Source: Patescibacteria group bacterium (GTDB lineage Bacteria > Patescibacteriota > Microgenomatia > UBA1400 > CG1-02-47-37). Taken from it: DNA of 64,000 nucleotides. Below the pieces are notes generated by a model. The model was not told the origin of the DNA. It was given only the letters and a program-made list of their open reading frames with translations, and did no database searches. The stretch spans positions 48,893 to 112,892 of the forward strand of contig JBBTRT010000001.1 in the NCBI GenBank assembly GCA_038065055.1, written 5' to 3'. Shown piece after piece: positions 1-64,000 of this stretch. The number at the start of each line of letters is the position of its first letter. Position 1 is the first letter of the stretch. The position numbers and the translations under genes were made by a program.

Positions 1-266
1 TTAAAAAGGACATTCTCGCTGATAAACGCATTCAATACGAAGGTATGTATACCGGCGAAGGCATTGCTTTGAAAGAAGTAATGAATCAGGGTAAAAAAAT
101 AATCATCATTAACCTGGAAGAATTTAGAGTGGCTAAAAGGACCTTTTTTGGCGCCGACGAGACCTTACCAATCATTACTCCAATAAAACGAAAAGAAATG
201 GAAGCTTATTATCAATGGGAAAATCAAGTTCAACTAACTCGTCTGAAACAATATGCTAAAAATTAA
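1..266 (+). CDS. hypothetical protein (5' end outside window)
   Basis: The frame stays open from the window edge to the stop at 264-266. The Met at 45 in the ORF track is probably internal. No recognisable motif. Confidence 0.35.
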   Translation, partial: KKDILADKRIQYEGMYTGEGIALKEVMNQGKKIIIINLEEFRVAKRTFFGADETLPIITPIKRKEMEAYYQWENQVQLTRLKQYAKN

Positions 267-1137
267 TCCCGGTTCAGCTATTTTAATCAGAAAAGGGTCG
301 AAAATAATCTACCGACAATGTACCGGTATGGCTGATTTGGCTAAAAAAATCCCGATTAGTCCAAAGACAAATTTTCGCCTTGCCTCCCTATCCAAGCCAT
401 TTACTGCTATGGCAATTACCTATTTAAACGAAAAGAAACAACTAAAATACACAGATAACATAAATAGATTTTTCCCAGATTTTCCTGATTGGGGAAAATT
501 AACTACTATTAGGCAGCTCTTAACCCATACGGCGGGATTTCCTGATCATGAACAAATCTTATATCAAACCATTAAACCAGGATACCTGCCAAACATTTAT
601 GACGCCGTAGAAGTTTTTAAACTAAGCCAGCCACTGTTTAAATCCGGCAGTCGCTACCAATACAGCGACGCCGGCTATGTCATGCTGGCTTTAATTATTG
701 AAAAAGTTTCCGGACAAAAATATTCCAAATTTCTAAAAAGATATATTTTTAAACCCTTACTGTTGAACTCCACCCTGGTTGTGGATAATCCTGATATCAA
801 AATCCCCAACCAGGCTTTAGGCTATTTAAAAGACGAAAATTCCTGGACACTGTATGATTTTGACCCGTTAAATTACATCATTGGCGATGAAGGAATTTAT
901 TCAAATCTGGAGGATTTATCTCGACTGCGACCAACTCAAACTTTAGGCTGGCTAACGCCAAAAATTAACGGCGAAACAGTAATCTATCACGATGGTTTTT
1001 GGGTCGGGTTTAGAAATTTTATGCTTTATTTGCCTGAAAAAAAAATTAGTCTTATTTATTTATCCAATAATACTTTATTAAATAGTGATCAGAAACGCTG
1101 GCTCTTGGCAAAAAAACTACTAACAATGATAAAATAA
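253..1137 (+). CDS. serine hydrolase, beta-lactamase/PBP-like family
   Basis: 294 aa. SxxK nucleophile motif (ASLSKPF) near the N-terminus and a YxN-like motif (QYSDAGY). Confidence 0.65.
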   Translation: MLKINPGSAILIRKGSKIIYRQCTGMADLAKKIPISPKTNFRLASLSKPFTAMAITYLNEKKQLKYTDNINRFFPDFPDWGKLTTIRQLLTHTAGFPDHEQILYQTIKPGYLPNIYDAVEVFKLSQPLFKSGSRYQYSDAGYVMLALIIEKVSGQKYSKFLKRYIFKPLLLNSTLVVDNPDIKIPNQALGYLKDENSWTLYDFDPLNYIIGDEGIYSNLEDLSRLRPTQTLGWLTPKINGETVIYHDGFWVGFRNFMLYLPEKKISLIYLSNNTLLNSDQKRWLLAKKLLTMIK

Positions 1138-1140
1138 TCT

Positions 1141-2103
1141 ATGCTTAAACTCACTCCTCAAGAACTCACCGCCGCCCGGAACGTAATGAAACAATGTATG
1201 GGTATTAAACCCGGCGAGTCGGTTTTAATCGTCACCGACCCTGCAAGGTCCAACCTTGCAGGCATTTTTGCCGCCGCTGCTAAAGCCATAACTAAAAAAG
1301 TTGAGCTTGTTTCATTTAATACTATGACCGGCAACGCCCAAGAACCGCCGCCTCTAGCCGCTCAGAAAATGAAAACTGCTGACGTGGCTCTTTTAGTTAC
1401 TACCTATTCCCTCTCCCACACTAAAGCCCGCAAAAACGCCAGTCAAAATGGCTGCCGGATCGCTTCCATGCCGGGCATTACTTTGGCCATGGCCAAAAGA
1501 ACCCTAACGGCTGATTTTACTCAAATGGCAGCCTTATCTACTAAATTAGCTGAAATATTATCTCAGGCTAACTCTGCCCGGCTGACTTCTGCCGCCGGCA
1601 CTGATTTAACTTTTACCTTAACCGGACGCCTAGGCGACGCCGACACTGGCCTTTACACCACCCCAGGACTTTGGGGCAATCTCCCGGCCGGCGAAGCTTG
1701 CATCGGCCCCTTAGAAAATAAAACACAAGGCACTTTAATCATTGATGGCGCTATGGCCGAAATTAATTTAGATCAGCCGATAAAAATTATAATAAAAGAC
1801 GGTCTGGCAATTGATATTTCCGGCGGCCAAGCTGCCAAACGCTTAACCGCAACTCTCAGGCAAGCCGGACCTCAAGCATTTCAGGTAGCCGAGCTGGGTA
1901 TCGGCACTAATCCGCTGGCCCAACTCTCACCCAATATCTTGGAGGCCGAAAAAGTCTATGCCACCTGCCATGTTGCTTTTGGCAATAATCTTTCCTATGG
2001 CGGGATTATTGACGTCCCAGTCCATGAAGATGGCGTAATCCTTCAGCCAACGCTCCAAATTGATGGTAAAATAATCCTTAAAGCCGGAAAATTTTTACTA
2101 TGA
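1141..2103 (+). CDS. aminopeptidase, M29 (AmpS/aminopeptidase T)-like
   Basis: 320 aa. The C-terminal block ELGIGTNP..EAEKV..CHVAFGNN..VHEDGV..IDGKIILKAGKF resembles the M29 metal-binding region as I remember it. Confidence 0.55.
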   Translation: MLKLTPQELTAARNVMKQCMGIKPGESVLIVTDPARSNLAGIFAAAAKAITKKVELVSFNTMTGNAQEPPPLAAQKMKTADVALLVTTYSLSHTKARKNASQNGCRIASMPGITLAMAKRTLTADFTQMAALSTKLAEILSQANSARLTSAAGTDLTFTLTGRLGDADTGLYTTPGLWGNLPAGEACIGPLENKTQGTLIIDGAMAEINLDQPIKIIIKDGLAIDISGGQAAKRLTATLRQAGPQAFQVAELGIGTNPLAQLSPNILEAEKVYATCHVAFGNNLSYGGIIDVPVHEDGVILQPTLQIDGKIILKAGKFLL

Positions 2104-3305
2104 CTCAAAAATTAATCAAACCCCAAACCCTTAAAGGCTTTCGCGACTTTTTACCCGCTGACTCCTTAAAACGCCAATACGCAATTGATATTATCCGGAG
2201 AACTTTCGAGCTTTACGGCTTTCAGCCCCTGGAAACTCCGGCCCTGGAATATTTGGAAACCTTTGCCGGCCAAATCGGCGAAGACGAAAAACTCTTTTTT
2301 AAATTTACCGATGCCGGCGGCCGGAAAGTGGCTTTACGCTACGACCAAACCGTCCCTACCTGCCGCGTCATCGCCCAATACCCGGATAAAATTACTTTGC
2401 CCTTTAAACGCTACCAGATCCAAACCGTCTGGCGCTCGGAAAAACCGCAAAAAGGCCGCTACCGGGAATTTTTGCAATGCGACGCCGATATTTTTGGAGT
2501 TGATAACCGCACGGCTGATGCCGAAACAATCGCCTTAACTATCGAAATTTATAAAAACCTGGGTTTTAAAAACCCAATTGCCATTATCAACGACCGCGAT
2601 CTTTATAAAGATATTCCTTACCCGGCCATAGTGGCTATCGATAAACTCGATAAAATCGGGACAGAAGGCGTCATCGCTGAATTGAAACAAAAAGGTTTTA
2701 AGCCGGAGATTCTTGAACAAGTCAAAAATAATCAACCCAACGCCAATTTAAAAACAATTTTTAAATACTTGGATAATTACGGTTTTAAAAATAACTATCA
2801 ATTTAAACCCACTCTGGCCCGCTCTTTCTCTTATTCTAACGCTACGATTTGGGAAATCATTGATAAAAACTTTCCCACCGGTTCTTTAGCCGGCTGCGAA
2901 CGGTTTGACAGTTTAGTCGGTAAATTTTCCAACCGCCAGGTTCCCGCCGTTGGTTTTGCCATTGGTTTTGACCGCACTATTTTAGCCATGGAGGAACTCA
3001 ATCTTTTCCCCAAATTAGGCACCAAAACCAAAGCGCTGGTCACGATTTTTTCACCTGAACTGCTCAATAAATCTCTTGCCTTAACCAAAAAATTAAGACA
3101 GCAAAAAATCAATACTGATCTCTACCCTGACCCAGGGGATAAAATTTCCAAACAATTAAAATACGCTGATAACAACCAAATTCCTTTTGCCATCCTGCTC
3201 GGCCCCGACGAAGCCGCTAAAAACATGGTCACCCTTAAAAACATGGCCTCCACCAAACAACAAACCATTACCTTAAACCAAGCCATCGATGTCCTCGCGC
3301 GCTAA
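2100..3305 (+). CDS. hisS: histidyl-tRNA synthetase
   Basis: 401 aa. Motifs GFRDFLP, ALRYDQTVP and FKRYQIQTVWRSEKPQKGRYREFLQCDADIFG. ATGA overlap with the upstream gene. Confidence 0.9.
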   Translation: MTQKLIKPQTLKGFRDFLPADSLKRQYAIDIIRRTFELYGFQPLETPALEYLETFAGQIGEDEKLFFKFTDAGGRKVALRYDQTVPTCRVIAQYPDKITLPFKRYQIQTVWRSEKPQKGRYREFLQCDADIFGVDNRTADAETIALTIEIYKNLGFKNPIAIINDRDLYKDIPYPAIVAIDKLDKIGTEGVIAELKQKGFKPEILEQVKNNQPNANLKTIFKYLDNYGFKNNYQFKPTLARSFSYSNATIWEIIDKNFPTGSLAGCERFDSLVGKFSNRQVPAVGFAIGFDRTILAMEELNLFPKLGTKTKALVTIFSPELLNKSLALTKKLRQQKINTDLYPDPGDKISKQLKYADNNQIPFAILLGPDEAAKNMVTLKNMASTKQQTITLNQAIDVLAR

Positions 3306-4179
3306 GGCCTATTTAGCTCTTTTAGTTGTGTCTTTAATTTGGGGTATTGCTCTTCCTTTAGTCAAACCTGCGCTTAGCTTTGTTTCTCCATACCAATTTT
3401 TATACTTTCGCTATCTTATTGCCGCCCCCCTGCTCCTGCCGGTATTATTTTTTTATGCTTTTAAACTCAAGCTTTCTTTTAAAACTTATTTAAAAATAAT
3501 TGCCCTGGAAATTCTCGGTACTCCAATCGCCTTGCCAATCCTTTACCAAGGCTTAAAACTGACTTCCGGCCTGGAAGCTTCGCTTTTAGGAGCTACCGGC
3601 CCGCTTTTCACTATTTTAGGCGGCATCATATTTTTAAAAGAACACGAATCAAAACGCGAATGGCGCGGCCTGGTTTTAAGTTTCTTTGGCACTTTAATTC
3701 TGGTTTTTGAACCTCTATTAACCGGTAAAAATCACCTGCTCGGATTTTCTCTTTTGGGAAATTTATTAATATTGGGCCACAATTTATTAAATACAGTCTA
3801 TTTACTTTTAGCCAAAAAACTTTACCGGAAACTGCCAAAATTATTAGTCTGCAGTATTAGTTACCCCATCGCCCTTTCCAGTCTTTGGCTAGTGTTGATT
3901 TTTTCCAATCAATCAACCGCTCTAACCCTGCTCTCAATTCCCTCAGTTGCCCTAGCCAGCGGCTACATGGCTATTTTCGGTTCCATCATTGCTTTATTTT
4001 TATTGCTTTACGGTCAAAATTTAATCGAAGTTTCCGAAGCATCATTATTTACTTATTTAAACGGTATTATTGCCATTCCCGCCGCCTGGTTTTTTTTAAA
4101 AGAAATTCCCACTTGGCCCATGGGCTTGGCCATAATTTTTATCGCCTACGGTGTATTTTTAGCTGAAAAACGTGTATAA
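3289..4179 (+). CDS. EamA/DMT-family transporter
   Basis: 296 aa and almost entirely hydrophobic, with about 10 helices in two similar halves, as in drug/metabolite transporters. Confidence 0.65.
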   Translation: MSSRAKAYLALLVVSLIWGIALPLVKPALSFVSPYQFLYFRYLIAAPLLLPVLFFYAFKLKLSFKTYLKIIALEILGTPIALPILYQGLKLTSGLEASLLGATGPLFTILGGIIFLKEHESKREWRGLVLSFFGTLILVFEPLLTGKNHLLGFSLLGNLLILGHNLLNTVYLLLAKKLYRKLPKLLVCSISYPIALSSLWLVLIFSNQSTALTLLSIPSVALASGYMAIFGSIIALFLLLYGQNLIEVSEASLFTYLNGIIAIPAAWFFLKEIPTWPMGLAIIFIAYGVFLAEKRV

Positions 4180-4190
4180 TATTCTAATCT

Positions 4191-4508
4191 ATGAAAGCCA
4201 AAATTCACCCTCAATACTACGCCGATTGCCAAGTTTCCTGCGCTTGCGGCAATACTTTTACCACCGGATCAACCCTACCGGCCATTAAAATCGATATTTG
4301 TTCGCAGTGCCACCCCTTCTTTACCGGCAAAATGAAATTCATCGATGCCATGGGCCGCGTTGAAAAATTCTCCCAGCAGTTTAAAGCCGCCCAAGCCAAA
4401 AAATTTGTGAAAAAATCCGACCGCAAAAAGAAAAAAGACCAGAACGATAATAAAACCCCGCTGACTCTTAAAGAAATGTTTGATCAGGAAAAAAAGAAAT
4501 CAAAATGA
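4191..4508 (+). CDS. rpmE: 50S ribosomal protein L31 (Zn-ribbon type, Lys-rich C-terminal tail)
   Basis: Starts [10 protein letters not shown]. CxC...CxxC motif and HPFFTG. 105 aa. Confidence 0.85.
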
Positions 4509-5401
4509 CCGATTACCTCCAGCAGGAAATCGACCGGTTAAACCAAAAAATAAATGAGGCCCAAGAAGCCTTAACCGACCCACAATTAAAATCCTTAGCC
4601 GAAGAAGAAATTGCCAGCCTAAAACAAGCGCTCCAAGCTTTAGTTGAATCTCAAAATTCTTCCCCTGCGTTACCACTCCGGAGTGGTAACGAACCTCAGG
4701 GAAATGTTATTTTGGAAATCCGGCCTGGCACCGGCGGCGAAGAAGCTAAGCTCTGGGCCGAAGATTTGGAAAATATGTACGTCCGCTTTGCCAACTTGCA
4801 AAAACTAACTGTCGTTAAAATTGATTCCGGCGTGATAAAAATCAAAAGCAAAACCGCTTATGCTTTATTTAAACATGAAGCCGGCGTCCATCGCGTCCAA
4901 CGCGTGCCCACCACCGAAGCCCAGGGCCGGATTCACACTTCCACTGCCACGGTTGCCGTTCTACCGGATGTCAAAGAAACCGATATTAACGTTAACCCTA
5001 AAGATCTGGAAATTGCTTTCTTCCATGCTTCCTCTCATGGCGGTCAAAATGTCCAAAAAGTCTCCACCGCCGTCCGCATCACTCATAAACCTACCGGCCT
5101 TATCACCAGCTGCCAAACCCAGCGCTTTCAGGACCAAAACCGCAAAATCGCCATCGACATGCTCCGGTCAAAGCTCTTTCAAATTGAACAGGAAAAAAAC
5201 TTAGCCGAAACCGGCGCCGCCCGCCAATTAGCCGGCCATGGTTCCCGGGCCGAAAAAATCCGCACTTATAATTTTCCGCAAAACCGCGTTACCGACCACC
5301 GTTTAGGAAAATCCTGGAAAAGCCTGGACCGGATTATGGCCGGCGATCTTTTACCACTGCTTACGGCTCTCCAAGTTCTGCCAAAGTTACCGTTAAATTA
5401 A
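4505..5401 (+). CDS. prfA: peptide chain release factor 1 (short form)
   Basis: GGQ motif ([13 protein letters not shown]). RF1-type anticodon-like region [25 protein letters not shown]. 298 aa. ATGA overlap with rpmE. Confidence 0.85.
4668..4691. repeat. 24-bp perfect palindrome inside the prfA CDS
   Basis: CGTTACCACTCC|GGAGTGGTAACG is a perfect inverted repeat centred on TCCGGA. It is translated as ..ALPLRSGNE.. in a variable linker. Confidence 0.9.
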
Positions 5402-6365
5402 TTGTTTCCCCGGCCCGGTAAATTTCCAAGCTTACTTGATCCCCTACTTGTTTTTTAGAAATCAACTCAGTTAATCCCTGCTCATCAATGATAATAATAT
5501 CATTTTCTTTAATTCCCGCTTTCTCTGCCGGCGAGCCTTTCACCACTTCCACTACATAAGCTCCCTGGGGTACGCTGTTTAAAATCGCTGTTTTTTTATC
5601 CAAAATCTGATACCTCACCCCTAAATACGGCCGGTTAAATTTACCGGTGTTGCTGAAATTATCAATCGAATCGGCAATGACATTAATCGGGATCGCAAAC
5701 CCGATATTCTGCCCGGATTGAGATACGGCCACATTTACCCCGATTACTTCTCCGCGATAATTCAACAACGGTCCGCCGGAATTGCCCGGATTAATTGCCG
5801 CGTCCGTCTGAATCACATTGGTTAATCCGGCGCTGATTCCCCTGTCTAGACCGGAAATCACACCCGTCGTCACTGTCGACCGGAATTCACCTAAAGCTGT
5901 TCCTATCGCAATTACCATCTGCCCCACCTTTAACCCATCCGAATCCCCCAAAGTCACTGCCTGAAAATTTCCATCCAAGTTAACTTGAATAATTGCCAAA
6001 TCAGTCACCGGATCGCGGTAGATTTTTTCCGCCTTCAGCTCAGTGTTATCCGTGGTAATAATTTTATATTCTGCCTGTAAATCATTGACCACGTGTTTAT
6101 TCGTCACAATTAACCCTTCAGTCGCGTCAATAATAAATCCCGACCCAATATCCTGCTCTTTTAACCAGAATCCTTTCGCGCTTATCGTCACTACTGAAGC
6201 CGAAACTCTATCAACTACTTCCACCACCAAGTTTTCTTCTTTAACCACCTCTGGCTTGGATCGCATTCTTTCCCCTAATGCTCCCCCCACCAATCCCACG
6301 CTTAAAACAAAAATAAAAGCGAGCGCAATTGCAATTTTTTTACTTTTTGGCATCCTTGGCTTCAA
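5361..6365 (-). CDS. HtrA/DegP-family serine protease with PDZ domain
   Basis: N-terminal TM anchor. Trypsin-like catalytic Ser motif GNSGGPL with a His context (TNKHV). C-terminal PDZ-like region. Confidence 0.8.
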   Translation of the reverse strand: MKPRMPKSKKIAIALAFIFVLSVGLVGGALGERMRSKPEVVKEENLVVEVVDRVSASVVTISAKGFWLKEQDIGSGFIIDATEGLIVTNKHVVNDLQAEYKIITTDNTELKAEKIYRDPVTDLAIIQVNLDGNFQAVTLGDSDGLKVGQMVIAIGTALGEFRSTVTTGVISGLDRGISAGLTNVIQTDAAINPGNSGGPLLNYRGEVIGVNVAVSQSGQNIGFAIPINVIADSIDNFSNTGKFNRPYLGVRYQILDKKTAILNSVPQGAYVVEVVKGSPAEKAGIKENDIIIIDEQGLTELISKKQVGDQVSLEIYRAGETINLTVTLAELGEP

Positions 6366-6759
6366 CCAACTTTAATTTAACTTTGGCTTTCGCTTGATTA
6401 AAATTTAAAGTTATCTCATAATCGCCCAATTTTTTAATCGGCTTCGGGAGCTCCACTTGGGTTTTTAACACTTTAAACGCTTTCGCAATCTCTTTTTTCG
6501 TCACGCTGCCGTGAATTTTACCTTCAGAACCGGCCTTAACTGCCAATTCCACCACTTTACCATCCACTCTTTCCGCTGCTTGGCGGTCATCTTTTTGGCT
6601 GGATTCTTTTTTAACTACATCGGTTTTTTTCGCTTGTTCCATCTCCTGAATCTTTTTATCGGTTGCCAGCACCGCCAATTTTTTTGGCAACAAATAATTC
6701 ACCGCGTAACCCAAAGCCACTTCTTTAACCTCTTTTGTCTTAATAAAAATTACTTTCAT
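6340..6759 (-). CDS. rplI: 50S ribosomal protein L9
   Basis: MKVIFIKTKEVKEVALGYAVNYLLPKKLA is an N-terminus typical of L9. 139 aa. Confidence 0.85.
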   Translation of the reverse strand: MKVIFIKTKEVKEVALGYAVNYLLPKKLAVLATDKKIQEMEQAKKTDVVKKESSQKDDRQAAERVDGKVVELAVKAGSEGKIHGSVTKKEIAKAFKVLKTQVELPKPIKKLGDYEITLNFNQAKAKVKLKLVEAKDAKK

Positions 6760-6762
6760 GGC

Positions 6763-7989
6763 CTATTGTAATACTATTTCCAGGGCTTTTTCCAGTTGCA
6801 AATCTTCCTCCGGCTTTTCCGGATCGTTTTTCACTTCTTCGTCCGGCGCAATCCCTTTGGTCTCATTTACCCATTGGCCTAAGGGTAAAAGCCATTTTGC
6901 CGTCGTGACATGTAAACCCGCTCCTTCGCCCAGATCCAGTGCCTCCTGAATCGTCCCTTTGCCAAAGGTCTTTTCCCCCACTAATTTGGCCCGCTTATAA
7001 TCTCTTAACACCCCGGCTAAAATCTCTGAAGAAGACGCGCTTCCCTGGTTCACCAGCACCACCAACGGCTCTTTAAGCAGCTTACCGTTAAAATCCACGC
7101 TATAACTTTCCACTTTGTCCTGGCTATTTTTCTGCTGGACCACGACTTTGCCCCGGGGCAAAAACTCGCCTGCGTACCGCACCGCCCCTTGCAAATATCC
7201 GCCCGGATTATTCCTCAAATCCAAAATAACTCCTTTGGCTTTTTGGCTGTTTATCTCTTTCACCGCTTCTTCCCATTCAGTTTCCGTCCGGCCGCCGAAC
7301 CGGGTTAATTTAAGTAATGCTACTTTTTTATCTTCCCCCACCCAGGATAACTCCACGCTTTTTACTACAATCGTATCTCTGGCCATCATGACCTCTTTTG
7401 TTTCACTATCGCCACTGCGTAAAATCGTTAACGTCACTTCAGTCCCTTTGGGGCCGCGGATCAGCTCGACTGCTTCCGGCAAAGTTATCTCGCCGGTATC
7501 TCTGTCAACCCCTTTTTTCTCATCTTTAATCTTCAAGATAAAATCCCCGGCTTTTACCCCGGCCGCTTCTGCCGGTGTCCCGACCAAAGGCGCTATTACC
7601 GCCAGCTGGTTATCCTTAAAACCGAGTTGAATTCCGACTCCTTCAAACGCTCCGTTTAGCTCTTCCTGGGTCGCCTTATTCTGCACCGGCGGCAAAAACA
7701 CCGTGTAAGGGTCGCCCAAAGCCGCCGTCATGCCTTTAATTGCCCCCCAAGTCATCTCCTGAGTTTTTAAATTATCTTTAATTAAATAAGCTTCGTGCAA
7801 TTTATCCCAAACCTGCCAATACAAACCCATATCCACAGAATTTTTATTGCTCGGAACGTATACCTTAAAACTGTTTCTCCTGCCTAAGTTCCAGCCTATT
7901 CCGCCGGAAATTATCATCAAGGCCACCACAATAATCCCGAATCTGACTTGTTTTAAGGACAATTTTACCATTTTCCACTTAGGCCACAA
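6763..7989 (-). CDS. carboxy-terminal processing (S41, Ctp/Prc) protease
   Basis: N-terminal TM segment, PDZ-like region, and S41 motifs LVNQGSASSSEILAG and GEKTFGKG. Confidence 0.8.
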   Translation of the reverse strand: MWPKWKMVKLSLKQVRFGIIVVALMIISGGIGWNLGRRNSFKVYVPSNKNSVDMGLYWQVWDKLHEAYLIKDNLKTQEMTWGAIKGMTAALGDPYTVFLPPVQNKATQEELNGAFEGVGIQLGFKDNQLAVIAPLVGTPAEAAGVKAGDFILKIKDEKKGVDRDTGEITLPEAVELIRGPKGTEVTLTILRSGDSETKEVMMARDTIVVKSVELSWVGEDKKVALLKLTRFGGRTETEWEEAVKEINSQKAKGVILDLRNNPGGYLQGAVRYAGEFLPRGKVVVQQKNSQDKVESYSVDFNGKLLKEPLVVLVNQGSASSSEILAGVLRDYKRAKLVGEKTFGKGTIQEALDLGEGAGLHVTTAKWLLPLGQWVNETKGIAPDEEVKNDPEKPEEDLQLEKALEIVLQ

Positions 7990-8206
7990 AGGGCAGTAAG
8001 GCTAAATGCCGGGCTTGTTTAATTGATTTTGCCAATAGCCGCTGATGCTTGGCGCAGACTCCGGTCCGGCTTCTGGATAAAATTTTTCCGTGCTCGCTAG
8101 TAAATTTTTTCAACGTTTCAAACTCCTGATATTCCGGAAGTTTTTTATTTTGGCAAAAATAGCACTTTAATTTATTCAACCGGTTAGGTTTATTTTGTTT
8201 ATACAT
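7979..8206 (-). CDS. rpsR: 30S ribosomal protein S18
   Basis: 75 aa. CYFC...LKKF.SE.GKILSRSRTG.CAKHQR...IKQAR.LALLPF matches the S18 pattern. Confidence 0.85.
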   Translation of the reverse strand: MYKQNKPNRLNKLKCYFCQNKKLPEYQEFETLKKFTSEHGKILSRSRTGVCAKHQRLLAKSIKQARHLALLPFVA

Positions 8207-8211
8207 ATAGC

Positions 8212-8766
8212 TTAAAAAGGAATATCGTCCGGATTAACGGTTGGTTTTTGTTCTTCTTTCGGTTCCTCTTTGGCTTTGGCCGCTGTTTTTCTCGCCGGCG
8301 CTTTTTCTTCCGCTGCCGGGGGAGGCGCTACTTCAACTGGAATGGCTTCAACTGCCACCGCTTCCGGCTGGTATTCTTCCTGCTGTTGCTGTTCATAACT
8401 GGCGCCGCCTTCCATGCCGTCTTTGCGCTTGGAATCCAGCACAATCATGTTATCGATCACCACTTCCACGGTCGTTCTTTCCTGGCCATCGGCTGTGGTC
8501 CAATTTCTGGTTTGCAACCGGCCCTCCACAAACACTTTTCTGCCTTTAAATAAAAGTTCCGAACATAATTCGGCTAATTTATTCCAGGATACAATCCGGT
8601 GAAATTCAGTTTCTTCCTGTCTTTCCCCTCCGGCTGACGGCTGCCAGGAGCGGTTAGTCGCTAAACCAAAAGTGCAAACCGGCGTTCCCTGCGGCGTATA
8701 TCTTAACTCCGGATCGCGGGTTAAATTCCCAATTAATAAAACTTTATTTAACGATCGGCTCGACAT
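8212..8766 (-). CDS. ssb: single-stranded DNA-binding protein
   Basis: OB-fold N-terminus (LNKVLLIGNLTRDPELRYT), acidic/Pro-rich linker and the canonical C-terminal DDIPF tip. Confidence 0.9.
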   Translation of the reverse strand: MSSRSLNKVLLIGNLTRDPELRYTPQGTPVCTFGLATNRSWQPSAGGERQEETEFHRIVSWNKLAELCSELLFKGRKVFVEGRLQTRNWTTADGQERTTVEVVIDNMIVLDSKRKDGMEGGASYEQQQQEEYQPEAVAVEAIPVEVAPPPAAEEKAPARKTAAKAKEEPKEEQKPTVNPDDIPF

Positions 8767-9070
8767 GATCCCTCCCCTGTCCGCCTTTGGCGGATATTAA
8801 TAAATATCTTAATATTATTTCACCCTGCTTGGCCAATTTATCCAATTCATTTACTTCTTCTTCAGGCAGTTCAATCACGCAAAAACAATAGACTCCCTTG
8901 GTCTGCTTTTTAATCGCGTAAGCCAGCTCGCGCTTGCCTAAAATATTAATTTTGGTTAACTTAGCCTTGACTTTTGTGAGCAATGTTTCGACTAAGGTTT
9001 TAATCTTTTTGTCGTCTTTGCCGGCCTCTTCAGTCAAGATCAAGGCAAATTCGTATGATCGCATTGCCAT
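8744..9070 (-). CDS. rpsF: 30S ribosomal protein S6
   Basis: MRSYEFALIL start (probably Met3, position 9064). Sits in the rpsF-ssb-rpsR-rplI gene order. Confidence 0.8.
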   Translation of the reverse strand: MAMRSYEFALILTEEAGKDDKKIKTLVETLLTKVKAKLTKINILGKRELAYAIKKQTKGVYCFCVIELPEEEVNELDKLAKQGEIILRYLLISAKGGQGRDHVEPIVK

Positions 9071-9076
9071 AGTATA

Positions 9077-9964
9077 TCAGCTGCCGATTTTAAACTCAAC
9101 CACGTCTCCGTCCTGCATCGCGTAATCCCGGCCTTCCAGCCTCATTTTGCCTAATTCCCTGGCCTTCTTCCAACCCCCAACACTGATAAAATCTTCAAAC
9201 TTCACCACTTCGGCTTTAATAAATTTCGCCATAAAATCAGTATGAATTACGCCCGCCGCCTCAACCGCAGTTGCTCCTTTTTTTATAGTCCACGCCCTTA
9301 CCTCTTTCTCCCCGGCCGTTAAAAAAGTTTGCAAGCCCAAAATATCAAATGCGGTTTGAATCACTTTTTCTAACCCGGTTTTAGCGCTTCCCAATTGTTG
9401 CAAATATTCTTTTTGGTCTTCCGCTGACAAATTCGCCAATTCCTCTTCCATTTTGGCGCAAATCCGCAGCCCATCCCCCGCCAACTTATCCTCATCCGTG
9501 TTGTAAACCACTATCCCTGGTTTTTTGGCCAGTAAATTTACTTTTTCTTTCGCGTCCAAATCAGCCAGCTCCAGTTCCATCTGCAGCGTTTCCAAATCTT
9601 CTTTTGGATTGGTCGACCCGGCCCGAATCACATTTTCGTCCTTAAAATCCCGCAGTAAATATAAAATCGCGTCAGTTTCCCGGATGTGGCTTAAAAACTT
9701 ATTCCCCAACCCCTCGCCCTTGGACGCGCCTTTAATCAACCCGGCAATATCCACAAATTTCACCGTTGCCTGCACAATCGGCGCGTTATAAATAGCCGCC
9801 AGCTTTTCTAATCTTTCATCCGGCACCGGCACTACTCCCACATTCGGTTCAATCGTCGCAAACGGAAAATTCGCCACGTAAGCCGCCTGTTTTTTCAGCA
9901 AAGCATTAAATAGCGTAGACTTTCCCACATTCGGCAACCCCACAATCGCGACGCTCAAGCCCAT
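9077..9964 (-). CDS. ychF: ribosome-binding ATPase YchF (N-terminal ~7 codons supplied by the integrated element)
   Basis: P-loop GLPNVGKSTLFNAL, FPFATIEPNVG, C-terminal TGS-like MQDGDVVEFK. The first codons lie right of the 14-bp att core. Confidence 0.85.
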   Translation of the reverse strand: MGLSVAIVGLPNVGKSTLFNALLKKQAAYVANFPFATIEPNVGVVPVPDERLEKLAAIYNAPIVQATVKFVDIAGLIKGASKGEGLGNKFLSHIRETDAILYLLRDFKDENVIRAGSTNPKEDLETLQMELELADLDAKEKVNLLAKKPGIVVYNTDEDKLAGDGLRICAKMEEELANLSAEDQKEYLQQLGSAKTGLEKVIQTAFDILGLQTFLTAGEKEVRAWTIKKGATAVEAAGVIHTDFMAKFIKAEVVKFEDFISVGGWKKARELGKMRLEGRDYAMQDGDVVEFKIGS

Positions 9965-11564
9965 ATCCCAACTTTTCGGTGATTTGTACTGGTAATGGTA
10001 AATGTGCCCATACTTCTGCTCCGCTCCTTTCTGAAACGATAACTTTGTCTATTATATCCCGAACCACCTTAAATTTATCAGCAAAATCTATTTTTTTAAC
10101 CACTTCCGTTGCTTCTTCTGCTAATTCATCAGCTTGAATTGGCAAGTTAATTTTCTCCGATTTACAGGCTAAATCAGCCGTTTGTTTTTGATAAGCCAAT
10201 TTTCTTTTCTTTGCATCATTTATTAAAGTTTGAAACTGCTCAAATTCTAAAGTATCAGCCCCATAAGCTCTAGAATATCGGTTTTCTTCATCCTCAACCT
10301 TCTTTATCATTTCTAATAATCTTTGACGCTCTAACAGGTCTTCACTGCTTGTCATTGAGAACGATTGGAGCCATTTATCAGCATATTTCTTCATTATTGA
10401 ATAATCAAAAAGGTGTTTTTTCAGCTCATGCCACACCATTGAATCCAAAACTGCCGCATTTACACCCTGTGAATTACATCTGTTAGGATAAATGTGACTT
10501 CTTAATCTCTCGATACAGCGATAATAATAACTTCCGGTGCTACTACTGCCATCGCCAACCCTCCTATTCCCACAACCGCAATAAGTTAAACCAGAAAGCA
10601 AATAATCGTATTTCCTTTGTTTACTGGCATATTTTTGATTAAAATCTAAACTCTTTTGAATCTTTTCATAAAGACTGTAATCTTTAATCAACTGTGGAAC
10701 CTTAAAAGCAATCCAATCTTCCCTACTTCTTAATCGCCTGCTAGTTTTCTTTATTTTCTTATATTTTGTATCTTTAATCGGATGTTTTGCCACAACAGAT
10801 TCGGATTTGTTGTAATAAGCCTTACCCGTAACATAAGTATCACACTTCAGTATTCTGACAATCGGACCCTTTGTCCAAAAATCACTTTTTCTCTTTTTAG
10901 GTTTTATACCTAAATCATAAAGATTCTTTTGTATCTGATTGATTGAAAACTTATCCACTCCAAACCAATTCCAAATCAATCTAACTGCCTTGGCTTCATC
11001 ATCATCAATAACACAGCTAAGCGGTTCTTTCGGACCGCTTCTAACAAATTTAAAACCATATAGAGGAAAACCGTTGATAATCACTCCATTCCTAGCCTTG
11101 TATAGTTTCCCTCGCCTCATTCTTTCGGCTATCTTAACCCTTTCGTATTCATGAAAGACCCCCTGCATGCTCTGTAACACCCTTGTTTCTGGACTATCTG
11201 CCTGAACGTCATGCAAAGATATAAACTTAATATCCCTATCGGCTAACTCCTCAATGATTATTTCCTGATGGGCGAAAGTCCTAGACAACCTGCCCCGATC
11301 ATAGACATAAATCGCATTAAATTTTCCCTCTTTGGCCGCATCCCTCATTAAATCAAGAGATGGCCTAGCAATCATCTCACCGCTCCACCCATCGTCAATA
11401 AAAATATTATTAGGTAAAAGCACATTGCCATCAGTAGTTATTCTTTTTTTAACCTCATCCAACTGTGATTCAATTGTTTGTTCGTTCTCTTGCCTACCAG
11501 TACTCACTCTGGCATAAAGAGCGGCATTTAGAGGTTCGTGGATCTTGTCTGTAATATCATTCAT
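9906..11564 (-). CDS. large serine recombinase (integrase)
   Basis: Catalytic motif ALYARVSTGRQ, a recombinase domain, a Cys-rich zinc-ribbon (CGCGNRR...YYYRC...CNSQ) and a coiled-coil tail. Likely start is MNDITDK (11564). The last ~13-15 codons lie in ychF/host sequence. Confidence 0.9.
   Translation of the reverse strand: MNDITDKIHEPLNAALYARVSTGRQENEQTIESQLDEVKKRITTDGNVLLPNNIFIDDGWSGEMIARPSLDLMRDAAKEGKFNAIYVYDRGRLSRTFAHQEIIIEELADRDIKFISLHDVQADSPETRVLQSMQGVFHEYERVKIAERMRRGKLYKARNGVIINGFPLYGFKFVRSGPKEPLSCVIDDDEAKAVRLIWNWFGVDKFSINQIQKNLYDLGIKPKKRKSDFWTKGPIVRILKCDTYVTGKAYYNKSESVVAKHPIKDTKYKKIKKTSRRLRSREDWIAFKVPQLIKDYSLYEKIQKSLDFNQKYASKQRKYDYLLSGLTYCGCGNRRVGDGSSSTGSYYYRCIERLRSHIYPNRCNSQGVNAAVLDSMVWHELKKHLFDYSIMKKYADKWLQSFSMTSSEDLLERQRLLEMIKKVEDEENRYSRAYGADTLEFEQFQTLINDAKKRKLAYQKQTADLACKSEKINLPIQADELAEEATEVVKKIDFADKFKVVRDIIDKVIVSERSGAEVWAHLPLPVQITEKLGYGLERRDCGVAECGKVYAI
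9936..9949. repeat. attL-like core, 14-bp perfect direct repeat (AACCCCACAATCGC)
   Basis: Identical 14-mer at 18264-18277. Both copies are followed by diverged versions of the ychF start region. Confidence 0.75.
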
Positions 11565-11733
11565 TTTTCGCACCCGCCTCAAATAACTTTTCTAGTTTAT
11601 CAGCTTCAATTCTCCAAGATTTCCCAAACTTAAAAGCCGGAATCTTCCCTTTAACAGCCAAGCGGTAAACCGTCCTCTGATTAACTCGTAGCTTCATAGC
11701 CACTTCCTCTATTGTCAGATACTTGTTTTCCAT
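11557..11733 (-). CDS. excisionase-family helix-turn-helix DNA-binding protein
   Basis: LTIEEVAMKLRVNQRTVYRLAVKGKIPAFKFGKSWRI fits the MerR/Xis-type HTH pattern. Lies directly upstream of the recombinase. Confidence 0.7.
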   Translation of the reverse strand: MENKYLTIEEVAMKLRVNQRTVYRLAVKGKIPAFKFGKSWRIEADKLEKLFEAGAKNE

Positions 11734-11896
11734 ATTGTACTTCATTGTACTTATGCGTCATTCCCTTTGTCAAGCGTCTCTTCATTAAAATATTATCTCT
11801 GGCAATCTCAAAAATTCTGGCATAAGCAATCTTAATTCTGCTTTCATCAGCAATAATATTTTTAAAGGTTACCTTTGGGACCAAAATTCTGTTCAT
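11681..11896 (-). CDS. hypothetical small protein
   Basis: ATGA start/stop coupling to the upstream P-loop gene. Overlaps the Xis-like gene by ~50 nt, so uncertain. Confidence 0.35.
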   Translation of the reverse strand: MNRILVPKVTFKNIIADESRIKIAYARIFEIARDNILMKRRLTKGMTHKYNEVQYGKQVSDNRGSGYEATS

Positions 11897-13272
11897 ATGG
11901 CTTTCCCTCCAAAGATTTCCTCTAATACCCCCCCGTTCAACTCACTATTGTTTTGGGTTTTAGATATAGTGAGTGGGGTGGTGGGGTAAATCAGTGTTTT
12001 TCTCTTATCAGACTGATCCTGCTCCTGAAAAATCAAACCTGAAGCCTCTAGAATGGGTATAATCTGCTGTCTTAACTGCCAATCAGGTAAATGCCGCCCA
12101 TAAACCTGAAAATGCTTCTGTAGGATGTCCTGACGGGTTAATCCGAGCTTTACCACCCCATCTAACTCACTATTTCTCTCTTTGTAGGCCGCTAAAATTA
12201 TGTCTTTGTAGAGATTAAAAACATATGGCGGCAGGTTTAACTCTTGGCTTTCAGATATTTCATCCCAGATATGGAATGCTTCCCTAATATCGTCATCATT
12301 TGCCACCAATGTTTCCCCGTCCCTCTCCCTAAACCATAGGTTTAACAAGGCTAGAACCTTAATCAGGCCAATAATCCTACCAATATCTCTCTGGTGGCGT
12401 GGTTTAAGCATCTTGGCCTTCTTAAAAAACAGCTCTTGTAGCAACGCCGGGGACCCAATCTTAATTTCCTTGATTGATTCTGCCCGAATCACTAAAATTC
12501 TTTCCATCAATAGCTTTCTCTCTGGGTCCGAATCTAAAAAGCTATCATAAGACAAACTGTCTGCTTCCTTTCTAATCTTCTGGTAAATCGCCTCTCTAAT
12601 TTTCTCTTGGTTAATCTCCGGCGACAACAATAGAAACCTAGTCGCCTCCTGCTCATCTAGCATCAGCCCAGCCGTGCAGAAAATCACTGTCGGGTAACCA
12701 ATAAGATAAATATTTTTGGTCCGTAACCCCGCCTTTTGTGATTTATCGGTTATCTTGAGACGAATCTCCTTTTTATCATGAGAAAGCATAGGCCGGAGGT
12801 GTTGAAGCAGTAAAGTATGCGGCTGGTCAAGGAAAATAAGGATTTTTCGGGAAAGATCAACAATATATCCCTTTTTTGCCTTATTAAGCACGCCATAATC
12901 ATGGAAAAAGGCCGTCGGACTACAATACCCCACTTCTATCACATCTTGCTCTGGGAACAGCTTCCCTATTTCCGTTGGTATAAATGACTTACCTGTAGAA
13001 GAAGGGGCATTAAAACTGATATTTATCTGGGAATCTTTAGTATAGGCAGACAATAACGCCAAGAAAGCAATCAATTTATTAATTTCATCTCTTTTAATTG
13101 TCAATCCTAGAATTTTTAACAAGTCATCCGCAGTTATTGGCTTAAACTTAGAAACATCAATCTCAACAGGCTTCTCATCGGACCTACTATCTTCTGGCTT
13201 TGGAGCTTCAAACCCAAACTGTTCTTTAACCAATTCTGATACCGGCTGAGAAATATCATTCGTATTGGTCAT
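11893..13272 (-). CDS. P-loop NTPase, phage/plasmid replication (primase/helicase)-like
   Basis: Walker A APSSTGKS and a Walker B-like ILIFLDQ. 459 aa. The position in the element suggests a replication protein. The family was not identified. Confidence 0.45.
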   Translation of the reverse strand: MTNTNDISQPVSELVKEQFGFEAPKPEDSRSDEKPVEIDVSKFKPITADDLLKILGLTIKRDEINKLIAFLALLSAYTKDSQINISFNAPSSTGKSFIPTEIGKLFPEQDVIEVGYCSPTAFFHDYGVLNKAKKGYIVDLSRKILIFLDQPHTLLLQHLRPMLSHDKKEIRLKITDKSQKAGLRTKNIYLIGYPTVIFCTAGLMLDEQEATRFLLLSPEINQEKIREAIYQKIRKEADSLSYDSFLDSDPERKLLMERILVIRAESIKEIKIGSPALLQELFFKKAKMLKPRHQRDIGRIIGLIKVLALLNLWFRERDGETLVANDDDIREAFHIWDEISESQELNLPPYVFNLYKDIILAAYKERNSELDGVVKLGLTRQDILQKHFQVYGRHLPDWQLRQQIIPILEASGLIFQEQDQSDKRKTLIYPTTPLTISKTQNNSELNGGVLEEIFGGKAI

Positions 13273-13465
13273 AGAATTTCTTCGCTAATTTGCTAACCGC
13301 TTCCTGCTTTGATAGATAAACCGATTCGTAAAGTTTTTTCCTGTTTTGGTCCTTCTCTTCGGTATAAGCCAAAAACCAATCCGTCTCTTTATTTATGGCT
13401 ATTTTTAGCTGGTTAATATCTGATAAAAGTTGAAGTGTTTCTTCTTCAAAACTATTCATAATCAA
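13256..13465 (-). CDS. hypothetical protein
   Basis: 69-aa ORF tightly packed in the element operon. No motif. Confidence 0.4.
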   Translation of the reverse strand: MIMNSFEEETLQLLSDINQLKIAINKETDWFLAYTEEKDQNRKKLYESVYLSKQEAVSKLAKKFYDQYE

Positions 13466-13707
13466 TTTTCAAATAATCTAGACTTAATAATTCTCATTTG
13501 TGAACTAAATTGCTTTGGTTCAATCCTTAAGTCGCCACGCCAGTAAGATTCCACCAATTCATCCAATCCGGATTCTCTTTTAAATTGAAATTGAGCTTTT
13601 TTGGGGTTGGACTTATCGATTAGATCTAACGGATACCAAAGAGAAATTACAGAAGTTAATACTAAATCAGAGGTTAAAAAAACGTCTTTTGTACTTTTAA
13701 TAATCAT
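13462..13707 (-). CDS. hypothetical protein
   Basis: 81-aa ORF with a 4-nt overlap with the downstream ORF. No motif. Confidence 0.4.
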   Translation of the reverse strand: MIIKSTKDVFLTSDLVLTSVISLWYPLDLIDKSNPKKAQFQFKRESGLDELVESYWRGDLRIEPKQFSSQMRIIKSRLFEN

Positions 13708-13718
13708 ATTTTTTATAC

Positions 13719-13748
13719 AAAAAAGGCCACGACATAATTGTCGTAGCC
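13719..13748 (-). terminator. Rho-independent terminator after the HTH gene
   Basis: On the minus strand: GGCTACGAC-AATTAT-GTCGTGGCC hairpin (8/9 bp paired) followed by TTTTTT. Confidence 0.55.
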
Positions 13749-13799
13749 TCTCTTGAAATTTTACAAGTATTGGCTAGGGACTCTCGAAGTTCCCTTAAT

Positions 13800-14003
13800 T
13801 TATAATTTTTTTGTGCCGGCTACTATCAAATCCGGTTTAACTTCACTTGCTGTTATTGTGCAATTTAAATCGGCTTTTCGTATCCTGTTAGTTTTTCCAA
13901 ACCTGCAGGCGGGAATAATCCCAACATTAATATATCTTAAGACTGTTTGACGGCTCACTCCCAATTTTTTTGCAGCTTCACCTGTAGTTAAAAAATCTTT
14001 CAT
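13800..14003 (-). CDS. excisionase-family helix-turn-helix DNA-binding protein
   Basis: LTTGEAAKKLGVSRQTVLRYINVGIIPACRFGKTNRIRKADL has the same HTH pattern as 11557-11733. Confidence 0.7.
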   Translation of the reverse strand: MKDFLTTGEAAKKLGVSRQTVLRYINVGIIPACRFGKTNRIRKADLNCTITASEVKPDLIVAGTKKL

Positions 14004-14009
14004 AATACG

Positions 14010-14037
14010 ATTGTAACATATTTAACGATCTTGTCAA
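14010..14037 (-). promoter_or_regulatory. sigma70-like promoter, probably giving a leaderless transcript
   Basis: Minus strand: TTGACA, 16 nt, TACAAT, 6 nt, then the ATG of the HTH gene. Confidence 0.45.
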
Positions 14038-14072
14038 TATGGTGATTTTTGTTATAATTTTTTTACTTATTA

Positions 14073-15101
14073 TTACAAATTGCATTGTTTTTGATAATAA
14101 GAACTATTTTTAACCATATTGGTAATTTGGTTATTCATCTGTTTGCTATAACAATCAGGATTCGATACTCCACAGATACTCATTGCCCTTCCAGAAAAAT
14201 CAAGAAATCCTTTTACAGTCATTAATGGATCATTATTAGAATAATTTGTTGTAGCAATTCTTCCCACTAAAGAATCTTGCTCTTCTTGATTAAATGCTCC
14301 TAGCATCATTAACTGATCCTGAAATGCTTTAATCTCATTTTCATAACAAGACATTACAAGACCATTGTTTAATGTTGACAAATATATTCCCGCATGAGAC
14401 ATTTCATGAGATAACAAAAAAGCAGTTAATACATCATCTTTTATCTTATAAGAATTATCTACAAAAATTGTAAGCCTATCCATGGAAGATTTATTTTCAT
14501 CAAATGTAAATAATCCTTCAACATTATCCAAATTTGCATATTGAATATCTAAGCAATTATTCATACTAAAATCGCCCACTTTGTCTCCCATTTTACTTAT
14601 AGTTCTCTGTTTTATTAAACTTAATGCTCTCTTAAATTCTTCAGGCATTTCATATGGCGCTTCTCTAATACAAAGAGGGTCGGGCGGTGAATAATACCAG
14701 TTTCCATCTTCAAATACCCATTTTTTATAACCTCTTAATTCTTTTCTAGTAGTACAATTATCGTCTTCACAGACGGTGTTATTTCTATCAATATATCCGA
14801 CACTGTCTTTTATAACGATATTATTTATAGTCACCTTTTGTTTTCCAATATTTGGGGATTCTTTTGCACCTTTTATATAATCTTCCAATGAACTTTTCTT
14901 TTTTATAGAGGAACTATAAAAGTTGTAGGCTTCTGAATAATTTTTATCATCTAATAAAGAAACAAATTTGTTAAATCTTTGTTTTAATAAATCCTCTTTA
15001 CTCGTAAATAAATGTAAATTTTTTAAATTAAGGAAGCCAACAATAAAAAGTAAAATTATCCCCGCTAAAATTATTTCTAATTTTGTGAATCCTTTTTTCA
15101 T
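14073..15101 (-). CDS. membrane-anchored protein with HExxH metalloprotease-like motif
   Basis: N-terminal TM helix (LEIILAGIILLFIVGFL) and the motif LLSHEMSHAGIY. 342 aa. No closer assignment. Confidence 0.45.
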   Translation of the reverse strand: MKKGFTKLEIILAGIILLFIVGFLNLKNLHLFTSKEDLLKQRFNKFVSLLDDKNYSEAYNFYSSSIKKKSSLEDYIKGAKESPNIGKQKVTINNIVIKDSVGYIDRNNTVCEDDNCTTRKELRGYKKWVFEDGNWYYSPPDPLCIREAPYEMPEEFKRALSLIKQRTISKMGDKVGDFSMNNCLDIQYANLDNVEGLFTFDENKSSMDRLTIFVDNSYKIKDDVLTAFLLSHEMSHAGIYLSTLNNGLVMSCYENEIKAFQDQLMMLGAFNQEEQDSLVGRIATTNYSNNDPLMTVKGFLDFSGRAMSICGVSNPDCYSKQMNNQITNMVKNSSYYQKQCNL

Positions 15102-15104
15102 GTT

Positions 15105-15941
15105 TTATTGGTTACAGGCCTGTAACGCTACATTTTTTTGATTACCATAAATAATTTGACATTCTCTTTCAACTGACGTAGCGCCATACAAAACACTGCA
15201 ACCACGCATTAAATCATCATATTTAACTGTCACTTCGCTTTTACATTTTGCAATATCTTCAGCAGATTTTTGTGGGGTTTGTGGTGAAACAATAATCGGC
15301 TGGTAGGATGGAATAACTACTTTTTTACTTGCCCAATATTCATCTGTTTTAACTTTACATTCATCATAAGTAAGTTTCCCAAAATCAAAGTTAAAATTAC
15401 TATCTTTGTAATTACAATCAATTTTTACAGACCCGAAATCTATGGGGGCAATATCGTTTGTTGAACCAGTATTCTGATTATTAATCTGGGCTTGATCTCT
15501 ATCGCACTGATTTCTATCTTTATAAAAAATCCACTTATCGCCTATCTGACAACAGGTACTTTTATCACACTCGCTTTTTTTAATATATATCGTTCCGCCG
15601 CCACACTCAGCAGTCGTCCTACAATTCACCATATAATCCGAATTACTATTAATATTAGAATTTATAGGTTTTGTCTCCGGCTCACTAGATGGTAATAAAG
15701 ATGGACTTACAATAGGACTTGGTAAAACAATTTTTTGCCGTTCACGACCAGCTCTTTGCTCTTTAATAATTGGCCCAGCTAAAACAACAATTGGCACTAT
15801 TAAAACTAATACTATTGCAAAAAACAACCCTTTCCCAACCTTTTTAATATCTTGTTTCGCTTCGACAGATTTAGATTTTTTTGCTCTCTTATGTTTTATT
15901 AGAACTGCACCTGTAGATCTTTTTGCAGATTTGTTATTCAT
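15105..15941 (-). CDS. membrane-anchored Cys-rich protein
   Basis: Basic N-terminus, one TM helix, a Ser/Pro linker, then a domain with about 14 Cys. 278 aa. Confidence 0.4.
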   Translation of the reverse strand: MNNKSAKRSTGAVLIKHKRAKKSKSVEAKQDIKKVGKGLFFAIVLVLIVPIVVLAGPIIKEQRAGRERQKIVLPSPIVSPSLLPSSEPETKPINSNINSNSDYMVNCRTTAECGGGTIYIKKSECDKSTCCQIGDKWIFYKDRNQCDRDQAQINNQNTGSTNDIAPIDFGSVKIDCNYKDSNFNFDFGKLTYDECKVKTDEYWASKKVVIPSYQPIIVSPQTPQKSAEDIAKCKSEVTVKYDDLMRGCSVLYGATSVERECQIIYGNQKNVALQACNQ

Positions 15942-16010
15942 TTGAATAGAATTATAACATTTTTACCAATTCAGAGATTAAAAGAGTAAATCGTGAATTA
16001 AAATATAGAA

Positions 16011-16436
16011 TTATCTGAAAAGTCTATTGAGACTTCGAAATCTTTTATTATCATTCTGCTGATCATAAGTAAGCCTATGGCATTTTCTGCAAGCTGAAAC
16101 CTGCGAGTTAGGAGGAATATATAAATACCGCACCTTTCTTCCACACACCACACATACAAACCAAAAAATAAATCCTTTCCCTAAGTTGGACCTTGTGTAA
16201 GTCATTTTTACGCTATTAGGTTCAGTAAACTCTGTTTTCCCAAAATTTTCCTGTTTTAAATTAAAGGTAACATAACACTCTATTTGTTGAATAAGGTTTT
16301 TTACACCCTCTTCTGTTTTTAGATCAAATTCGATAAAGCCCTTATTCTTAAAAAGAAAGTTTCTTACGCATACACTGGCACTAATTTTTTGCGAATCTTC
16401 AACTACTGGACGTTTACCATAGGCAAGTTTAAACAT
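16011..16436 (-). CDS. hypothetical zinc-ribbon protein
   Basis: CVVCGRK...CRKCH pair of CxxC motifs near the C-terminus. 141 aa. Confidence 0.4.
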   Translation of the reverse strand: MFKLAYGKRPVVEDSQKISASVCVRNFLFKNKGFIEFDLKTEEGVKNLIQQIECYVTFNLKQENFGKTEFTEPNSVKMTYTRSNLGKGFIFWFVCVVCGRKVRYLYIPPNSQVSACRKCHRLTYDQQNDNKRFRSLNRLFR

Positions 16437-16463
16437 AATTTTGACCGAAATTAATAATAATCA

Positions 16464-17066
16464 TTAAGGATTTTTAACTTGAACCACCTGATTTTGCCCA
16501 ACAACGGCAGTATTGGTTCTTATATTAAGCTGCAGAAGGGGTAATTTAAGCATTCTAAGGGCCTGTAGCGAGGTTAAATAGTGTCTTTCAGCCCTATCCA
16601 ACTCCCTACTCATTACATTTAAATAACCAACGCCAATGTCTGTTACAGAACACTTGTCTAAATAGTCATTAATTTTAAATTGAGACACTAGAACCCTAAT
16701 AAAATTAAGAGCGGCAATTTCTGCCAGAGATTTTTCACTAGAAGTTTTACAGTCATATTCCTTCTTTAAATTCTTTAAATGCTCTAGGGCAAACACTCTG
16801 AATCTATCAGGTATTGCAGAAAGCATTAAAAGCCCTTGATCAAACTCAAACAGGGTCATAGCTTTGTAGGCATTTGTTTCCGGACCCATTTCTTTAGGCC
16901 CATTGAATCCCTCCAACTCTTTATCTGCTAATTTCAAAATGTTCTCAGAGTTAAATCCAGTCCCTGCACTTTGAATAGATTTTCTTATGTCTTCAATTGT
17001 TCTTGGTTTAGTAATTTTGTTATCAGGCATGTGGAATCTGCAGATATGGCACCCTTGAGGCAACAA
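16464..17066 (-). CDS. hypothetical protein
   Basis: 200-aa ORF with no motif. The true start may be the internal MPDNK. Confidence 0.35.
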   Translation of the reverse strand: MLPQGCHICRFHMPDNKITKPRTIEDIRKSIQSAGTGFNSENILKLADKELEGFNGPKEMGPETNAYKAMTLFEFDQGLLMLSAIPDRFRVFALEHLKNLKKEYDCKTSSEKSLAEIAALNFIRVLVSQFKINDYLDKCSVTDIGVGYLNVMSRELDRAERHYLTSLQALRMLKLPLLQLNIRTNTAVVGQNQVVQVKNP

Positions 17067-17165
17067 TCCTACCTAAATAATCTCTTTGGATAATTTCTCT
17101 TTCTTTTCTGGCTCCGGGTAAAACTACTTTGAAGTAAAAATCAAAAGTGGGGACGGTGAAAAGTG

Positions 17166-17190
17166 AATCCCAACCGATAAACTACTCATA
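17166..17190. repeat. third, degenerate copy of the ychF 5' / att right half
   Basis: AATCCCAACCGATAAACTACTCATA compared with 18272-18293 AATCGCTACCGATAAACTCATA gives 20/22 identity plus a 3-nt insertion. The reverse strand reads ATG AGT AGT TTA TCG GTT GGG ATT (MSSLSVGI). Confidence 0.5.
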
Positions 17191-17242
17191 GTTTTACTTG
17201 ACAAACCCCCTTAATAAACTATATAATAACCTCAAATTGGCA

Positions 17243-17683
17243 TTAGCCACGACCTCCCTGCTTCGGTGGGGAGGGCAAAACAAAAAATTTCGAAATCTCT
17301 TCTAAAACTTTATTAAAATCACCTGTATCTAATTCAGCAAGTTTATTCCACATTCTCTTTGTACTAAAAACTCGAATTTGAGAAATCATTACCGAAACAG
17401 ATTTACTTCTAACAGACACGGGAATATAATATTTGTTATCTTTTAGCTTCGTACTCATGGGAATACCCAGGAAAAGTTCCCTGTTAAACTTTTTAACAAC
17501 TAGGACTGGTCGGACAAAATTTAAATTTTTACCATCTTCTTCAAAACCAACATTAACACCAACAGCAATCCACCAAATATCTCTTTCTTTGAAAAAGGGT
17601 GCCTCTTTTTCTTGATAATGACAAGTCTTTTTCTTTTTTATCCAACCGTCGAAATCTTTAGAAAAATCAGAAGTTTGACTCAT
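17243..17683 (-). CDS. PemK/MazF-like toxin domain protein (no adjacent antitoxin seen)
   Basis: RDIWWIAVGVNVGFEEDGKNLNFVRPVLVVKKFN...ISQIRVFSTKR resembles the MazF/PemK fold signature. 146 aa. Confidence 0.5.
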   Translation of the reverse strand: MSQTSDFSKDFDGWIKKKKTCHYQEKEAPFFKERDIWWIAVGVNVGFEEDGKNLNFVRPVLVVKKFNRELFLGIPMSTKLKDNKYYIPVSVRSKSVSVMISQIRVFSTKRMWNKLAELDTGDFNKVLEEISKFFVLPSPPKQGGRG

Positions 17684-17700
17684 GAAAGTATTTTAACACG

Positions 17701-18231
17701 CTAAGGAGATTTTACAGGAAAGCACTTAATAGAAAAGATTTCATTTGTACTTAATGTTGTCTGAACAACACAATCCTTAGCTCCATTAAGTTGAGCATAG
17801 CCGATTGAAGTATCGTTTAATGAAGGACTTAGATAACCTTTTTGCTTTAGTTCCTGAATACCAGTTGCACATCTACCTTCTGCCAAACAAAACCTGTTTC
17901 CTTGCTGAGAAATCTCCTGTACATTTGCCTTTTTAATCGCGTCATTCGCTGTATTTATTTGTTTTTTAGGCGAAAGAGTTACTAAAAAGAATGCAATAAT
18001 TATTCCTAATAGTGGCAAACCTATTCCAACTCCAGTAACCCACCATTTCGCCTTTTTACCCCAAGGTGCTGCCGCCCACATTACAATTATTCCGATTAGA
18101 AAAGTGGGGACAAAAAAAAGAAGAACTATTGTCACCCAACTTCGCCAATCCTGATACCACTTTTTCATCATAATTTTAGTATACACGAAAACTCCCAATT
18201 CAGGCATTTTTGAATGAACGATCTGCCCCAA
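17701..18231 (-). CDS. membrane protein, unknown function
   Basis: Three hydrophobic helices followed by a ~80-aa C-terminal domain with 4 Cys. The true start is probably MMKKWYQDW. Confidence 0.4.
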   Translation of the reverse strand: MGQIVHSKMPELGVFVYTKIMMKKWYQDWRSWVTIVLLFFVPTFLIGIIVMWAAAPWGKKAKWWVTGVGIGLPLLGIIIAFFLVTLSPKKQINTANDAIKKANVQEISQQGNRFCLAEGRCATGIQELKQKGYLSPSLNDTSIGYAQLNGAKDCVVQTTLSTNEIFSIKCFPVKSP

Positions 18232-18232
18232 G

Positions 18233-18292
18233 TTATTTCTTTATTGTAGGGTGATGAAAAATAAACCCCACAATCGCTACCGATAAACTCAT
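18233..18292 (-). pseudogene. ychF: stranded ancestral 5' end of ychF
   Basis: ATG AGT TTA TCG GTA GCG ATT GTG GGG TT.. (MSLSVAIVG) then runs into element sequence and stops after 19 aa. Its ATG overlaps the pckA TGA stop (ATGA). Confidence 0.65.
18264..18277. repeat. attR-like core, 14-bp perfect direct repeat (AACCCCACAATCGC)
   Basis: Identical to 9936-9949. Confidence 0.75.
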
Positions 18293-19794
18293 ATCCCGCC
18301 AAATCTCTTAAAATTTTCTTTAAACAAACTCGCTAACTTTTTTGCCTCCGCCTCATAAGCGCTTTTATCTAACCAGGTATTTTTCGGGTTTAAAATCTCT
18401 GCCTCCACCCCTTTAACCTGTTTCGGAATCATTAACTCAAATAACGACATTTTTATATAATCCGCCTTACCCAATCTAGCCTCCAAAATCTCGGTCACAA
18501 TTTTCCGGGTAATCCCCAAATTCATTCTCTGTCCCACTCCGTAGCCGCCGCCGCTCCAACCAGTATTCACTAAATACACCTGACAATGATGCTGCTTAAT
18601 TTTCTTTTCTAAAATTTGGGCGTATTTCGTCGGGTGCAAAGTCAAAAACGGTTGGCCGAAACAAGGGGAAAATGCCGCTTTCGGTTCATTAACCCCTCTC
18701 TCTGTCCCGGCAATCTTAGCGGTGTAACCGGACAAAAACCAATATTTTGCCTGTTCTGGGGTTAACTTGGCTACCGGCGGCAAAATTCCAAAACTGTCAC
18801 AGGTTAAAAAAATCACGGTTTTCGGGTGTCTTCCGGTTAAACTCTTTACCCGTCGCTCAATATGTTCAATCGGGTAGCTCATCCGAGTATTTTCAGTTTT
18901 TGACGCATCCGTAAAATCGACTTTTCCCTTATCATCCACTACCACATTCTCAAGCAGCGCATTTCTTCTAATCGCCTTATAAATATCCGGCTCGCCTTCT
19001 TTGGAAATATTAATCATCTTGGCATAACAGCCTCCCTCCAAATTAAAAATTCCTTCCTCATCCCATCCATGCTCATCGTCGCCGATCAATTTTCTTTTTG
19101 GATCATGGGACAAAGTCGTCTTCCCTGTCCCGGACAAACCGAAAAATAAGGCCGTGTTTCCGTCTTTCCCCTCATTCGCGCTGCAGTGGAAAGATCCAAT
19201 TCCCTTAAGCGGCAACCAATAATTCGCCAGCGAAAACATGCTTTTTTTGATTTCCCCGCCGTACCAGGTGCCGCCAATCACTGTCTCTTGTTTTTCCAAA
19301 TTAATTGCAATAAACACCTCGGAATTTAAACCGTATTTTTCCCAATCTTTGGCAACTGCCTTTGGCGCTGAATATATCGTCCAATCAATAATAGAAGGGT
19401 CCGACCCTTCCGTTTTCCTTAAAAACATATTCTTAAAAAAATGCGCCTGCCAGGCAATTTCCGTTATCAGCCTCACCTTCATCTGCGCCTCTTTTCTTGC
19501 CCCCAAATAACCATCCATCACATATACTTTTTTATCTTTCAATTGCTCTTTAACCAAACTGGAAACATAATCCCAAGTTTCAATCGCCATTGGTTTATTC
19601 GGGCTCGTCGGATTTTTTTCGTCCCGCCACCACACCTGTTCTGACCCCGGCCCGCCCGCTACGATAAACTTATCTTCCGGCGATCGGCCGGTAAATTTTC
19701 CCGTGTCCACGCTCACTGCTCCAAATTCCGTCACCACTCCCTCATTTTTTTCGGCCTTAAATAACTCTTCGTAACTTAAATTATATTTATCCAT
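18289..19794 (-). CDS. pckA: phosphoenolpyruvate carboxykinase (ATP)
   Basis: 501 aa. Kinase-1a motif GLSGTGKTTLS, GDDEHGW and the NTGWSGG region. Confidence 0.9.
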   Translation of the reverse strand: MDKYNLSYEELFKAEKNEGVVTEFGAVSVDTGKFTGRSPEDKFIVAGGPGSEQVWWRDEKNPTSPNKPMAIETWDYVSSLVKEQLKDKKVYVMDGYLGARKEAQMKVRLITEIAWQAHFFKNMFLRKTEGSDPSIIDWTIYSAPKAVAKDWEKYGLNSEVFIAINLEKQETVIGGTWYGGEIKKSMFSLANYWLPLKGIGSFHCSANEGKDGNTALFFGLSGTGKTTLSHDPKRKLIGDDEHGWDEEGIFNLEGGCYAKMINISKEGEPDIYKAIRRNALLENVVVDDKGKVDFTDASKTENTRMSYPIEHIERRVKSLTGRHPKTVIFLTCDSFGILPPVAKLTPEQAKYWFLSGYTAKIAGTERGVNEPKAAFSPCFGQPFLTLHPTKYAQILEKKIKQHHCQVYLVNTGWSGGGYGVGQRMNLGITRKIVTEILEARLGKADYIKMSLFELMIPKQVKGVEAEILNPKNTWLDKSAYEAEAKKLASLFKENFKRFGGI

Positions 19795-20923
19795 AATTTT
19801 TCTCCGTAAATTTCTTAATCAACTCTACTCCCGCTTCAATCTGTTCCATTGACGTCGCAAAACTCAAGCGAATAAATCCCGGCCCGCCAAAAGGTGTTCC
19901 CGGAATCACCGCCACCCCACCCTCTTCTAATAATTTCTCGCAAAAACTTTGGTCGTCTTTGGTTACTTGGCTGATGTCCGCCCAAACATAAAACGCCCCA
20001 TCCGGCAACACTGCTTTTATTCCCTGAATTTGGTTTAATTTTTCCACCATTAGTTTCCGCCTTTTGGTAAATTCCCGCCGCATTGTTGCCGGAAACCCCC
20101 CGGCTTTTTCCCAAGCTACCAACGCCCCTTTTTGGGAAAAACTGCTGGGGTTGGACGAAATCTGGTCCTGTAACGCGCTCATGGCTTTAATCAGTTCCAG
20201 CGGCCCGGCGCCGTAACCCAACCGCCACCCAGTCATAGCAAAAGTCTTTGAAAAAGCATTAATCGTTAAAGTTTTTTGATAGACCTCTTGGCTTAAACTG
20301 GCAAAACTGACCGGCTTTTGCCCACCATAATAAAAACAGTCATAGCACTCGTCAGATAACACCCGCAAATCAGGGTAATTTTTTATTATCTGAGCGATTT
20401 TTTCCAACCCGGACCGATCAATAATCTCTCCGGTCGGGTTGCTGGGCGAATTAATTATCAGCACCTTGGTTTTTGCGCTTAAACTTTTATCCAAATCATC
20501 CCAATCATTAATAAACACCGACTTCCCTCCGGCCACCTTCACCATATCCGGGTAACTCACCCAATACGGCGCTTTAATTATTACTTCATCGCCCTTATCC
20601 GCCAAACACATAATCGCCTCAAATAAAATTTGCTTTGCCCCATTGGAAACAATTATCTGTTCCGCCTCATAAATTAATTTATTTTTTTGTTTCAATTTAT
20701 CTACCAAGACTTTTTTTAATTCCGGTATGCCTGAAGATTCCGTATACTTCGTAAAGCCCTCATCCAACGCCTTCTTCGTGGCTTCTTTAATGGCGAGCGG
20801 GGTGTCAAAATCCGGCTGCCCCGCCGCAAAACTGACTATTTTTTTTCCAAGAGAACTTAACTGTTTGGCTTTAGCCGTAATCGCTAAGGTCGCCGAAGGG
20901 GTTAAGCGGTACTTATCCAGCAT
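19787..20923 (-). CDS. class I/II aminotransferase (aspartate aminotransferase-like)
   Basis: GQPDFDTP, NPSNPTG, and the PLP-lysine context SKTFAMTGWRLGY. Confidence 0.8.
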   Translation of the reverse strand: MLDKYRLTPSATLAITAKAKQLSSLGKKIVSFAAGQPDFDTPLAIKEATKKALDEGFTKYTESSGIPELKKVLVDKLKQKNKLIYEAEQIIVSNGAKQILFEAIMCLADKGDEVIIKAPYWVSYPDMVKVAGGKSVFINDWDDLDKSLSAKTKVLIINSPSNPTGEIIDRSGLEKIAQIIKNYPDLRVLSDECYDCFYYGGQKPVSFASLSQEVYQKTLTINAFSKTFAMTGWRLGYGAGPLELIKAMSALQDQISSNPSSFSQKGALVAWEKAGGFPATMRREFTKRRKLMVEKLNQIQGIKAVLPDGAFYVWADISQVTKDDQSFCEKLLEEGGVAVIPGTPFGGPGFIRLSFATSMEQIEAGVELIKKFTEKNYG

Positions 20924-22103
20924 ACGCCTTTAATCCCAACCCAATCAATTCCACTGCCCGTTTAATCGCCATGGTATTTAAGACATAAGCAATCCGGACT
21001 TGATTAACCCCCATGCCGGAAGTTAAGTAAAAACCCTCGGCCGGAGCCAGCATTACTGTTTCCTTATTATCTTCAAATTTATCCAGCATAAACCTGCAAA
21101 AATCTTCGGCATCCACTACCGGCAGTTGGGCAATCAAATAAAAAGCGCCATCAGGAAAATTGGCTTTAACCTCCGGAATTTTTTTCAGCTCCGCCATCAA
21201 AGTATCACGCCTTGCCTCATACTCCACCCTAACATCATTAAAATAGCTCTCCGGCACTTCGCCTAAAAATGAAGCGGCGTACTGTTCGATTGACGGACTG
21301 GCCAAACGCGCTTGAGCAATCTTATTGGCCATTTCCATCACCAGTTTATTTTTAGACACAAGACAACCTAAGCGGGCGCCGCAAAGCGAGTAGCGTTTGG
21401 ACAAACTATCGGTTAAAACCACATTTTGGTCCGCTTTCTTAAACGATAATAACGACCGGGTCTTTATTTCTCCATAAATAAACTCCCGGTAAGTTTCATC
21501 GGCAATAATAAATAAATCGTGTTTGAGGCAAAACTCCACCAAATCTTTTAACATCGACTCCGGATAAACCGCTCCGGTCGGATTGGAAGGATTGGTAATA
21601 ATCACTCCCTTGGTTTTATTAGTCAACACCTGTTCCAATGCCGCTACCGGCGGCAAAGCAAAATTATCATCTAAGTATGTCGGGACACCTTTAAGTTTGA
21701 CGCCTGATAGTTCGGCAAAAGTCTGATAATTAGTGTAAGTCGGTTCAAAAGTCAAACATTCATCGCCCGGATTAAATAGAATGGCAAAAACCATCCACAA
21801 CGCTTCACTGCCACCGGTCGTCGCCACAATATCCGCTAAATCAACATTTAAATTAAGACGCCGATAATAATGCAGCAAACTTTGTTTAAACGCCTCAGTA
21901 CCGTCAGACCGTTCATAAAAAACCACTGGCTCATTAAATTCCTTAATTTTTTTTAAAAAAATCTCCGGCGAAGCAATATCCGGCTGGCCGATATTCAAAT
22001 GATAAATCTTTATTCCCCGCTTCTTGGCCGCCTCGGCGTAAGGCGTCAACTTCCTAATCGGCGAAAAAGCTAAATTCTGGCTTTTATACGGAATTTTTGG
22101 CAT
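20913..22103 (-). CDS. class I/II aminotransferase (second paralogue)
   Basis: IGQPDI, NPSNPTG, and SLSKRYSLCGARLG (PLP lysine). Confidence 0.75.
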   Translation of the reverse strand: MPKIPYKSQNLAFSPIRKLTPYAEAAKKRGIKIYHLNIGQPDIASPEIFLKKIKEFNEPVVFYERSDGTEAFKQSLLHYYRRLNLNVDLADIVATTGGSEALWMVFAILFNPGDECLTFEPTYTNYQTFAELSGVKLKGVPTYLDDNFALPPVAALEQVLTNKTKGVIITNPSNPTGAVYPESMLKDLVEFCLKHDLFIIADETYREFIYGEIKTRSLLSFKKADQNVVLTDSLSKRYSLCGARLGCLVSKNKLVMEMANKIAQARLASPSIEQYAASFLGEVPESYFNDVRVEYEARRDTLMAELKKIPEVKANFPDGAFYLIAQLPVVDAEDFCRFMLDKFEDNKETVMLAPAEGFYLTSGMGVNQVRIAYVLNTMAIKRAVELIGLGLKAYAG

Positions 22104-23484
22104 GTTTTATCTTTGTCCCTTCATCAGTATCCTCGATTATATAACCTTTAGCCATTAAAGTCTGTTTGATTTTATCCGCCTCCGCCCATTTTTTCTGTTT
22201 TCGTAACTCTTCTCTTTGTTTAATTAGATTTTGAACTTGAATTGACATTTGAAATTTGTCATTTGAAATTTTTAACCCTAAAACTTGGTTCCAATCCTGC
22301 CACAACTCATTCTTATCTTGTTCCGGAATATTGCTTTTCACCATTTCCCACACTACTGCTAAGGCTTGCGGCATTCCCAAATCAACCTCCACCGCGGCTT
22401 TAAATCTAGCTGAGAATTCCTGAATCTTAACTAATTTTTCCTCGGATAACACTGTCCGCTGTTTTTTCCCTTGCCACCCACTGACAATCGACTGCAGCTT
22501 TTTCCACGCCTCGCTGGCTCCGGCTAACGCCTGATCGGTAAAATTCATAGTTGACCGGTAATGGCTGGTTAAAAATAAATATCTTACCGCCATTGGCTCC
22601 ACTCCCTTAGCCACTAAATCTTGCAACCGGACATAATTCTGCAAACTCTTGCTCATTTTCTCGCCGTTAACCTGCAAAAAGCCCGAGTGAAACCAATACT
22701 TCACAAACTGCTTGCCCGTCGCCGCTTCCGATTGGCAAATTTCGTTGGTGTGGTGCACCGGAATGTGGTCAATCCCGCCGGTGTGGATATCAATACTTTC
22801 TCCCAATTCCTTCATCGCCATCGCACTGCACTCAATGTGCCAGCCAGGAAACCCGATTCCCCACGGGCTCTCCCACTCCATTTGACGTTTCTCGCTTTCA
22901 GGCGAGAACTTCCACAACGCAAAATCCGTTGGATTTTTCTTTTCCCCTTTGTCCACCCGCCAACCCTCTCTTAACCCCTCAATATCCAGCCTAGCCATCT
23001 CTCCGTAAGTTTTAAATATACTGGTGTCAAAATAAATCCCGTCTTTGGTTTTATAAGTAAAATCTTTTTTCTCCAGTCTTTCGATCAATTCAATCATCTC
23101 CTGAATATATTCTGTTGCCGGCGTGATTTTATCCGGCTTGATAATATTTAAACTCTCGCTCATCTGCCAAAAATCCTCGGTGTAAAACTTGGCAATCTCC
23201 CGGATATCCTTGCTTTCTTTTTTGGCTTTTTTCTCCATCTTATCTTCCCCGCTGTCCGCGTTCGAAGTCAAATGCCCCACATCAGTAATATTCATCACGG
23301 TTTTGGTTTCGAAACCCTGCCATTTTAACGCTCGGCGTAATATGTCCGAGTTAATGTAAGTTCGCGAATGCCCCAAATGGGCATAGTCATACACCGTCGG
23401 CCCGCAAATATAAATACTCACCCGCTTTGGATCAAGCGGTTTAAATTCCTCAATTTGCCTTGATAAAGTATTGTATAAGCGCAT
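22084..23484 (-). CDS. cysS: cysteinyl-tRNA synthetase
   Basis: HIGH-type HLGHSRTY, the KMSKS motif, and WHIECSAM. The start was moved to MRLYNTLSR (23484), abutting the upstream stop. The 43-aa N-terminal extension in the ORF track looks like an artefact. Confidence 0.9.
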   Translation of the reverse strand: MRLYNTLSRQIEEFKPLDPKRVSIYICGPTVYDYAHLGHSRTYINSDILRRALKWQGFETKTVMNITDVGHLTSNADSGEDKMEKKAKKESKDIREIAKFYTEDFWQMSESLNIIKPDKITPATEYIQEMIELIERLEKKDFTYKTKDGIYFDTSIFKTYGEMARLDIEGLREGWRVDKGEKKNPTDFALWKFSPESEKRQMEWESPWGIGFPGWHIECSAMAMKELGESIDIHTGGIDHIPVHHTNEICQSEAATGKQFVKYWFHSGFLQVNGEKMSKSLQNYVRLQDLVAKGVEPMAVRYLFLTSHYRSTMNFTDQALAGASEAWKKLQSIVSGWQGKKQRTVLSEEKLVKIQEFSARFKAAVEVDLGMPQALAVVWEMVKSNIPEQDKNELWQDWNQVLGLKISNDKFQMSIQVQNLIKQREELRKQKKWAEADKIKQTLMAKGYIIEDTDEGTKIKHAKNSV

Positions 23485-23485
23485 A

Positions 23486-23905
23486 TTACCCCACTGCCCC
23501 TCTATTGGCTTCCCCTGTCCCCATGCTGGCTTTAGTGGCCGCTGACAAATCATCATCTTTTTTCTTCTGCTGCTCCAAAAATTTCTTTTGCCGCACCTCC
23601 GGATCAGCTTCAAACCCTGTTGTGCCGCTGATATATTTTCTCGGTTGGCTATCGCGTTTTTTTCTAATCATTTCAATCTCCTGCTGGATCGCCTCGTACA
23701 TTTCCCTGGATCTTTTTTTATCAATTTCCTTTAATCTTTCCAATTGCTGTTTTTGTTTTTGCTCATCATCATCCGGCTTTTGCGGTTGTTTTTTCACTTG
23801 CGGCGCCATTTTTTCCAACCAATCCAAACCAGCTGGCTGGCTTACCTGTTGCCCACTTTCTAAAATCTCCCCTAAATCTCCCCCTGGTGCAGTTGGTTGA
23901 GTCAT
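23486..23905 (-). CDS. hypothetical highly charged protein
   Basis: Lys/Glu/Gln-rich, coiled-coil-like. Start chosen at MTQPTAPGG, just after the upstream stop. Confidence 0.35.
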   Translation of the reverse strand: MTQPTAPGGDLGEILESGQQVSQPAGLDWLEKMAPQVKKQPQKPDDDEQKQKQQLERLKEIDKKRSREMYEAIQQEIEMIRKKRDSQPRKYISGTTGFEADPEVRQKKFLEQQKKKDDDLSAATKASMGTGEANRGAVG

Positions 23906-23906
23906 C

Positions 23907-24479
23907 TTACCCCTTGCTATACTCTTTATTCTTATCCATATCCTGCTCAATCATTTTCCGTAAATATACCGCCCGCGGCAGTTTTTTCTTTTTAGAAATC
24001 CAATCCAAATAATTCCCTATTCCCGGCGAAATAAAAAAATTAAATCTGGTATCAATCTTCTCCGCCGCGTATTCCAGCGCGTCTTTCAAAACCCTCTCAA
24101 TTATCTCACTGGTATATTCAACTATCTGGATCTTTTCATCCACAATCGCGGAAAAAAATAGCGGTTCCCGATTTTTAATATGCATTATTACCACTGATTT
24201 GGAATAATCTTGGGCCTTATCAATAATATAACCCATCGCCATGCTCGCCACCGAAGCATCCACCACCACAATATCCGCTTTCTTAATCGACTCAATCGTA
24301 TCTTGGTAGTGTTTTACCATCTCTTCGTGAGTACACTTATAATGCCGGACCGGGTCAACTTTTATAATAAAATCGCTTACCTGTTCATACCCCAGCTTCT
24401 GAATTAACTGATAGATTTTTTTAATATTATCGCCATAGTCTTTAAAAACTCTTGGCGAGGCGGTAAAATAGACTTTCAT
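23907..24479 (-). CDS. hypothetical protein: Rossmann-like N-domain plus C-terminal ribbon-helix-helix-like tail
   Basis: The N-terminus MKVYFTAS...ADIVVVD recalls nucleoside deoxyribosyltransferase-like folds. The C-terminus RFNFFISPGIGNYLDWISKKKKLPRAVYLRKMIEQ looks RHH-like. Weak. Confidence 0.35.
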   Translation of the reverse strand: MKVYFTASPRVFKDYGDNIKKIYQLIQKLGYEQVSDFIIKVDPVRHYKCTHEEMVKHYQDTIESIKKADIVVVDASVASMAMGYIIDKAQDYSKSVVIMHIKNREPLFFSAIVDEKIQIVEYTSEIIERVLKDALEYAAEKIDTRFNFFISPGIGNYLDWISKKKKLPRAVYLRKMIEQDMDKNKEYSKG

Positions 24480-24494
24480 AATAATTTTACCTTA

Positions 24495-25103
24495 TCACAT
24501 CTCCCGCCGGCCTTCAAAGGCGCGGTTTAAAGTTTGCTCGTCAGCATACTCCAAATCCGACCCGATTGGTAGACCCCGGCCCAGCCGGGTAATCGTTATT
24601 TTTTGGCTTAATTTTTTGTCGTTCATTAATTTTTTGAGATACATAGCCGTCGCCTCGCCCTCCATATTCGGATTGGTGGCCATAATTACCTCTGTTATTA
24701 TACCATTCTGCAATCTCTTGAGTAAGTCATGGATATGCAGCTCTTCCGGCCCAATATTATTTAAGGGCGAAATCGCCCCGCCTAAAACATGGTACAACCC
24801 TTTATAAAACCCGCCTTTCTCAATCGCCAGAATATCCAGCGCCTGTTCCACCACGCAAATTTTCGACTGATCCCTCTCCTGGTCCAAACAAATACTGCAC
24901 GGCGAACTTTCCCCCACATTAAAACAAAACTCGCACTCTTTGGTGTCTTTTTTTAACCTGGTTAACGCTTCGGCAAATTTATCCAGCTCGGTTTGCGGGT
25001 TATGCAGCAAATAAAAAGTCAACCGCTGGGCCGATTTCGGCCCGATTCCCGGCAGTTTTTCCAAGGCTTCAATTAAACGGTTAACCGCTCTGGCAATTTT
25101 CAT
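24495..25103 (-). CDS. recR: recombination protein RecR
   Basis: HhH motif LPGIGPKSAQRL, a C4 zinc finger (CEFC..CSIC) and a Toprim region. Confidence 0.9.
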   Translation of the reverse strand: MKIARAVNRLIEALEKLPGIGPKSAQRLTFYLLHNPQTELDKFAEALTRLKKDTKECEFCFNVGESSPCSICLDQERDQSKICVVEQALDILAIEKGGFYKGLYHVLGGAISPLNNIGPEELHIHDLLKRLQNGIITEVIMATNPNMEGEATAMYLKKLMNDKKLSQKITITRLGRGLPIGSDLEYADEQTLNRAFEGRREM

Positions 25104-25119
25104 AAAAAAAGTATAACAT

Positions 25120-25917
25120 ATGCGTATGTCTAAGCCTTTGCCTCTTATACATTTAATCGCCGATTACGGCATTAATGATCTCTCTTTTGCCGAAGTTATC
25201 CAAAGATTTAAATATTTACTGCCTGATTCTCAAATTTTTCCTCTGTCCACCCCACCTTTTTCGACTTTAAATACCGGTTTTTTAATTGCCCAGCTCAGCC
25301 TTTACAATCCCGGTCATCACGTCTTTATCTTTTCCAACACTGCTCCCCGGACCGACGACAAAAAGAAACGCTATGAAAACGAAGGCGAAAAATTAAAATA
25401 CGCCCAACTGGACAACGGCGCCGAAATTGTCGCCGTGGATGCCGGCTTTTGCTTCAGCTTTATTAAAAAACACATTGTCAAATTTAATTTAATCGACGTC
25501 CAAAATCAAGGTTCGCAGTTCCGCTCCCGCGACTTTTACCCCCCTGCCGCCGTCGGCATTTTCCTAGGCAAATATAAACAGTTTTTATCCCAACCGCTTT
25601 CGGTTAACGCCATTCCCAATATCCCTGTTAACCGGATTATGCACATCGATGGCTACGGCAACATCAAAACCACTATTCGCAAAAACAGCGTTAAATTAAA
25701 ACCCGGCACCCGCATCCGCGTCGCCATTAACCACATTTATCAAACCGGTTACTACGCCAACGGCAACTTTTCCGTCAAATCCGGCGATTTGGCTTTTGCT
25801 CCCGGCTCATCCGGTGGCGCTAACGCTTTTATGGAAGTCTTCTTACGCGCCGGCAATGCCTGGCGCGCCTTTTCCAATCCCCCGGTCGAAACCAAAATCA
25901 AAATCGAAAGTTTTTAG
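25120..25917 (+). CDS. SAM hydroxide adenosyltransferase / SAM hydrolase family (DUF62-like)
   Basis: N-terminal LIADYGINDLSFAEV and C-terminal domain motif IMHIDGYGNIKTTI, as in the SalL/FlA/DUF62 family. Its last 79 nt are duplicated at 28535-28613. Confidence 0.6.
   Translation: MRMSKPLPLIHLIADYGINDLSFAEVIQRFKYLLPDSQIFPLSTPPFSTLNTGFLIAQLSLYNPGHHVFIFSNTAPRTDDKKKRYENEGEKLKYAQLDNGAEIVAVDAGFCFSFIKKHIVKFNLIDVQNQGSQFRSRDFYPPAAVGIFLGKYKQFLSQPLSVNAIPNIPVNRIMHIDGYGNIKTTIRKNSVKLKPGTRIRVAINHIYQTGYYANGNFSVKSGDLAFAPGSSGGANAFMEVFLRAGNAWRAFSNPPVETKIKIESF
25835..25913. repeat. 79-bp perfect direct repeat, copy 1 (3' end of the DUF62-like gene)
   Basis: Identical base-for-base to 28535-28613, offset exactly 2,700 bp. 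Confidence 0.95.
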
Positions 25918-25944
25918 TACCCAAAAATTCGACAATTAAAAAAT

Positions 25945-25972
25945 TTGACAAAGTCATTTAAAGTGCTATCCT
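25945..25972 (+). promoter_or_regulatory. candidate sigma70-like promoter of the cassette operon
   Basis: TTGACA, 16 nt, TATCCT, about 30 nt upstream of the rSAM start codon. The -10 is weak. Confidence 0.3.
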
Positions 25973-26003
25973 ACGCTTACCTTTATTAAAAAATAAGAAA
26001 TTT

Positions 26004-27434
26004 ATGAGTAAGGAGTTCGCTCCCATAGCTCAAGGTTTACCTGTCATACAACATTCTCCGGAACTTCTTTCATCTACACATATAGAAAATACTCAACCTA
26101 AAGACTTGTATAAAACACTATCTGCTCCTCTTGACGTTCAAGTGGAAATAACAACCCTTTGTAATGAAGCGTGCATGCATTGTTATAATTTTTGGCGAGG
26201 AGCAAAGTTCAGAGAGGTTACCAATAATCTTCCCGATGCCACACTAGAAAAAGATAAAGTCTTAGTAATAGTGCATCAATTAGTCGAAAGCCAAGTTTTT
26301 GGGGTAACCTTTACCGGAGGAGAGCCTTTTCTTTTCAGGCAAGCAGTTATTGAAGGAGTAATATCCGCAAAAAAATCAGGGCTTGACTGTTCTCTGAATA
26401 GCAATCTTACCACAATTACTAGAAAGGATGCAGAATCTCTTAAAGACGCGGGGCTTGATTCCGTATTAACCTCGCTCCATTCTTTTGATGAAAATACCCA
26501 TAATAAAATAACCCAAAGAGAAGGATCTTTTAAACGCACTCTGCAGGGGATAAAAATTTGTCAAGATGTAGGATTAGATGTTGGAGTAAATATGGTAGTA
26601 ATGAAAATTAATCAACAACAGGTTTTCAAAACAGGAAAATTTATTAAAGATTTAGGAATAAAGGCATTTTCTGCAACAAAAGCTGTCCCTTGTCTAGGAG
26701 GAAATAATTTTTCAGAAATTGGTATCGATAAAAAAGCATTCAAGAAAATGATTACAGATTTAATTCTTTTGGAAAAAACGTTTGGAATAAATGTTGATAC
26801 TTTAATGGCTTATCCTCTTTGTGCCCTAAGCGATTTAGCAAGTTTTTGGAAGCTTGCTCAACACAGCTGTGGAGCAGGAACTACAACCTGTACCATAGGA
26901 TCAAGTGGCGATGTCAGACCGTGCTCTTTTGCAGACGAAACTTACGGAAATATATTTATTGACTCGCTTCCTAAAACATGGAAAGAAATGAAAGACTGGC
27001 GGGATGGAAGCCGTTTGCCAGAAGAGTGCGTTGACAACTGTAACTATTTTTCCCAATGCGGCGGAGGATGTAGGATGGAAGCGAAGTTTGACGGAAATAA
27101 GAAAGGAATGGATCCGTTAGCTACTGAACCTTTAGATGTTGTTTCCTTGCCGGTTTCTGACTTCAATCCTCCCCCATCCGATTTTTGGGAAAAACAACTT
27201 GTTGTTACTCCTAATCTTAGATTAAGGAAAGAAAATTTTGGAGGAATTATAGCACCCCAAAGACGCCAGCCAGTTTTTATTAATAGTACCGCCTACGAAA
27301 TTATTAATAGATTAAAAAATGCATCGTCATCATTTTCTTTTAAGGAAATTGGACATGATTTTAATTTATCGCCAGCTTCATCTGATTTCTTTTTTGCGCT
27401 TTTTACACAAGGGGTTTTTGGAGAAACTCAATGA
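26004..27434 (+). CDS. radical SAM/SPASM-domain peptide maturase with C-terminal PqqD/RRE-like extension
   Basis: CNEACMHC (CxxxCxxC), FTGGEPFL, and a SPASM Cys pattern (CGAGTTTC..GDVRPC ... CVDNCNYFSQCGGGC). The C-terminal ~90 aa are LRLRKENFGGII..FINSTAYEIINRL..FFFALFTQGVF. Confidence 0.85.
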   Translation: MSKEFAPIAQGLPVIQHSPELLSSTHIENTQPKDLYKTLSAPLDVQVEITTLCNEACMHCYNFWRGAKFREVTNNLPDATLEKDKVLVIVHQLVESQVFGVTFTGGEPFLFRQAVIEGVISAKKSGLDCSLNSNLTTITRKDAESLKDAGLDSVLTSLHSFDENTHNKITQREGSFKRTLQGIKICQDVGLDVGVNMVVMKINQQQVFKTGKFIKDLGIKAFSATKAVPCLGGNNFSEIGIDKKAFKKMITDLILLEKTFGINVDTLMAYPLCALSDLASFWKLAQHSCGAGTTTCTIGSSGDVRPCSFADETYGNIFIDSLPKTWKEMKDWRDGSRLPEECVDNCNYFSQCGGGCRMEAKFDGNKKGMDPLATEPLDVVSLPVSDFNPPPSDFWEKQLVVTPNLRLRKENFGGIIAPQRRQPVFINSTAYEIINRLKNASSSFSFKEIGHDFNLSPASSDFFFALFTQGVFGETQ

Positions 27435-28213
27435 GTAAGGATATAAATTCAAGGAAGAATTTAACAAATATAGCATTAGGATCTCAAGTAAAAGGTTTTG
27501 TTTCATTTCTTGCGAAAGACCCAAGTCTAAATATGACTATAAAGGATTTTAGACTTGGCTATATTCGAGCTTCAAAATTTTTTAAAATAAAAATTCCCGA
27601 GATAAAACTTACCCTTGTTTATAGCAGAAAAGAATTAGATAATCTATTTGGCCGTCAAACACCAGATTGGCTTGTTAGTTATGCAAACTCTTCAAATGAA
27701 ATTTTTATATTAAGTCCATCAGTTTGGGAGGAAGAGAGTTCTCATCCAAGAGATGAATTCAATAAGACCCTCTGTCATGAAATTACCCATTTATTTATTC
27801 GGCAAATTCATAACTCTTATGAACCCGTATGGCTTGAAGAAGGACTCGCTTATTATGTAGCGGGTCAAAAAAGCAGGTTAAAAAATAGCAACCCTATTTT
27901 TAATAATCCTGAAGCAATATTTCTTATAGATACAAGGAGTCAATGGAATAAAACTATTGATAGTCAGCCGAATGTGCCATATGCATTAGCGTTTTTATTG
28001 GTAAACTTTTTGATTAGGTGTTATGGTAAAGACAGGATTATAAATCTTTTAATGTCTCTAAAGGGGAGCTATAGCAAAAAGAGGTTTTGTCAAAAATTTA
28101 GAAAAATTTATGGAAAAGATATAAAGTTAATCTTAAAGAAATTCTTTTTTCGACAGAATATTAAATGGAAAGGGGGTGAGAAATATGTTCCTAGAATTAG
28201 AGAGAACACTTAG
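27431..28213 (+). CDS. MA-clan zinc metallopeptidase (Peptidase_MA_2-like), candidate leader peptidase
   Basis: HExxH (LCHEITHLF) followed 19 aa later by WLEEGLAYYVAG (third-ligand Glu context). ATGA coupling to the rSAM gene. Confidence 0.6.
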   Translation: MSKDINSRKNLTNIALGSQVKGFVSFLAKDPSLNMTIKDFRLGYIRASKFFKIKIPEIKLTLVYSRKELDNLFGRQTPDWLVSYANSSNEIFILSPSVWEEESSHPRDEFNKTLCHEITHLFIRQIHNSYEPVWLEEGLAYYVAGQKSRLKNSNPIFNNPEAIFLIDTRSQWNKTIDSQPNVPYALAFLLVNFLIRCYGKDRIINLLMSLKGSYSKKRFCQKFRKIYGKDIKLILKKFFFRQNIKWKGGEKYVPRIRENT

Positions 28214-28460
28214 TCTTGTCGCCAACAGCAGTAGGGATGTAGACGAGATGCCTCAATTTGTATCAATATTAAATGGTAATGGATTGGAACCGTTAACAGA
28301 AGCAAGCAAAAACTGCATTAGTCCTCTTCCACCTTTACCCACCCCCCCTTGTGTTGGTAAGCCACCACCCCCTTGTGTTGGTAAGCCACCACCCCCTTGC
28401 TATGGTGCACCGCCTTGCGTTGGTGTACCGCCTTGCTTTAATACTTGCTATGGTGGGTAA
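28185..28460 (+). CDS. candidate RiPP precursor peptide with Pro/Cys repeat core
   Basis: ATG at 28185 lies 5 nt after AGGGGGTGA (strong SD). The GTG at 28176 in the ORF track is less likely. 91 aa, ending PPCVGKPPPPCVGKPPPPCYGAPPCVGVPPCFNTCYGG. Confidence 0.6.
   Translation: MFLELERTLSLVANSSRDVDEMPQFVSILNGNGLEPLTEASKNCISPLPPLPTPPCVGKPPPPCVGKPPPPCYGAPPCVGVPPCFNTCYGG
28344..28391 (+). repeat. perfect 2 x 24-bp tandem repeat encoding PPCVGKPP
   Basis: CCCCCTTGTGTTGGTAAGCCACCA occurs twice back-to-back. Degenerate units continue to ~28440. Confidence 0.95.
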
Positions 28461-28534
28461 ATGGGAAAGTATGTCATAGGCGGTCGCGTCAGCGATAGAG
28501 CTCCACGGCTTTAGCTGTGAATATTTGTAAGGTA

Positions 28535-28613
28535 AAGTCTTCTTACGCGCCGGCAATGCCTGGCGCGCCTTTTCCAATCCCCCGGTCGAAACCAAAATCA
28601 AAATCGAAAGTTT
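28535..28613. repeat. 79-bp perfect direct repeat, copy 2 (orphan 3' end of the DUF62-like gene)
   Basis: Identical to 25835-25913. In the DUF62 frame it still reads [26 protein letters not shown] then TAA, overlapping the ahcY stop. Confidence 0.95.
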
Positions 28614-29870
28614 CTAAGTTCCCTCTTTCCAAGAATTTAAATACCGCTTCTGTTCCGGGGTTAATGTCTCCAAACCCATACCCATTGCTTTTAATTTTAA
28701 CTTCGCCACCATTTGGTCCAGCGATTTCGGCAACACATAAACTTTATTTTCCAGCTTGCCTTTATTTTTCACTAAAAACTCCGCCGCTAAACATTGATTG
28801 CTAAACGATAAATCCATCACATCTGCCGGATGACCTTCTGCCGCCGCTAAATTAATCAGCCTGCCTTCGCCCAATAAATAAACTTTTTTGCCTGATTTTA
28901 AAGTATATTCTTCCAAAAATTTCCTGATTGTCCGTTTGGATTTTTTAATTTTTTCCAAACCCGCCACATTTATTTCCACGTCAAAATGCCCGCTGTTAGC
29001 CATAATCGCCCCTGATTTCATTAAATGAATATGCTGCAAATCAATCACATTTTTATCGCCGGTAACCGTCACAAAAATATCGCCCAACTTAGCCGCCTGC
29101 ATCATCGTCATCACCCTAAATCCTTCCATCCCTGCCTCCAGCGCTTTCACAGCATCCACCTCCACTACCGCCACTTGCGCTCCATGGCCTTTGGCCCGCA
29201 TAGCCAAACCCCGCCCACACCAGCCATAACCCACTACCACCATAATTTTCCCGGCCATTAAAATATTAGTCGCCCGCAAAATTCCGTCCAAGGTCGATTG
29301 CCCAGTCCCGTAACGGTTATCAAACAAATGTTTAGTATCAGAATCATTGGTCGCGATTACCGGCACTTTTAGAGCTTTATCTTTGGCCATGGCCCGCAAG
29401 CGGATCACGCCGGTCGTTGTTTCTTCCGATGACCCCAAAACTCCCTTTAACTGCTCGGTTCTTTTAGAGTGTAACAAAGACACCAAATCAGCGCCGTCAT
29501 CCATGGTAATTTGCGGTTTAAAATCTAAAACCGCGTTTAAATGCCGGTAATAAATCTGATTATTCTCCCCTTTAACCGCGAACGTCGGAATTCTATAGTC
29601 TTTCACTAAACTGGCCGCCACTTCATCCTGGGTCGATAACGGATTCGAAGCACACAAAACCAAATTGGCTCCTCCGGCTTTTAAGGCCAGCATTAAATTA
29701 GCTGTCTCGGCCGTGACGTGCAAACAAACGCTTAAATTAATTCCCTTCAATGGTTTTTCCTTGGCAAACCGCGCTTTAATTAATTGAAGTACCGGCATTT
29801 GCTGGCCGGCCCACTCAATTTTCAATTTTCCGGATGCCGCTAGTTCAATATCTTTAATATCGTAATTCAT
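28614..29870 (-). CDS. ahcY: adenosylhomocysteinase
   Basis: 418 aa. [13 protein letters not shown]-terminus and the NAD-binding site [10 protein letters not shown]. Confidence 0.9.
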
Positions 29871-30777
29871 CTTTAAAATTACTTTTATATCTTTTTTTAA
29901 ACTCCGTCAAGCTGAATTTATGGGTTTGCGTCCCCTCTTTTTCCACCGTGTACGCTGCCGCCAACGCTCCCATTCGGCCGCAAACCGGTAACGGTAATTT
30001 CTTCAAATAACCGGCTAAGAATCCGGCCCGGTAAGCGTCGCCGGCCCCGGTCGGATCTTTACAGTTTTTGGCTTTAGCGATCGGTATTTTCCACTGCGCT
30101 TTACCCATTTGAAGTATTGAACCTTTTCTTCCCAAAGTCGTAATTATTAATTTATTATTTTTTAGACTAACTCTTTTTTGCAGTAACGCGATTTCATAAT
30201 CATTACCGATTAAAATTTCCGCCCCTATTACCCCCTCTTTTAAGGTTGACTGGCTAAACCTGGCAATCTGAAACGCCGGGTCGAACAAAAACCGGTATTG
30301 GTTTTGCCGGCATTCTTGAATAAATTTTGCCATCGCCAGCGGTTCTGTCGGCGTTATCGCCGCCAAATCACCTACCCGCAACTTGCCTTTTAAACTTAAA
30401 TTTTTATCTCCGGCCATCGCCCCACTGTAAAATCCCCAGATTTGATTGTCATCTCTATCCGTCATGCACCAGCCGCTGGCCGTAAATTTTCTCTTGTCAA
30501 TTTTAATCCCGCTGGTATCTGCACCCACCAACTTTAATCTGGCTTTATATTTGCCGAAATCTTTCCCCGCTGTTCCGACTACCATTGGTTTGACCCCCAA
30601 TAAACCCAATGTATATGCCTGATTCCCGGCCGTTCCCCCAAAATGCCGGCTGAATGTTTCCATCAAAAAACTCACATTGATCATGTGTAATTTATCCGGC
30701 ATTAAATAGTCTTTAAACCTGCCCGGCATGGACATTACCTGGTCAAAAGACAAACTGCCCGTCACCACTACTTTCAT
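29854..30777 (-). CDS. PfkB-family sugar/nucleoside kinase (adenosine/ribokinase-like)
   Basis: GGTAGNQAY and [13 protein letters not shown] signature motifs. Confidence 0.75.
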
Positions 30778-30778
30778 T

Positions 30779-31075
30779 TTATTCTCCCATTGGGCCTTGG
30801 CCTTTTAATAATCCTGTTAAACCGCCGCTCATTTCCGCTAACTTGCGCGCCGCGGTTTCCTGGGATTTTTTAATCGCTTTATTAATTAATTCCAATACCC
30901 GCTCGTTGGTGAGTCCGTCAATCTCCAGTGATTTTAATTTCTGGTCACCGGTTATCACGATCCTAATATTATCTTCCGCGATCTCAATTTCCTCTTGGGC
31001 CAACTGTTTTTGAATCGCCATCGCCTGATCGCGCATTTTTTTAAGTTGGGCTAATTGTTTTATTTTATCAAACAT
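30779..31075 (-). CDS. ybaB: YbaB/EbfC nucleoid-associated protein
   Basis: 98 aa with a YbaB-like pattern, in the conserved position downstream of dnaX. Confidence 0.8.
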   Translation of the reverse strand: MFDKIKQLAQLKKMRDQAMAIQKQLAQEEIEIAEDNIRIVITGDQKLKSLEIDGLTNERVLELINKAIKKSQETAARKLAEMSGGLTGLLKGQGPMGE

Positions 31076-31083
31076 TTATTCAC

Positions 31084-32427
31084 TCACCTCCGCTCCAAAT
31101 TACCTAAATAATACTTAATTTTTATCGGTCCTGCCAGTACCAACGATGCCACTTCTTCAATTAACTTGCGGTACCTCTCCTCTTCCAATCTTTCCTTATG
31201 AAACTTATAAAACACTTCTACCATTAAATATTGGTCTTCAAACCCCGCCGGCCTCGTCGCTTTTAAGAGCGCTTCCAAGCTATGGTTGTGCGGCCGCAAA
31301 GCCGTTAAAATCTCCGGCCATTTTTCCATCACTTGCGGCAAATCCACCTTCCCGCCGCTCCGGGAGCGCTCGTCTTTTGCTGGTTCTTTATTATTTATTC
31401 CCAATTCACTAATTGCCAGTTCCAATGGCAAACTCTCCACCACTGCGCCTTTAACTTCCCTACCTGCCTGCATTAACTTTCCCAGCACCAGTTTCAATCT
31501 TATCTGATCCGGAAATTTTACTGTTTCTTCGCCTGCCTCCCCTATGCCCAACTGCTGTAAAAATATCTGCCTTAATTTTTCCACTGCCTTTAAAATTAAC
31601 CCCATTACTTCCGCGCCTTCATTTAAGCTCAGGTTCAGCCACAAAAGCGCCTTTTCTACTTCCCCGTTATAAATTAACTCCAGCCACTTACTCAAATCAT
31701 CACTACTTGTACCTCTATCTAATACTTCGCTCACCCGTTCGCTACTGATATTTTCATTCTTGCCCGCCAGCTGTTCCAATATTTTCACCGCGTCCCTAAA
31801 ACTGCCGCCGCCGGCTTGCGCGATTTTCTTCAAATCTTCCTCGCTTAATTTCAGTTTTTCCCCGTCTACCACCCGCTGCAGCGACCGCACCACCTCTGCC
31901 TGATTCGCCTTAGTAAACTTCACCTGAAAACACCGGGAAATAATCGTTCCCGGCAACTTTTGCGGCTCAGTCGTACATAACACCAGCTTGACGTGCTTCG
32001 GCGGCTCCTCCAGAGTTTTTAACAGCGCGTTAAAAGCTTCGTTTGTCAGCATGTGGACTTCGTCAATAATGTAAACTTTAAACTTTAAACTGGCTGCCGC
32101 TAATTTAATCTTGTCCCGTAAATCCCGGATATCATCGATTCCCCGGTTAGACGCCGCATCGATCTCAATAATATCCATACTTCTAGCACTCGTAATCAAT
32201 TTACAATTAACGCACTCATTGCACGGCTCGCCTTTTTTTGGTTTCAAACAGTTAACCGCTTTAGCTAAAATTCTGGCGCTGGAAGTTTTCCCTGTCCCTT
32301 TCGGCCCGGTAAATAAAAACGCGTGCGGAATTTCTTTAGCCGTCAAAATCTCCCCCAGCGACTGTCTGGCACTAGCTAAATCCAATTCCTCAATAGTTTG
32401 CGGCCGATATTTTAAATAAAAAGTCAT
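31084..32427 (-). CDS. dnaX: DNA polymerase III subunit gamma/tau
   Basis: YRPQT, FLFTGPKGTGKTS (Walker A), a Zn module CxxC..C..C, and IIDEVHMLT. Start set at MTFYLKYRPQ (32427). Confidence 0.85.
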   Translation of the reverse strand: MTFYLKYRPQTIEELDLASARQSLGEILTAKEIPHAFLFTGPKGTGKTSSARILAKAVNCLKPKKGEPCNECVNCKLITSARSMDIIEIDAASNRGIDDIRDLRDKIKLAAASLKFKVYIIDEVHMLTNEAFNALLKTLEEPPKHVKLVLCTTEPQKLPGTIISRCFQVKFTKANQAEVVRSLQRVVDGEKLKLSEEDLKKIAQAGGGSFRDAVKILEQLAGKNENISSERVSEVLDRGTSSDDLSKWLELIYNGEVEKALLWLNLSLNEGAEVMGLILKAVEKLRQIFLQQLGIGEAGEETVKFPDQIRLKLVLGKLMQAGREVKGAVVESLPLELAISELGINNKEPAKDERSRSGGKVDLPQVMEKWPEILTALRPHNHSLEALLKATRPAGFEDQYLMVEVFYKFHKERLEEERYRKLIEEVASLVLAGPIKIKYYLGNLERR

Positions 32428-32432
32428 ATAAA

Positions 32433-32468
32433 TAATTTTCAATTTTCAAAACTCAATTTTCAATCAAT
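32433..32468. repeat. 36-bp AT-rich intergenic motif, copy 1 (upstream of dnaX)
   Basis: TAATTTTCAATTTTCAAAACTCAATTTTCAATCAAT matches 43106-43141 at 35/36. Confidence 0.85.
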
Positions 32469-32483
32469 TTACAATTCTTTAAT

Positions 32484-32855
32484 TTATAAATTATTTGCCC
32501 TAGATGATTTTAATATTTTGGAAAAAATTAGCAACAACTCTTGAGTCTCTCGATATAAAACTCTTAATTGCTCTTTAATTTCAGGGTTAGCTACCGCTAA
32601 TAATCTCAACCAATGCTTTGTTTCTTTAGTTTCTTTTTTGCAAATACCGATTTTATGTTTAAAATCCTGTTTACTTTCCGCTTCATTCGCCTCACAGTAA
32701 TTTGCCCCCAAAGAACCTCCGGAACCAACCAATTGATCTACAATCCTTTTATTTACAGCGGTTAATTTCAGCGTTTTAACCAATCTAATAATTTCTTCCG
32801 CTAACCTTGCAGTTCTTTCTTCCAAATCATATTTCCCGTTTGAAAATTTTATCAT
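32484..32855 (-). CDS. four-helix-bundle protein (23S rRNA IVS protein / Avd-like family)
   Basis: GSGGSLGANYCEANEAESKQDFKHKIGICKKETKETKHWLRLL matches the family signature as I remember it. 123 aa. Confidence 0.75.
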   Translation of the reverse strand: MIKFSNGKYDLEERTARLAEEIIRLVKTLKLTAVNKRIVDQLVGSGGSLGANYCEANEAESKQDFKHKIGICKKETKETKHWLRLLAVANPEIKEQLRVLYRETQELLLIFSKILKSSRANNL

Positions 32856-32904
32856 TTTATCATTGGTTATTCATTGAAAATTCGAAAATTGTAAATTGGT
32901 CATT

Positions 32905-33156
32905 TTACTTATGATGCACTCCTAATAAATGTAACATCGCGTGGCGAGTTAAGAAAGCTACAGAATGCCCCTTGAGCTTCGCTTGTTCTTTACAAATCAC
33001 AATATCTCCCAATCTGACCACACCATCCGGCCCGGGTTCATAGTCTTCTGTGGGAAACGATAATACATCAGTCGACTTATCCAACTTGCGGTATTTTTTA
33101 TTCAATGCCTGAATTTCTGCTTCACTGGCAAAAGACAGCTCCGCCACAACCTTCAT
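32905..33156 (-). CDS. ybeY: rRNA maturation endoribonuclease YbeY (short form)
   Basis: LNKKYRKLDKSTDVLSFP, LGDIVIC and the HxxxHxxxxxH zinc motif (HAMLHLLGVHH). Only 83 aa. Confidence 0.65.
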   Translation of the reverse strand: MKVVAELSFASEAEIQALNKKYRKLDKSTDVLSFPTEDYEPGPDGVVRLGDIVICKEQAKLKGHSVAFLTRHAMLHLLGVHHK

Positions 33157-33584
33157 AACGCTTCTTGCACCAGCTTGGCCACCATTTTTCCGTCTGCTTT
33201 GCCTTGGGTTTTCGCCATCACCGCTTTCATTACCATCCCAAAGTTCCGTTCCGGAACGGTACTAAGTACTTCCTCAACAATTGCTTTAATTTCAACTTCG
33301 CTCATTGCTTCCGGCAAATAACCCTTGATCAAATTTAATTCAGTAGTTTCTTTATCCACCAACTCCTGCCGGTTGCCTTGTTGATACAGCTCAATCGCTT
33401 CCTGTCTTTTTTTGGCTTCTTTACCAAGTACCGCCTCGGCTTCCTGATCAGTTAAAACCCCACCCTTGGCTATCTGGCTATTTTTCAAAGCCGCCACCAA
33501 CATCCTCAAAGTCGATACCTTAAGGCCATCTTTAGCTTTCATCGCCTGAACTAAATCTAGCGAGATTACATCTGTTTTTGCCAT
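33153..33584 (-). CDS. GatB/YqeY domain protein
   Basis: AMKAKDGLKVSTLRMLVAALKN and C-terminal GKADGKMVAKLVQEAL. Contains a 20-bp near-palindrome at 33243-33262. Confidence 0.8.
   Translation of the reverse strand: MAKTDVISLDLVQAMKAKDGLKVSTLRMLVAALKNSQIAKGGVLTDQEAEAVLGKEAKKRQEAIELYQQGNRQELVDKETTELNLIKGYLPEAMSEVEIKAIVEEVLSTVPERNFGMVMKAVMAKTQGKADGKMVAKLVQEAL
33243..33262. repeat. 20-bp near-perfect palindrome inside the yqeY-like CDS
   Basis: GTTCCGTTCCGGAACGGTAC matches the 45155-45174 core at 19/20. The inner 14 bp form a perfect palindrome. Confidence 0.85.
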
Positions 33585-33775
33585 TTAAGCTTTTTCCTTC
33601 GCTTTTTTAACCGTTTAAACTCTGACAGCTTTTCTTTCTTTTTAATCGAGGGTTTTTTGTAATACTCCCGCTCTTTTAATTCGGTTAATAGCTGATCCTG
33701 TAAAATTTTCTTTTTAAATTTTCTGATCACCTGATCAGCTGAATCTCCTGGCTGTGCCTTAACAACAATCGACAC
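33566..33775 (-). CDS. rpsU: 30S ribosomal protein S21
   Basis: 69 aa, with ...IRKFKKK......ELKEREYYKKPS.KKKEK. Confidence 0.8.
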   Translation of the reverse strand: MSIVVKAQPGDSADQVIRKFKKKILQDQLLTELKEREYYKKPSIKKKEKLSEFKRLKKRRKKLKWQKQM

Positions 33776-33799
33776 CCTAAAAACACCTCCCTTTTAAAG

Positions 33800-34645
33800 T
33801 TAAATACTTTTTATAATTTCTATCAGCTCCTCAAGGCTTAACCGCGATGGTTTTACCATCGGATTATGCCTTGAACCATTTAGAATTATATGCTTACTTT
33901 GGTGAAAATACCAGTTGGCCGCCGGGTCAGCCTTCTTCAATGCCTCATATAATTTAGTTAAATCCAGTTCTGGTTTTGGCTGGCATTTAATCGCCACTAA
34001 GTTCGTCCGCGGTTCTTTTTTTACCACCAAAGCATAACCCATTTTTTGAGCTAATTTCACCGGCCAGCTCTGTTGGCTCAGCAACCCTAAGCACCGGCCA
34101 TAAACCGACTCAAACTGGATTCCGGCTTTAATATCCGCCTCAGCCCGCGCTTTTTCCGTTAAACCAAACAACACCGCGTCCAAAAGTAAAATTCCCTGGG
34201 ACACCAATTCTTTATCATTTAATTTGCTCGACAATTTTAAATAATCAAACAACTGCGGTAAACCCAGGTCATACCGGTCATTGGTCGCCTCCGGCCAATA
34301 ACAATCTTCAAAATTATCCACCTGAGTTACCACTTCAATTAACCGCCTTAGGCTTTCCCTATATTTCTCCGGGATCTTTTTCTCCTCCAACAGCCATTCC
34401 AGCACCAGTTTGGCCGCGCAGGTCCGACCCGTCAGCTGATGATGGTCAAACCGGCCTAAACCGGTATCCACGTGAACCGCGTCCGGATCGCTATCCACTG
34501 CCTCGCCCTGCCAAGTTTGCCCCGCCGCCACAAACTCTGTTCCCGCGTCTTCCCACGCGCTGTCAAACCGCTGCAACAGCCACACGCTGGTAATCGCGTC
34601 CAAATCCGGAAATATATGGGTAACAATCAATTTTTTACCCGGCAC
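33800..34645 (-). CDS. hypothetical protein, DHH-like phosphoesterase motifs
   Basis: THIFPDLDAITSVWLL and DTGLGRFDHHQ resemble DHH-type metal-binding motifs. Weak. Confidence 0.35.
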   Translation of the reverse strand: MPGKKLIVTHIFPDLDAITSVWLLQRFDSAWEDAGTEFVAAGQTWQGEAVDSDPDAVHVDTGLGRFDHHQLTGRTCAAKLVLEWLLEEKKIPEKYRESLRRLIEVVTQVDNFEDCYWPEATNDRYDLGLPQLFDYLKLSSKLNDKELVSQGILLLDAVLFGLTEKARAEADIKAGIQFESVYGRCLGLLSQQSWPVKLAQKMGYALVVKKEPRTNLVAIKCQPKPELDLTKLYEALKKADPAANWYFHQSKHIILNGSRHNPMVKPSRLSLEELIEIIKSI

Positions 34646-35889
34646 AGTAATTCATCCAAACTTAATAATTCCACCTTGTCCTTATCTCTTTCTTTGTATT
34701 CTATTTTATCTCCGGTCTTCTCCGACACCACCAACCTTACCGGAATGCCGATCAAATCCGCATCGCTAAACTTCACTCCGGCTGACACGTCCTCCCTATC
34801 ATCCCACAAAACTTCCACTCCCGCCTTAATTAACTGGTTATAAATCTCTGCCGCTTTTTTGAAAATTGAAAATTGATCATTGGAAATTTGTATCAGGTGT
34901 ACCTGATAAGGTGCCACTATTTTAGGCCAGATAATGCCTTTTTTATCATGAAACACTTCAACTAGCGTTCCCATCACTCTGGTCGGACCAATCCCATAAC
35001 TGCCAAACCACGCCGGTTTTTTCTTGCCATCTTTATCGGTAAAACACATCCCCATTTGCTCCGCATACCACGTCCCTAATGGAAAAATATTTCCCACTTC
35101 AATTGATTTTCCTTCCACTACTTTCCCTTTCTTGCACTTCGGGCATTTATCTCCTGCTTTTCCCTCAAAAATCTCTTTATTTTCGCCCCAATCGCAATGA
35201 TCGCAGTAATAAATTGTGTCTTCTCCCACCGGCGATAACACCTGAAATTCATGGGTGTGATTTTTAGTAAACACCCCTCCATCTGCTTCAGTCACTTTCA
35301 CTTCAAATCCTAATCTTGTAAACACTTTCACGTAAGCCTGTTTCATTTTCTCGTAATATTTCATCAAATCCGCTTCGCTCGCGTGCGCCGAATACGCGTC
35401 TTTCATCAAAAATTCCCGGCCGCGCAAAATCCCGGATTTCGCCCGCAGTTCATTCCGGAATTTAGTCGAAAAATGGTAAACGCTTACCGGCAAATCTTTG
35501 TAGCTGGTAATATTTTTCCGGAGCAAATCCATCACGATTTCCTCGTGGGTAAACGACAACGCAAACTCTTTTCCGTGCATATCTTTAAATTGGTACATTA
35601 CTTCTTTTGCTCCTAACGGCGACTCTTTGGCACTGCCCCACCTGCCGGTTTCCCCCCAAATTGCCCGCGGGTGAAGTAACGGCATCAGCATTTCCTGGCT
35701 GTCAATCGCATTCATTTCCTCCCTGATCACCTGGTTAATTTTCGTGATTACCCGCCAACCCAGCGGCAACAATGACCAGCTTCCGGCCATCAGTTGATCC
35801 ATAAACCCCGCCCGTACCAGCAACTGATGATTAATACTATCCGCCTTGACCTCTTTTTTGGTTTTCGGAAAACACGCTGAATATTTCAT
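34627..35889 (-). CDS. proS: prolyl-tRNA synthetase (no INS editing domain)
   Basis: SHQLL-type N-terminus (NHQLLVRAGF), motif 2 FRNELRAKSGILRGREFLMKDAYS and motif 3 GSYGIGPTR. 420 aa. Confidence 0.85.
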   Translation of the reverse strand: MKYSACFPKTKKEVKADSINHQLLVRAGFMDQLMAGSWSLLPLGWRVITKINQVIREEMNAIDSQEMLMPLLHPRAIWGETGRWGSAKESPLGAKEVMYQFKDMHGKEFALSFTHEEIVMDLLRKNITSYKDLPVSVYHFSTKFRNELRAKSGILRGREFLMKDAYSAHASEADLMKYYEKMKQAYVKVFTRLGFEVKVTEADGGVFTKNHTHEFQVLSPVGEDTIYYCDHCDWGENKEIFEGKAGDKCPKCKKGKVVEGKSIEVGNIFPLGTWYAEQMGMCFTDKDGKKKPAWFGSYGIGPTRVMGTLVEVFHDKKGIIWPKIVAPYQVHLIQISNDQFSIFKKAAEIYNQLIKAGVEVLWDDREDVSAGVKFSDADLIGIPVRLVVSEKTGDKIEYKERDKDKVELLSLDELLCRVKN

Positions 35890-35907
35890 GCCTTATCTTA
35901 CCATAAT

Positions 35908-36174
35908 TTAACCATATAACTGACTATGAGTCCCCAAAGCTACAAATACAATATCCTGACCGAATTGCCCCTCAGTCACATACAATGCCCTCCAATCACC
36001 GGTAACATTAATACTTCTTGTCCCGCTATATTTTCCTTTAAGAATATGATTGTTCAACAAGGGGCTAAAATTATCTGCTTTAAAAAGTTTTAATTTTACC
36101 ATGATAATTTGCCTTATCTTACTTGGTGCTCTATTGTATTGCTTCTTAAACTGGCGATCAAACCTGATTAGCAT
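35908..36174 (-). CDS. RelE/ParE-superfamily toxin
   Basis: IRFDRQFKKQY...LLNNHILKGKYSGTRSINVTGDWRALY pattern. Start set at MLIRFD. Confidence 0.6.
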   Translation of the reverse strand: MLIRFDRQFKKQYNRAPSKIRQIIMVKLKLFKADNFSPLLNNHILKGKYSGTRSINVTGDWRALYVTEGQFGQDIVFVALGTHSQLYG

Positions 36175-36460
36175 ATTTTGCGTTTTTATCATCCAGCCAA
36201 GCCATCGCTTCTTCAATACTATCAAAAGCCGGAGAAACTCTACCGGCTTTATAATCCACCTCAGATTGTTTTAATGATTGAATTAAATATTCCGAAGGTT
36301 CCTCATTATTAATGTCAAATTCTATCTTTTTAGTTCTAATTAAAGTTTTTAAAAATCCATTAATAACCGCGCTTAAACTTAAACCCAGTTTTTCAACCAC
36401 ATCTCTTGCCTGATTTTTTACATCTTGATCAACCCTGATATTAATTATTGCTGTATCCAT
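36158..36460 (-). CDS. DinJ/RelB-family antitoxin
   Basis: INIRVDQDVKNQARDVVEKLGLSLSAVINGFLKTL ribbon-helix-helix pattern. Start set at MDTAIIN. Confidence 0.65.
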   Translation of the reverse strand: MDTAIINIRVDQDVKNQARDVVEKLGLSLSAVINGFLKTLIRTKKIEFDINNEEPSEYLIQSLKQSEVDYKAGRVSPAFDSIEEAMAWLDDKNAKYANQV

Positions 36461-36502
36461 ATATACACAGTGTACCAATTATATATACAACTGTCAACTT
36501 CC

Positions 36503-38806
36503 CTACGGGTTCACTTCTTGCCACGTCATATCCTGCTTTAACAAATACCGGTAAGCATTTACTTGCAGATCAGGCCGGTAAATAAATTTTTCCGCCGGTT
36601 GGGTCTCATCGGCCGGATCAGCCAAATCCCTTCCCAAGCTAAATCCGCCCCAGCCGGTAAAAATCCCCTCGCCGGTTAGTTGGCTCGTGCCCGAGGTCCT
36701 GATCACCCCGTCGCTCACAAAAACGCCCTCAATATTGGTTACTGCTGAATTGCTGATGATAATATCCCCTGACGCAATAATCGCCAAAAATCCGCCTGGG
36801 GCCGTGCTGGAAACATCAATATTATTATTAATCGTCACGTTGCCGTCTGCCAGCAAAATTACCATCCTGCCGGAACCAACGGTCCAATTGCCGCCGCTGG
36901 TCGTCATTGCCCCCGCGGTTTCATACACCCCGTCGCTAGCCGGCAAACTGCCATCCCAATCGCCAATTCCATCCGGATCATTACTAAGTCTCTGCCTAAA
37001 ATAAGCAAAATCCGTAGTTAACCCTTTATACTCCGTCTTGGCTTCCCAATTATTTCCGTCTTGGCTAAGACTGCCTTCAGCTACATCCACTGTCCCGGTA
37101 AAACTCGCTAAACCGGTCGCCCCATTGCCGGTAGTAATCAAATAAGGCAAGCAGCTGCCGCTGCAACTGTCGGGAATAATCGAACTGATATTGCCGTTAT
37201 CCGCGTGAATATTCCCGCCCTGCGTCTGCCACCAGGGTTCACTCAGTATGTTTGCCCCACATGACGCATTTGTTCCACCATAGACGCCAATACAGCTCCA
37301 TGTCCATGGTCCTGAACCTGAAACTACTGTGGGCGTGCCGGCATTACAAAGGTTGGTTGATGGCGCCGAATAGAAATAACCTCCATTAGCTGAACCGCAG
37401 GAACCGTTAATTGGCGCATTATTAACTGTATAAGGGCAAGTACCTAGAGCGCTGAATTGCCCTAAGGAATTCATGCAAATGACTTCTCCTTCATGATATC
37501 CAGGTATTGTCTGAGCCCCAACAGGAAAATAACCGGAAGTAAACATTCCCATCTCGACAAAACCGTAGTCATGAAAGACTCCGCAACCAATTGCATTGGT
37601 AGAAGTTAAATGTATAGTTGGGCTACCTCCATATGGCAATGGATTTGATAATGAATATGGCAAGACATCACAGGAAGCGGTTGCGCTAGAAGCAGTTTTG
37701 TTTTCTGAACAATATGCATCATAGCCTCCATTAGAACCAGGGCAAGTCCACGTCCAAGTATAATCACGACTAATATTGTAAGTGCTTGCTGCTGGCGAAT
37801 AACAATTGTAATGGTCTGTTGAACAAGAACCATTAATTGCCGCCGCCAGGCAGGTAAAATTCGCTCCCCTTACCCACTCGCTCGTCAACCCGGCGCTGGT
37901 TTTCCCCCGCACCTCCCAAGCATAAGTATGTCCCTGAGTTGTTGACGGCGACCAAGAAAGTTCACCGGCAATATCAATACATCGATCCGGCAATCCGCAT
38001 CCAAAAGTCAATCCATTCACCAAATCATCCAATCTCACCTCAAAAACCTCACCGAAACCATCCCAGGAAAGCGCCGCCGCTGTCCCCTGCGCATTGCAAG
38101 ACCCGCTCGGCGTAATTGGCGCCGGCACAATACAGCTAGCTGTTCGGCAAGTATTGTACCGTGTTATATAATATCCTTCAGGATCAGCGTTATAGTTCCA
38201 CCACGGACTTGAGTCTGTAGAACTCAAATAATCATCGTTCGTTGAATTGCAGTGCCAACGGGTTGCAGGATTGCCAGGATCTCCTTGAGGATACGACCAT
38301 GCGGCAGTATTATACGTTGATCCCGTGGTTCTTACTGTTCCGGCCGGACAGCAACTGCAATTGGCTTGACAATTCTCTCCCACCACCCCGCAAGCCGATC
38401 CATAATTCCAGGCATCTCTGTCAAAACAAGTCTGTTTGTAATTAACATTTTGGCAGGTTTCTGCTGATACGCTGCCGCACTGCAGGTATAGCCCGTCAGG
38501 GCAATTTCCTGCCCCCGCCCCGCACGACCCGCACTCCCCGCCATTGCAGCACTCTTGGGCTCCGCAGCCAAAATTTACCCCGGCGCACATGCCCTCAATC
38601 TCCCCCCCATAATCCCCGCACTCTATACATTCGTCATCGGATGTTGAATCCGTTCCTTGTTTATCACACACATCGCACCAACCCCCAGATCCTGTTCCCG
38701 CACACTGCCAGCTACAAGGAATTGCTTCCACCAAAGAAACCTTACCCAAAAAAGCCATTAGCGCCAAAATAAAAATGATCAGCCACTTAAACTTATTTCC
38801 CATCAA
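36503..38806 (-). CDS. large secreted Cys-rich protein with repeated INGSC...WTW.C.G..GG...C module and beta-helix-like C-terminus
   Basis: Signal peptide (KWLIIFILALMAFLG), about 60 Cys, two copies of a ~45-aa Cys module, and a Gly/Asn/Ile-rich C-terminal third. Confidence 0.5.
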   Translation of the reverse strand: MMGNKFKWLIIFILALMAFLGKVSLVEAIPCSWQCAGTGSGGWCDVCDKQGTDSTSDDECIECGDYGGEIEGMCAGVNFGCGAQECCNGGECGSCGAGAGNCPDGLYLQCGSVSAETCQNVNYKQTCFDRDAWNYGSACGVVGENCQANCSCCPAGTVRTTGSTYNTAAWSYPQGDPGNPATRWHCNSTNDDYLSSTDSSPWWNYNADPEGYYITRYNTCRTASCIVPAPITPSGSCNAQGTAAALSWDGFGEVFEVRLDDLVNGLTFGCGLPDRCIDIAGELSWSPSTTQGHTYAWEVRGKTSAGLTSEWVRGANFTCLAAAINGSCSTDHYNCYSPAASTYNISRDYTWTWTCPGSNGGYDAYCSENKTASSATASCDVLPYSLSNPLPYGGSPTIHLTSTNAIGCGVFHDYGFVEMGMFTSGYFPVGAQTIPGYHEGEVICMNSLGQFSALGTCPYTVNNAPINGSCGSANGGYFYSAPSTNLCNAGTPTVVSGSGPWTWSCIGVYGGTNASCGANILSEPWWQTQGGNIHADNGNISSIIPDSCSGSCLPYLITTGNGATGLASFTGTVDVAEGSLSQDGNNWEAKTEYKGLTTDFAYFRQRLSNDPDGIGDWDGSLPASDGVYETAGAMTTSGGNWTVGSGRMVILLADGNVTINNNIDVSSTAPGGFLAIIASGDIIISNSAVTNIEGVFVSDGVIRTSGTSQLTGEGIFTGWGGFSLGRDLADPADETQPAEKFIYRPDLQVNAYRYLLKQDMTWQEVNP

Positions 38807-38848
38807 TTCAGTCTAAGCAAACTTATTTCCCTTGTCAATTACTTAATC

Positions 38849-41173
38849 TTAAATCCCAAAATACCAAAAACCTTTTTCTTTTAACATTTTCGGCAACTTA
38901 AACAAATCCCCTTTAAGAACAACTATCAACACCTGATTTTGCTCTGCTAAAAATTCCTGCAACTCTTGACTGACAAGCCCTCTCACCCCATCTTTATCGC
39001 TGGAAACAATAAGTAAAGATCTTCCCGTATCAATATTTTCTAGATTCGAATCCTTCAGTAATTTTGGAAAATAGCTGTCATCGATTAAACCAATCATGGA
39101 AAAAATCGTTCCGTCAGTATCCCTGATTAACATTGGTATAACCTTCAAATTTAATTTTTGCTTGCCATCAGCATCAATGACCGCTAAGTTGGCATACCCT
39201 GCCTTAAGAGCGATATGATTATTAGCGCCAGACTCGCCATCCGAAATTGTTATTACTTTCCTGCCTTCAAATGTATCATTACTTGCTCGCCAAGCAATTG
39301 GAATTTCAAGTTCGATTTTTTCCCCATCATAATATACTTCATCAAATTCACCCGCCGCGGTTTCTGCCGTCGCCAAAGCCACATACCTATGAATCGTATC
39401 AATCATGGCTTGCTGTACTTCCGGACTTGCCCCTTCGTCCACCACAAAATTAGCCAGGCCCGCTTCCCACTCCGCTATTTGCTCAGGCGTCGAATCCGGG
39501 CTCGGCGCCCCAGACCCAAAAATTGTCGCCTCACCATCTATAAATTGCCACCCTCCGGCGGTAAGCACTCCATCCTTATTCGTCACCGCCAGGTTGGAAA
39601 CCGTAAACACTTCCGCGCCAATGGTCAGTTCCGCCCGCCCGCCCGCAAAAATTTTCAAATTATCAACCCCCGGAATAGTAAAATGGTCTCCATCCTGAAT
39701 TAATCGATATTCATCCCCCAGTGTTTTCTGCAATTCAGAAATTGGCCCCTCCGGCAACGGGGCGCTAATCTTCTCCATGGCAAAAAATACTTTAAACCCT
39801 GCCTCGTCTAAAACAATTTGAAAATCCTGTTCTTCTCCTGTCGTCGGCGATATAAAATGCATACTTTTTCCATCGACATCAAATACCATAACCATTTTTG
39901 TTAAAGCAATTCCCTGATCCGGAGCGATCGGCGTTACTCCGCTCGCCTGCAAAGCCCAGACAATTTCATTTCCCATAGGCGCTCCATAAATTACCTGCCA
40001 TTCACCATTAACTCTTATCCGTGCCTCAGTTAATCCATCAGTTCCCCTATAAAATAAAACTTTTTCTTCACCTAAATCAAACCCAACCGTATCATTCTTA
40101 TCAACGCCATCACACTCACTGCCGCATTTAGTCCAATAATCTTGGATATCGGTCTCTAAAATCACCGGCGCTTCCGGAAAAATACCTAACGCCAATCTAG
40201 CCTCAGCCGCCAATTCCACTCCGCCAGGCAAGTTGGCTAACTGACCCGCATCTACCACGCTAGAGGTACCGTCGCTAAAATGAACCGTTAAAGTCATCGT
40301 TCCATCCGCATTTTTTTGCGCCGCCAATTTGGCTGCTTCCGCCACCAAATTTCCATCCAAAACACTAAACTCCTGTATTGATGTCTCCATCAACCCGTTT
40401 GATCCAGCCGCTTTCCAGCCATCCAAGCTTATTTGCGCTCCAACCATTTTATACAACTGATAATCCGATTTCCCGTCTTTATCAAGATCAACTGACTCCA
40501 CCGGAATTGCCAGCATTGGCGTTGCCTTTGCATCTTTAGCCGCCTGCCACTCCAAACCGACCAACTCACCGTTCTTTTCTGTCATCCGTAAATCCGGCAT
40601 TGCCGCGCCATTAACATCAAAACAGGCCACCGCTGCACCCATTACTACTTGGTCTGCCCCTGACGGCGCCGCCAAATCCACTGAATGAATTAACGCTTCC
40701 TTTTGTAATGTCGCACACAAACTTAAAGCATCACTCTGCCCGCCACCATCAGGATCTTTAACAGAATTATAAGCCCCCACACAAGCGGTTATCACTAATG
40801 CTAAACCGCTCCAATAAACTATCGACCGGCCATTAAAACCTTGCAAATTAAAATGCCTATCTCCAACTTCATCCTTCGGAAAAGGATCAAAAGCTAAATC
40901 TAAGGCTCGTCCGGTCTCCTGCCAAAACTGTTGCGGATTTTCTTTTATGGCCTCTCTAACAATTCTTACCGGCTCAGCTGTATCATGCCACCAGTTTTCC
41001 AGATGAGTTCTGGAAATTCGGGCATATTCTGCCGCTGATAAAATCAGGATCTTTCCCAAAGGTTTAGCTTCCTTTCCTTTTTCCGCCTTAAAATCAGCAG
41101 AATGAACGTCTAATTCTCCCTCCTTAAAACCGTCTGGTCCACCTGAAAAAGTCATTATTGGTGCAAGTGTCAT
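38849..41173 (-). CDS. large membrane-anchored protein, unknown function
   Basis: 774 aa. A ~120-aa N-terminal cytoplasmic part, one TM helix (IVYWSGLALVITACVGAY), then a large Ala/Gly/Asp-rich ectodomain. Confidence 0.45.
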   Translation of the reverse strand: MTLAPIMTFSGGPDGFKEGELDVHSADFKAEKGKEAKPLGKILILSAAEYARISRTHLENWWHDTAEPVRIVREAIKENPQQFWQETGRALDLAFDPFPKDEVGDRHFNLQGFNGRSIVYWSGLALVITACVGAYNSVKDPDGGGQSDALSLCATLQKEALIHSVDLAAPSGADQVVMGAAVACFDVNGAAMPDLRMTEKNGELVGLEWQAAKDAKATPMLAIPVESVDLDKDGKSDYQLYKMVGAQISLDGWKAAGSNGLMETSIQEFSVLDGNLVAEAAKLAAQKNADGTMTLTVHFSDGTSSVVDAGQLANLPGGVELAAEARLALGIFPEAPVILETDIQDYWTKCGSECDGVDKNDTVGFDLGEEKVLFYRGTDGLTEARIRVNGEWQVIYGAPMGNEIVWALQASGVTPIAPDQGIALTKMVMVFDVDGKSMHFISPTTGEEQDFQIVLDEAGFKVFFAMEKISAPLPEGPISELQKTLGDEYRLIQDGDHFTIPGVDNLKIFAGGRAELTIGAEVFTVSNLAVTNKDGVLTAGGWQFIDGEATIFGSGAPSPDSTPEQIAEWEAGLANFVVDEGASPEVQQAMIDTIHRYVALATAETAAGEFDEVYYDGEKIELEIPIAWRASNDTFEGRKVITISDGESGANNHIALKAGYANLAVIDADGKQKLNLKVIPMLIRDTDGTIFSMIGLIDDSYFPKLLKDSNLENIDTGRSLLIVSSDKDGVRGLVSQELQEFLAEQNQVLIVVLKGDLFKLPKMLKEKGFWYFGI

Positions 41174-41291
41174 ACTCTAGGACAGAATATACCCTATAGT
41201 ATAACTAACTCCTGATAATTTCTATGCGTAACTTATACATATTCATTATAGGCCGCGAATTATATTTTATCAATACCTCGTTGCTTATTGC

Positions 41292-41320
41292 AAGCCTTCC
41301 GGGAGACTCCCGGAAGGCTT
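41292..41320. repeat. REP hairpin copy 1 (29-bp perfect palindrome)
   Basis: AAGCCTTCCGGGAGACTCCCGGAAGGCTT, 34 nt upstream of the RAYT ATG. Confidence 0.9.
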
Positions 41321-41353
41321 TAACCCTACTCAAAAAGTGATAATATAAAAGTA

Positions 41354-42040
41354 ATGCCCGCTAAACACAGTATCAAAGAATACGAAGCTGGAGCTTATTA
41401 CCACCTTTACAATCGAGGTGTTGAAAAAAGGATTGTTTTCCAAGACGATGCCGATTATAAAACTTTCCTCGGCTTTCTCCGCCTCTACCTCACAGCTCCC
41501 CACCTTCCGGGAGACTCCCGGAAGGTTGCCCGCCCCATATCAAAACCCTTAAATAATTTCCAAGGTAATATCATTCTCCTTGCCTATTGCTTAATGCCTA
41601 ACCACTTTCATCTGCTAGTTAAACAAAACCAAGAAGATGGTATTAACCATTTCATGCGTTCGCTCATGGCCCAATATGTTCGTTACTTTAACACTAAATA
41701 CCAACGCATCGGTAGTTTATTCCAAGGGCCTTATAAAGCTGTAAAAGTCGAAAGCGAAGAACAATTTGTATATCTGTCAAAATATATTCACCGCAACCCA
41801 CTCAATCTCCCCGCCTTCCGGGAGTCTCCCGGAAGGTTAAATAATCTTGAAAACTACAAATTTTCCTCTTACGGCAACTACCTAAACCTTTTTCAACAAT
41901 CATGGGTTTCATGCTCTGATATTCTCTCTTATTTTTCCACTAAAAATCCTCAAACAACCTACAAAACTTTCATTAAAGAATCAACTGATAAAGATATATT
42001 AACCATCGCTCCGCTGACCATTGATATTGAATTTGATTAA
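41354..42040 (+). CDS. REP-associated tyrosine transposase (IS200/Y1 family)
   Basis: YHLYNRG, HUH motif PNHFHLLV, and catalytic Tyr region YLSKYIHRNP. 228 aa. Confidence 0.75.
   Translation: MPAKHSIKEYEAGAYYHLYNRGVEKRIVFQDDADYKTFLGFLRLYLTAPHLPGDSRKVARPISKPLNNFQGNIILLAYCLMPNHFHLLVKQNQEDGINHFMRSLMAQYVRYFNTKYQRIGSLFQGPYKAVKVESEEQFVYLSKYIHRNPLNLPAFRESPGRLNNLENYKFSSYGNYLNLFQQSWVSCSDILSYFSTKNPQTTYKTFIKESTDKDILTIAPLTIDIEFD
41503..41525. repeat. REP hairpin copy 2 (inside the RAYT CDS, in frame)
   Basis: CCTTCCGGGAGACTCCCGGAAGG, translated as ..HLPGDSRKV.. Confidence 0.9.
41814..41836. repeat. REP hairpin copy 3 (inside the RAYT CDS, in frame, loop base flipped)
   Basis: CCTTCCGGGAGTCTCCCGGAAGG, translated as ..PAFRESPGRL.. 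Confidence 0.9.
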
Positions 42041-42047
42041 CCTTCCG

Positions 42048-42070
42048 CCTTCCGGGAGACTCCCGGAAGG
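42048..42070. repeat. REP hairpin copy 4 (8 nt after the RAYT stop)
   Basis: CCTTCCGGGAGACTCCCGGAAGG, preceded by the partial duplicate CCTTCCG. Confidence 0.9.
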
Positions 42071-42073
42071 TAC

Positions 42074-43102
42074 TTACCCTCTTAGCCGGGCAATGTCTTT
42101 AATCGTGATCAACACCATTAACCCGATTAACGCCAGCATTCCTGCCAGATGTATCCGCTGTTCCCATTCCGGCTTTAACTTCTTGCCGGTAATTATTTCC
42201 CCCAGCACAAAAAATAATCGCCCCCCGTCTAAGGCCGGCAAAGGCAATAAGTTTAAAATCGCCAGATTAATCGACAAAATCGCCATAAACTGCAACACGG
42301 CAATAAAACCCTCCTTAGCCACATTTTTGGAAATCTCGTAAATTCCCACCGGCCCGGTCACATCCTTCGGCACTTGACCTTGTCCTAATCCCACTGCCAT
42401 TTTAACTAAACCGGTCACAATCTCTTTGCCCCACAACCAGGCCTCTTTTACCCCGGTCACCATTCCCCGGAACGGCCGCTGCCACAGCGGATACTGCACC
42501 AAATCCACATCAGTTATCCCCACCCCTAGCGCCCCTTGGCCGGCCGGTGTTTCTTCTGCTAATCTTGGCGTCAACTTTACTTCCCGGCCATCCCCCAACT
42601 GCAACGCTACTTCCTGTCCCCGATTCTCATTTACCCACTCAATAAACGCCTGCGTCTCCTTGAAATTTAAAATTTTATCATCTGGCTTCAAACCGGCCGT
42701 TTGCGCCGGCGAGCCATCCGTTACGCTGGTAACTTTCAAGTAATCGACTTTTTCCGGAATCCCGATCTTGGTATAAATTCCGGCAAACAATAAAATTCCC
42801 AGCAAAAAATTCATACTCACCCCTGCCAACAAAACCGCTATTTTTACCGGCTTTTTTTGGCTCGCAAACGAGCCGTGGCCCTCGGGTAAATCCTCTCCCA
42901 GCATCCGCACAAACCCACCGAACGGCAACAAATTAAGACTATACTCTGTTTCCTGTTTCTTAAATCCTAATATTTTTGGCGGATAGCCAAACCCAAATTC
43001 TTCCACTTTAATCTTAAACCACCGCGCCACCACAAAATGCCCCAGTTCATGGATCAGGATCAAAACCGACAAAATAATGAAAAAAGTTAAAAGTGGCGGC
43101 AT
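42074..43102 (-). CDS. rseP: RIP metalloprotease RseP (M50 site-2 protease)
   Basis: HELGHF at the N-terminus, a PDZ-like middle region and the LNLLPLPALDGG motif. Confidence 0.85.
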   Translation of the reverse strand: MPPLLTFFIILSVLILIHELGHFVVARWFKIKVEEFGFGYPPKILGFKKQETEYSLNLLPFGGFVRMLGEDLPEGHGSFASQKKPVKIAVLLAGVSMNFLLGILLFAGIYTKIGIPEKVDYLKVTSVTDGSPAQTAGLKPDDKILNFKETQAFIEWVNENRGQEVALQLGDGREVKLTPRLAEETPAGQGALGVGITDVDLVQYPLWQRPFRGMVTGVKEAWLWGKEIVTGLVKMAVGLGQGQVPKDVTGPVGIYEISKNVAKEGFIAVLQFMAILSINLAILNLLPLPALDGGRLFFVLGEIITGKKLKPEWEQRIHLAGMLALIGLMVLITIKDIARLRG

Positions 43103-43105
43103 ATT

Positions 43106-43141
43106 CTAATTTTCAATTTTCAAAACCCAATTTTCAATCAA
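43106..43141. repeat. 36-bp AT-rich intergenic motif, copy 2 (upstream of rseP)
   Basis: TAATTTTCAATTTTCAAAACCCAATTTTCAATCAAT. The partner half-motifs at 43180-43192 and 43206-43219 match 32871-32883 and 32887-32900. Confidence 0.85.
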
Positions 43142-43223
43142 TAACCAATAAACCAATTAATTAATTTTTCAAACATTAAATCATTGAAAATTCATTGTAA
43201 ATTGATAATTGTAAATTGGTAAA

Positions 43224-43787
43224 TTAAATTGTAATCAATTCTTTCTGTTTTTGCTGTTCAATTTGGTCCATTTTCTGATTATACTCATCAATGAGTTTCT
43301 GCAGCTTATCGTGCTGACGGGTAATATCGTCTTCAGATACCCCTGCCTGATCTTTCTGATTATCAATGTCTTTTTTTAGTTCAACCCGCGTTTGCCTCAG
43401 CATCGCTTTTCCGGCTTCGATTTTTTGTTTGACGATTTTTACCAGCTCCTCCCGGCGCTCTTGGTTCAAGGACGGAATCGTAATCCTGATCTGGTCATTA
43501 TCGGCTATTGGATTTACGTGCAAATCCGACTGCTGAATCCCTTTGACAATTTTTTCCAAAATACTCGAGTCCCAAGGTTTAATCAGTAAGGTTGACGGAT
43601 CCGGCGCCGTAATCCCCGCCACCTCTTTTAAAGTCAACCAGGTCCCTTCATACGCTTCCACTTTAACATCTTCCACCATCGCTGGTTTCGCCCTGCCGGT
43701 TTGAATATTCACCATTTCCCCTTTAACCAACTGCATCACCGTGTCCATTTTTTGCCTGCCGCTATTTAGCCAGCTCTCATCAATCAT
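43224..43787 (-). CDS. frr: ribosome recycling factor
   Basis: 187 aa with a typical RRF pattern (GRA.P.....V.V.AYG....L...A.I...D..T..I.PWD) and a C-terminal coiled coil. Confidence 0.9.
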   Translation of the reverse strand: MIDESWLNSGRQKMDTVMQLVKGEMVNIQTGRAKPAMVEDVKVEAYEGTWLTLKEVAGITAPDPSTLLIKPWDSSILEKIVKGIQQSDLHVNPIADNDQIRITIPSLNQERREELVKIVKQKIEAGKAMLRQTRVELKKDIDNQKDQAGVSEDDITRQHDKLQKLIDEYNQKMDQIEQQKQKELITI

Positions 43788-43802
43788 AAATTCAGTCTAA
43801 CA

Positions 43803-44102
43803 TCAAAGGCTGATTCTGGCAATCTCGCTCACCCTGATTTTTTCCTTAAATTTAGCGGCCGCCTGGACCACTAGGTCTTTAACCGTCCGTTTACTGTCCC
43901 TGATATAAGTCTGTTTTAACAGCTCTTTCACGTTTTTCGGTTTCATGCTGGCTACCTGCATGGCCAATTCTTTACACAAAGCCGTAAACTCTTCGCTTCT
44001 GCCCATAAAATCGGTTTCGCACAAAACTTTAACCATGGCGCCAACCCGGCCGCCATTATGAATATAAGCGTAAACTTGGCCTTCGCTTAATTTATTTATC
44101 AT
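43803..44102 (-). CDS. tsf: elongation factor Ts-like protein, core-domain only (99 aa)
   Basis: EGQVYAYIHNGGRVGAMVKVLCETDFMGRSEEF...LAMQVASMKP and a C-terminal ...KIRVSEIARISL match the EF-Ts core. Lies downstream of rpsB as usual. There is no room for the N-terminal UBA-like domain. Confidence 0.6.
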   Translation of the reverse strand: MINKLSEGQVYAYIHNGGRVGAMVKVLCETDFMGRSEEFTALCKELAMQVASMKPKNVKELLKQTYIRDSKRTVKDLVVQAAAKFKEKIRVSEIARISL

Positions 44103-44817
44103 TGGTTAAATCCTTTGGCTGCAACGCCTTGCCATCCTGATAAGCCTGGCAAATTTTACCCACGATAAACTTAATCGAACTAACCGCGTCGTCGTTGGCC
44201 GGAATCGAAAAATCCACCAAATCCGGATCGGCATTGGTATCGACAATGCCCACCACCGTTAAACCTTTTGTCCTGGCTTCTCTCACCGCCGCGATTTCTT
44301 TTTTCACGTCCACTATAAACACCGCCGCCGGCACTTGGGTTAAATTTCTTAAGCCCCCCAAAAACCGGTCCACTTTGGCAATATCCCGATCAATCAGCAA
44401 GTTTTCTTTTTTCGTGTATTTTTTCAATTCCCCTTTGGCTTTTTTTTCTTCCAGGTCCTTAATCCGGTCCAGGCTCTTTTTAATCTGTTCCCAATTGGTA
44501 ATAATCCCGCCCATCCAGCGAATGCTGATATAGGGTGCGCCGGCTTTTAACGCCTCTTCTTTAATAATCGCCGACGCCTGCCGCTTGGTCCCGACCAAAA
44601 TAATCTCTTTTTTCTGGGCCACCAAATCGCGGACAAACGTCATCGCCGTGGCTAATTTTTCGGCCGTTATTCCCAGGTCAAAAATATGCACCCCTTCTCT
44701 TTTGGTGAAAATATACTTGCCCATCTTGGGGTTCCAACGCCTGGCCTGATGGCCAAAATGGCAACCCGCATCCAATAAATCTTTCAAACTAATCTTATAT
44801 TCGGTTTTTTTACTCAT
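44092..44817 (-). CDS. rpsB: 30S ribosomal protein S2
   Basis: LLDAGCHFGHQARRWNPKM, ILVGTKRQA, RWMGGIITNW. Confidence 0.9.
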   Translation of the reverse strand: MSKKTEYKISLKDLLDAGCHFGHQARRWNPKMGKYIFTKREGVHIFDLGITAEKLATAMTFVRDLVAQKKEIILVGTKRQASAIIKEEALKAGAPYISIRWMGGIITNWEQIKKSLDRIKDLEEKKAKGELKKYTKKENLLIDRDIAKVDRFLGGLRNLTQVPAAVFIVDVKKEIAAVREARTKGLTVVGIVDTNADPDLVDFSIPANDDAVSSIKFIVGKICQAYQDGKALQPKDLTNDK

Positions 44818-44820
44818 AAG

Positions 44821-45558
44821 TTAGCTAGTATACCGGCTGTTGGCTAAATTTTCAAGCAGACAGACAACCGTCACCGGCCCGACGCCTCCGGGAACCGGCG
44901 TAATCGCCCCCGCCACATTTTTCACCACTGCAAAATCCACATCGCCTTTCGGCCAACCCACATCAATCACTGTGGCCCCGGGTTTCACCATTTCCGCAGT
45001 AATTAATTTTTCTCTACCAGTACAACTTATCAAAATATCTGCTTCTCTGGTTTTATTTTTTAAATCTTTATCTCTTGAACTAAGCTCTAATCCCTTTAAT
45101 CTAACCGCTAATTTCCTTCCTACCATCCCTCTCCCCACAACCACTATTTTTTCAGTACCGTTCCGGAACGGTACTGTTTTCAAAATTACCTCAACTGCCC
45201 GCACTGTTGCCTGAATAAAAGGCGAATTCTCTCTAAGTCCATCAACGTCTTTACTTGGCACAATTGTTTCAACCAGCTGAGCCCACTGCTTTTCAAACTC
45301 TTTTCCCCTATACCCAGGCCTCTGAATCATGACTCCCTGGATCAACTCATCTTGATTCCACTCGGTCAATTTCCCCGTATCGCTGCTGGTAATCACCTCT
45401 ATCCCCAAACGCTTGCCTGCCTCTTGTTTTAACCGGCTGTAAACCTGGCCCGCTTGGTCATCTTTAAACACTAAAATTGCCAATTTTGTCCCCGGTTTTA
45501 CCTTTGGCTTTAACTGCGCTTCTTTTTCCCTGGCCAATTTCTCCCCGTCAATAATCAT
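44821..45558 (-). CDS. folD: methylenetetrahydrofolate dehydrogenase/cyclohydrolase (short form)
   Basis: DVDGL, VVVGRGMVGRKLA, ITPVPGGVGPVTVVCLLEN. 245 aa. Contains a 24-bp palindrome. Confidence 0.75.
   Translation of the reverse strand: MIIDGEKLAREKEAQLKPKVKPGTKLAILVFKDDQAGQVYSRLKQEAGKRLGIEVITSSDTGKLTEWNQDELIQGVMIQRPGYRGKEFEKQWAQLVETIVPSKDVDGLRENSPFIQATVRAVEVILKTVPFRNGTEKIVVVGRGMVGRKLAVRLKGLELSSRDKDLKNKTREADILISCTGREKLITAEMVKPGATVIDVGWPKGDVDFAVVKNVAGAITPVPGGVGPVTVVCLLENLANSRYTS
45153..45176. repeat. 24-bp perfect palindrome inside the folD CDS
   Basis: CAGTACCGTTCC|GGAACGGTACTG, translated as ..KTVPFRNGTEK.. Confidence 0.9.
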
Positions 45559-46844
45559 AAACCGGGTAACGGAAATTTTTTGGCAAAAGCGCTGATCTTC
45601 GCCCTTAACCGGGCTAAAGATTTATCCTTCCCTAACCACTCAATCGTCGCTTTTTCATTGGCTAAATTTTTGTCCTTCAGGTAATTAATGACCTGTAAAA
45701 TCCAGCCGCTGATCTGTTGCATTTCCTTTTCTTTCATTCCCCGGGTAGTCAACGCCGGCGTGCCGAAACGCAAACCCGAGGGGTAAAACGGCGAGCCGGT
45801 ATCGTACGGCACCGTATTCCGGTTGGCAATAATGCCGGCTTTTTCCAAAGCCCACGCCACGACCCAGCCGGTTAAACCCACGTTCCTCAAATCCACCAGC
45901 ACCAAATGCTTATCCGTCCCTCCGGATACAATGTTTAATCCGCCTTTTTGCAGTTCGGCCGCCAACACTTTGGCGTTTTTAACAATTTGAAAAGCGTATT
46001 TTTTAAACGCCGGGGTCATCAACTCACTCAAAGCAACGCTGATTCCGGCAATCGTGTGCTCATGAGGCCCGCCCTGCAATCCTGGAAACACGGAAAAATT
46101 AATCTTATCCATCAGCTCAATCCTGCCAATAATCATTGCTCCTCTTGGTCCGCGCAAAGTTTTATGAGTAGTCATCGTCGCCACATCACAATAAGGAAAA
46201 GGTGATGGGTGCGCCCCGGCCGCAATCAACCCGGCTTCATGGGCAATATCCGCCATGTAATACGCGCCGGCTTTTTTGGCAATTTGGGCCAATCGTTTGT
46301 GATTGATTGTTCGCGGGTAAGCCGTTCCCCCGGAAATTATTATCTGTGGCTTAAACTTTAACGCCTGTTTTTCAATTTGGTCATAATCAAACACCAGCGT
46401 CTTTTTATCCACATGATAAAACTCGCTTTTGTAAATTTTACTGGTGATAGAAATCGGTTTGTCCGGTAAATGCCAGCCATGAGTTAAATGCCCGCCGTCA
46501 GGCAAATACATTCCCATCATTCTATCGCCTGGCTTTAAAAGCGCGTTATACACCGCCAAATTTGCCGGCGAACCCGAATACGGCTGCACATTCACGCCCC
46601 ACTTTTTATCATCCAAACCAAACGCTTTTAACGCTCGCTCGCGGCATATTTCCTCCACCTGGTCCACATTTTTATTTCCCTGGTAATACCGTTTTCTGGG
46701 ATATCCCTCAGCATATTTATTCATCAGGCACGACCCGACTGCCTTCATCACGTTGGCTGAGGCGAAATTTTCCGACGGGATCATTTGTAATTGTTCTTTT
46801 TGCCGTTTTTTCTCGGCCGCGATGATTGAAAAAATTTTATCCAT
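45555..46844 (-). CDS. glyA: serine hydroxymethyltransferase
   Basis: LQMIPSENF, the PLP-lysine context TTTHKTLRGPRG, and SGTPALTTRG-like FGTPALTTRG. Confidence 0.9.
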   Translation of the reverse strand: MDKIFSIIAAEKKRQKEQLQMIPSENFASANVMKAVGSCLMNKYAEGYPRKRYYQGNKNVDQVEEICRERALKAFGLDDKKWGVNVQPYSGSPANLAVYNALLKPGDRMMGMYLPDGGHLTHGWHLPDKPISITSKIYKSEFYHVDKKTLVFDYDQIEKQALKFKPQIIISGGTAYPRTINHKRLAQIAKKAGAYYMADIAHEAGLIAAGAHPSPFPYCDVATMTTHKTLRGPRGAMIIGRIELMDKINFSVFPGLQGGPHEHTIAGISVALSELMTPAFKKYAFQIVKNAKVLAAELQKGGLNIVSGGTDKHLVLVDLRNVGLTGWVVAWALEKAGIIANRNTVPYDTGSPFYPSGLRFGTPALTTRGMKEKEMQQISGWILQVINYLKDKNLANEKATIEWLGKDKSLARLRAKISAFAKKFPLPGL

Positions 46845-46927
46845 AATTGCTCCTTAAATTCTAAATCCTAATATCTAAATTCTAAAATTGTGTCTGCCAA
46901 ATCTTAAACCATAATATTAATCATAAC

Positions 46928-48409
46928 TTAAATCGGTAAATCGTCAACCTCAAAAACATGCAATAAATCATCCGGAAAAGGTGCATGCTGCCGCAACAAA
47001 GGTAATCGATTGGCTGTCACAATTTTGTCATATAATTGAGACAAATTTCCTGCAGGTATAACCTTTATCGCTGATTTTTTCTGCATTAACTCTATCGCTG
47101 AATGTCTTTGACGCTCTAACCCAAATAATGCTACTAGTAATTTTTCTCCTTTCATTTTAACCACGCTTTCTGAAATCCCAACCGCCTCTCGAAAATACTC
47201 ATCCCATAATGAGTTAGCATATTCATCAAATTTTCTATTGACTAGGCTAAAATCCCTACTCGCTAATGATTCAGTAATCATTACTGCATATTCCCATTTT
47301 CTAGTCATTGATGCTCCCAACCATTCAACCGCAAAACCGCTCATTCCTTCTGCCCGATAATCACGGATAAACTCAAACATAATTCTGTCTAAATCAGTAG
47401 TGAAATCTCTTTCATTTGGTTTATATCCTGGGGCTAAAAACTTTTCCAATTTAGCCATATGTAATTTAATATCGCTTTCACAAAAAGGTCTATTCTGATC
47501 AGTAAATAAAGTTCGCAATATTGCTAAAAATGGCGGCACCATGGAATCGCGTTTATCAGCACTATAAACATCCCGTAATAACAACCTTGCCATAAATATA
47601 TCTTGCTTCTCCTTCAAGCTAACATCAATTTTTTCCAAAGACCCCCCGGATTGTTTTAATAACCTTTCAGTCTCTTCCAATAATGGAAAGTGTCTAAAAG
47701 CATCTGGATATCTTTCCAACACGCCCTGAATAGACACTTCTCCTTCTTTATTGAGGCCATCCCGGAGTGGATAAGAATGATTATAAATTGCATAAAAAAC
47801 TAATTTTTCTACCCTTTCATCAATCGCTACTCCCTGTAAACGCATGGCTCTCACCACTCCGGCCGCATTAACTGCTCCTAAATGAGCATGAACTTCTTTA
47901 ATGTTGTCTAATGAACTCTCTTCTCTTAAAGCATCAATTTCTGCATGATCGTGCAACACTCCCATCTCTCCGGCAATAACAAAATCCCGCAAATCATTAA
48001 CCGGCAAATTTACTACATCCGTTGTGTATGGTAATAAGGCACGAAAATTATTTCCATAACGATTTAAATGAGATGCTCCATGATCCATATTACCCGGATC
48101 ATTAATTTTCGCCTGTAAACGAGGAGACGTAAAATTATGCAAAGCCAAATTGCCATCGTACCAAGCCGCCGGGATAATTTCAGTCAACAATCGTATTTTT
48201 TTATCAACAATTTCCCGAGCCTTTTGATTGTGCCTTCTATCCCAATCAGAATGATTAACCCCTGCAGGTATGACTAATGTTGTTAATGGCAATAAAAAAG
48301 AATTTTCATAAATTTTTGAAATAGTTTGCCTAGGAACTTCACCATTTGTATCCAAACCCATTTCACCTAATTTTACTAACCTACTTTCTGATTCAAACCC
48401 TGCCATCAC
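46928..48409 (-). CDS. hypothetical protein, possible HD-domain phosphohydrolase
   Basis: The spacing of GASHLNRYG ... GVLHDHAEID is suggestive of an H..HD motif. 493 aa. Weak. Confidence 0.35.
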   Translation of the reverse strand: MMAGFESESRLVKLGEMGLDTNGEVPRQTISKIYENSFLLPLTTLVIPAGVNHSDWDRRHNQKAREIVDKKIRLLTEIIPAAWYDGNLALHNFTSPRLQAKINDPGNMDHGASHLNRYGNNFRALLPYTTDVVNLPVNDLRDFVIAGEMGVLHDHAEIDALREESSLDNIKEVHAHLGAVNAAGVVRAMRLQGVAIDERVEKLVFYAIYNHSYPLRDGLNKEGEVSIQGVLERYPDAFRHFPLLEETERLLKQSGGSLEKIDVSLKEKQDIFMARLLLRDVYSADKRDSMVPPFLAILRTLFTDQNRPFCESDIKLHMAKLEKFLAPGYKPNERDFTTDLDRIMFEFIRDYRAEGMSGFAVEWLGASMTRKWEYAVMITESLASRDFSLVNRKFDEYANSLWDEYFREAVGISESVVKMKGEKLLVALFGLERQRHSAIELMQKKSAIKVIPAGNLSQLYDKIVTANRLPLLRQHAPFPDDLLHVFEVDDLPI

Positions 48410-48415
48410 CCGGCA

Positions 48416-49042
48416 TTATAACCGAATTTTCTTGAGTAAATCAACTTCAATCTCCGGCAAACTTAATTCCCCGTTCACTGAGACTACCTTAATCCCTTTG
48501 CGTTTTAATTTTTCTTTTAACTTTTCCAAACCCCTGTCTATTCGGCTTAAATAAACCGGATTGTAATACTTTAGTTCAAATCCCCGGCCGCGCTGTTTAA
48601 TGCGTTTCATCAGCGTTTCCACCGGGCATTCTAAAGCCACCACCACAGAACTCGTAAATAAGCTAATCGCGATTTTATCAAACAACCGGCGGTACAACTG
48701 CCACTCTTCTTTAGTCATATTGCCGGATAAATAATGTCCATTAGTGTACGCCCAGCTCATCAATAGCCCCGAATCCACCACCAGCAACCGGTCTTTTTTT
48801 TCTTTTAAATATTTTTTCACCAACACCACCCGCTCCAAAGTCAGCCACAGTTCATTTGCCAACGCCCACCGCTTAGTATCATTCAAATATAATTCCCTGA
48901 ACGGATCCACGGTTTGGAATAAATTATCGGCAAACACGGTCTTGGCTTTTAATTCCTGGGCTAAAATCGGCACCAAGGTGGTTTTCCCGGAACCGATATT
49001 GCCGATGACCGTAATCATGGCTGCTTTTTTCATCATTCCCAC
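48416..49042 (-). CDS. deoxynucleoside kinase
   Basis: P-loop VIGNIGSGKTTL, ERV..(DRS-like) and an arginine-rich lid RIKQRGRGFE. Confidence 0.7.
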   Translation of the reverse strand: MGMMKKAAMITVIGNIGSGKTTLVPILAQELKAKTVFADNLFQTVDPFRELYLNDTKRWALANELWLTLERVVLVKKYLKEKKDRLLVVDSGLLMSWAYTNGHYLSGNMTKEEWQLYRRLFDKIAISLFTSSVVVALECPVETLMKRIKQRGRGFELKYYNPVYLSRIDRGLEKLKEKLKRKGIKVVSVNGELSLPEIEVDLLKKIRL

Positions 49043-50538
49043 TCCATTGTTGCCGGCGGCTTGGTGGTAATATCGTAAACCACCCGGTTGATGCCCGGAA
49101 CTTCGTTAACAATTCTGGTCGAAACTTTAGCTAATAATTCATAAGGCAAACGGGTCCAATCGGCGGTCATGGCATCAACGCTGGTTAAAGACCGGATGGC
49201 AATCATCTCATCCCAGCTCCGGCCGTCGCCCTTGATCCCGGTGGTTGGCAAAGGCACATAAATCGCTTGCGTCACCCAAATCCCATCCGGCAATTTAAAC
49301 TTTCTCGCCTCCTCTTGTAAAATCTCTTCCGCCTGACGCAAACGCGCTAGCCGCTGCCGGGTCACTTCACCGCGGATCCGGACTGCCAAACCCGGACCGG
49401 GAAAGGGTTGACGATTAATCAAGGTTGGCGGTAATTTTAATTTTTTGGCTATCAGCCGAACTTCGTCTTTATATAAATCCCTTAGTGGCTCAATTAACTT
49501 AAAGTTCATTTTTTCCGGCAGGCCACCGACGTTATGGTGGGATTTAATTGTCTCGGCCGCATCGTGCCGCTTGGCCGACTCGATCACATCTGGATATATT
49601 GTTCCTTGAACTAACCACTTTGCTTGCCATTTTTTCGCCTCTTTTTCAAAAATCCGGATAAATAACTCCCCGATTATTTTCCGTTTCTTTTCCGGATCAG
49701 TTATTCCCTCTAAGGCATTTAAAAATTGCTCTTCGGCCTTAATGACAATTAATGACTTGCCAAAAGCTTTTTTAATTTGTTCGGTTTCTCCGGAGCGCAT
49801 TAACCCGGTGTCCACATACACATTTCTTAACTGTTTACCAATTGCCCGATATACAATCGCCGCCGCGGTCGCTGAATCTACCCCGCCGGACAAACCGCAA
49901 ATCACCCTATCTTTTCCTGCCGCCGCTTTAATTAATTGAAGTTGATTGTTTAAATAATTAAAGTGATTCCAAGACTTCTTTGCCTTGACAATTTTAAACA
50001 GCCAATTAGCTAAAATCTTCATTCCATTTCTAGTGTGGACCACTTCCGGATGAAACTGAACGGCAAACAAATTTTCTTTTTCCATCGCGGCATTGACTAC
50101 ATCCCGTGACGAAGCGATATTGACAAATCCGGGCGGCAATTTTAAAACCTGATCGCCGTGGCTCATTAACACCAGTTGCTTACCAAGGCATCCCTGAAAT
50201 AAAGTTGATTTTTTTAAATTACCGATTACTACCCCGAATTCTTTGGCTTTGCCTTTGCCGACTTTACCACCCAATAGTTTGCCCATTAACTGCATCCCGT
50301 AACAAATTCCTAAAACCGGAACGTCTAATTCCAAAATCCTTTTATCTATCTTCGGCGAATCGGGTAAATTCACAAAACTCGGGCCGCCGGACAAAATAAT
50401 CCCTTCCAAACCTGCGTTTTCGATACGCTCGAGCGTTGCCCAAACATAGGATTTGACTTCGCAGGCCACTCCTAATTCCCTTATCCGCCTGGCAATTAAA
50501 TGGCAAGTCTGTCCGCCAAAATCAATCACCGCAATCAT
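49033..50538 (-). CDS. guaA: GMP synthase (glutamine-hydrolysing)
   Basis: GATase Cys context LGICYGMQ, PP-loop GLSGGVDS and the C-terminal PPATMEWE. Confidence 0.9.
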   Translation of the reverse strand: MIAVIDFGGQTCHLIARRIRELGVACEVKSYVWATLERIENAGLEGIILSGGPSFVNLPDSPKIDKRILELDVPVLGICYGMQLMGKLLGGKVGKGKAKEFGVVIGNLKKSTLFQGCLGKQLVLMSHGDQVLKLPPGFVNIASSRDVVNAAMEKENLFAVQFHPEVVHTRNGMKILANWLFKIVKAKKSWNHFNYLNNQLQLIKAAAGKDRVICGLSGGVDSATAAAIVYRAIGKQLRNVYVDTGLMRSGETEQIKKAFGKSLIVIKAEEQFLNALEGITDPEKKRKIIGELFIRIFEKEAKKWQAKWLVQGTIYPDVIESAKRHDAAETIKSHHNVGGLPEKMNFKLIEPLRDLYKDEVRLIAKKLKLPPTLINRQPFPGPGLAVRIRGEVTRQRLARLRQAEEILQEEARKFKLPDGIWVTQAIYVPLPTTGIKGDGRSWDEMIAIRSLTSVDAMTADWTRLPYELLAKVSTRIVNEVPGINRVVYDITTKPPATMEWE

Positions 50539-51134
50539 AATAGTTCCACCTTATCACCAACTCCGAGATTTTTCACCCGGACACAACTAAATACTTTTAC
50601 TCCCAATTTGGCCACCCGCTCCAACCCTCCCTGCCACACTTTATCAAATAAAACCGCGAACCCCGCCACCTTTACCCCCCGAGCCTGCAAACCGCTGATA
50701 ATCCTTTCCCCGGTTTCGCCTTTGGCACACACATCATCCAAAATTAGCACCCGGTCGCCTTTTTTCACAAACGATAAATTAATCCCGGAAAAAACATCCA
50801 TCCCTCCCAGACTGGCGGTAAACGACCGCACTTCCTGGCGATAAACATCTTTCCAGGCCGCCGGAATATTCTGGTCTTTCCTGGAACTGTGCAACCTAAC
50901 CTTATCACCCAATTTTAAGGCTACCGCCGTCGCTAAATAATTACCCGAATGAGGAATGCCATGGACCGTGTCAATTTTGTCTTTTTGAAAATGCTTGGCA
51001 ATTAGCTCCGCCGCTACTGCCAATACCCGCGGCTTCATCCGCAAATTAAACGCTGACACGGAAATATACCCCTTGTCTTTATCAATTACCCTGGCTTCCC
51101 GAAGAAACTCTTGCTTTAACCAATTCAACTCCAT
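50535..51134 (-). CDS. type I phosphoribosyltransferase (purine PRT-like)
   Basis: PRPP-binding motif VLILDDVCAKGETG. Confidence 0.6.
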   Translation of the reverse strand: MELNWLKQEFLREARVIDKDKGYISVSAFNLRMKPRVLAVAAELIAKHFQKDKIDTVHGIPHSGNYLATAVALKLGDKVRLHSSRKDQNIPAAWKDVYRQEVRSFTASLGGMDVFSGINLSFVKKGDRVLILDDVCAKGETGERIISGLQARGVKVAGFAVLFDKVWQGGLERVAKLGVKVFSCVRVKNLGVGDKVELL

Positions 51135-51164
51135 GTTTAATTATAGATTAAACAACAGTTTTAA

Positions 51165-51275
51165 TCAATACTCTTCGCCTGTTTGAGTCTCAGGGGGAAT
51201 AGGTGGATTAGGTTCAGGAATCTGATCAATCGGCGGAATTGGTAATGGTTCTGGAGTTTGCATTTCAGGTATCAT
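51165..51275 (-). CDS. candidate 36-aa Pro-rich small ORF (not in ORF track)
   Basis: My own translation: MIPEMQTPEPLPIPPIDQIPEPNPPIPPETQTGEEY. Preceded by GAGAGGAAAAGA (SD-like). Lies 30 nt upstream of the PRT gene. Confidence 0.25.
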   Translation of the reverse strand: MIPEMQTPEPLPIPPIDQIPEPNPPIPPETQTGEEY

Positions 51276-51307
51276 TCTTTTCCTCTCTGCCCTGGCGTTT
51301 TGCCAAT

Positions 51308-51332
51308 AAAAAAAGGGCCTTTTCTTAGCCCT
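51308..51332 (-). terminator. weak Rho-independent terminator after the guaB-like gene
   Basis: Minus strand: AGGGC-9 nt loop-GCCCT followed by TTTTTT(T). The stem is only 5 bp. Confidence 0.35.
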
Positions 51333-51359
51333 AATATCCTTAAAATAACCGATTATTTT

Positions 51360-52409
51360 TTACCTGTCAAGCAGTACAAGGCTATGCGGCTTAGATTCCG
51401 CCAGCCCCGCCGGAGAAATCCTGATAAATTTCGCTTTTTGCCTCAGCTCCTGTAAATTCTTCGCCCCCAAATACGCCATCCCTGACCGCAAACCCCCCAT
51501 TAGTTGGAAAATCACCTCTTCTAATTTCCCTTTATATTCCACTAATCCTTCCACCCCTTCCGCTACCAATTTCTTGGCGGTTTTCTCCTGGCCGTATCGC
51601 TCCGCGCTGCCAAACTTCATTGCCCCAACTGACCCCATCCCCCGGTAAGTTTTATATTTCTTGCCCCTGATCGCCACAATTTTTCCCGGCGCTTCGTCAG
51701 TTCCGGCCAAAAGCGACCCCAGCATCACGCAATCTGCCCCGGCCGCCAAGGCTTTAACAATATCCCCGCTGGTTTTAATCCCCCCATCGGCAATAATCAT
51801 TTTATTTTTAAATTCTTTCCCTGCCCGCACCCCCTCCATGACCGCGGTTAACTGCGGCACGCCCATGCCGGACATAATCCTGGTGGTACAGATCGACCCC
51901 GGTCCCATCCCGACTTTCACCGCGCTAGCCCCGGCTTTAAATAACGCCTTCGCCCCCTCGTAAGTGGCCGTATTGCCGGCAATTATCTCTATCACCGGGT
52001 AATTTGCCTTAATCCATTTAATCGCTTCAATGACGTGTTTGGTGTGACCGTGGGCGCTATCAAGGCAAATTTCCTCAGCCCCGATTTTAACTAACGCCTT
52101 CACCCGCTCGCTAAAATCCGCTCCCACGCCGACTGCCGCTCCGGCTTTAATCCCTTTTTTCAAAACATATTTTAACTGCCCGGCTTGCTTGCCGATGCTT
52201 AAGTTCCGGTGAATTATTCCATACCCGCCTAACTTACCCAGCGCTACGGCCATCTCTTTTTCGCACACCGTATCCATCGGCGAGGCCGCCACCGGAAGCT
52301 TCAACTTAATCTTCTCTGTTAACTTGCCTACGAGGTCCGTCCTCGTAGGCGTTACCTCAGAATACTGGGGCAATAATAAAACGTCATCGTAAGTTAAATA
52401 AGTTTTCAT
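51360..52409 (-). CDS. IMP dehydrogenase/GMP reductase family protein lacking the CBS subdomain
   Basis: Catalytic loop GMGPGSICTTR, IADGGI, GSLLAGT. 349 aa. Confidence 0.8.
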   Translation of the reverse strand: MKTYLTYDDVLLLPQYSEVTPTRTDLVGKLTEKIKLKLPVAASPMDTVCEKEMAVALGKLGGYGIIHRNLSIGKQAGQLKYVLKKGIKAGAAVGVGADFSERVKALVKIGAEEICLDSAHGHTKHVIEAIKWIKANYPVIEIIAGNTATYEGAKALFKAGASAVKVGMGPGSICTTRIMSGMGVPQLTAVMEGVRAGKEFKNKMIIADGGIKTSGDIVKALAAGADCVMLGSLLAGTDEAPGKIVAIRGKKYKTYRGMGSVGAMKFGSAERYGQEKTAKKLVAEGVEGLVEYKGKLEEVIFQLMGGLRSGMAYLGAKNLQELRQKAKFIRISPAGLAESKPHSLVLLDR

Positions 52410-53392
52410 AAAATAAAGCTGGCTTTTTTCGCTGTCTGATTGGCCGCCAGTAACTGTTTTTCCGTTAAAATATGATTAACAAACAGCCGCCTAAACTCCT
52501 CTTTTAAATTCACCTGCTGCATCTCCGGTCCATCGGTATTAATGGTAAATTTCACTCCATATTCCAACAAACTGGCAAAAATATTTTTAAACTGCCGGTA
52601 ATCCTTCACCGCCCGGGTATTTAAATTAGAAGTCGGGCAAATTTCCAGGACCGTCTTACTTTTGGCCAAATACCGCATTAATTTTTTATCCTGGACGCAG
52701 GCAATCCCGTGGCCGATCCTATCAGGCTTAAGCTCCCTTACTACCTGCCACATCTCCTGTACGTCCGGCGTTTCCCCAGTATGGATCGTTACTCCCAAGC
52801 CCGCCGCTTTTGCTTCGCTCACTAACCCCTTGATCATCTTCGCCTTAATCGCCCCGGTATACGGTCCGGCCAGATCAATCCCGACTACCCCGCGGTTTTT
52901 ATACTTAATCGCCTTGGCCACGATAATTTTATTTAAATTAACTGACAGACGCCGGTCCAGGCACAAAATCACGCCGGCTCTTACCGGGTATTTTAAACAC
53001 GCCCGCTCCAATCCCTGCAGCGAAAACACAATCGTGTGGTCCAAATCCCGCTCGCCCCGGCGATTACGGAAAATCGGGTTATAACGCAGTTCCAAAGTCG
53101 TAATGTTATTTTTTCTAAAAGCGCCCGACACCGCTGTTTCCATGGCCGTAAACATCGCTTCCGGCGAAGATTGAATTAATTCCGTCAACTCAAATTTTTT
53201 TAAATAATCTTCCAAATTCTCTTTGTGCTGCAGCGTAATCAGCTTCTCAAATTCCCAATAATCTTTCGTCGGCAATTTAATTCCCTGATTATGCGCCATT
53301 TCCCACAGCATCGTCGGCGAAACGCTGGCCCCCACGTGAGTGTGTAGTTCGGTTAATTCTACCCCGTCCAAAAACTTTATATCTGATCCCAT
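52406..53392 (-). CDS. add: adenosine deaminase family protein
   Basis: ELHTHVGAS, TIHTGE, RIGHGI, EICPTSN, INTDGP metal and catalytic motifs. Confidence 0.75.
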   Translation of the reverse strand: MGSDIKFLDGVELTELHTHVGASVSPTMLWEMAHNQGIKLPTKDYWEFEKLITLQHKENLEDYLKKFELTELIQSSPEAMFTAMETAVSGAFRKNNITTLELRYNPIFRNRRGERDLDHTIVFSLQGLERACLKYPVRAGVILCLDRRLSVNLNKIIVAKAIKYKNRGVVGIDLAGPYTGAIKAKMIKGLVSEAKAAGLGVTIHTGETPDVQEMWQVVRELKPDRIGHGIACVQDKKLMRYLAKSKTVLEICPTSNLNTRAVKDYRQFKNIFASLLEYGVKFTINTDGPEMQQVNLKEEFRRLFVNHILTEKQLLAANQTAKKASFIL

Positions 53393-53403
53393 AGACTATT
53401 ATA

Positions 53404-54294
53404 TCAAATTCCAATTTCCTGGGCAATCATCCTGGCCACACTGATTACTTTCAGCTTTTTAGAATCAGATTTAGGCTCCACCGTATCCGTTACCATAATT
53501 TGGTTAATTACGCTTTGATCTAACTTTTCCTGAGCCCCTTTTACATACAAATGATGAGTCGCGCAAACATCGATTTTTCCAACGCCATTTTCCTGTAAAA
53601 ATTTCACCGCCGCCACTAACGTCCCGCCGGTGGAAATTAAATCATCTTTAATTAAAATATGCTTGCCTTTAACCGGCTCACTAATACTTTTGTAAACCAC
53701 TTTGCCGGTCACTAAATCCCTGATTTTATTCATATAAATTACCGGTACGCCCCCCAAATCATCGCTGAATCTTTCCGAGGACTTAACCGAACCGGCATCC
53801 ACCGCCGCGATCACGGTTTTAGTAGTTACTAATTTGGCGCAATATTCCCGGAATACCTGCCGACCGGACAGATTGACCACCGGCACTTCAAAAAATCCCG
53901 GAATCGCCAAATTGTGCAAATCAAAAGTAATCACTTTATCCAAGGGCACCACCTGCAGCATTTTGGCAATTACTTTGACTGACAACGGCTCCCCGGGCCG
54001 GAAAACTTTATCCTGTTTGGAATAACCCAACCAGGGAATCACCGCTATAATCCGTTTCACCCCCAAACGCCGGAGCGCATCCGCTATCAGGCAAAACTCA
54101 ACTAAATTCCGGTCGGTTGGCTCGGATAATGATTGGACTAAAACCGCTTTTTTGCCCGGATTTCTTTCATTGACCCACACCCGCACTTCATCATTGCTAA
54201 ATCGGGACAATTCCATCTTCCCTAATCTCGTTCCCAATTCTTTCGCTAATTTTTTGGCTAAAGTTTGGTTGGACGAACCGGAAAAAACTAACAT
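53404..54294 (-). CDS. prs: ribose-phosphate pyrophosphokinase
   Basis: FSNDEVRV, PWLGYSKQD, and the PRPP loop ILIKDDLISTGGTL. Confidence 0.9.
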   Translation of the reverse strand: MLVFSGSSNQTLAKKLAKELGTRLGKMELSRFSNDEVRVWVNERNPGKKAVLVQSLSEPTDRNLVEFCLIADALRRLGVKRIIAVIPWLGYSKQDKVFRPGEPLSVKVIAKMLQVVPLDKVITFDLHNLAIPGFFEVPVVNLSGRQVFREYCAKLVTTKTVIAAVDAGSVKSSERFSDDLGGVPVIYMNKIRDLVTGKVVYKSISEPVKGKHILIKDDLISTGGTLVAAVKFLQENGVGKIDVCATHHLYVKGAQEKLDQSVINQIMVTDTVEPKSDSKKLKVISVARMIAQEIGI

Positions 54295-54297
54295 AAA

Positions 54298-54435
54298 TTA
54301 TTTTATCACTACTTTATTTTCTACTAGCATTTTCTTAACTGCTTCGCAAATAAATTTACTAATTTCTCCACGTTTTAATTTTCTTTTCAGCTTATTGTAT
54401 ATTTCTTTTGGTAAATCTATTGTTAATTTTTTCAT
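54298..54435 (-). CDS. candidate 45-aa ribbon-helix-helix (CopG/Arc-like) protein (not in ORF track)
   Basis: My own translation: MKKLTIDLPKEIYNKLKRKLKRGEISKFICEAVKKMLVENKVVIK, a beta-strand/helix/helix pattern. Fills the gap between the brnA-like gene and prs exactly. Confidence 0.45.
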   Translation of the reverse strand: MKKLTIDLPKEIYNKLKRKLKRGEISKFICEAVKKMLVENKVVIK

Positions 54436-54437
54436 TG

Positions 54438-54722
54438 TTAAAATTGCAGTGCCGCCCGCCCTTCGGCAAACTGGCGAATCAAGGTATTAAGCAATGTTTG
54501 GTAAGGGATATTATTCCTTTTTGCTCTGGCTTTAACCTTAATCAGATCCGCCTGATTAACCCGAATAGTAATTCTTTTAGTCTTATTAAGTTCAAGGTAA
54601 TTTTTAGCCGCTTCTTCAAACATCTTCTTGGTCGCCTTAAAATTTGGAGCTTTAACAAACTCTCCTTTTCTTATGGCATTTTCTAGGCTCTGTTCGTATT
54701 TATCAAGCTTTACTTTTTTCAT
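54438..54722 (-). CDS. BrnA-like antitoxin (C-terminal ribbon-helix-helix)
   Basis: EQSLENAIRKGEFV... then RITIRVNQADLIKVKARAKRNNIPYQTLLNTLIRQFAEG. Confidence 0.55.
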   Translation of the reverse strand: MKKVKLDKYEQSLENAIRKGEFVKAPNFKATKKMFEEAAKNYLELNKTKRITIRVNQADLIKVKARAKRNNIPYQTLLNTLIRQFAEGRAALQF

Positions 54723-54723
54723 A

Positions 54724-55029
54724 TTATTTTAAATATTTTTTAGTTAGTTCCCTACTGGGATAAATGGTTTTTAAGAAAATTATCCCTCTTTTTTTATCTA
54801 TAACATATGGCACGGCGTAAATATAGTTTTTCATTTTTACTATCAAGATTTTTTGTCCGGGATATCTTTTTTTATCCCGATGTTCAATATTGTCTAAAAT
54901 CTGATGTTTATCAATCGCTTCAATGATTTCCTCAAAGCTAATTTTTCGAGTTTCTTTAAGAAGTAAATTTTTCTCCTCATTAAACTCGATTATTACTTTC
55001 TTTATATCAATTTGTACATCCATTGTCAA
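54724..55029 (-). CDS. BrnT/DUF497-like toxin
   Basis: EFNEEKNLLLKETRKISFEEIIEAI...IVKMKNYIYAVPYV...IFLKTIYPSRELTKKY. Size and pairing with the RHH antitoxin fit. Confidence 0.45.
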   Translation of the reverse strand: MTMDVQIDIKKVIIEFNEEKNLLLKETRKISFEEIIEAIDKHQILDNIEHRDKKRYPGQKILIVKMKNYIYAVPYVIDKKRGIIFLKTIYPSRELTKKYLK

Positions 55030-55032
55030 TAC

Positions 55033-55887
55033 CTACATTTTATACCATTTCGGTAAAAAATGCCTCAACATGTGCCCGGCATCGGCCACTGCCCGGTTGC
55101 CGGTTAAATAATACATTTCATTCAGTTCATTACACTCACCCACGCTCATAAAACTGGATTTAATCCCCATTTCCCCCAGGGCTTGCCGGGAAAAAATCAC
55201 TCCCTGCCGAGTACAGCTAATTGAACGGTGATTAATTTTCATGGGACTAATGCCCAAGTTTTTCACTGCCGCCGCAAACGCTAACCCGGACGAACCGGAT
55301 GCCGGATTTACAAAATCAGACAGCAAAACTTCTTTGTTGTTTAGCTCTTTTAATTTTGCTTCATCCCGCCACTGGACCGTAACCGATAAATTTGTTTCCG
55401 GCTCGTCTTTTAAATGTGTCCGTTTGGTCACCACTTTTTGTTCCTCACTGATCACCGCGTCTTTATCTAATCCCAACGCCAATCTGGTTGTCACTAATCC
55501 CGCCCGCTCCAAACTCACCGGGCATCCGCCCGGCAAGCCTCCCTTTGGTTTATATTTATCCAGCATTCTGTACCCTGTTTTTGCCAATTCAAAATATTCC
55601 CTGCAAAAACCAATATCATCATATTTTTTACTATCAGCAATTACCTGCTGGGCCAAAGCGTTTATTTTATCCATCAGCTTTTTCGCCTCGTCCAAATGAT
55701 GTTCCAAAATCACCACTCCGTCTCTTGGCAATTCAGCTTCGCTTTTACCGATTAAACTGACAAACGAATCCCCGAATTTAACTAAGTGATGAACTTGGGT
55801 CGACCCATGAAAATCTTCCGGAAATTTGAGTAATGGTAAAACCTCTAATTTTTCTCCTGGTTTTGCGCTGACAATTTGGTATTTCAT
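55033..55887 (-). CDS. hypothetical protein, remote phosphoribosyltransferase-like motif
   Basis: LLSDFVNPASGSSG vaguely resembles the UPRT-type PRPP loop. Weak. Confidence 0.3.
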   Translation of the reverse strand: MKYQIVSAKPGEKLEVLPLLKFPEDFHGSTQVHHLVKFGDSFVSLIGKSEAELPRDGVVILEHHLDEAKKLMDKINALAQQVIADSKKYDDIGFCREYFELAKTGYRMLDKYKPKGGLPGGCPVSLERAGLVTTRLALGLDKDAVISEEQKVVTKRTHLKDEPETNLSVTVQWRDEAKLKELNNKEVLLSDFVNPASGSSGLAFAAAVKNLGISPMKINHRSISCTRQGVIFSRQALGEMGIKSSFMSVGECNELNEMYYLTGNRAVADAGHMLRHFLPKWYKM

Positions 55888-56309
55888 AAATACTTTGGCC
55901 GCAAATCAACAATTCTTTTTCTCAAATCAAAATCTATACTGAAAAATTCAAAAAATCCTCGTTGTCCCAAAATACCCAAAGGAAATCTCAAGTCATAAGA
56001 AAAACCCACATAACTATTTATTTTCCACCCGCCGATTTCTAAATCAACATAGTGATAATAAACTTTTCCCTCGCCTTTAGTAACGCCAAAAATCGGCGAT
56101 GTTTTCCCCTTTTTTACAGATAGCCCTAGCGCTTCGGCGATATCCGCGTGGAAAATACAAAAATCTGCGCCTGAATCAACTAACGCTAAATAACCGTATT
56201 CTTTTTTTTCATATGAAATCTTTACCGGAATAACCGGCCGCCAAACTTCTTTTAAATCAGGAAAAGCATCCGAGGGTTGGGCCGAAAACCGGCTGTATTT
56301 AAATTTCAT
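55884..56309 (-). CDS. retropepsin-like aspartic protease
   Basis: ALVDSGADFCIF (D-S/T-G-A signature). 141 aa. Confidence 0.6.
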   Translation of the reverse strand: MKFKYSRFSAQPSDAFPDLKEVWRPVIPVKISYEKKEYGYLALVDSGADFCIFHADIAEALGLSVKKGKTSPIFGVTKGEGKVYYHYVDLEIGGWKINSYVGFSYDLRFPLGILGQRGFFEFFSIDFDLRKRIVDLRPKYL

Positions 56310-56536
56310 TAGCTGACTGAATAGGCATAATTATCTGCCGCCAAGGTCAATAATGGTTTAACTTCTCCATTCTTTTTTGCCTTAGATAAGGCAGCTTTAA
56401 CCGTCTTTCCATTACCCACTACCTTTTTCCCATCAGAAGATAACGCCACCCACTGATTAACAAACGGCTTTAAAATTTTAGTAAAGTTATTATTTTTTAA
56501 CATATAAAACATTATAGCAAATTTTCGCGCTGACAA
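56309..56536 (-). CDS. hypothetical small protein (often-seen partner of retropepsin-like genes)
   Basis: 75 aa, with FVNQWVALSSDGKKVVGNGKTVKAALSKAKKNG. Start/stop abut the protease gene. Confidence 0.35.
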   Translation of the reverse strand: MSARKFAIMFYMLKNNNFTKILKPFVNQWVALSSDGKKVVGNGKTVKAALSKAKKNGEVKPLLTLAADNYAYSVS

Positions 56537-56545
56537 TTTGGTATT

Positions 56546-57283
56546 TCATCGGTATTTATTTATCTCGTCTCTTAATTTTTGGGCCTCCAGGCCGGGATTT
56601 TCGGCAAAAATTATTCCCCGACTGGAATTAATTATCATTCCCGCTTTTGCCGAATTCAAGCCGGCCTTTACTGTCTTTTCCACATCCCCGCCCTGCGCCC
56701 CAATTCCCGGCACCAATAACGTCATCTCCCCGACTATTTCCCTCACCTTTTTCAATTCTTCCGGGTAAGTTGCCCCTACGACTAACAAGCAATTTTTGTT
56801 TTTATTCCATTCACTCGCCACGTTTTTAGCCACTTTTTCCCAAACCAAATCCTGAAATTCACCGCTGCCCGGATTCGAAGTTTTGCATAAAATAATAATT
56901 CCCTTATCTTTTCGGTCCAAAAACGGCTGAACCGCCTCTTGGCCAAAATATGGGTTAATCGTAATTGCGTCAAACTTTAACTCATCAAAAATAGCCTTCA
57001 CATAACCATTGTTAGTGTTACCGATATCCGCCCGTTTCGCATCTGCAATGGTCACTATTTCCGGATGCTTTTCCTGAATATAGCTAACTGTTTTTTGCAA
57101 ATTTTCCCATCCGCGAATCCCCAACGCCTCGTAAAACGCGAAATTGGGTTTATAAGCACAAACCAAATCATGCGTCTGATCAATAATCTTCTGGTTAAAC
57201 TCAAACTCTCCCTGGTCCAACCCCACGCACAATAGCGAATTATTTTTCGCCACGATCTTGTCCAATTTATCCTGAAAGTTCAT
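56546..57283 (-). CDS. pyrF: orotidine 5'-phosphate decarboxylase
   Basis: LCVGLD, DAKRADIGNT, PGIGAQGG. Confidence 0.85.
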   Translation of the reverse strand: MNFQDKLDKIVAKNNSLLCVGLDQGEFEFNQKIIDQTHDLVCAYKPNFAFYEALGIRGWENLQKTVSYIQEKHPEIVTIADAKRADIGNTNNGYVKAIFDELKFDAITINPYFGQEAVQPFLDRKDKGIIILCKTSNPGSGEFQDLVWEKVAKNVASEWNKNKNCLLVVGATYPEELKKVREIVGEMTLLVPGIGAQGGDVEKTVKAGLNSAKAGMIINSSRGIIFAENPGLEAQKLRDEINKYR

Positions 57284-57306
57284 TAACCAATTCTATCACG
57301 AACAGG

Positions 57307-57744
57307 TTATTCTTCACCGTATACAGCCACATAAACAAGCCCATCTTCTGCTTGCATAGTACTATTCTGCATGGCGATTAAAAGATCTTGAGGCTGAACC
57401 ATTCCTGTTAATGGCTCTTGAACCCCATCTTTAATAATATTTACATTCATTGTTTCTTCTTGAGATAGACCAGTAACTTTCCTCACATCTATTGCACTCC
57501 CTGCTGAATATTTAATTCCAGCGTCAGTTAATTCTACGGTAAAGAGACAGTCAGAATTTTCTTCTCCAGTAATGTGTAAATTTAAACTAATTTTAGGATG
57601 AGAATCATCAATAAATCCTTCATTATCTTGCAGAGAATTCTCACCGCCTCTTTCTCTTGGATTTGAAACTGCTAAGTAAACAGTTGACTGAAATTGCGCC
57701 TTTGACATATCCAAGCTTATAGCACAAACAAAACCCAAAATCAA
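57307..57744 (-). CDS. hypothetical protein inside the pyr operon
   Basis: 145-aa ORF overlapping pyrE by 4 nt. No motif. Confidence 0.35.
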   Translation of the reverse strand: MILGFVCAISLDMSKAQFQSTVYLAVSNPRERGGENSLQDNEGFIDDSHPKISLNLHITGEENSDCLFTVELTDAGIKYSAGSAIDVRKVTGLSQEETMNVNIIKDGVQEPLTGMVQPQDLLIAMQNSTMQAEDGLVYVAVYGEE

Positions 57745-58376
57745 GCCCTCTTAAGTCTTTTCAACTTCAAATATTCCCGGCCATGGCCTAATTTAGTATT
57801 GATCGGTATCTTTGCCTGACACATGGGGCATTTCTTTTCATCATAGGCATCGGCGCTAAAAACCCCTAAGGCTTTAAACGGCGCTCCAATTGTTATCGAG
57901 GTTACCTCTTTTGGATTACGATTAACCATCACGCAAACGCCTATCACCTCACCATCTAAAACCTTAACACTCTCGACAGTTTTTTTTACCGATCCGCCGG
58001 TCGTGGTAAAATCTTCCACCACTAACACTTTTCTATGCTTCACCAACCGGTCGTAACCTCTTTTGAAAACTTGGTTATTGTTTTCGTCTTTTTCGCTGTA
58101 GCCGCCCAAAACTTCTTTCTTTTTTAACCTGGTTAAGTGGTAAGCAGTCCATTGCGATAAAATAATCCCACCCATGGCCGGACCAATGACTGCATCGATT
58201 TCTTTATCTTTATATTTCCGGGCAATCATCTTACCTACCAGCGAAACCTCTTTAGTGTGGGGATATAACGCATCTTTATTAAGATACTTACTGCTGTGTT
58301 TACCTGATGTTAAAACAATATGACTATCGGTAGTAATCGCTTTGGTTCTTTTTAATATTTTTAAGATTTTACTCAT
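57741..58376 (-). CDS. pyrE: orotate phosphoribosyltransferase
   Basis: PRPP loop VLVVEDFTTTGGS. Sits in pyr operon context. Confidence 0.75.
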   Translation of the reverse strand: MSKILKILKRTKAITTDSHIVLTSGKHSSKYLNKDALYPHTKEVSLVGKMIARKYKDKEIDAVIGPAMGGIILSQWTAYHLTRLKKKEVLGGYSEKDENNNQVFKRGYDRLVKHRKVLVVEDFTTTGGSVKKTVESVKVLDGEVIGVCVMVNRNPKEVTSITIGAPFKALGVFSADAYDEKKCPMCQAKIPINTKLGHGREYLKLKRLKRA

Positions 58377-58642
58377 ATTTTTCCATAAAAAACATCTAAG
58401 TAAGCATCTTGATTTGCCGCTACTTCATATATATTCGGCACGCACTCACCGCAATAATATTTTGGGCCAAAATCTCCCTCGACTTCTCCTTTGGGTGACA
58501 AAAATAAGACTTTATGAGTCGCCGGTTGAACATGCTGTTGACATTTCCATGGATATCCCGCCTCATCAAAAAATAATTCTATTGGATTTTTCTGCCCGCA
58601 CGGCGCCACGTAAATTGTTCTATCTTGTAACTGTTCACTCAT
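58373..58642 (-). CDS. hypothetical 4-Cys small protein inside the pyr operon
   Basis: 89 aa with Cys at positions 15, 34, 74 and 77 (CGEC). Overlaps both pyrD and pyrE. Confidence 0.35.
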   Translation of the reverse strand: MSEQLQDRTIYVAPCGQKNPIELFFDEAGYPWKCQQHVQPATHKVLFLSPKGEVEGDFGPKYYCGECVPNIYEVAANQDAYLDVFYGKI

Positions 58643-59549
58643 GCGCCCCTCCCACTAATTCCTGCAAATTATTAATTTTGTTCTCTTTCATATAAATCTC
58701 TAAATCAGTCTTAATTTGATTATAAATCCCAAACCCATGCCTGTACCACGCCGAGCCGACCCCCACCAAAGTCGCCCCCGCCAGCATCATTTCCACCACG
58801 TCATTCGCCGTTTCCACTCCGCCCATGCCTAAAATCGGCAGCTTCACGCTGTTGTAAATATCCCACACGCACCGCACCGCTACCGGCCTAATTCCCGGGC
58901 CCGACACCCCGCCCACAATATTCCCCAGCATCGGTTTTTTCCGTTTAATATCGATCACCATTCCCGGCCCGACCGTATTAATTGCCGAAATCGCATCGGC
59001 TCCGGCCGCCTCGGCCGCTTTGGCCACCTCGCCGATATTCCCCACATTTGGCGAAAGTTTCGCCAAGATTTTTGTTTCTGGTTTTAACGCCTTTCTGACT
59101 GCTTTCACTGCCGCACCGGTTGATTCCACTCCCATCCCTAACGGCTGGCCTAGTTCATCCACGGTATTCGGACAAGACAAGTTTAATTCAATCATGGCCG
59201 GATGGATTTTTTCCACTTCCGTTGCCAAATGCACAAAATCAGCCACTTTGACGGCAAACACCGATGCCAAAACCGGAATTCTCGTGGCTTTGATAAACTT
59301 CTCCCATTCGCCGACGCCTTTGGCAATACCCGGATTCCGCAGTCCCACTGAATTTAAAATTCCCGACTCATACTTAATTACCCGCGGCAACGGATTGCCT
59401 TCCCGTGGCTCCATGGTCATCGACTTGGTCGTAATTCCGCCCAAACCGTTTTTTTCGGCCAGATAATGCGCCGCCACTTCCTGCAAAATCCCCGACGGCA
59501 TCACTAACGGATTCTCAAATTCAATTCCCAAAAATTTAACTTTAAGCAT
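58635..59549 (-). CDS. pyrD: dihydroorotate dehydrogenase, class 1
   Basis: ELNLSCPN (catalytic Cys), GGVSGPGIRP, GMGGV. Start set at MLKVKFLG (59549). Confidence 0.85.
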   Translation of the reverse strand: MLKVKFLGIEFENPLVMPSGILQEVAAHYLAEKNGLGGITTKSMTMEPREGNPLPRVIKYESGILNSVGLRNPGIAKGVGEWEKFIKATRIPVLASVFAVKVADFVHLATEVEKIHPAMIELNLSCPNTVDELGQPLGMGVESTGAAVKAVRKALKPETKILAKLSPNVGNIGEVAKAAEAAGADAISAINTVGPGMVIDIKRKKPMLGNIVGGVSGPGIRPVAVRCVWDIYNSVKLPILGMGGVETANDVVEMMLAGATLVGVGSAWYRHGFGIYNQIKTDLEIYMKENKINNLQELVGGAHE

Positions 59550-60501
59550 AAATAATTTCCTCCACTTTACCATAAAGTTGCCAGCCTGCAAACGACGACC
59601 AGGCACACTTGGTTTTCAACTTTGATTCGTCTACAATCCAGGGTTTTTCCGGATCAAATTTGATAATCGCTTTTTGATTCGGAATATTAAAGATTTTTTT
59701 GGGATTGTCATAAAGCCAGGCTTTAACTTGTTCCAAAGTACATTTATTTTGCTTCACTCCCAAAAGCATTAAGCCTAACGTCGTTTCCAAACCCGGCACG
59801 CCGAATAGCTTTTCTTCTTTTAAGTGTGGAGCATGATCTGATTCAACTAAATCTATTATTCCTGCCTGCAATCCCTGCCATAAAGCCCGCTTGTCCGCGT
59901 TCGTATTTAATGGAGGTTTCATAATCACACCGGTCTTTAACCATAAATGGTGCGGGGTGACACCGCCAGTAATTTTTAACCCAGATTTTTTCGCCTGCCC
60001 TACCCAAGCCACTTCCTCGGCTAAACTAATATGGCAAACGTGCAACCGGCGGCTAAATTGTTGAGCTAGTTTGATAGCCAATCGTAATTTCTCTCTTTCA
60101 GCGTGGATCAAAATCGGCTTGGGGCAATTCCAGGCAGAAAAAATATCGGCCAGTAACTTTTGGTTCTCAACCAGCATCTCCCCAGTCGTATGGTTTAAGT
60201 AAATCTTCAAACCAAACACTTCCGTCCGGTCCCACACTTTAGCAAATTCTTCCAGATTTTTCCCATTGGTACCAAAATGAAATCCGATTTTGACAACGGC
60301 TTTTTTAGCTAGGTTAATTTTTTCTTCTAATCTTTCAAGGTTAATCGTTGCAGTTGGATTATTCGGCATGTCCAGAATGTAACTAAATCCCCCGGCCCTA
60401 GCCGCCTGCGACCCAGTTAAAAAATCCTCTTTATATTCCGCCCCCGGCTCCCGCAAATGCACGTGAATATCAATTAATCCCGGCCAAATTATTTTTGACA
60501 T
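59542..60501 (-). CDS. pyrC: dihydroorotase
   Basis: LIDIHVHLREPG, ...DHAPH. 319 aa. Confidence 0.8.
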   Translation of the reverse strand: MSKIIWPGLIDIHVHLREPGAEYKEDFLTGSQAARAGGFSYILDMPNNPTATINLERLEEKINLAKKAVVKIGFHFGTNGKNLEEFAKVWDRTEVFGLKIYLNHTTGEMLVENQKLLADIFSAWNCPKPILIHAEREKLRLAIKLAQQFSRRLHVCHISLAEEVAWVGQAKKSGLKITGGVTPHHLWLKTGVIMKPPLNTNADKRALWQGLQAGIIDLVESDHAPHLKEEKLFGVPGLETTLGLMLLGVKQNKCTLEQVKAWLYDNPKKIFNIPNQKAIIKFDPEKPWIVDESKLKTKCAWSSFAGWQLYGKVEEIIYA

Positions 60502-61433
60502 AAAATTAATTTCAAAATTGCCATTCGCACGTACAATCCATTCCGCATCTGCTCAAAATATGCCGCCCGCGGATCGGCATCGACCGCTTCGGAAATTTCG
60601 CCGACGCGCGGCAGTGGATGCATCACGATCAGGTTCTTTTCGGCTTTTTCCAAAACTTTTGGGGTAATGTCATACTGACCTTTTAAACTAGCATATAACT
60701 TTTTTTCCACCGGCGTTTTAAACCATTCCGATTGAATTCTGGTGACGTATAACACGTCCAAACCGCCGATGACTTTATCGAGCGATTCGGTCACAGTTAA
60801 CTCCGCTCCGCGTAACTGCAAATAATCATAGTCAATTTTAGGCAGCTTAAGGACCTTGGGAGAGATTAAAAAAATCTTTGGATTTTTATCAACCACAGTC
60901 AACAACCGGCTCAACGATTTTACCGTCCGGCCGTTTAATAAATCACCCAAAAAACCAACCCTCAACCCTGTCATTTTCCCCAACCTTTTTTTAATCGTGT
61001 ATAAATCCAACAAAGCCTGTGTCGGGTGTTCTTTTTTACCTGAACCGGCGTTGATTACCGGCACTGAAGCCCATTCGGCCGCGACTTGGGCCGAATCGTC
61101 ATCCGGGTGCCTTAAAATAATCGCGTCGCAGGCCGTCGTCTGCTCAATCGTCCTAACCGTATCTTTGAGAGTTTCACCTTTGACCGCTGACGAATATTGG
61201 CTCATGCCGTGAATGGCAATCACCCGCTCGCAACCGAGCCATTTGCAGGCGGCCAAAAACGAAGAAAAAGTCCGCGTCGACGGCTGGTAGAACAATTCGG
61301 CCACAGTTTTATTCCGTAAAAAACTGGCGGTTTTTCTGGATTTAACGATTTTCTCCATGTCTGCCGCAGTTCTAAAAATCCGGGCCACCTCGCTGACTTT
61401 GGTAATTTGATTGATCGAAATAAGATCATGCAT
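60489..61433 (-). CDS. pyrB: aspartate carbamoyltransferase catalytic subunit
   Basis: STRTFSSF, HPTQALLD, HPLPRV. Confidence 0.9.
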   Translation of the reverse strand: MHDLISINQITKVSEVARIFRTAADMEKIVKSRKTASFLRNKTVAELFYQPSTRTFSSFLAACKWLGCERVIAIHGMSQYSSAVKGETLKDTVRTIEQTTACDAIILRHPDDDSAQVAAEWASVPVINAGSGKKEHPTQALLDLYTIKKRLGKMTGLRVGFLGDLLNGRTVKSLSRLLTVVDKNPKIFLISPKVLKLPKIDYDYLQLRGAELTVTESLDKVIGGLDVLYVTRIQSEWFKTPVEKKLYASLKGQYDITPKVLEKAEKNLIVMHPLPRVGEISEAVDADPRAAYFEQMRNGLYVRMAILKLILCQK

Positions 61434-64000
61434 AATAGCTCCACGGCTCTACCGGTAATGACTTATTTTTAAACTTCACTAACGCCTTAGTCAACAGCCT
61501 GGCCTTCCTTACGTCAGTGATTAAATAAACATTATGGTCAATCGCCGCCCGCCTGATCATATAGTCATCATTTATTTCTTTACTTACTCCTTCATCCACT
61601 AAATTAATCGCTAAATCCACTTTTCCCCGATTAAAACAATCCAATAAATTAGGCGACTTATTTTCGTGGATTTTAAACAATCGTTTTACCTTTAAACCAT
61701 TTTTTTTCAGCCATAAAGCGGTTTTTTCCGTCGCAAAAATCGGTAAATTGAGGGCTTTCATTTGCCACACTGCCTCAGTCATCCTCACCTTATTGCCTTC
61801 ACCGCCAAAAGATAGAAAAATTCCCTTTCTTGGCATTTTTGCCCCCACTGACAACTCCGCTTTCAGAAACGCTTCTTCTTCAGTCTTGCCAAATCCGGCG
61901 GCTTCCCCGGTCGATGCCATTTCCACCCGCAGCTGCGGATCAGCTCCGGTTAAGCGCGCAAAAGAAAATTGCGGTACTTTAACCGCCACAAAATCCGGGT
62001 ACTTTATTTCTACCGGCTTCGCTTGCTTAAAACTCGCCTCTACCAGTAACCGGGCCAAATTTATCTCAGTTGCTTTACTGATAAACGGAAACGTTCTGGA
62101 ACTCCTTAAATTCATTTCCAACACCATTACTTCATTGTCTTTGGCCAATAACTGTAAGTTAAACGGACCGGTAATCTTTAACCTTCCGGCCAACTTAGCC
62201 GCAATTTGCCGGACCTGATTTTCCGTATAAGAATGAATCTTCTGCCCCGGGTAAACAATGCAGGCATCGCCCGAATGCGTTCCCGCCGGCTCCACGTGCT
62301 CGGAAATTATCGCCGCCATAATTTCCCCATTTTGAGCCACCGCGTCCAGCTCGATCTCCCGCGCCATAGTAATAAATTTAGACACCGTTACCGGATAATC
62401 CCTGTTCACTTTGGCCGCTTTACTGAAAAACCGGTTTAAATCAACATCATTGTGGCAGACTCTCATTGCACTCCCGGACAAAACATAGGAAGGACGGATC
62501 AATACCGGATAATCAATTATCTGAGCAAATCTAATCGCCGCTTTGACTGACGAAAACTTATCCCACTTGGGTTGGGCTAAACCCAAATCATCAAGCAGCT
62601 GGGAAAATTTGGTCCGGTCTTCGGCCTCATCAATATTCACCGCTTTAGTGCCTAAAATTCTCACTTGCTGTTTAGCTAAAGGTTTGACTAAATTATTCGG
62701 TATTTGGCCGCCGGCCGACACGATTACCCCGAACGGCTGCTCCGCTTCATAAATATCCATCACCCGCTCCAATGTCAATTCTTCAAAATAAAGCCGGTCG
62801 GAAACGTCATAATCAGTCGATACTGTTTCCGGATTGCAATTAATAATAATTGATTGTTTGTTAAACTTCTTTAACGCCCAAGCCGCATTCACGCTCACCC
62901 AGTCAAACTCCACTGACGAACCAATGCAGTACGGCCCGGACCCTAAAACAATCACTCCCTTTCTTTTAAACGGTTTAACGTCGTCATGCCGGCCAAAATA
63001 GGTTAAATATAAATAATTAGTCACTGCCGGCACTTCGCCCGCCAAAGTATCAATTTGAAAAATACTGGGTTTTATTCCCAGTTTCTTTCTTAAACTTCTA
63101 ACCTCTAACTCCGTCTTTTTAACCAATTGGCCGACTCTTTTATCCGCCAACCCCAATTGTTTTAATTTCAATAAAATACCCCGCTTCAATTGACTAAAAT
63201 GACTGATTTTTGCTTCCTCGTCCACAATCAATTTAATTCGTTCTAAAAACCACGGATCAATCCCGGTTAATCGGTTCAATTCTGCCACCGCTATTCCCCG
63301 GCACAAGGCTTCGCTTAAGGCCCACAACCGATTCGGGGTCGGCTTCACTAATTCTTCTTTCAAATCCTTAATCTTTATTTTATCCGTTACCCCCAGATAG
63401 CCTAAATTCAGCATCCGGGCTGCTTTTTGTAGTGCCTCCTCAAATGATCGGCCCAACCCCATGACTTCACCGACCGACTTCATACTACTGCCGATTCTTT
63501 GACTAATCCGGTCAAATTTATTTAAATCCCACCGGGGGATTTTTACCGCCACGTAATCCAGCGCCGGCTCAAAAAAAGCCTGAGTCACTTGGGTCACCTG
63601 ATTTTTAATCTCGCTTAAATTCTGCCCCAGGACTAACTTTGCCGCCACGTAAGCCAAAGGATAGCCAGTAGCTTTGGAGGCCAATGCCGAAGACCGGGAC
63701 AACCTTGAATTAACTTCAATAATATAATATTCCAACTTTTTACCCTGAGGCCGGGGATTAACCGCAAATTGAATATTACATTCACCCACCACTTTTAAAC
63801 TCCGGACAATTTTTATGGCCGTCTGCCGCAAATAATGGTACTCAAAATTAGTCAAAGTCTGGCTCGGCGCCACCACAATCGATTCGCCGGTATGAATTCC
63901 CAGCGGATCCATATTTTCCATATTGCAAATCGTCAGGCAATTATCCTCGCTGTCCCGCACCACTTCATATTCAATTTCTTTAAAATGATGTAAGTACTTT
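61426..64000 (-). CDS. carB: carbamoyl-phosphate synthase large subunit (N-terminus outside window)
   Basis: EIEYEVVRD..MENMDPLGIHTGESIVVAP, a second ATP-grasp half and an MGS-like C-terminus. The frame is still open at position 64000. Confidence 0.9.
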   Translation of the reverse strand, partial: KYLHHFKEIEYEVVRDSEDNCLTICNMENMDPLGIHTGESIVVAPSQTLTNFEYHYLRQTAIKIVRSLKVVGECNIQFAVNPRPQGKKLEYYIIEVNSRLSRSSALASKATGYPLAYVAAKLVLGQNLSEIKNQVTQVTQAFFEPALDYVAVKIPRWDLNKFDRISQRIGSSMKSVGEVMGLGRSFEEALQKAARMLNLGYLGVTDKIKIKDLKEELVKPTPNRLWALSEALCRGIAVAELNRLTGIDPWFLERIKLIVDEEAKISHFSQLKRGILLKLKQLGLADKRVGQLVKKTELEVRSLRKKLGIKPSIFQIDTLAGEVPAVTNYLYLTYFGRHDDVKPFKRKGVIVLGSGPYCIGSSVEFDWVSVNAAWALKKFNKQSIIINCNPETVSTDYDVSDRLYFEELTLERVMDIYEAEQPFGVIVSAGGQIPNNLVKPLAKQQVRILGTKAVNIDEAEDRTKFSQLLDDLGLAQPKWDKFSSVKAAIRFAQIIDYPVLIRPSYVLSGSAMRVCHNDVDLNRFFSKAAKVNRDYPVTVSKFITMAREIELDAVAQNGEIMAAIISEHVEPAGTHSGDACIVYPGQKIHSYTENQVRQIAAKLAGRLKITGPFNLQLLAKDNEVMVLEMNLRSSRTFPFISKATEINLARLLVEASFKQAKPVEIKYPDFVAVKVPQFSFARLTGADPQLRVEMASTGEAAGFGKTEEEAFLKAELSVGAKMPRKGIFLSFGGEGNKVRMTEAVWQMKALNLPIFATEKTALWLKKNGLKVKRLFKIHENKSPNLLDCFNRGKVDLAINLVDEGVSKEINDDYMIRRAAIDHNVYLITDVRKARLLTKALVKFKNKSLPVEPWSYYA

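What the first reader, a model, noticed from the sequence alone, without database searches (positions are those of the whole stretch)
4668..45176. Long perfect palindromes centred on TCCGGA embedded in frame in housekeeping genes (prfA, yqeY-like, folD)
Seen: prfA carries CGTTACCACTCCGGAGTGGTAACG (4668-4691), a 24-bp perfect palindrome. folD carries CAGTACCGTTCCGGAACGGTACTG (45153-45176), also a 24-bp perfect palindrome. The yqeY-like gene carries GTTCCGTTCCGGAACGGTAC (33243-33262), which matches the folD core at 19/20. Each lies in a region that is variable in the respective protein family, translated as [18 protein letters not shown] and TVPERNFG. My rough expectation for one 24-bp perfect palindrome in 64 kb of random sequence is about 64000/4^12, or ~0.004. 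Two of them plus a near-identical third copy is therefore not chance. Established precedent: Rickettsia palindromic elements insert in frame into protein-coding genes. Inference: this is a family of very short hairpin elements, possibly related to the REP/RAYT system at 41.3-42.1 kb, which shares the CCGG(A) centre. They appear to colonise permissive loops of essential genes, or they serve as intragenic structural or regulatory sites.
Basis: partly seen in the sequence, partly recalled or inferred. Interest (0 to 1): 0.55.

Follow-up and report, generated by a model that had tools for sequence, protein, structure and literature searches.

The report
In-frame palindrome cassettes in CPR genes
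Three essential genes of a tiny groundwater bacterium (Candidatus Beckwithbacteria) carry translated, perfectly symmetric 20-24-base DNA palindromes from one sequence family, and relatives keep and swap the same palindromes at the same spots, so they behave like small selfish or recognised DNA hairpin elements living inside genes.

Summary
Two 24-bp perfect palindromes lie in RF1 and FolD, and a 19/20 copy lies in YqeY. About 0.007 palindromes of this length are expected per window, and none appeared in 200 synonymous-codon shuffles.

The palindromes act at the DNA level, not through protein constraint. The folD and yqeY copies share 18 identical bases but are read in mirror frames. Across relatives, 7 of 12 stem pairs change on both sides and none shows a G-T intermediate. 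In 56 of 72 PxRx'G motifs the residue pair is the one palindromic codons would give.

The same RF1 and FolD linkers carry family members across Candidatus Beckwithbacteria. The 20-nt core is identical between RF1 genes whose synonymous sites are saturated. Cassette types also switch at a single site: a FolD 84% identical (86% outside the linker) carries the window's prfA-type palindrome.

They add no net length in FolD or YqeY, so they overwrite loops rather than insert.

Best reading: REP-like hairpin cassettes at fixed permissive sites, kept perfect and exchanged between loci. A link to the neighbouring RAYT-like gene is not shown, because its hairpin is a different sequence. That gene and two homologues do carry their own hairpins in frame at two conserved loops, which shows that such elements live inside ORFs in this group.

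Verdict: new variant of a known kind.

The parts
4668..4691 (.). Type T2 cassette: 24-bp perfect palindrome CGTTACCACTCCGGAGTGGTAACG, translated as (A)LPLRSGN(E) in the hypervariable linker of RF1 just before [15 protein letters not shown].
   Evidence: Its 20-nt core is identical in L180, whose RF1 is 57% identical by BLASTP and 60% in my codon alignment. It matches the folD site of L011 at 23/24.
4505..5401 (+). prfA (peptide chain release factor 1, 298 aa), host gene of the T2 cassette.
45153..45176 (.). Type T1 cassette: 24-bp perfect palindrome CAGTACCGTTCCGGAACGGTACTG, translated on the minus strand as (T)VPFRNGT(E) in the FolD loop between the catalytic and NAD(P)-binding domains.
   Evidence: It is identical in eight same-species contigs and in L177, whose FolD is 79% identical.
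44821..45558 (-). folD (245 aa), host gene of the T1 cassette.
33243..33262 (.). T1-like cassette: 14-bp perfect core within a 20-bp palindrome with 9 of 10 pairs complementary. It shares 18 consecutive bases, AGTACCGTTCCGGAACGG, with the folD cassette. It is read on the minus strand in the mirror frame as (S)TVPERN.
   Evidence: It is absent from the relatives L172 and L173 (83% and 80% nt identity), which have the same gene length.
33153..33584 (-). GatB/YqeY-domain gene (143 aa), host gene of the T1-like cassette.
41354..42040 (+). RAYT-like Y1 (HUH) transposase gene. It is context only; no link to the T cassettes is shown.
   Evidence: Pfam Y1_Tnp scores 39 bits against a cut-off of 23. 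NCBIfam REP_Tyr_transpos scores 39.5 bits, below its cut-off of 80.
41295..41317 (+). RAYT-associated hairpin CCTTCCGGGAGACTCCCGGAAGG, 5' flank copy. It is a different sequence family from T1 and T2.
41503..41525 (+). Same hairpin, in frame inside the RAYT ORF (variable loop 1, about residues 50-58).
41814..41836 (+). Same hairpin with an inverted centre (GAGTCTC), in frame inside the RAYT ORF (variable loop 2, about residues 154-162).
42048..42070 (+). Same hairpin, 3' flank copy just after the RAYT stop codon.

Best explanation
The three sequences belong to a lineage-wide family of short (18-24 bp), G+C-rich, perfect DNA palindromes. The half-site consensus is N-T-[T/A]-C-C-R-Y-Y-C-C, mirrored about the centre CC|GG. 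They sit, translated, in hypervariable surface linkers of housekeeping genes of Candidatus Beckwithbacteria (CPR/Patescibacteria).

They behave like REP-type hairpin cassettes that occupy fixed permissive sites. The palindrome overwrites an existing loop and adds no net length. It is kept perfectly symmetric and conserved in sequence far beyond neutral divergence. It is replaced from time to time by a copy of another family member from a different locus.

Shown:
- DNA-level symmetry that the encoded peptide does not explain.
- A conserved core with covarying stem positions.
- Presence at the same RF1 and FolD sites in many relatives.
- The same cassette type in unrelated genes.
- Switching of type at one site.
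- A recent gain in yqeY through a local cluster of substitutions.

Inferred:
- The copying step is short-patch ectopic conversion or template switching primed by the hairpin, possibly helped by a Y1 (RAYT-like) enzyme that recognises the hairpin in single-stranded DNA.
- The elements persist either as selfish passengers or because that recognition is useful to the cell.
For: 1. DNA-level origin, not peptide constraint.
- Synonymous-codon shuffles gave 0 of 200 windows with a 24-bp palindrome and none of 16 bp or more at the three sites.
- The folD and yqeY copies share 18 identical bases but are read in mirror frames, VPFRNG versus VPERN.

2. Stem covariation.
- In 14 distinct cassettes from RF1, FolD and YqeY sites, 7 of 12 pairs change on both sides and 0 change on one side only, so there are no G-T intermediates.
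- 89% of cells are paired. None of 500 shuffles reached the observed percentage paired or covariation score.
- Positions p1, p2, p6 and p7 (all C) and p9 (T) never vary on the 5' arm.

3. Protein-level echo. Of 72 PxRx'G motifs in RF1 and FolD homologues, 56 have the (x,x') pair that palindromic codons NNC-CGG-N'N'N require: F/N, L/S, S/D or P/G. Shuffled means are 11.6 and 6.5, and 0 of 5000 shuffles reached the observed counts.

4. Fixed sites.
- 46 of 120 RF1 homologues and 24 of 120 FolD homologues carry the motif in the same linker.
- DNA confirms perfect 18-24-bp palindromes at those sites in L009, L012, L094, L096, L097, L103, L177, L179, L180 and L181.

5. Sequence conservation beyond neutrality.
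- Window and L180 RF1 have 4-fold-site identity of 0.27, which is saturated, yet the 20-nt core is 20/20 identical.
- L009 and L179 FolD have 4-fold-site identity of 0.43, yet 22/22 identity in the palindrome.

6. Exchange between loci.
- The L011 folD site matches the window's prfA cassette at 23/24.
- T3-type cassettes occur in FolD (L009, L179) and in RF1 (L092, L097, L101).
- L181 is a hybrid with T2 outer and T1 inner bases.
- T1 and T2 at the folD site do not follow the FolD identity matrix.

7. Recent gain in yqeY. Relatives L172 and L173 lack the palindrome at equal gene length. GAA CGG AAx already exists in L173. The window's left arm is a cluster of 7-8 substitutions in 12 nt.

8. 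Precedent in the same genome group. The RAYT-like gene here and two homologues (L182, L183) each carry their own, mutually unrelated hairpin at one or both flanks of the gene and in frame at the same two hypervariable loops.

9. Intragenic REPs are documented elsewhere (PMC3733652).
Against: - Copy number is low: three in 64 kb, and only the RF1 or FolD site in each 10-20 kb relative locus. REPs usually number in the hundreds and are extragenic.
- There is no GTAG or CGTC tag next to the palindromes.
- No RAYT flanked by a T-type hairpin was found. The window's RAYT uses another hairpin that occurs nowhere else in 183 loci except same-species contigs. T-type peptides were not seen in the loops of 150 RAYT homologues.
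- Long-term occupancy of the same two sites fits a host function as well as it fits a selfish element.
- Part of the patchy T1/T2 distribution could come from allelic recombination between lineages. Identity between window and L177 stays high for about 30 nt downstream of the cassette.
- The cassettes used for the covariation count were chosen because they are palindromic, so the percentage paired is biased upward.
Confidence: 0.5

Rival explanations
1. The palindromes are host cis-elements: recognition sites for a sequence-specific factor, placed in loops where the protein tolerates them. The factor could be a dimeric DNA-binding protein of the ParB/Noc/MatP/SlmA kind that uses sparse intragenic palindromes, or an RNA-binding protein or RNase acting on the mRNA hairpin. 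Selection for binding keeps them conserved.
For: - The same two sites are occupied across the clade.
- Core bases are invariant.
- 20/20 identity holds across saturated synonymous divergence.
- Spacing is sparse, roughly one per 15-30 kb.
- The predicted RNA hairpins are stable: -14.6 and -14.4 kcal/mol, z -3.6 and -4.9.
- From my own knowledge: the Noc-binding site of Bacillus subtilis, ATTTCCCGGGAAAT, is a CCCGGG-centred palindrome that often lies inside genes.
Against: - Five stem positions vary, and the changes seen are almost always symmetric. Half-sites of a dimer-binding site should drift independently.
- No G-U pair occurs in the sense strand of any of 14 cassettes. Among near-perfect cassettes the single sense-strand mismatch is C·A in L011, L092, L101 and L178. 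This speaks against selection on the mRNA hairpin.
- The yqeY copy folds weakly, with z -1.1.
- Different types coexist in one genome, and partial tandem units occur.
- Rfam gives no match, and none of the three sites is terminator-like.
Confidence: 0.25
2. The palindromes arise in place by quasi-palindrome (template-switch) mutation, with no dedicated factor. In fast-evolving linkers of a lineage with reduced DNA repair, snap-back synthesis repeatedly converts imperfect inverted repeats into perfect ones. Resemblance between sites is convergence on a few CCGG-rich codon combinations.
For: - The yqeY left arm looks rewritten to complement the pre-existing right arm GGAACGGAAC.
- Only Watson-Crick pairs occur, with no wobble intermediates.
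- There is no net length change.
- CCGG is 4.6 times more frequent than base composition predicts, so the raw material is common.
- From my own knowledge: template-switch correction of quasi-palindromes is established in E. coli.
Against: - It predicts arbitrary, unconserved sequences. Instead there are discrete types shared between unrelated genes and genomes.
- Identity is 20/20 and 22/22 over saturated divergence.
- Core bases are invariant.
- In yqeY, the one base that breaks local symmetry is the base that matches the folD cassette, giving 18/18 identity.
Confidence: 0.12
3. Chance, codon usage or a conserved peptide motif ([LIV]PxRxG) produces the palindromes, with no DNA-level cause.
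For: - The peptide motif recurs in RF1 and FolD linkers.
- CCG, CGG and GGN codons are common.
Against: - Markov expectation is about 0.007 per window.
- 0 of 200 synonymous shuffles reproduce a 24-bp palindrome.
- The x/x' residue pairs follow base complementarity, not chemistry.
- Synonymous third positions covary: CCG...GAC versus CCA...GAT.
- The same DNA is used in another frame in yqeY.
Confidence: 0.02

Closest known systems
REP / REPIN elements with RAYT transposases, including the intragenic REPs catalogued by Di Nocera et al. 2013 (PMC3733652)
   Same: Both are short, G+C-rich, hairpin-forming palindromic repeats that form sequence families specific to a lineage. Single and tandem units occur. 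Some copies lie inside ORFs and are translated. A RAYT-like Y1 transposase gene with flanking hairpins is present in the same genome.
   Different: - The elements here are perfect, even palindromes of only 18-24 bp with no GTAG or CGTC tag.
- Copy number is low.
- All copies seen are intragenic.
- They add no net length.
- They occupy the same sites in orthologues across deep divergence.
- The only RAYT in the window is flanked by a different hairpin.
Rickettsia palindromic elements (RPE)
   Same: Both are palindromic repeats found in frame inside essential protein-coding genes, are translated, and sit in segments the protein tolerates.
   Different: From my own knowledge, RPE-1 is about 100-150 bp and adds 30-50 residues as a true insertion. 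The elements here are 24 bp, replace an existing loop without length change, and come from an unrelated phylum.
[quoted passage not shown] 2019, PMC6649704)
   Same: Both are perfect inverted repeats embedded in functional protein-coding genes, where symmetry and coding capacity are preserved together.
   Different: The mitochondrial repeats are long (up to 284 bp), lie in conserved protein regions, and are individually unique. The elements here are short, lie in hypervariable loops, and form shared sequence families present in several genes.
Sparse intragenic palindromic binding sites of chromosome-organising proteins (parS/ParB, NBS/Noc, matS/MatP, SBS/SlmA)
   Same: These are 12-16-bp palindromes at tens of kilobases spacing, often inside genes, and conserved within a lineage (my own knowledge). 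The NBS consensus ATTTCCCGGGAAAT resembles the CCCGGG-centred variants in L012 and L094.
   Different: The stem positions here covary symmetrically and several types coexist. No cognate protein was identified. Position relative to the replication origin is unknown, because GC skew is uniform across the window.

Membership tests
REP/REPIN (RAYT-associated repetitive extragenic palindromes) | Short (about 20-40 nt) G+C-rich palindrome able to form a stem-loop | tested here: met
   The palindromes are 20-24 bp. RNA folds give -14.6 and -14.4 kcal/mol with z -3.6 and -4.9.
REP/REPIN (RAYT-associated repetitive extragenic palindromes) | High copy number, dispersed through the genome | tested here: inconclusive
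   There are three copies in 64 kb, and one per 10-20 kb relative locus. The whole genome could not be scanned.
REP/REPIN (RAYT-associated repetitive extragenic palindromes) | Predominantly extragenic location | tested here: not met
   All copies lie inside ORFs and are in frame. The window is about 93% coding.
REP/REPIN (RAYT-associated repetitive extragenic palindromes) | Conserved GTAG or CGTC tetranucleotide at one end of the stem (PMC3733652) | tested here: not met
   The bases at the stem ends are GCG|TTACC, ACA|GTACC and AAC|ATTCC. No GTAG or CGTC is present.
REP/REPIN (RAYT-associated repetitive extragenic palindromes) | A cognate RAYT gene flanked by the same repeat (REPtron) | tested here: not met
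   The only Y1 transposase gene in the window is flanked by CCTTCCGGGAG-N-CTCCCGGAAGG, not by a T-type palindrome. The rest of the genome was not available.
Rickettsia palindromic elements (RPE) | Insertion that adds a peptide segment relative to orthologues | tested here: not met
   The FolD peptide aligns without a gap to solved FolD structures. YqeY has the same length as palindrome-free relatives. The RF1 linker differs by 2 residues from a palindrome-free homologue.
Rickettsia palindromic elements (RPE) | Element length of about 100-150 bp, in Rickettsia | tested here: not met
   The elements are 18-24 bp. The host is Candidatus Beckwithbacteria.
Intrinsic transcription terminator | G+C-rich hairpin followed by a T-run | tested here: not met
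   None of the three sites is called terminator-like on either strand.
Palindromic binding site of a dimeric DNA-binding protein (parS/NBS type) | Half-sites each match one consensus, and deviations are independent in the two arms | tested here: not met
   7 of 12 pairs change on both sides and 0 change on one side only.
Palindromic binding site of a dimeric DNA-binding protein (parS/NBS type) | Cognate binding protein encoded in the genome, with sites clustered relative to the origin or terminus | not tested
   There is no origin or terminus signal in the window: GC skew is about -0.25 throughout. No binding protein was searched for.
Known RNA families (Rfam 15) | Match at gathering score | tested here: not met
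   No matches in the whole window.

The most novel reading that the evidence does not exclude
The palindromes are not passengers. They would be hard-wired recognition hairpins of a conserved CPR system, in which a Y1 (RAYT-derived) or other hairpin-specific enzyme services a small fixed set of intragenic sites in essential genes such as RF1 and FolD, and keeps them identical by directed conversion.

The RAYT-like genes follow the same logic: each carries its own cognate hairpin in frame at two conserved loops and at one or both flanks of the gene. This would be a domesticated hairpin-enzyme partnership, with a role in gene regulation, replication or genome maintenance in ultra-small bacteria.
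Probability: 0.2. Interest if true: 0.8.

Novelty: new variant of a known kind. Interest (0 to 1): 0.6.

Why it matters
- It shows that in the very compact genomes of CPR bacteria, REP-like hairpin DNA lives inside essential genes and shapes their protein linkers.
- It gives a clean natural case of selection or drive acting on DNA symmetry within translated sequence.
- The fixed-site conservation and cassette swapping offer a tractable system for asking how short palindromes are copied between loci. Candidate routes are a Y1 transposase, template switching and short-patch conversion.
- It also matters for annotation. The recurring peptides IPFRNG, LPLRSG, IPPRGG and PPAGG in CPR proteins are footprints of DNA elements, not protein motifs.

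Tried and rejected
- **Viral contigs.** A scan for TACCRYTCCGGARYGGTA found 3 unrelated hits in non-CPR-like contigs, which looks like chance level.
- **Rfam and tRNA scans.** Nothing was found in the window.
- **Terminator scan.** The three sites are not terminator-like.
- **tblastn with the window's RAYT against all fetched loci.** Only same-species copies were found, so RAYT presence could not be correlated with the palindromes.
- **T-type peptides in the loops of 150 RAYT homologues.** None was convincing.
- **Genome-collection scan with RF1.** A universal peptide pattern swamped it. It returned mostly non-CPR bacteria and only a few Microgenomates. They served as informal controls: the only RF1 linkers with a palindrome of at least 18 bp and at most one mismatch were those of the Beckwithbacteria-like relatives.
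- **16-bp palindrome TTTGCCCCGGGGCAAA (7147-7162, S41 peptidase).** I considered it as a fourth member. It lies in the conserved segment EFLPRGK, it is absent in L180 and L181, and 16-bp palindromes are expected at about 1 per window. I treat it as chance.
- **CCGG enrichment.** CCGG occurs 520 times against 113 expected from base composition. Most of this is explained by trinucleotide content, which predicts 428, so it is not evidence of many hidden elements.
- **Literature.** Searches found no description of this phenomenon in CPR/Patescibacteria.
- **PDB sequence search with the RAYT.** No match.

Full report
**1. The observation**

- CGTTACCACTCCGGAGTGGTAACG at 4668-4691.
- GTTCCGTTCCGGAACGGTAC at 33243-33262.
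- CAGTACCGTTCCGGAACGGTACTG at 45153-45176.

They lie inside ORFs 4505-5401 (+), 33153-33584 (-) and 44821-45558 (-). Pfam identifies these as RF1 (PCRF and RF-1 domains), a YqeY-domain protein and FolD.

An exhaustive scan shows that the two 24-mers are the only perfect palindromes longer than 16 bp in the window. Order-3 Markov sequences give about 0.007 palindromes of 24 bp or more per window.

I shuffled synonymous codons within each of 68 genes, keeping every protein and its codon usage. No 24-bp palindrome appeared in 200 shuffles, and none of 16 bp or more appeared at the three sites.

The folD palindrome is identical in eight independently assembled contigs from different samples and assemblers. 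It is therefore not an assembly artefact.

**2. Source organism**

Exact-protein look-ups place the window in Hainich groundwater metagenomes. Sources name the RF1 homologues Candidatus Beckwithbacteria or Patescibacteria. The organism is a CPR bacterium with a compact genome: about 93% of the window is coding.

**3. The cause is DNA symmetry, not protein constraint**

The folD and yqeY copies share 18 consecutive bases, AGTACCGTTCCGGAACGG. They are read in mirror frames: GTA CCG TTC CGG AAC GGT gives VPFRNG, and ACC GTT CCG GAA CGG AAC gives TVPERN.

I aligned 14 distinct cassettes from the RF1, FolD and YqeY sites of this and related genomes and counted the stem pairs.
- 7 of 12 pairs change on both sides.
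- No pair changes on one side only, so there are no G-T intermediates.
- 89% of cells are paired.
- None of 500 shuffles reached the observed percentage paired or covariation score.
- Slid controls collapse to 26-46% paired.

These cassettes were chosen because they are palindromic, so the percentage paired is inflated. The symmetric changes between cassette types are still informative. Synonymous third positions covary, for example CCG...GAC versus CCA...GAT.

The same signal is visible at the protein level in a much larger sample. Of 72 PxRx'G motifs in 240 RF1 and FolD homologues, 56 have the residue pair (F/N, L/S, S/D or P/G) that codons NNC-CGG-N'N'N of a palindrome require. Shuffled means are 11.6 and 6.5, and 0 of 5000 shuffles reached the observed counts.

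**4. Where the palindromes sit**

In RF1 the palindrome lies in the linker just before [15 protein letters not shown]. This linker is hypervariable in length and sequence across 120 homologues.

In FolD it lies between ATVRAVEVIL and IVVVGRG, and that segment is also hypervariable. The segment aligns without a gap to the corresponding loop of solved FolD structures: KTVPFRNGTEK against KRFNIDTFGRN.

In YqeY it lies in a loop whose length is the same in all close relatives.

The palindromes are not net insertions, however. They overwrite existing loop sequence.

**5. A family that is fixed in position**

46 of 120 RF1 homologues and 24 of 120 FolD homologues carry the motif in the same linker. 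DNA fetched for relatives confirms perfect or near-perfect palindromes at those sites.

| Site | Locus | Cassette |
|---|---|---|
| FolD | L177 | AGTACCGTTCCGGAACGGTACT |
| FolD | L011 | CGTTACCACTCCGGAGTGATAACG |
| FolD | L178 | CGTTACCACCCCGGAGTGGTAACG |
| FolD | L009, L179 | CATTCCGTTCCGGAACGGAATG, plus a second unit |
| RF1 | L012 | ACATTCCATCCCGGGATGGAATGT |
| RF1 | L094, L096, L103 | TTCCACCCCGGGGTGGAA |
| RF1 | L097 | ATTCCGCTCCGGAGCGGAAT |
| RF1 | L180 | ATTACCACTCCGGAGTGGTAAT |
| RF1 | L181 | CGTTACCGTTCCGGAACGGTAACG |

More distant Microgenomates and the non-CPR bacteria returned by the genome-collection scan have no such palindrome in the RF1 linker.

Several RF1 and FolD genes carry two tandem or partial units.

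Five positions on the 5' arm never vary: p1, p2, p6 and p7 are C, and p9 is T. Positions p3, p4, p5, p8 and p10 covary with their partners.

**6. Conservation beyond neutrality**

Window and L180 RF1 are 60% identical in protein in my codon alignment (57% by BLASTP). Their 4-fold degenerate sites are 27% identical, which is saturated. The 20-nt core TTACCACTCCGGAGTGGTAA is nonetheless identical, and the next pair outward changed symmetrically from G-C to A-T.

L009 and L179 FolD are 64% identical in protein, with 4-fold-site identity of 0.43. They share a 22/22 identical palindrome.

Neutral drift with self-symmetrisation cannot give this. Either the sequence is recognised by something, or it is repeatedly re-seeded from conserved copies.

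**7. Exchange between loci**

- The folD site of L011, whose FolD is 84% identical to the window's over the full length and 86% outside the linker, carries a cassette that matches the window's prfA cassette at 23/24. It does not carry the window's folD cassette.
- The types at the folD site are window T1, L011 T2, L177 T1 and L178 T2. This distribution does not follow the FolD identity matrix.
- T3-type cassettes occur both in FolD and in RF1 of other genomes.
- L181 is a hybrid of T2 outer and T1 inner bases.
- In yqeY, relatives at 83% and 80% nucleotide identity lack the palindrome at equal length. GAA CGG AAx already exists in L173. The window differs by 7-8 substitutions clustered in the 12 nt of the left arm. 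The one base that breaks local symmetry is the base that matches the folD cassette.

One caveat applies. Identity between window and L177 stays high for about 30 nt downstream of the folD cassette. Allelic recombination between lineages may therefore explain part of the patchiness at a single site. It cannot explain sharing between different genes.

**8. The RAYT-like gene**

ORF 41354-42040 matches Pfam Y1_Tnp above its cut-off. It matches NCBIfam REP-associated tyrosine transposase below that model's cut-off.

Its hairpin CCTTCCGGGAG-N-CTCCCGGAAGG occurs four times: 5' flank, two in-frame positions inside the ORF, and 3' flank. It occurs nowhere else in the window or in any fetched locus apart from same-species contigs. 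It is a different sequence from T1 and T2, and its centre is not CCGG.

The gene is still informative. In an alignment of 55 homologues, the two internal hairpins fall in two hypervariable loops. Two homologues for which I obtained DNA show nearly the same layout with entirely different hairpins:
- L182 has CCTGCAGGTTC-S-GAACCTGCAGG at both loops and just after the stop codon, but no 5' flank copy.
- L183 has TGACAGGGTC-S-GACCCTGTCA at the 5' flank, both loops and the 3' end.

Copies within one gene are identical, while homologues differ completely. This is the same behaviour as the T cassettes: fixed in-frame sites with homogenised content. It shows that REP-type hairpins live inside ORFs in this group.

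**9. Other functions tested**

- None of the three sites is terminator-like.
- Rfam has no match.
- The RNA hairpins of the prfA and folD copies are stable, but the yqeY copy is not.
- The absence of G-U pairs, and the C·A mismatches in the sense strand of the near-perfect cassettes (L011, L092, L101, L178), argue against selection on the mRNA.
- A dimeric protein binding double-stranded DNA would not produce symmetric covariation.
- A viral-contig scan gave only chance-level hits.

**10. Comparison with known systems**

Intragenic REPs and Rickettsia RPEs are documented (PMC3733652). Perfect coding palindromes are known in Nematomorpha mitochondria (PMC6649704).

The elements here fail several defining REP features:
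- They are intragenic, not extragenic.
- They have no GTAG or CGTC tag.
- No cognate RAYT was found.
- Copy number is low within the window.

They also fail the RPE features of size and true insertion. I therefore do not file them as members of either family. They work like intragenic REPs and add unusual properties: perfect symmetry, very small size, loop overwriting, deep positional conservation and cassette switching. I found no description of this in CPR bacteria.

**11. Verdict**

| Reading | Confidence |
|---|---|
| REP-like hairpin cassettes at fixed permissive sites, kept perfect and exchanged between loci | about 0.5 |
| Host cis-element recognised by a specific factor | about 0.25 |
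| In-place template-switch mutation with no dedicated factor | about 0.12 |
| Chance or peptide constraint | about 0.02 |

The decisive test is a whole-genome census with a search for a cognate Y1 transposase. I could not run it because the collection scans were exhausted.

Noticed in passing
window 41295-42070; L182 806-1352; L183 127-859: The RAYT-like Y1 transposase gene carries its own cognate hairpin at the flanks and also in frame at two hypervariable loops. Two homologues (50% and 44% identical) have nearly the same layout and spacing with completely unrelated hairpin sequences; L182 lacks the 5' flank copy. Copies within each gene are therefore homogenised, while sequences differ between genomes. 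Two further homologues, P0376 and P0381, repeat the same peptide in both loops. I found no description of this architecture.
   Followed up: partly
L092 6107-6122, L139 10336-10351, L164 478-495, L140 17959-17974, L125 423-438, L144 153-168: A second in-frame palindrome family, TCCGCCAGCTGGCGGA (peptide PPAGG), occurs in Microgenomates-like CPR. Several copies lie at a second hot spot of RF1 (IKGxPPAGGAxSLF). The window's RF1 lacks it.
   Followed up: partly
L126 14872-14893, L142 11819-11838, L147 7550-7565; L137 2860-2899: Further G+C-rich perfect palindromes occur in related CPR loci: (A)CCTGCCTGCCGGCAGGCAGG(T), read as LPAGRQ where it lies inside an ORF (L142, L147; the L126 copy has no covering ORF of 90 aa or more), and a 40-bp palindrome GCAAGGACCGTCCTTGCAGGCCTGCAAGGACGGTCCTTGC inside a 322-aa ORF.
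   Followed up: no
window 1-64000: GC skew is very strong and uniform, about -0.25 on the + strand in every 4-kb bin, whatever the gene orientation. The window therefore contains no replication origin or terminus. A perfect palindrome is skew-neutral by construction, and these palindromes persist against this mutational asymmetry.
   Followed up: no
window 1-64000: CCGG occurs 520 times against 113 expected from base composition, a 4.6-fold excess. Trinucleotide content predicts 428, so most of the excess is codon-level composition. TCCGGA occurs 42 times.
   Followed up: partly
window 7147-7162, 1482-1497, 15111-15126: Three 16-bp perfect palindromes are present: TTTGCCCCGGGGCAAA in the S41 peptidase, TTTGGCCATGGCCAAA in the M29-like peptidase, and GTTACAGGCCTGTAAC at the 3' end of ORF 15105-15941. 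About 1 is expected by chance. The S41 palindrome lies in a conserved segment and is absent in L180 and L181, so it is probably chance.
   Followed up: partly
window 4505-5401: RF1 is short at 298 aa. The PCRF domain match starts at profile position 42, so the N-terminal domain is truncated. This is a feature of the whole clade, whose homologues are 286-315 aa.
   Followed up: no
L175 4585-4602 (IMG/VR contig, 60% GC): A phage-like contig has GATACCGCTCCGGAGCGGTATGA, read as IPLRSGM, near the start of a 274-aa stop-free frame. It resembles the T family but is a single hit at chance level.
   Followed up: no

Follow-up and report, generated by a model that had tools for sequence, protein, structure and literature searches.

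A tandem insertion at the start of ychF in a Patescibacteria genome, and a large serine recombinase with a predicted attP-spanning reading frame

An 8.3-kb island at the 5' end of ychF, located in a 64 000-nucleotide window (the whole stretch of DNA analysed) from a Patescibacteria group bacterium (Microgenomates), is a composite of two units, two insertions having landed in tandem at the same gene start. The intact inner element occupies positions 9953-17172 (7.2 kb) and encodes a large serine recombinase (LSR); an outer module lies between this element and pckA. Judged from the sequence, the LSR reading frame crosses the attachment site (attP) of its own element, such that insertion would swap a conserved C-terminal tail for an out-of-frame ychF tail, an arrangement that we report as new. 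As a whole, this account of a 7.2-kb ychF-start element, an outer module and an LSR gene spanning attP is one that we consider distinctly probable.

Organization of the island and its junctions

The live ychF gene (9077..9964, minus strand, as for all genes described here) is an ORF of 295 amino acids beginning ATGGGCTTGAGCGTCGCGATTGTGGGGTTGCCG..., with Pfam matches to MMR_HSR1 (PF01926) and YchF-GTPase_C (PF06071), i.e. an N-terminal G domain and a C-terminal YchF/TGS-like domain; its P-loop motif GxPNVGKS is kept across 80 relatives. The first-pass annotation had described ychF as essential, which is unsupported; a deletion of the gene is viable in S. pneumoniae (PMC6375853). The sequence AACCCCACAATCGC is present exactly twice in the window (9936-9949 and 18264-18277) and the only other match has two mismatches; both minus-strand ychF starts that had been read beside it were also correct. 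G+C content is 0.28-0.42 within the island and 0.43-0.49 in its flanks. A related genome without the island was found (L085), with flanks of 97.9% identity on the pckA side, ending at 18301, and 99.6% on the ychF side, from 9958 leftward; 77 nt in this relative stand opposite 8.3 kb in the window, which is therefore extra DNA relative to near-identical L085.

Within the island, 1.09 kb from its pckA side, is a second stranded ychF start that had been overlooked (ATG AGT AGT TTA TCG GT, 17173..17189, minus strand, read from 17189 to 17173). This forms the B arm of what we take to be the recombinase's own attL (17174-17173), lacks canonical -10 spacing, and is followed by a conserved P' arm, the two together matching at 17191-17054 (nhmmer E=1.6e-30). 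The attR junction is element-type up to nt 12 of ychF and host-type from nt 15, while the inner attL copy is host-type through the codon before GT (nt 15 in this copy, which is one AGT codon longer), with P'-type sequence directly following the GT. These hybrid junctions emerged by comparison with L085, which shares the host-type sequence from nt 15, and with a second relative, L087, which shares the element-type ATGGGCTTGAGCGT. As GT is the sole stretch common to both junctions, the crossover is deduced to be the GT of the Val5 codon (9951..9952 and 17174-17173, minus strand). The window start ATGGGCTTGAGCGT is identical to that beside a 94%-identical recombinase in L087, despite the host ychF of L087 being only 50% identical, which points to codons 1-4 being element-derived. 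Only these 12 nt (9964-9953) and the GT core would thus come from the element and the remainder of ychF from the host, rather than seven codons being supplied as had been proposed; the 14-mer is not the recombination core and corresponds to codons 6-10 of host ychF, kept in the outer copy.

The outer, recombinase-less module (17190..18263, minus strand, 1.07 kb) is absent from L085 and encodes a PemK/MazF toxin (17243-17683; PemK_toxin match), overlooked previously, and a membrane-like protein of 176 amino acids (17701-18231). It may also retain a degenerate P' arm (~18210-18263), to which there is a weak nhmmer match at 18242-18210 (E=0.043) that ranks second in the window and has the expected strand and side. 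The outer stranded start ATGAGTTTATCGGTAGCGATTGTGGGGTT (18264..18292, minus strand) holds the right-hand 14-mer, enters AT-rich DNA and reaches a stop after 19 codons; its ATG overlaps the TGA of pckA (18289..19794, 501 amino acids; PEPCK_ATP match), the last three codons of which differ from L085. The outer start is preceded by GGGAT, a sequence typical of recombinase 3' ends and not of host promoters. Inner and outer starts are nearly identical (28/29 nt plus one codon), more so than is usual for serine-integrase junctions of independent origin, and may reflect gene conversion or duplication; the module itself would be a decayed older element or else a satellite. The native start of L085, ATGTCTTTAAGCGTC, agrees with neither stranded start, so that the pre-insertion state of this lineage is reconstructed and not observed; the reconstruction differs from the outer start by one AGT codon and one base.

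In L085 the spacer between pckA and ychF is 62 nt long, and a TAAAAT -10 box stands 6 nt ahead of the ATG. A TAnnnT sequence ending 4-9 nt before the ychF ATG was likewise present in 54/68 recombinase-free loci of related species, the -10 box in this clade typically lying 6-8 nt before the ATG. Such proximity suggests that native ychF mRNA is leaderless. It also leaves the ancestral translational coupling of pckA and ychF through ATGA, as put forward initially, unsupported.

The whole 8.3 kb had been interpreted as a single island bounded by the 14-mer, inserted in a coupled pckA-ATGA-ychF junction and supplying seven codons. This would explain the absence of the entire 8.3 kb from L085, the exact and unique 14-mer, the overlap of the outer start with the pckA stop that leaves pckA intact, and the close resemblance of this start to the reconstructed one; but it is improbable given that a complete, conserved P' arm lies inside the island beside a stranded start of its own, that the closest related elements end exactly at the inner junction, and that the outer copy keeps 15 nt of host-type ychF sequence after the GT, unlike family junctions. 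Further, the L085 spacer and its counterparts in most relatives carry a -10 box and no ATGA coupling, and pckA is upstream of ychF in 0/80 related species. What stands of the initial interpretation is that an LSR element is directed to the 5' end of ychF, and that the gene is spared, being kept intact by a newly supplied start. Assembly error, with junctions from different genomes or artefactual duplicated starts, is barely credible even though the source is a metagenome-assembled genome and Logan contigs from four runs break within the island (~17708-17735). Both junction types recur in independent assemblies, the pckA-side junction being identical in L001-L003 and L086 (several sequencing runs) and the ychF-side junction in L004, where a single contig runs from PemK across the inner junction and the entire element into ychF and the genes downstream; and the same architecture is present in dozens of unrelated assemblies.

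The recombinase and its C-terminal tail

In its integrated form the LSR gene (9906..11564, minus strand) encodes 552 amino acids, as first annotated, with matches to Resolvase (the N-terminal catalytic domain with its nucleophilic serine, PF00239, E=5.6e-27), Recombinase (PF07508) and Zn_ribbon_recom (PF13408). The family alignment shows no variation in the motif YARVSTxRQ; among PDB sequences the best match is the catalytic domain of TP901-1, and the best NCBIfam match, CcrB, is far below cut-off. An AF2 model of medium quality (pLDDT 73.7, pTM 0.49), built for a full-length relative, has long helices at residues 383-467, in keeping with a coiled-coil, and was aligned by Foldseek over ~535 columns with full-length integrase-att complexes (E down to 3e-18), the matches being cryo-EM structures of serine integrases, PhiC31 and Bxb1. 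The last 10 codons and the stop of the LSR gene are out-of-frame ychF sequence, the stop codon (9906-9908) being inside ychF and past the junction, a point missed initially. The two genes share a strand, as reported, and ychF now overlaps the recombinase gene.

At the opposite end of the element the P' arm (17023..17172, minus strand) encodes a conserved tail, SLFTVPTFDFYFKVVLPGARKEREIIQRDYLGRIVASRVPYLQIPHA, in the LSR frame (tblastn E=7e-20); its stop (17025-17023) overlaps the ATG of a gene for a 188-amino-acid protein. The predicted attP (...GGGCTTGAGC GT TGGGATTCACTTTTC...) is an open frame in the window, giving a virtual LSR fusion of 587 amino acids. The tail is in the LSR frame in five related loci (L089, L099, L110, L132 and P0134) and is present in full-length database LSR proteins of 573-603 amino acids. 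Pairwise tail divergence is flat (~0.3) over the first 24 nt, past which it is 0.28-0.40, 0.19-0.23 and 0.47-0.53 at codon positions 1, 2 and 3 respectively; and 13 of 14 correctly framed tail sequences are open in the LSR frame, compared with none and at most one in the other two frames. This pattern indicates protein-level selection on the ~47-amino-acid tail. In the AF2 model the distal tail forms a moderately confident beta-hairpin after a low-confidence linker; Pfam has no model for it. A stranded start followed by the P' arm was found upstream of ychF in ~35 copies from other genomes with the same frame relation.

A different explanation for this left-end segment, and a rather unlikely one, is that it is not part of the LSR and is kept as a DNA binding site (the P' arm), or else forms a separate small gene, its frame continuity with the LSR being incidental. 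Gene callers do annotate ORFs of 59-75 amino acids there in integrated P0157 and P0162, no excised form was recovered, and the missing Pfam model would also fit. However, conservation reaches 140 nt, far past a serine-integrase half-site, with substitutions enriched at third positions exactly in the LSR frame, and the frame relation to the stranded start is constant across the ~35 copies. Separate initiation is unlikely in the window as there is an in-frame TAG 6 codons upstream and no ATG after it; and every contiguous P-O-P' copy is an uninterrupted LSR-tail fusion.

Under the attP-spanning account, then, the LSR would recombine attP with an attB covering the ychF promoter, start codon and P-loop codons, crossing over at the GT of codon 5. 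With the native -10 box just before the ATG, insertion would strip promoter, start codon and codons 1-4 in one step, and the element would supply a synonymous start (MGLS) from within the 3' end of the LSR coding sequence. In the un-integrated or tandem configuration the LSR would be 587 amino acids long, with the ~47-residue tail drawn from the opposite end of the element; after insertion this would be replaced by ~10 out-of-frame ychF residues, giving the 552-residue form. The outer unit would be a recombinase-less insertion bounded by another stranded ychF start. Searches found neither a circular attP junction nor an empty attB with exactly the predicted sequence, and no terminal overlap was seen in contigs with full-length recombinases, so that mobility of the window copy is unproven. 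It also counts against this account that the tail could be kept mainly in tandem arrays.

Element content and distribution of the family

Directly upstream of the LSR gene, and overlapping its start, is a gene for an excisionase-like HTH_17 protein (11557..11745; Pfam HTH_17 and PHROG excisionase/RDF families). This arrangement is kept in most related loci and the protein is a candidate directionality factor. A putative promoter-like site (TTGACA-18-TACAAT, 11744..11773, minus strand; 11/12 matches in a consensus scan) precedes the HTH-recombinase(-ychF) unit. A 459-amino-acid Walker-A protein follows (11893..13272), which had been noted as replication-like; it has no match itself in Pfam, PHROG or NCBIfam, but its homologues number >2,200 and in many of them Toprim or PrimPol/PriCT primase domains are joined to it. 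It is conserved in many related elements and is probably the replicative helicase of the element. The remaining genes encode a DUF5659 protein (13462-13707), homologues of which recur in related elements; a second HTH_17 protein (13800-14003; Pfam), in line with the two Xis-type HTH proteins described originally, with a predicted promoter-like site nearby (14010-14037, consensus scan); and four orphan cargo ORFs of 342, 278, 141 and 188 amino acids (14073..17030) without matches in Pfam, PHROGs or NCBIfam. The 188- and 141-residue cargo proteins are common to the closest related elements. Two of these elements (L089 and L090) start at the inner-attL point and have homologues of the cargo genes at the same left-end position.

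The suggestion that homologous recombinases would also sit next to ychF was borne out nearly without exception: among the 61 metagenomic relatives (36-94% identity) with at least 150 nt of downstream sequence, the LSR gene adjoins or overlaps ychF in 59, the host ychF genes in metagenomic LSR loci being 42-73% identical to that of the window. In addition, an LSR of 34-66% identity overlaps the start of the gene in 9/80 ychF loci sampled at species level. Targeting of ychF is a family trait of these recombinases, and tandem arrays occur elsewhere in the family. Related elements are 4.3-11 kb long, and around a third of sampled Microgenomates species carry a copy or remnant upstream of ychF; the family is thus widespread in these candidate-phyla bacteria as small plasmid-like mobile elements. 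The 7.2-kb element does not resemble a temperate phage, as no virion or packaging genes (capsid, terminase, portal, tail) were found in it and the only PHROG matches were to excisionase-type HTH proteins; IMG/VR held no close relatives. Integrative conjugative elements were also rejected, there being no relaxase, coupling or type IV secretion genes among all ORFs searched against Pfam, NCBIfam and PHROG.

Relation to known integration systems

The LSR shares its catalytic, recombinase and zinc-ribbon domains and long coiled-coil with the Bxb1, PhiC31, A118/LI, TP901-1 and SPbeta SprA integrases. The fold matches full-length cryo-EM structures of phage serine integrases, and as with these there is a predicted 2-bp core in a short site within a conserved gene and a small accessory HTH protein encoded alongside. 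Diverse LSR clusters with one common conserved target site are a described pattern (Durrant et al. 2022, PMC10083194). The window element differs from the phage systems in acting on the very start of a gene, promoter included, which it repairs instead of disrupting; in that the ORF appears to cross attP, making the C-terminus dependent on integration state; and in its carrier, which is a 4-11-kb plasmid-like element of Patescibacteria and not a phage. SCCmec and other SCC elements are inserted by CcrA/CcrB at the 3' end of rlmH (orfX), which is kept intact. They are similar in having a serine recombinase at the end of a conserved gene that is spared, and in tandem build-up that includes recombinase-less cassettes flanked by repeats of att-like sites; but the ychF family targets a 5' end, and ccr genes are within SCC and not across att, with no promoter or start replaced. 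Rebuilt gene ends are also familiar from tRNA genes and from icd with phage 21/e14. These cases replace 3' ends, and replacement of a promoter and start from within recombinase coding sequence is unusual. That elements carry a copy of the displaced gene end so the target stays functional has been described as a general principle (PMC7192596).

In 'suicidal' SSV1-type tyrosine integrases attP is inside the integrase gene, which is partitioned on integration, and this has been proposed as a built-in control of directionality (PMC8371274). The coupling of enzyme structure to integration state is the same, although the SSV1-type enzymes are tyrosine recombinases acting on tRNA genes, are described as archaea-exclusive and lose a large part of the protein, whereas here only a ~47-residue tail of a bacterial serine recombinase would be exchanged; the window system is therefore not of the SSV type and works like it in a single respect, a gene containing attP. 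In pneumococcus, a prophage remnant lies between dnaN and ychF; its integration rearranges the promoter of ychF and reduces expression of the gene, with excision restoring it (PMC6375853; PMC8637289). It too has an integrase gene directly upstream of ychF, but its attB is intergenic in the -35 region with a 14-bp core, no coding sequence is replaced, and host phylum and element type are different.

Patescibacteria mobile elements are poorly known, and this family is large and coherent: its recombinases in databases number in the hundreds and the helicase relatives in the thousands, and it has one fixed target in a universally conserved gene. It illustrates how a conserved gene can survive having its promoter and start codon taken over by an element, through a start hidden in the LSR gene. 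The attP-in-gene layout would give two LSR isoforms according to integration state, a testable idea on directionality for serine integrases, which are important genome-engineering tools; and the recombinase, its attP and the natural ychF attB together make a candidate vector for site-specific integration in candidate-phyla bacteria. More tentatively, this may be a family of bacterial serine integrases that split their own gene on integrating, with tail exchange acting as an integration-state sensor that biases directionality or activity, and with the ychF start serving as an integron-like accretion site. On that proposal the tail would be carried only when the element is excised or upstream of another copy; recombinase-less cassettes would gather at the ychF start, movable in trans, since each insertion recreates the target. 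If true, bacteria would have a serine-recombinase equivalent of the 'suicidal' tyrosine integrases of archaea, and the family could also offer a ready-made integration system for genetically intractable candidate phyla.

Anatomy of the ychF locus

The direct repeat reported by the first-pass annotation, the 14-mer AACCCCACAATCGC, is present exactly at 9936–9949 and 18264–18277 and nowhere else in the window; G+C content falls from about 0.45 outside to 0.28–0.42 between the two copies. Read on the minus strand, the left copy falls within ATGGGCTTGAGCGTCGCGATTGTGGGGTTGCCGAATGTGGGAAAG, the start of a 295-amino-acid ORF with MMR_HSR1 and YchF-GTPase_C domains (live ychF, 9077–9964), and the right copy lies within ATGAGTTTATCGGTAGCGATTGTGGGGTT, a frame that terminates after 19 codons (the outer stranded start, 18264–18292) and whose ATG overlaps the TGA of a 501-amino-acid PEPCK_ATP gene (pckA). 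The interval bounded by the 14-mer encodes a 552-amino-acid protein with Resolvase, Recombinase and Zn_ribbon_recom domains (the large serine recombinase, LSR; 9906–11564, minus strand), two HTH_17 proteins, a DUF5659 protein, a PemK toxin, a 459-amino-acid Walker-A protein and several orphan ORFs. Both island junctions were identical to the base in independent assemblies. The central idea of the annotation, that of an element targeting the start of ychF while repairing the gene, was confirmed; its boundaries, the role it gave to the 14-mer, its count of replaced codons and its ancestral gene coupling proved wrong or unsupported. Four Logan contigs (L001–L004) from four sequencing runs all start or stop at approximately 17708–17735, the 3' end of the 176-amino-acid gene, where there is no att site; this shared break may point to a repeat, or to population variation, at that position.

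An island-free relative from the same aquifer (L085) has ychF directly after a pckA of at least 90% identity. Positions 1–5286 of L085 correspond to window 23586–18301 (97.9% identity) and positions 5364–12348 to window 9958–2974 (99.6% identity), with 77 nt in L085 occupying the place of 8.3 kb in the window; these alignments prove an insertion/deletion difference between the two. The unequal identity of the flanks, 99.6% on the ychF side (2974–9958) and 97.9% on the pckA side (18301–23586), suggests separate recombination histories either side of the insertion.

In L085 the pckA stop is followed by a 62-nt spacer ending ...GGGGTAAAATGACAGC and then by the ychF start ATGTCTTTAAGCGTCGCGATTG. 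A TAnnnT box, mostly TGnTAAAAT, ends 4–9 nt (mostly 6–8 nt) 5' of the ychF ATG in 54 of 68 recombinase-free species-level Microgenomates loci, which suggests that the ychF mRNA is leaderless in this Microgenomates clade. Further, pckA was 5' of ychF in none of 80 related loci, and the last three codons of window pckA are unlike those of L085. The spacer, the layout in the clade and the altered end of pckA thus leave unsupported an ancestral pckA-ATGA-ychF coupling, as had been proposed from the overlap in the window.

The inner element and its inferred crossover site

The minus strand from 17189 reads ATG AGT AGT TTA TCG GTT GGG ATT CAC TTT TCA CCG TCC CCA..., and this region, 1.09 kb inside the island, fits the family profile of a ychF start plus P' arm (the conserved left-end segment of the element, encoding an LSR tail of approximately 47 amino acids) with E = 1.6e-30. 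When the LSR frame at 9945 is continued at 17166, it stays open for 587 amino acids, has the C-terminus ...ERRD-SLFTVPTFDFYFKVVLPGARKEREIIQRDYLGRIVASRVPYLQIPHA and closes with a stop that overlaps the ATG of the gene that follows. In the elements most closely related to this one (L089 and L090; LSR identity 77–79%), the corresponding position likewise marks the beginning, and homologues of both left-end genes are found there. The LSR's own element is therefore 9953–17172 (7,220 bp), and not the single 14-mer-bounded island originally described.

At the opposite end, the live ychF start has ATGGGCTTGAGCGT in common with L087, a locus with a 94% identical LSR but a host ychF of only 50% identity; it diverges from L087 at nt 15 and is the same as island-free L085 from nt 15 onward. 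The inner stranded start (17189–17173, minus strand) is unlike the element P arm up to the codon before GT (TTATCG versus TTGAGC) and is of P' type directly after GT. The sole stretch shared by both junctions is this GT (9952–9951 and 17174–17173), which we infer to be the central dinucleotide of the crossover. A GA at codons 6–7, suggested by comparison of L089 with the window, was rejected as the crossover; there is no GA at this position in the 94% identical L087 element, and attL is host-type until the codon before GT. The predicted inner attP junction is ...ATGGGCTTGAGC-GT-TGGGATTCACTTTTCACC and the predicted pre-insertion attB is ...ATGAGTAGTTTATCG-GT-CGCGATTGTGGGG. The element gives codons 1–4 only (MGLS for MS(S)LS), where seven replaced codons had been counted, and the 14-mer corresponds to host codons 6–10.

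Searches of the element against PHROGs and NCBIfam found no virion or conjugation genes and no informative match for the cargo proteins. Related elements are 4.3–11 kb in length, and relatives of the 459-amino-acid Walker-A protein (11893–13272) are often fused to Toprim or PrimPol primases. A small plasmid-like integrative element is the best description, its three core functions being carried by a replication protein of the helicase type, an HTH protein resembling excisionases and the recombinase. Homologues of the 459-amino-acid protein are very numerous and highly conserved (>2,262 matches, the top 120 at 65–100% identity); they are stand-alone or primase-fused, and some carry the recent Pfam family PF27228.

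Insertion would leave the native ychF promoter and start pointing at the left end of the element; integrated ychF begins inside the LSR gene, 59 nt before the LSR stop. Given a good promoter-like site (11773–11744) upstream of the HTH–recombinase unit, and no strong minus-strand terminator seen after this unit, ychF and the downstream rpsF-ssb-rpsR would probably be served by read-through from the element.

The outer module and tandem arrays

The outer module (17190–18263; 1.07 kb) comprises a 176-amino-acid membrane-like ORF and the PemK toxin gene. Its opening sequence resembles the distal P' arm, though only marginally (E = 0.043, the second-best match in the window, with strand and location as expected), and at its other end is the inner stranded start. 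Apart from one AGT codon and one base, the outer stranded start is identical to the reconstructed pre-insertion start; 5' of the outer start is GGGAT, a hallmark of starts that lie within recombinase 3' ends (L035, L083 and L088–L090). The module could be the remnant of an older element from which the LSR was deleted, this deletion fusing pckA to the old element-supplied start; it could also be a recombinase-less satellite, or the product of gene conversion. That the outer stranded start is a plain L085-like attB half-site was rejected, as 6 of its first 15 nt differ, all synonymously, within flanks that are 98–99.6% identical. The hypothetical outer junctions would be pckA-ATGAGTTTATCGGTAGCGATTGTGGGGTT-GCCGAATG for attB and ...GCGATTGTGGGGTT-TATTTTTCATC for attP. 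Exact searches gave no match to the outer stranded start in JGI metagenomes (with a query covering attL and the pckA-ATGA-ychF empty site) and none to the outer-type attP junction in IMG/VR.

A start very similar to the outer one (...GGGGTATGAGTTTATCAGT) occurs at L042, a locus without a recombinase match, where an element-supplied start may have been fixed after element loss. Near position 10001 of L042 a recombinase-type P arm (...aaaagttggggtATGAGTTTATCAGT) lies 5' of ychF; L077 has the same P-arm signature but at a contig edge, and is thus uninformative.

The PemK/MazF-type toxin gene (17243–17683) has the membrane-like ORF upstream and no recognisable adjoining antitoxin gene. A perfect sigma-70 consensus (TTGACA-18-TATAAT, 12/12) occupies plus-strand positions 17198–17227, within the 53 nt that separate the PemK stop from the inner stranded ychF start, and points antisense into the PemK gene. 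It could reflect chance, or antisense regulation of a toxin that is otherwise an orphan.

Other loci commonly show tandem accretion at the ychF start. A second recombinase is present upstream at L089 and L110, and L034 has a recombinase 3' remnant with a stranded start. Three stranded-start/P'-arm units are found 5' of ychF at L052 (5948/6941/9132) and L038 (6332/7585/8843), both without a recombinase match, and at L131 (1129/3919/4760), where the recombinase adjoins ychF; the arrangement of these arrays resembles cassette accretion. At L052, the 3' end of one and the same gene (...SDHxPLxLDFxL*) precedes each of two units.

Targeting of ychF and the recombinase tail

Among 80 species-level ychF loci surveyed from Amesbacteria, Woesebacteria, Blackburnbacteria and other Microgenomates, nine had an LSR of 34–66% identity with its 3' end overlapping the ychF start; traces at this site, counting LSRs and remnants, were present in 26 of the 80 sampled species. 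An alignment of these LSRs, used to scan metagenomes, recovered 80 loci (36–94% identity), and in 59 of the 61 with at least 150 nt available downstream the ychF start was −55 to +140 nt from the LSR. Host YchF at the metagenomic loci had 42–73% identity to the window protein, most had an HTH_17 gene 5' of the LSR, and homologues of the 459-amino-acid protein (46–67% identity) were present at many LSR loci. On this distribution, targeting of the ychF start is a property of the LSR family. No close LSR relatives were found in IMG/VR (best only 22–23% identity), and the match in a PDB sequence search was limited to the catalytic domain. At L170 (471–1965) an IS3-family (rve) transposase splits a related LSR gene whose 3' fragment remains joined in frame to the conserved tail; L016 has, 3 kb upstream of the live gene, a partial ychF duplicate (6900–7199; residues 1–92, 74% identity to the window protein) far longer than the usual stranded start.

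In the two exceptions to ychF adjacency (L099 and L132), the tandem loci L089 and L110 and the database fragment P0134, the LSR frame continues through a ychF-like start into a conserved segment, e.g. ...GYGTERRD-THFAVPTFDFYFKIELPKANKERIIMERDNLGRI.... This segment was found approximately 40 times by tblastn with these tails; a stranded ychF start is almost always directly 5' of it, and is always one base off the tail frame. Across 14 correctly framed copies, divergence at codon positions 1/2/3 was 0.33/0.34/0.29 for the first 24 nt, 0.28/0.19/0.47 for nt 24–60 and 0.41/0.23/0.53 for nt 60–114. The tail frame was open in 13 of the 14, and each of the other two frames was interrupted by stops in every copy, or in every copy with at most one exception. 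We read this as DNA-level constraint close to the crossover and protein-level selection further along the tail.

Full-length LSR forms of 573–603 amino acids are present in the protein database, one of them on a 6.2-kb contig with element-type genes alone and no terminal overlap to indicate circularity. Such overlaps were also absent from L099, L105, L126, L132 and L171–L174; L132 and L173 additionally carry host-like genes and so are chromosomal. One full-length relative, modelled with AF2 (pLDDT 73.7), matches cryo-EM serine integrase–att complexes, PhiC31 and Bxb1; in this model the att-encoded stretch is a low-confidence linker and the distal tail is a beta-hairpin (residues 559–573; block pLDDT up to 86). 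A Pfam search with the tail peptide gave no informative match.

Preservation of the target gene by integrative elements is a general rule (PMC7192596), and many diverse serine integrases are known to converge on a single conserved coding site (PMC10083194). A pneumococcal prophage 5' of ychF modulates the ychF promoter (PMC6375853). According to PMC8371274, integrase genes containing attP occur exclusively among archaeal tyrosine recombinases; here the reading frame that crosses attP is that of a serine integrase. Literature searches of incomplete coverage, and so giving absence of evidence only, found no relevant report of serine recombinases in Patescibacteria/candidate phyla radiation, nothing relevant on ychF as a serine-integrase target beyond the pneumococcal prophage, and no serine integrase with a reading frame crossing attP.

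The switch from a 587- to a 552-amino-acid LSR on insertion is a fact of sequence; we hypothesize that it may control directionality or activity of the recombinase. A state-dependent LSR tail, together with family-wide targeting of ychF, makes this locus of more interest than first described.

Follow-up and report, generated by a model that had tools for sequence, protein, structure and literature searches.

A horizontally acquired RiPP cassette between duplicated ends of a conserved gene in a Patescibacterium

A three-gene cassette of the RiPP (peptide-antibiotic) type is found in a Beckwithbacteria-like Patescibacterium, within a 64-kb stretch of DNA (the window). The cassette comprises 2.6 kb, from ∼25914 to 28534, was acquired horizontally and lies between two convergent genes, a DUF62-like gene and ahcY. 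It is bracketed by two copies, R1 and R2, of the 3′ end of the DUF62-like gene (Table 1).

Table 1. Features of the cassette and its flanks (positions in the window)
Feature	Position	Strand	Remarks
SAM hydroxide adenosyltransferase/DUF62-like target gene	25120..25917	+	265 aa; ORF; last 26 codons form R1
Direct repeat copy 1 (R1)	25835..25913	+	Functional 3′ end of the DUF62-like gene; last 26 codons
Left junction	25914..25922	+	Last Phe-codon base, TAG stop, TACCC; diverged repeat continuation; same junction in L008
Predicted sigma-70-like promoter	25945..25972	+	TTGACA-16-(TG)TATCCT, from promoter scan
Radical SAM/SPASM maturase	26004..27434	+	476 aa; Pfam Radical_SAM 1.2e-24; SPASM and Fer4_12 above cut-off
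Peptidase_MA_2 (HExxH-type) protein	27431..28213	+	Pfam 5.7e-11
Precursor peptide	28185..28460	+	91 aa from ATG; leader PQFVSILNG conserved; core of PPPPC(V/Y)G repeats
Terminator-like hairpin ending the cassette	28504..28519	+	Inside the 74-nt spacer 28461–28534, before R2
Direct repeat copy 2 (R2)	28535..28613	+	Orphan DUF62 3′ end adjoining the ahcY stop
ahcY (S-adenosyl-L-homocysteine hydrolase)	28614..29870	-	Convergent right neighbour; Pfam AdoHcyase 2.4e-62

The duplicated gene end

R1 and R2 are identical at 79 of 79 positions and their starts are 2700 bp apart, as the first-pass annotation had stated. The identity is bounded by true mismatches, G/T at 25834/28534 and T/C at 25914/28614. 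The match lengthens to 82 nt with one mismatch, and further to ∼89 nt with two mismatches and one gap. None of 100 shuffles contained even one match at three or fewer mismatches, and the pair is the sole direct repeat in the 64-kb window of at least 30 nt, over 88% identity and spacing within 10 kb.

The DUF62-like gene matches Pfam SAM_HAT_C and SAM_HAT_N slightly under the cut-off. Its homologues, 62–94% identical, occur in Beckwithbacteria and other Patescibacteria and are named SAM hydroxide adenosyltransferase or S-adenosylmethionine hydrolase. Open reading frames and translation bear out the earlier assignment of R1 as the end of this gene and R2 as an in-frame orphan: in the frame of R1, R2 encodes the same 26 residues followed by a stop, with TTC TAA in place of TTT TAG, and an in-frame TAA at 28534–28536 closes it on the upstream side. 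R2 was also said to end exactly at the ahcY stop, and does so. Its last position is 28613, the ahcY stop (TAG, minus strand) occupies 28614–28616 and the orphan TAA 28615–28617, so that deletion of one repeat together with the insert would leave a 4-nt CTAA stop overlap. The spacer that precedes R2 displays no significant similarity to the DUF62 sequence upstream of R1.

Cassette content

The gene order, as predicted from sequence, is promoter, radical SAM (rSAM)/SPASM maturase, MA-type peptidase, Cys/Pro-repeat precursor and terminator, which suggests a self-expressed unit. The candidate promoter is retained in L008, L010, L017, L034 and L036 (L numbers denote related loci). The three proteins account for all long open reading frames of the cassette and none of these is a recombinase; the promoter scan and the ORF and Pfam inventory thus agree with the first-pass annotation on both points. 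Terminal inverted repeats of the cassette were not found. The G + C content is 36%, compared with 42% for the window, and the GC skew is reversed.

The maturase has MoaA and SkfB as nearest solved structures. At the amino acid level, its counterparts in L010 and L015 are 95–96% identical to it and that of a Levybacteria MAG is 80% identical. The Peptidase_MA_2 protein, likely a leader peptidase judging by its sequence, shares 97% amino acid identity with that of L015 and 75% with that of L010. Its gene is a mosaic: 27345–27794 is just 65–87% identical to L010 and the rest 90–99%. The precursor gene has 24-nt tandem units at 28344–28391, and one unit is missing from L004, a contig from one sample.

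A SPASM-type rSAM enzyme with an adjacent Cys-rich precursor that carries a conserved leader, and an adjacent peptidase, is also the arrangement of rSAM/SPASM RiPP clusters with sactipeptide/ranthipeptide-type maturases (SkfB, AlbA). The maturase differs in that it falls below the cut-off of every curated NCBIfam family in the profile search, and the PPPPC(V/Y)G core of the precursor matches no Pfam or NCBIfam model.

Integrity of the assembly

A repeat of 79 bp calls for caution, as 79 is a default k value of MEGAHIT. The chromosome might be empty, with a single repeat between the DUF62-like gene and ahcY, and the cassette might be a separate 2.7-kb circle, or belong to another strain, and have been joined by way of a shared word of length k. 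Logan assemblies, built at k = 31, do have the cassette on a contig of its own, bounded on either side by 30 nt of the repeat (L004–L007), and the ahcY contig L002 ends 30 nt into the repeat; the graph therefore holds a cycle that short k cannot resolve. However, the identity ends at real mismatches on both sides and not at contig ends. The same integrated structure, with two perfect copies 2700 bp apart, recurs in another assembly from what is essentially one strain; this second assembly is scaffolded, and its 100-N gap is bordered by overlaps of 55 nt. L008 (contig k139_...), from a strain with 12% diverged flanks, spans the left junction. Both junctions are spanned, with non-identical repeats, in L010–L013, L016 and L015; L010/L016 and L015 come from other assembly pipelines, and repeats so diverged cannot confuse an assembly graph. 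The mis-join at k = 79 against which the first-pass annotation had warned is effectively excluded by these relatives and the second assembly, and an artefact is very improbable. Even if there were one, the cassette would be the same element in excised form.

Empty sites and horizontal spread

The site is empty in four related lineages (L009, L029, L030 and L031/L032), where the DUF62-like gene and ahcY are convergent and their stops overlap by 4 nt. This is the arrangement that had been predicted for related genomes. The same junction is occupied by the cassette in two divergent host clades, which are set apart by the empty-site lineages at 70–85% amino acid identity. Insertion of the cassette between the two genes thus has direct support, and the earlier claim of an insertion at the DUF62-like 3′ end holds: the composition is foreign and the cassette is more conserved than its flanks.

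Between hosts the cassette is 96–99% identical, compared with 62–88% for the flanking genes. In the window and L010, the flanks share 62–83% nucleotide identity and the rSAM gene 96–99%. In the window and L008, RecR is 87.1% and the DUF62-like gene 87.8% identical, mostly with differences at third codon positions, and the cassette 97.8%. The G + C content of the cassette stays at ∼36–38% in hosts of 35–48%. The far higher identity than in the flanks and the steady composition across hosts indicate horizontal spread. The cassette had been described as acquired recently. This is correct in the sense of transfer after divergence of the hosts, but the perfect identity of R1 and R2 does not by itself date the event, as homogenisation between the copies could equally yield 79/79.

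Recombination in the flanks

A further route of spread, absent from the first reading, is visible in the flanking genes. R1 of the window differs from that of L008 at six positions, all within 25842–25884, and from 25885 onward identity is at the cassette level of ∼98%; the switch in identity falls inside R1, at ∼25885. L015 and L016 are 100% identical across PfkB and across ahcY except its last ∼85 nt; that stretch, the repeats and the peptidase gene differ between them. Mosaic breakpoints therefore lie within the 3′ ends of both the DUF62-like gene and ahcY, and some of the spread of the cassette has demonstrably been by homologous recombination in the flanking genes.

The breakpoints also fit another history, in which one old illegitimate insertion happened to duplicate local sequence and was followed by vertical inheritance, losses in some lineages and transfer by flank recombination only, with the 79 bp made identical by gene conversion and the repeats without a role in mobility. 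L008, whose flanks are ∼88% identical, has exactly the left junction of the window. At the six positions that distinguish R1 from L008, the alleles specific to the window are also present in R2, as gene conversion would explain. With a variable region enclosed by conserved genes, the locus also fits the definition of minimal mobile elements (PMC3787668). Against this history, the window/L008 and L010/L015 types have different sequence on both sides of a shared core, which is 25918 to ∼28470 in the window; L010/L015 have an additional segment of ∼150 nt and a right spacer of another sequence. To explain this, a single event would need later rearrangements. Also, the K-codon and stop alleles are exchanged between R1 and R2 when L010 and L015 are compared, which indicates reciprocal exchange and is unlike one-way conversion. 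A duplicated gene end at three other targets, described below, is not predicted by a one-off accident. A single old insertion is accordingly considered rather unlikely.

Variation of the repeats and other targets

Repeat boundaries vary between alleles. Counted from the stop, the window repeat spans -79 to ∼+3/+10; that of L015 has 74 nt at 95% identity, made up of 47 nt of DUF62 and 27 nt of ahcY, and that of L010 has 41 nt at 93% and 30 nt at 87%. This argues against a transposase with a fixed stagger or a fixed att core. Comparison of repeat copies gives 21 differing codons, 19 of them synonymous.

Homologous rSAM cassettes are present elsewhere in Patescibacteria between duplicated 3′ ends of DUF5676, pheT and one unnamed gene. 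The repeat is a 37-nt DUF5676 gene end in L034/L035, at least 90 nt of a gene end with its terminator in L022, and ∼240 nt of the pheT end with terminator and promoter in L025, where a compensatory change is present in the terminator hairpin. The repeat copies thus look, from their sequences, like orthologous functional gene ends.

The locus bears the classic signature of site-specific integration: the insert lies in a conserved gene at its 3′ end, which the element regenerates, and direct repeats enclose cargo that lacks an integrase. A recombinase supplied in trans might have acted on an attP with a mimic of the DUF62 3′ end, and the cassette would then be a decayed CIME-like element with the repeats as attL and attR. 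CIMEs of 1.2–13 kb with cargo are documented at the 3′ ends of fda, rpsI and rpmG, as in the ICESt3 family of streptococci (PMC7563491, PMC6323972); like the cassette, they are small, a conserved protein-coding gene contributes its 3′ end to their direct repeats, and this gene is kept intact by the replacement end that the element supplies. Occupation of one site in two divergent clades is consistent with such integration, and a gene-end mimic also predicts synonymous differences between copies. Recombinase genes are present elsewhere in the window, a large serine recombinase gene at 9906–11582 and a Y1 transposase-like gene at 41354–42040, although neither large serine recombinases nor Y1 transposases are known to generate long direct repeats. 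Several observations oppose this reading. No integrase-bearing element is present at the site in any of ∼10 related loci, nor was a tandem partner found, and the conserved repeat core and the cassette have no match in viral contigs or in phage and plasmid collections. Unlike those of CIMEs, the repeats are long (37 to ∼240 nt) with variable boundaries, and identity is spread over 40–240 nt and not over a short core. Homologous cargo at the ends of three unrelated genes would need several different integrases, each lost. The host, a Patescibacterium, is also different, and the DUF62 site is not known to harbour any integrative conjugative element. Integration in trans is judged unlikely.

Proposed mechanism

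The favoured explanation, given about an even chance of being correct, is a recombinase-independent insertion-duplication by way of a borrowed gene end, with later spread by homologous recombination between flanking sequences. Incoming DNA would carry a copy of the DUF62 3′ end, a "handle", beside the cassette, and this handle would recombine with the resident gene end by Campbell-type ("ends-in") homologous recombination with host RecA-type functions. The 79-bp repeats would be the two products, the left copy completing the gene and the right copy orphaned against ahcY. Once established, the cassette may move between lineages by recombination in the conserved flanks. Uptake would most plausibly be by natural transformation; natural competence has been shown by experiment in Patescibacteria (Saccharibacteria) (PMC10633639). 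Recombination would continue between the two repeat copies, or between them and orthologous gene ends, and would account for the perfect identity here and the almost entirely synonymous differences elsewhere. The synonymous pattern is no proof that the handle came with the cassette, as later overwriting by orthologous DNA could also yield it.

Campbell-type integration of circular DNA with a chromosomal fragment is the basis of insertion-duplication mutagenesis in naturally transformable bacteria. The order target segment, insert, target segment is the same, and a segment that takes in the 3′ end of the upstream gene leaves that gene intact. In contrast to that laboratory procedure with engineered plasmids, the route proposed here would be natural and recurrent and would use homology down to 37–90 nt. 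RecA-type recombination is inefficient over 37–90 nt at 84–95% identity, which counts against insertion-duplication. Also against it, neither a circular intermediate nor an empty-site allele or excision junction was seen for the strain of the window, no flanking repeat was found around the homologous cassette L036, the repeat in L017/L018 is of 20 nt only, and the two recombinase genes of the window could act in trans.

A second parallel is the minimal mobile elements of Neisseria (Saunders & Snyder, 2002; Snyder et al., 2007), of which PMC3787668 gives an account. In these elements, as in the cassette described here, a pair of conserved genes encloses the insert in some related lineages and lacks it in others, mobility genes are missing, and exchange is by homologous recombination in flanking genes in a (probably) naturally competent organism; here, breakpoints in the flanks are seen. 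Minimal mobile elements, as that account defines them, are without flanking direct repeats, whereas the cassette lies between duplicated gene ends, an arrangement that recurs at other loci. Such repeats may also permit precise excision, and precise loss of the cassette through them is plausible.

The repeats that bound the insert

Two direct repeats enclose the RiPP operon between the convergent DUF62-like gene and ahcY, with copy R1 at the 3′ end of the DUF62-like gene and copy R2 beside ahcY. As the first-pass annotation had claimed, the repeats are identical at 79/79 positions and their starts are exactly 2,700 bp apart. A match with three mismatches or fewer does not occur in any shuffle of the window. 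The repeat lengthens to 82 nt with one mismatch and to ∼89 nt with two mismatches and one gap (blastn), and it is the sole direct repeat in the whole window of at least 30 nt, more than 88% identity and spacing within 10 kb.

The same annotation had assigned R1 to the true 3′ end of the DUF62-like gene and had described R2 as an orphan, and both readings hold. The ORF that R1 terminates has Pfam matches to SAM_HAT_C and SAM_HAT_N that fall slightly under the cut-off, and its many homologues include proteins of Beckwithbacteria and other Patescibacteria that carry the name SAM hydroxide adenosyltransferase or SAM hydrolase; the taxonomic placement of the host is based on these names. R2 encodes the same 26 residues and a stop, with TTC TAA where R1 has TTT TAG, and is closed on its upstream side by an in-frame TAA. 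As R2 abuts the ahcY stop codon, removal of the insert and one repeat leaves the two stops overlapping by 4 nt (CTAA).

The left boundary of R2 is sharp, since there is no DUF62 homology upstream of it: segment 28461-28534, aligned to the DUF62 sequence that precedes R1, from the window and from six relatives, scores at shuffle level. A longer, older DUF62 pseudogene fragment ahead of R2 was thus rejected. A GC-rich hairpin within the repeat was considered as a common recombination site and was also rejected, as it lies outside the part shared with the alleles of two occupied relatives, L015 and L010.

Features of the window at and beyond the DUF62/ahcY junction
Feature	Position	Description
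DUF62-like ORF	25120-25917	265 aa; plus strand
R1	25835-25913	final 26 codons of the DUF62-like ORF
Hairpin inside the repeat	25846-25868	GC-rich
Candidate promoter	25945-25972	sigma-70-like, TTGACA-16-(TG)TATCCT
Radical SAM/SPASM enzyme (rSAM)	26004-27434	476 aa; Pfam
Peptidase_MA_2 protein	27431-28213	260 aa; Pfam
Precursor	28185-28460	91 aa; conserved leader and PPPPC(V/Y)G-repeat core
Two 24-nt units in precursor	28344-28391	identical; encode PPCVGKPP, part of the core
Terminator-like hairpin	28504-28519	
In-frame TAA at upstream side of R2	28534-28536	
R2	28535-28613	
ahcY stop	28614-16	minus strand
Large serine recombinase	9906-11582	558 aa; minus strand; Resolvase, Recombinase and Zn_ribbon_recom
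Block headed by serine recombinase	9906-18297	∼8.3 kb
Direct repeat at block edges	9936-9969 / 18264-18297	34 nt, imperfect, 79%
REP-like copies	41294-42080	four palindromic copies
Y1_Tnp gene	41354-42040	228 aa; plus strand; IS200-like/RAYT-like

Support for the assembled structure

A repeat of k-mer length might reflect a mis-join of the assembly, a concern that the first-pass annotation had raised. It was not upheld, as an independent assembly and several relatives share the structure, and an artefact now appears very improbable. Identity of the two copies ends in true mismatches, G/T at the left edge and T/C at the right, and not at contig ends. GCA_964364255.1 (L001/L003), which is essentially the same strain, holds both perfect copies 2,700 bp apart, and its contig differs from the window by one mismatch in 14 kb. 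Its record is scaffolded across a gap of 100 N that has 55-nt overlaps on either side, and it therefore represents an assembly different from that of the window. This gap, with its duplicated 55-nt overlap, lies inside dnaX at L003 14065-14164 (window ∼32364); the DnaX called there is consequently shortened to 364 aa versus 452 aa, and the window is continuous at this point.

Logan assemblies, made at k = 31, place the cassette on a contig of its own with 30 nt of repeat at each side (L004-L007), and the ahcY contig (L002) ends 30 nt inside the repeat. Such breaks are the behaviour of a genuine repeat at short k. The contigs of this strain retrieved from public assemblies, in a search for an empty-site allele, were either occupied or broken at the repeat. 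L010-L013 and L016, which are Rifle scaffolds, and L015 are integrated likewise with repeats that are not identical, so that an assembler could not be confused there. In addition, the L008 contig, named k139_..., crosses the left junction with flanks that are 12% diverged.

The RiPP cargo

The insert had been described as carrying its own candidate promoter and no recombinase. A sigma-70-like promoter is present, and a Pfam scan of the insert detected no recombinase. No further long ORF was found within the insert. Inverted repeats at the cassette termini are not significant (13% of shuffles equal the score), and no Rfam-type known RNA family was found at E <= 0.1 in 24000-30500. GC content is 36% in the insert and 42% in the window, and the positive GC skew of the insert contrasts with a strongly negative skew of the plus strand around it.

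Judged from its sequence, the cargo is a genuine RiPP-type cluster with an rSAM/SPASM enzyme, and its family is uncurated. Radical SAM and SPASM Pfam matches are above the cut-off, a precursor and a protease are adjacent, and the CX3CX2C core appears as CNEACMHC in the translated rSAM ORF. An alignment of precursors from six loci shows an invariant leader motif and invariant Cys positions. Among solved structures, MoaA and SkfB come nearest to the rSAM enzyme. No NCBIfam family reached the cut-off for the maturase, peptidase or precursor; the best matches, NirJ2, AhbD and GeoRSP, are far under threshold. In L004, a Logan contig from sample ERR3858128, the precursor core has exactly one 24-nt unit fewer, thus the number of core repeats is polymorphic between samples.

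Searches for a phage or plasmid origin were negative: the conserved repeat core was not found in viral contigs, no rSAM relatives were found among viral contigs, and the cassette DNA had no match in plasmid and phage collections. A description of the cassette or of RiPP mobility in Patescibacteria was not found in the literature.

The SAM-consuming rSAM now resides among SAM/adenosine-salvage genes (25120-30777), which encode the SAM hydrolase-like protein, S-adenosylhomocysteine hydrolase and a PfkB-family kinase. A functional tie between this neighbourhood and the cassette was rejected as a rule, since homologous cassettes occupy unrelated neighbourhoods, and the placement may be coincidence.

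Empty and occupied sites

An empty site with overlapping stops had been predicted, and the check in related genomes revealed it. In L009, L029, L030 and L031/L032 the DUF62 and ahcY genes converge with a 4-nt overlap, and these loci have exactly one copy of the repeated segment. Their DUF62-like proteins are 79–81% (L009), 77% (L029), 76% (L030) and 71% (L031/L032) identical to that of the window at the amino acid level. At loci occupied at the same junction the corresponding values are 94% for L008 and 75% for L010-L013, L016 and L015. The existence of empty sites shows that the segment is an insertion. Pairwise comparisons of RecR, DUF62, ahcY and PfkB show the two occupied clades to be no more similar to one another than to the lineages with an empty site (70–85% amino acid identity).

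The cassette is more conserved than its surroundings. Between the window and L010, flanks are 62–83% identical per 150-nt window and the rSAM gene is 96–99% identical. Between the window and L008, RecR is 87.1% and DUF62 87.8% identical, with 79/97 of the DUF62 differences at third codon positions, and the left intergenic part of the cassette together with the rSAM gene is 97.8% identical. The GC content of the cassette is 36–38.5% across hosts where the flanks vary from 35 to 48%. Identity above that of the flanks and a steady GC content show that the cassette was horizontally transferred, and that it moved between lineages long after their divergence. The junction thus displays the properties of a genomic islet, namely an empty site, an insert more similar than its flanks and a composition unlike that of the host. 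The proposal that acquisition was recent stands in so far as transfer came long after the lineages had diverged; the perfect identity of the two repeats is by itself no date.

Differences between the repeat copies

Repeats that flank the homologous cassettes differ in length and in the gene end that they contain, and the coding differences between copies are mostly silent. Over all six loci compared, 19/21 codon differences in the coding part are synonymous and two are non-synonymous. With 28% synonymous changes expected, the excess has a binomial probability of ∼4e-9, or ∼4e-7 when L010, which is not independent, is left out. In L025 there is also a compensatory change in a terminator hairpin that lies inside the repeat. 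Decay in place would favour non-synonymous changes and indels; the copies instead resemble functional gene ends from different lineages. These data show that the repeats are orthologous gene ends and not a target duplication of fixed length. A mainly synonymous pattern could also be obtained by later overwriting through recombination.

Extent of the repeats and codon differences between their copies
Locus	Extent or position	Length and identity	Content	Synonymous	Non-synonymous
Window	−79 to about +3/+10 relative to stop	79/79 identical		2	0
L015		74 nt at 95%	47 nt of DUF62 end, stop, 27 nt of ahcY end	4	0
L010		41 nt at 93% and 30 nt at 87%	left copy with a 20-nt insertion	4	0
L034	6906-6942 / 9451-9487	37 nt, 84%, 21 nt exact	3′ end of upstream DUF5676 gene	2	0
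L022	1-90 / 2848-2937	at least 90 nt, 91%	3′ end of upstream gene and terminator stem	4	1
L025	∼91-331 / ∼5018-5260	∼240 nt, ∼85%	pheT 3′ end (FDX-ACB domain), terminator and downstream promoter	3	1

L010 and L015, whose AhcY proteins are 99% identical, have the alleles of a K codon (AAA/AAG) and of the stop (TAA/TAG) swapped between R1 and R2. This swap points to reciprocal exchange and not to one-way conversion. It argues against a single old accidental insertion that was later subject only to flank recombination, with its repeats homogenised by gene conversion. The recurrence of duplicated gene ends at other targets also speaks against such an origin, which is rather unlikely.

Junction alleles and recombination joints

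Cassette copies of the Beckwithbacteria type have a common core that extends from GTACCCA... (window 25918) to just beyond the precursor stop (∼28470). Outside this core the window/L008 type is unlike the L010/L015 type on both sides. When allele boundaries are compared, the duplicated segment always spans the DUF62/ahcY junction, but its edges are not fixed. The left junction of L010 and L015 (L010 6797-6960, L015 62-215) includes a fragment similar to the ahcY 3′ end and an extra segment of ∼150 nt. This segment contains another degenerate piece similar to the DUF62 end (CAAATCTGAAAGTTTC), which is not present in the window or L008. The junction has the appearance of nested scars left by recombination that took place repeatedly at the site. 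The 20-nt insertion in L010 is situated directly after the DUF62 stop.

Recombination joints are seen in the 3′ ends of both DUF62 and ahcY. The window and L008 have six differences in R1, all within 25842-25884, and identity rises to the level of the cassette from 25885. This step marks a recombination joint inside R1. At the six sites R2 of the window has the window-specific alleles, thus the two copies were made identical within the window lineage, either by a recent event involving local sequence or by homogenisation. On the ahcY side, L015 and L016 are 100% identical over ahcY and PfkB to ∼85 nt from the ahcY stop and then differ in repeats and cassette, which shows that the allele was replaced through homologous recombination, the crossover lying in the ahcY 3′ end.

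The Peptidase_MA_2 gene is mosaic: 27345-27794 is 65–87% identical to L010, and the remaining cassette is 90–99% identical. L015 has a peptidase of the window type (97% amino acid identity), yet its AhcY is 99% identical to that of L010, and over ahcY/PfkB its DNA matches that of L016 at 100%. The mosaic peptidase is a sign of recombination among cassette variants.

Homologous cassettes elsewhere in Patescibacteria

Homologues of the rSAM protein are found throughout Patescibacteria, and a small sample of relatives was surveyed. In a Levybacteria MAG (L034/L035; rSAM identity 80%) the cassette spans the −35 hexamer to 2 nt beyond the precursor stop. More distant members, L022 and L025, have rSAM identities of 36% and 38%; in L025 the repeats bracket a 4.9-kb rSAM/M16/MA-peptidase cassette. 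Only a 20-nt repeat is present in L017/L018 (82% identity), and in L036 (74% identity) the cassette is situated between tRNA clusters and a flanking repeat is absent.

To the right of the cassette, L017 (8729-9076) and also L018 carry an orphan C-terminal fragment of a class II aminoacyl-tRNA synthetase, corresponding to tRNA-synt_2 positions 207-307 of 308. This fragment may be a handle carried over from an earlier insertion site. The cassette neighbourhood in L017/L018 is an unrelated one, with type IV pilus genes and response regulators.

Proposed mechanism of insertion and comparison with known systems

The origin that we favour, at roughly even confidence, is a composite one, with insertion-duplication via a gene-end handle followed by homologous recombination in the flanks. 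Formation of the repeats by insertion-duplication is inferred from the single copy of the segment at the empty site, a left copy that completes the gene and a right copy that is an orphan. In addition, the copies are chimeric or orthologous (synonymous bias, L025 hairpin, switch in R1) and not a decaying in-situ duplicate. DNA with the cassette beside a copy of the target gene's 3′ end would recombine with the resident gene end, either by Campbell-type single crossover of a circle or by ends-in recombination of a circle opened inside the handle. Only handles that contain the 3′ end spare the gene, which would explain the recurrent geometry. Recombination between R1 and R2 would free a circle of repeat plus cassette (2,700 bp in the window) and leave the site empty again. 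Among lineages that already share the flanks, a double crossover in DUF62 and ahcY would be enough. Natural competence has been demonstrated experimentally in Patescibacteria, specifically in Saccharibacteria (PMC10633639).

CIMEs consist of cargo that lacks an integrase and is bounded by att repeats, and they are situated at the 3′ ends of housekeeping genes (PMC6323972, PMC7563491). A decayed integrative element of this kind, mobilised by a recombinase in trans, would also have direct repeats that include the target gene 3′ end and an interior devoid of integrase and transfer genes. However, the putative att boundaries vary between the window, L015 and L010 with no fixed core, the identity is long and diffuse, and there are several unrelated targets with unrelated repeats of 37 to ∼240 nt. 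No integrase-bearing relative with a cognate att was found at the site in ∼10 related loci, nor a cognate integrase element in viral, phage and plasmid collections, in a search that was far from exhaustive. Action of a recombinase in trans is considered unlikely.

Insertion-duplication followed by flank recombination has counterparts in other systems. Neisseria minimal mobile elements are cassettes between conserved genes that are swapped by flank recombination (PMC3787668). The locus shares with them a variable content between the same conserved flanks, breakpoints in the flanks and the lack of mobility genes, but differs in having flanking repeats in addition. Campbell integration is the laboratory form of insertion-duplication. 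The locus works like CIMEs, minimal mobile elements and Campbell insertion-duplication, and is fully none of the three; it differs from CIMEs in that neither a cognate integrative element nor a fixed core was found. A transposon or IS was rejected, as there are no transposase and no significant inverted ends and the repeats are long and variable (37, 74, 79, >=90 and ∼240 nt). An integron gene cassette was rejected since the insert comprises three genes and a promoter of its own, and the neighbouring ORFs were identified as other genes, none of them intI.

It is tentatively hypothesized that these loci represent an undescribed, recombinase-free form of operon mobility in Patescibacteria. A cassette with a borrowed 3′ end, sometimes with a terminator or promoter, would insert by host homologous recombination beside the orthologous gene, with the gene regenerated and an orphan end remaining, and the same repeats would later excise the circle. 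The handles to date would be DUF62, DUF5676, pheT and at least one other gene, and the rSAM RiPP family would be the first recognised passenger.

Significance for Patescibacteria

Patescibacteria (CPR) have tiny genomes. To our knowledge, they have few recognised mobile elements, and almost none of their secondary metabolism has been studied experimentally. There is now clear evidence of RiPP cassette traffic among CPR bacteria: a RiPP operon that is complete and has its own promoter moves between lineages with just 70–88% identity in their housekeeping genes. In Beckwithbacteria-like hosts it is always in the same gene junction, and a recombinase of its own is absent. A gene-end repeat beside an islet would not surprise a specialist; a recombinase-free pattern that recurs at multiple targets in CPR is of note. 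The duplicated-gene-end architecture, seen with four targets, is a simple signature that can be used to find recently acquired CPR cassettes. It also offers a testable hypothesis for gain and loss of accessory genes in competent, recombination-proficient ultra-small bacteria. An uncharacterised RiPP family with PPPPC(V/Y)G-repeat precursors is flagged, which appears to undergo frequent horizontal exchange and allelic shuffling.

Other features of the window

The ∼8.3-kb block headed by a large serine recombinase is probably a separate integrated element. Three of its ORFs were scanned (11893-13272, 14073-15101 and 15105-15941) and have no Pfam match. The left copy of the imperfect direct repeat at its edges overlaps the 5′ end of a YchF-like gene. 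In another part of the window, REP-like copies (GCCTTCCGGGAGACTCCCGGAAGGC) surround and overlap the Y1_Tnp gene, which is among the very few plus-strand genes.

In 5361-64000 nearly all ORFs of at least 130 aa that are not nested in a longer minus-strand ORF are encoded by the minus strand, apart from the DUF62-like gene, the cassette oriented like it and the Y1_Tnp gene. In keeping with this bias, the plus-strand GC skew outside the cassette is strongly negative, as profiled over 20000-35000.
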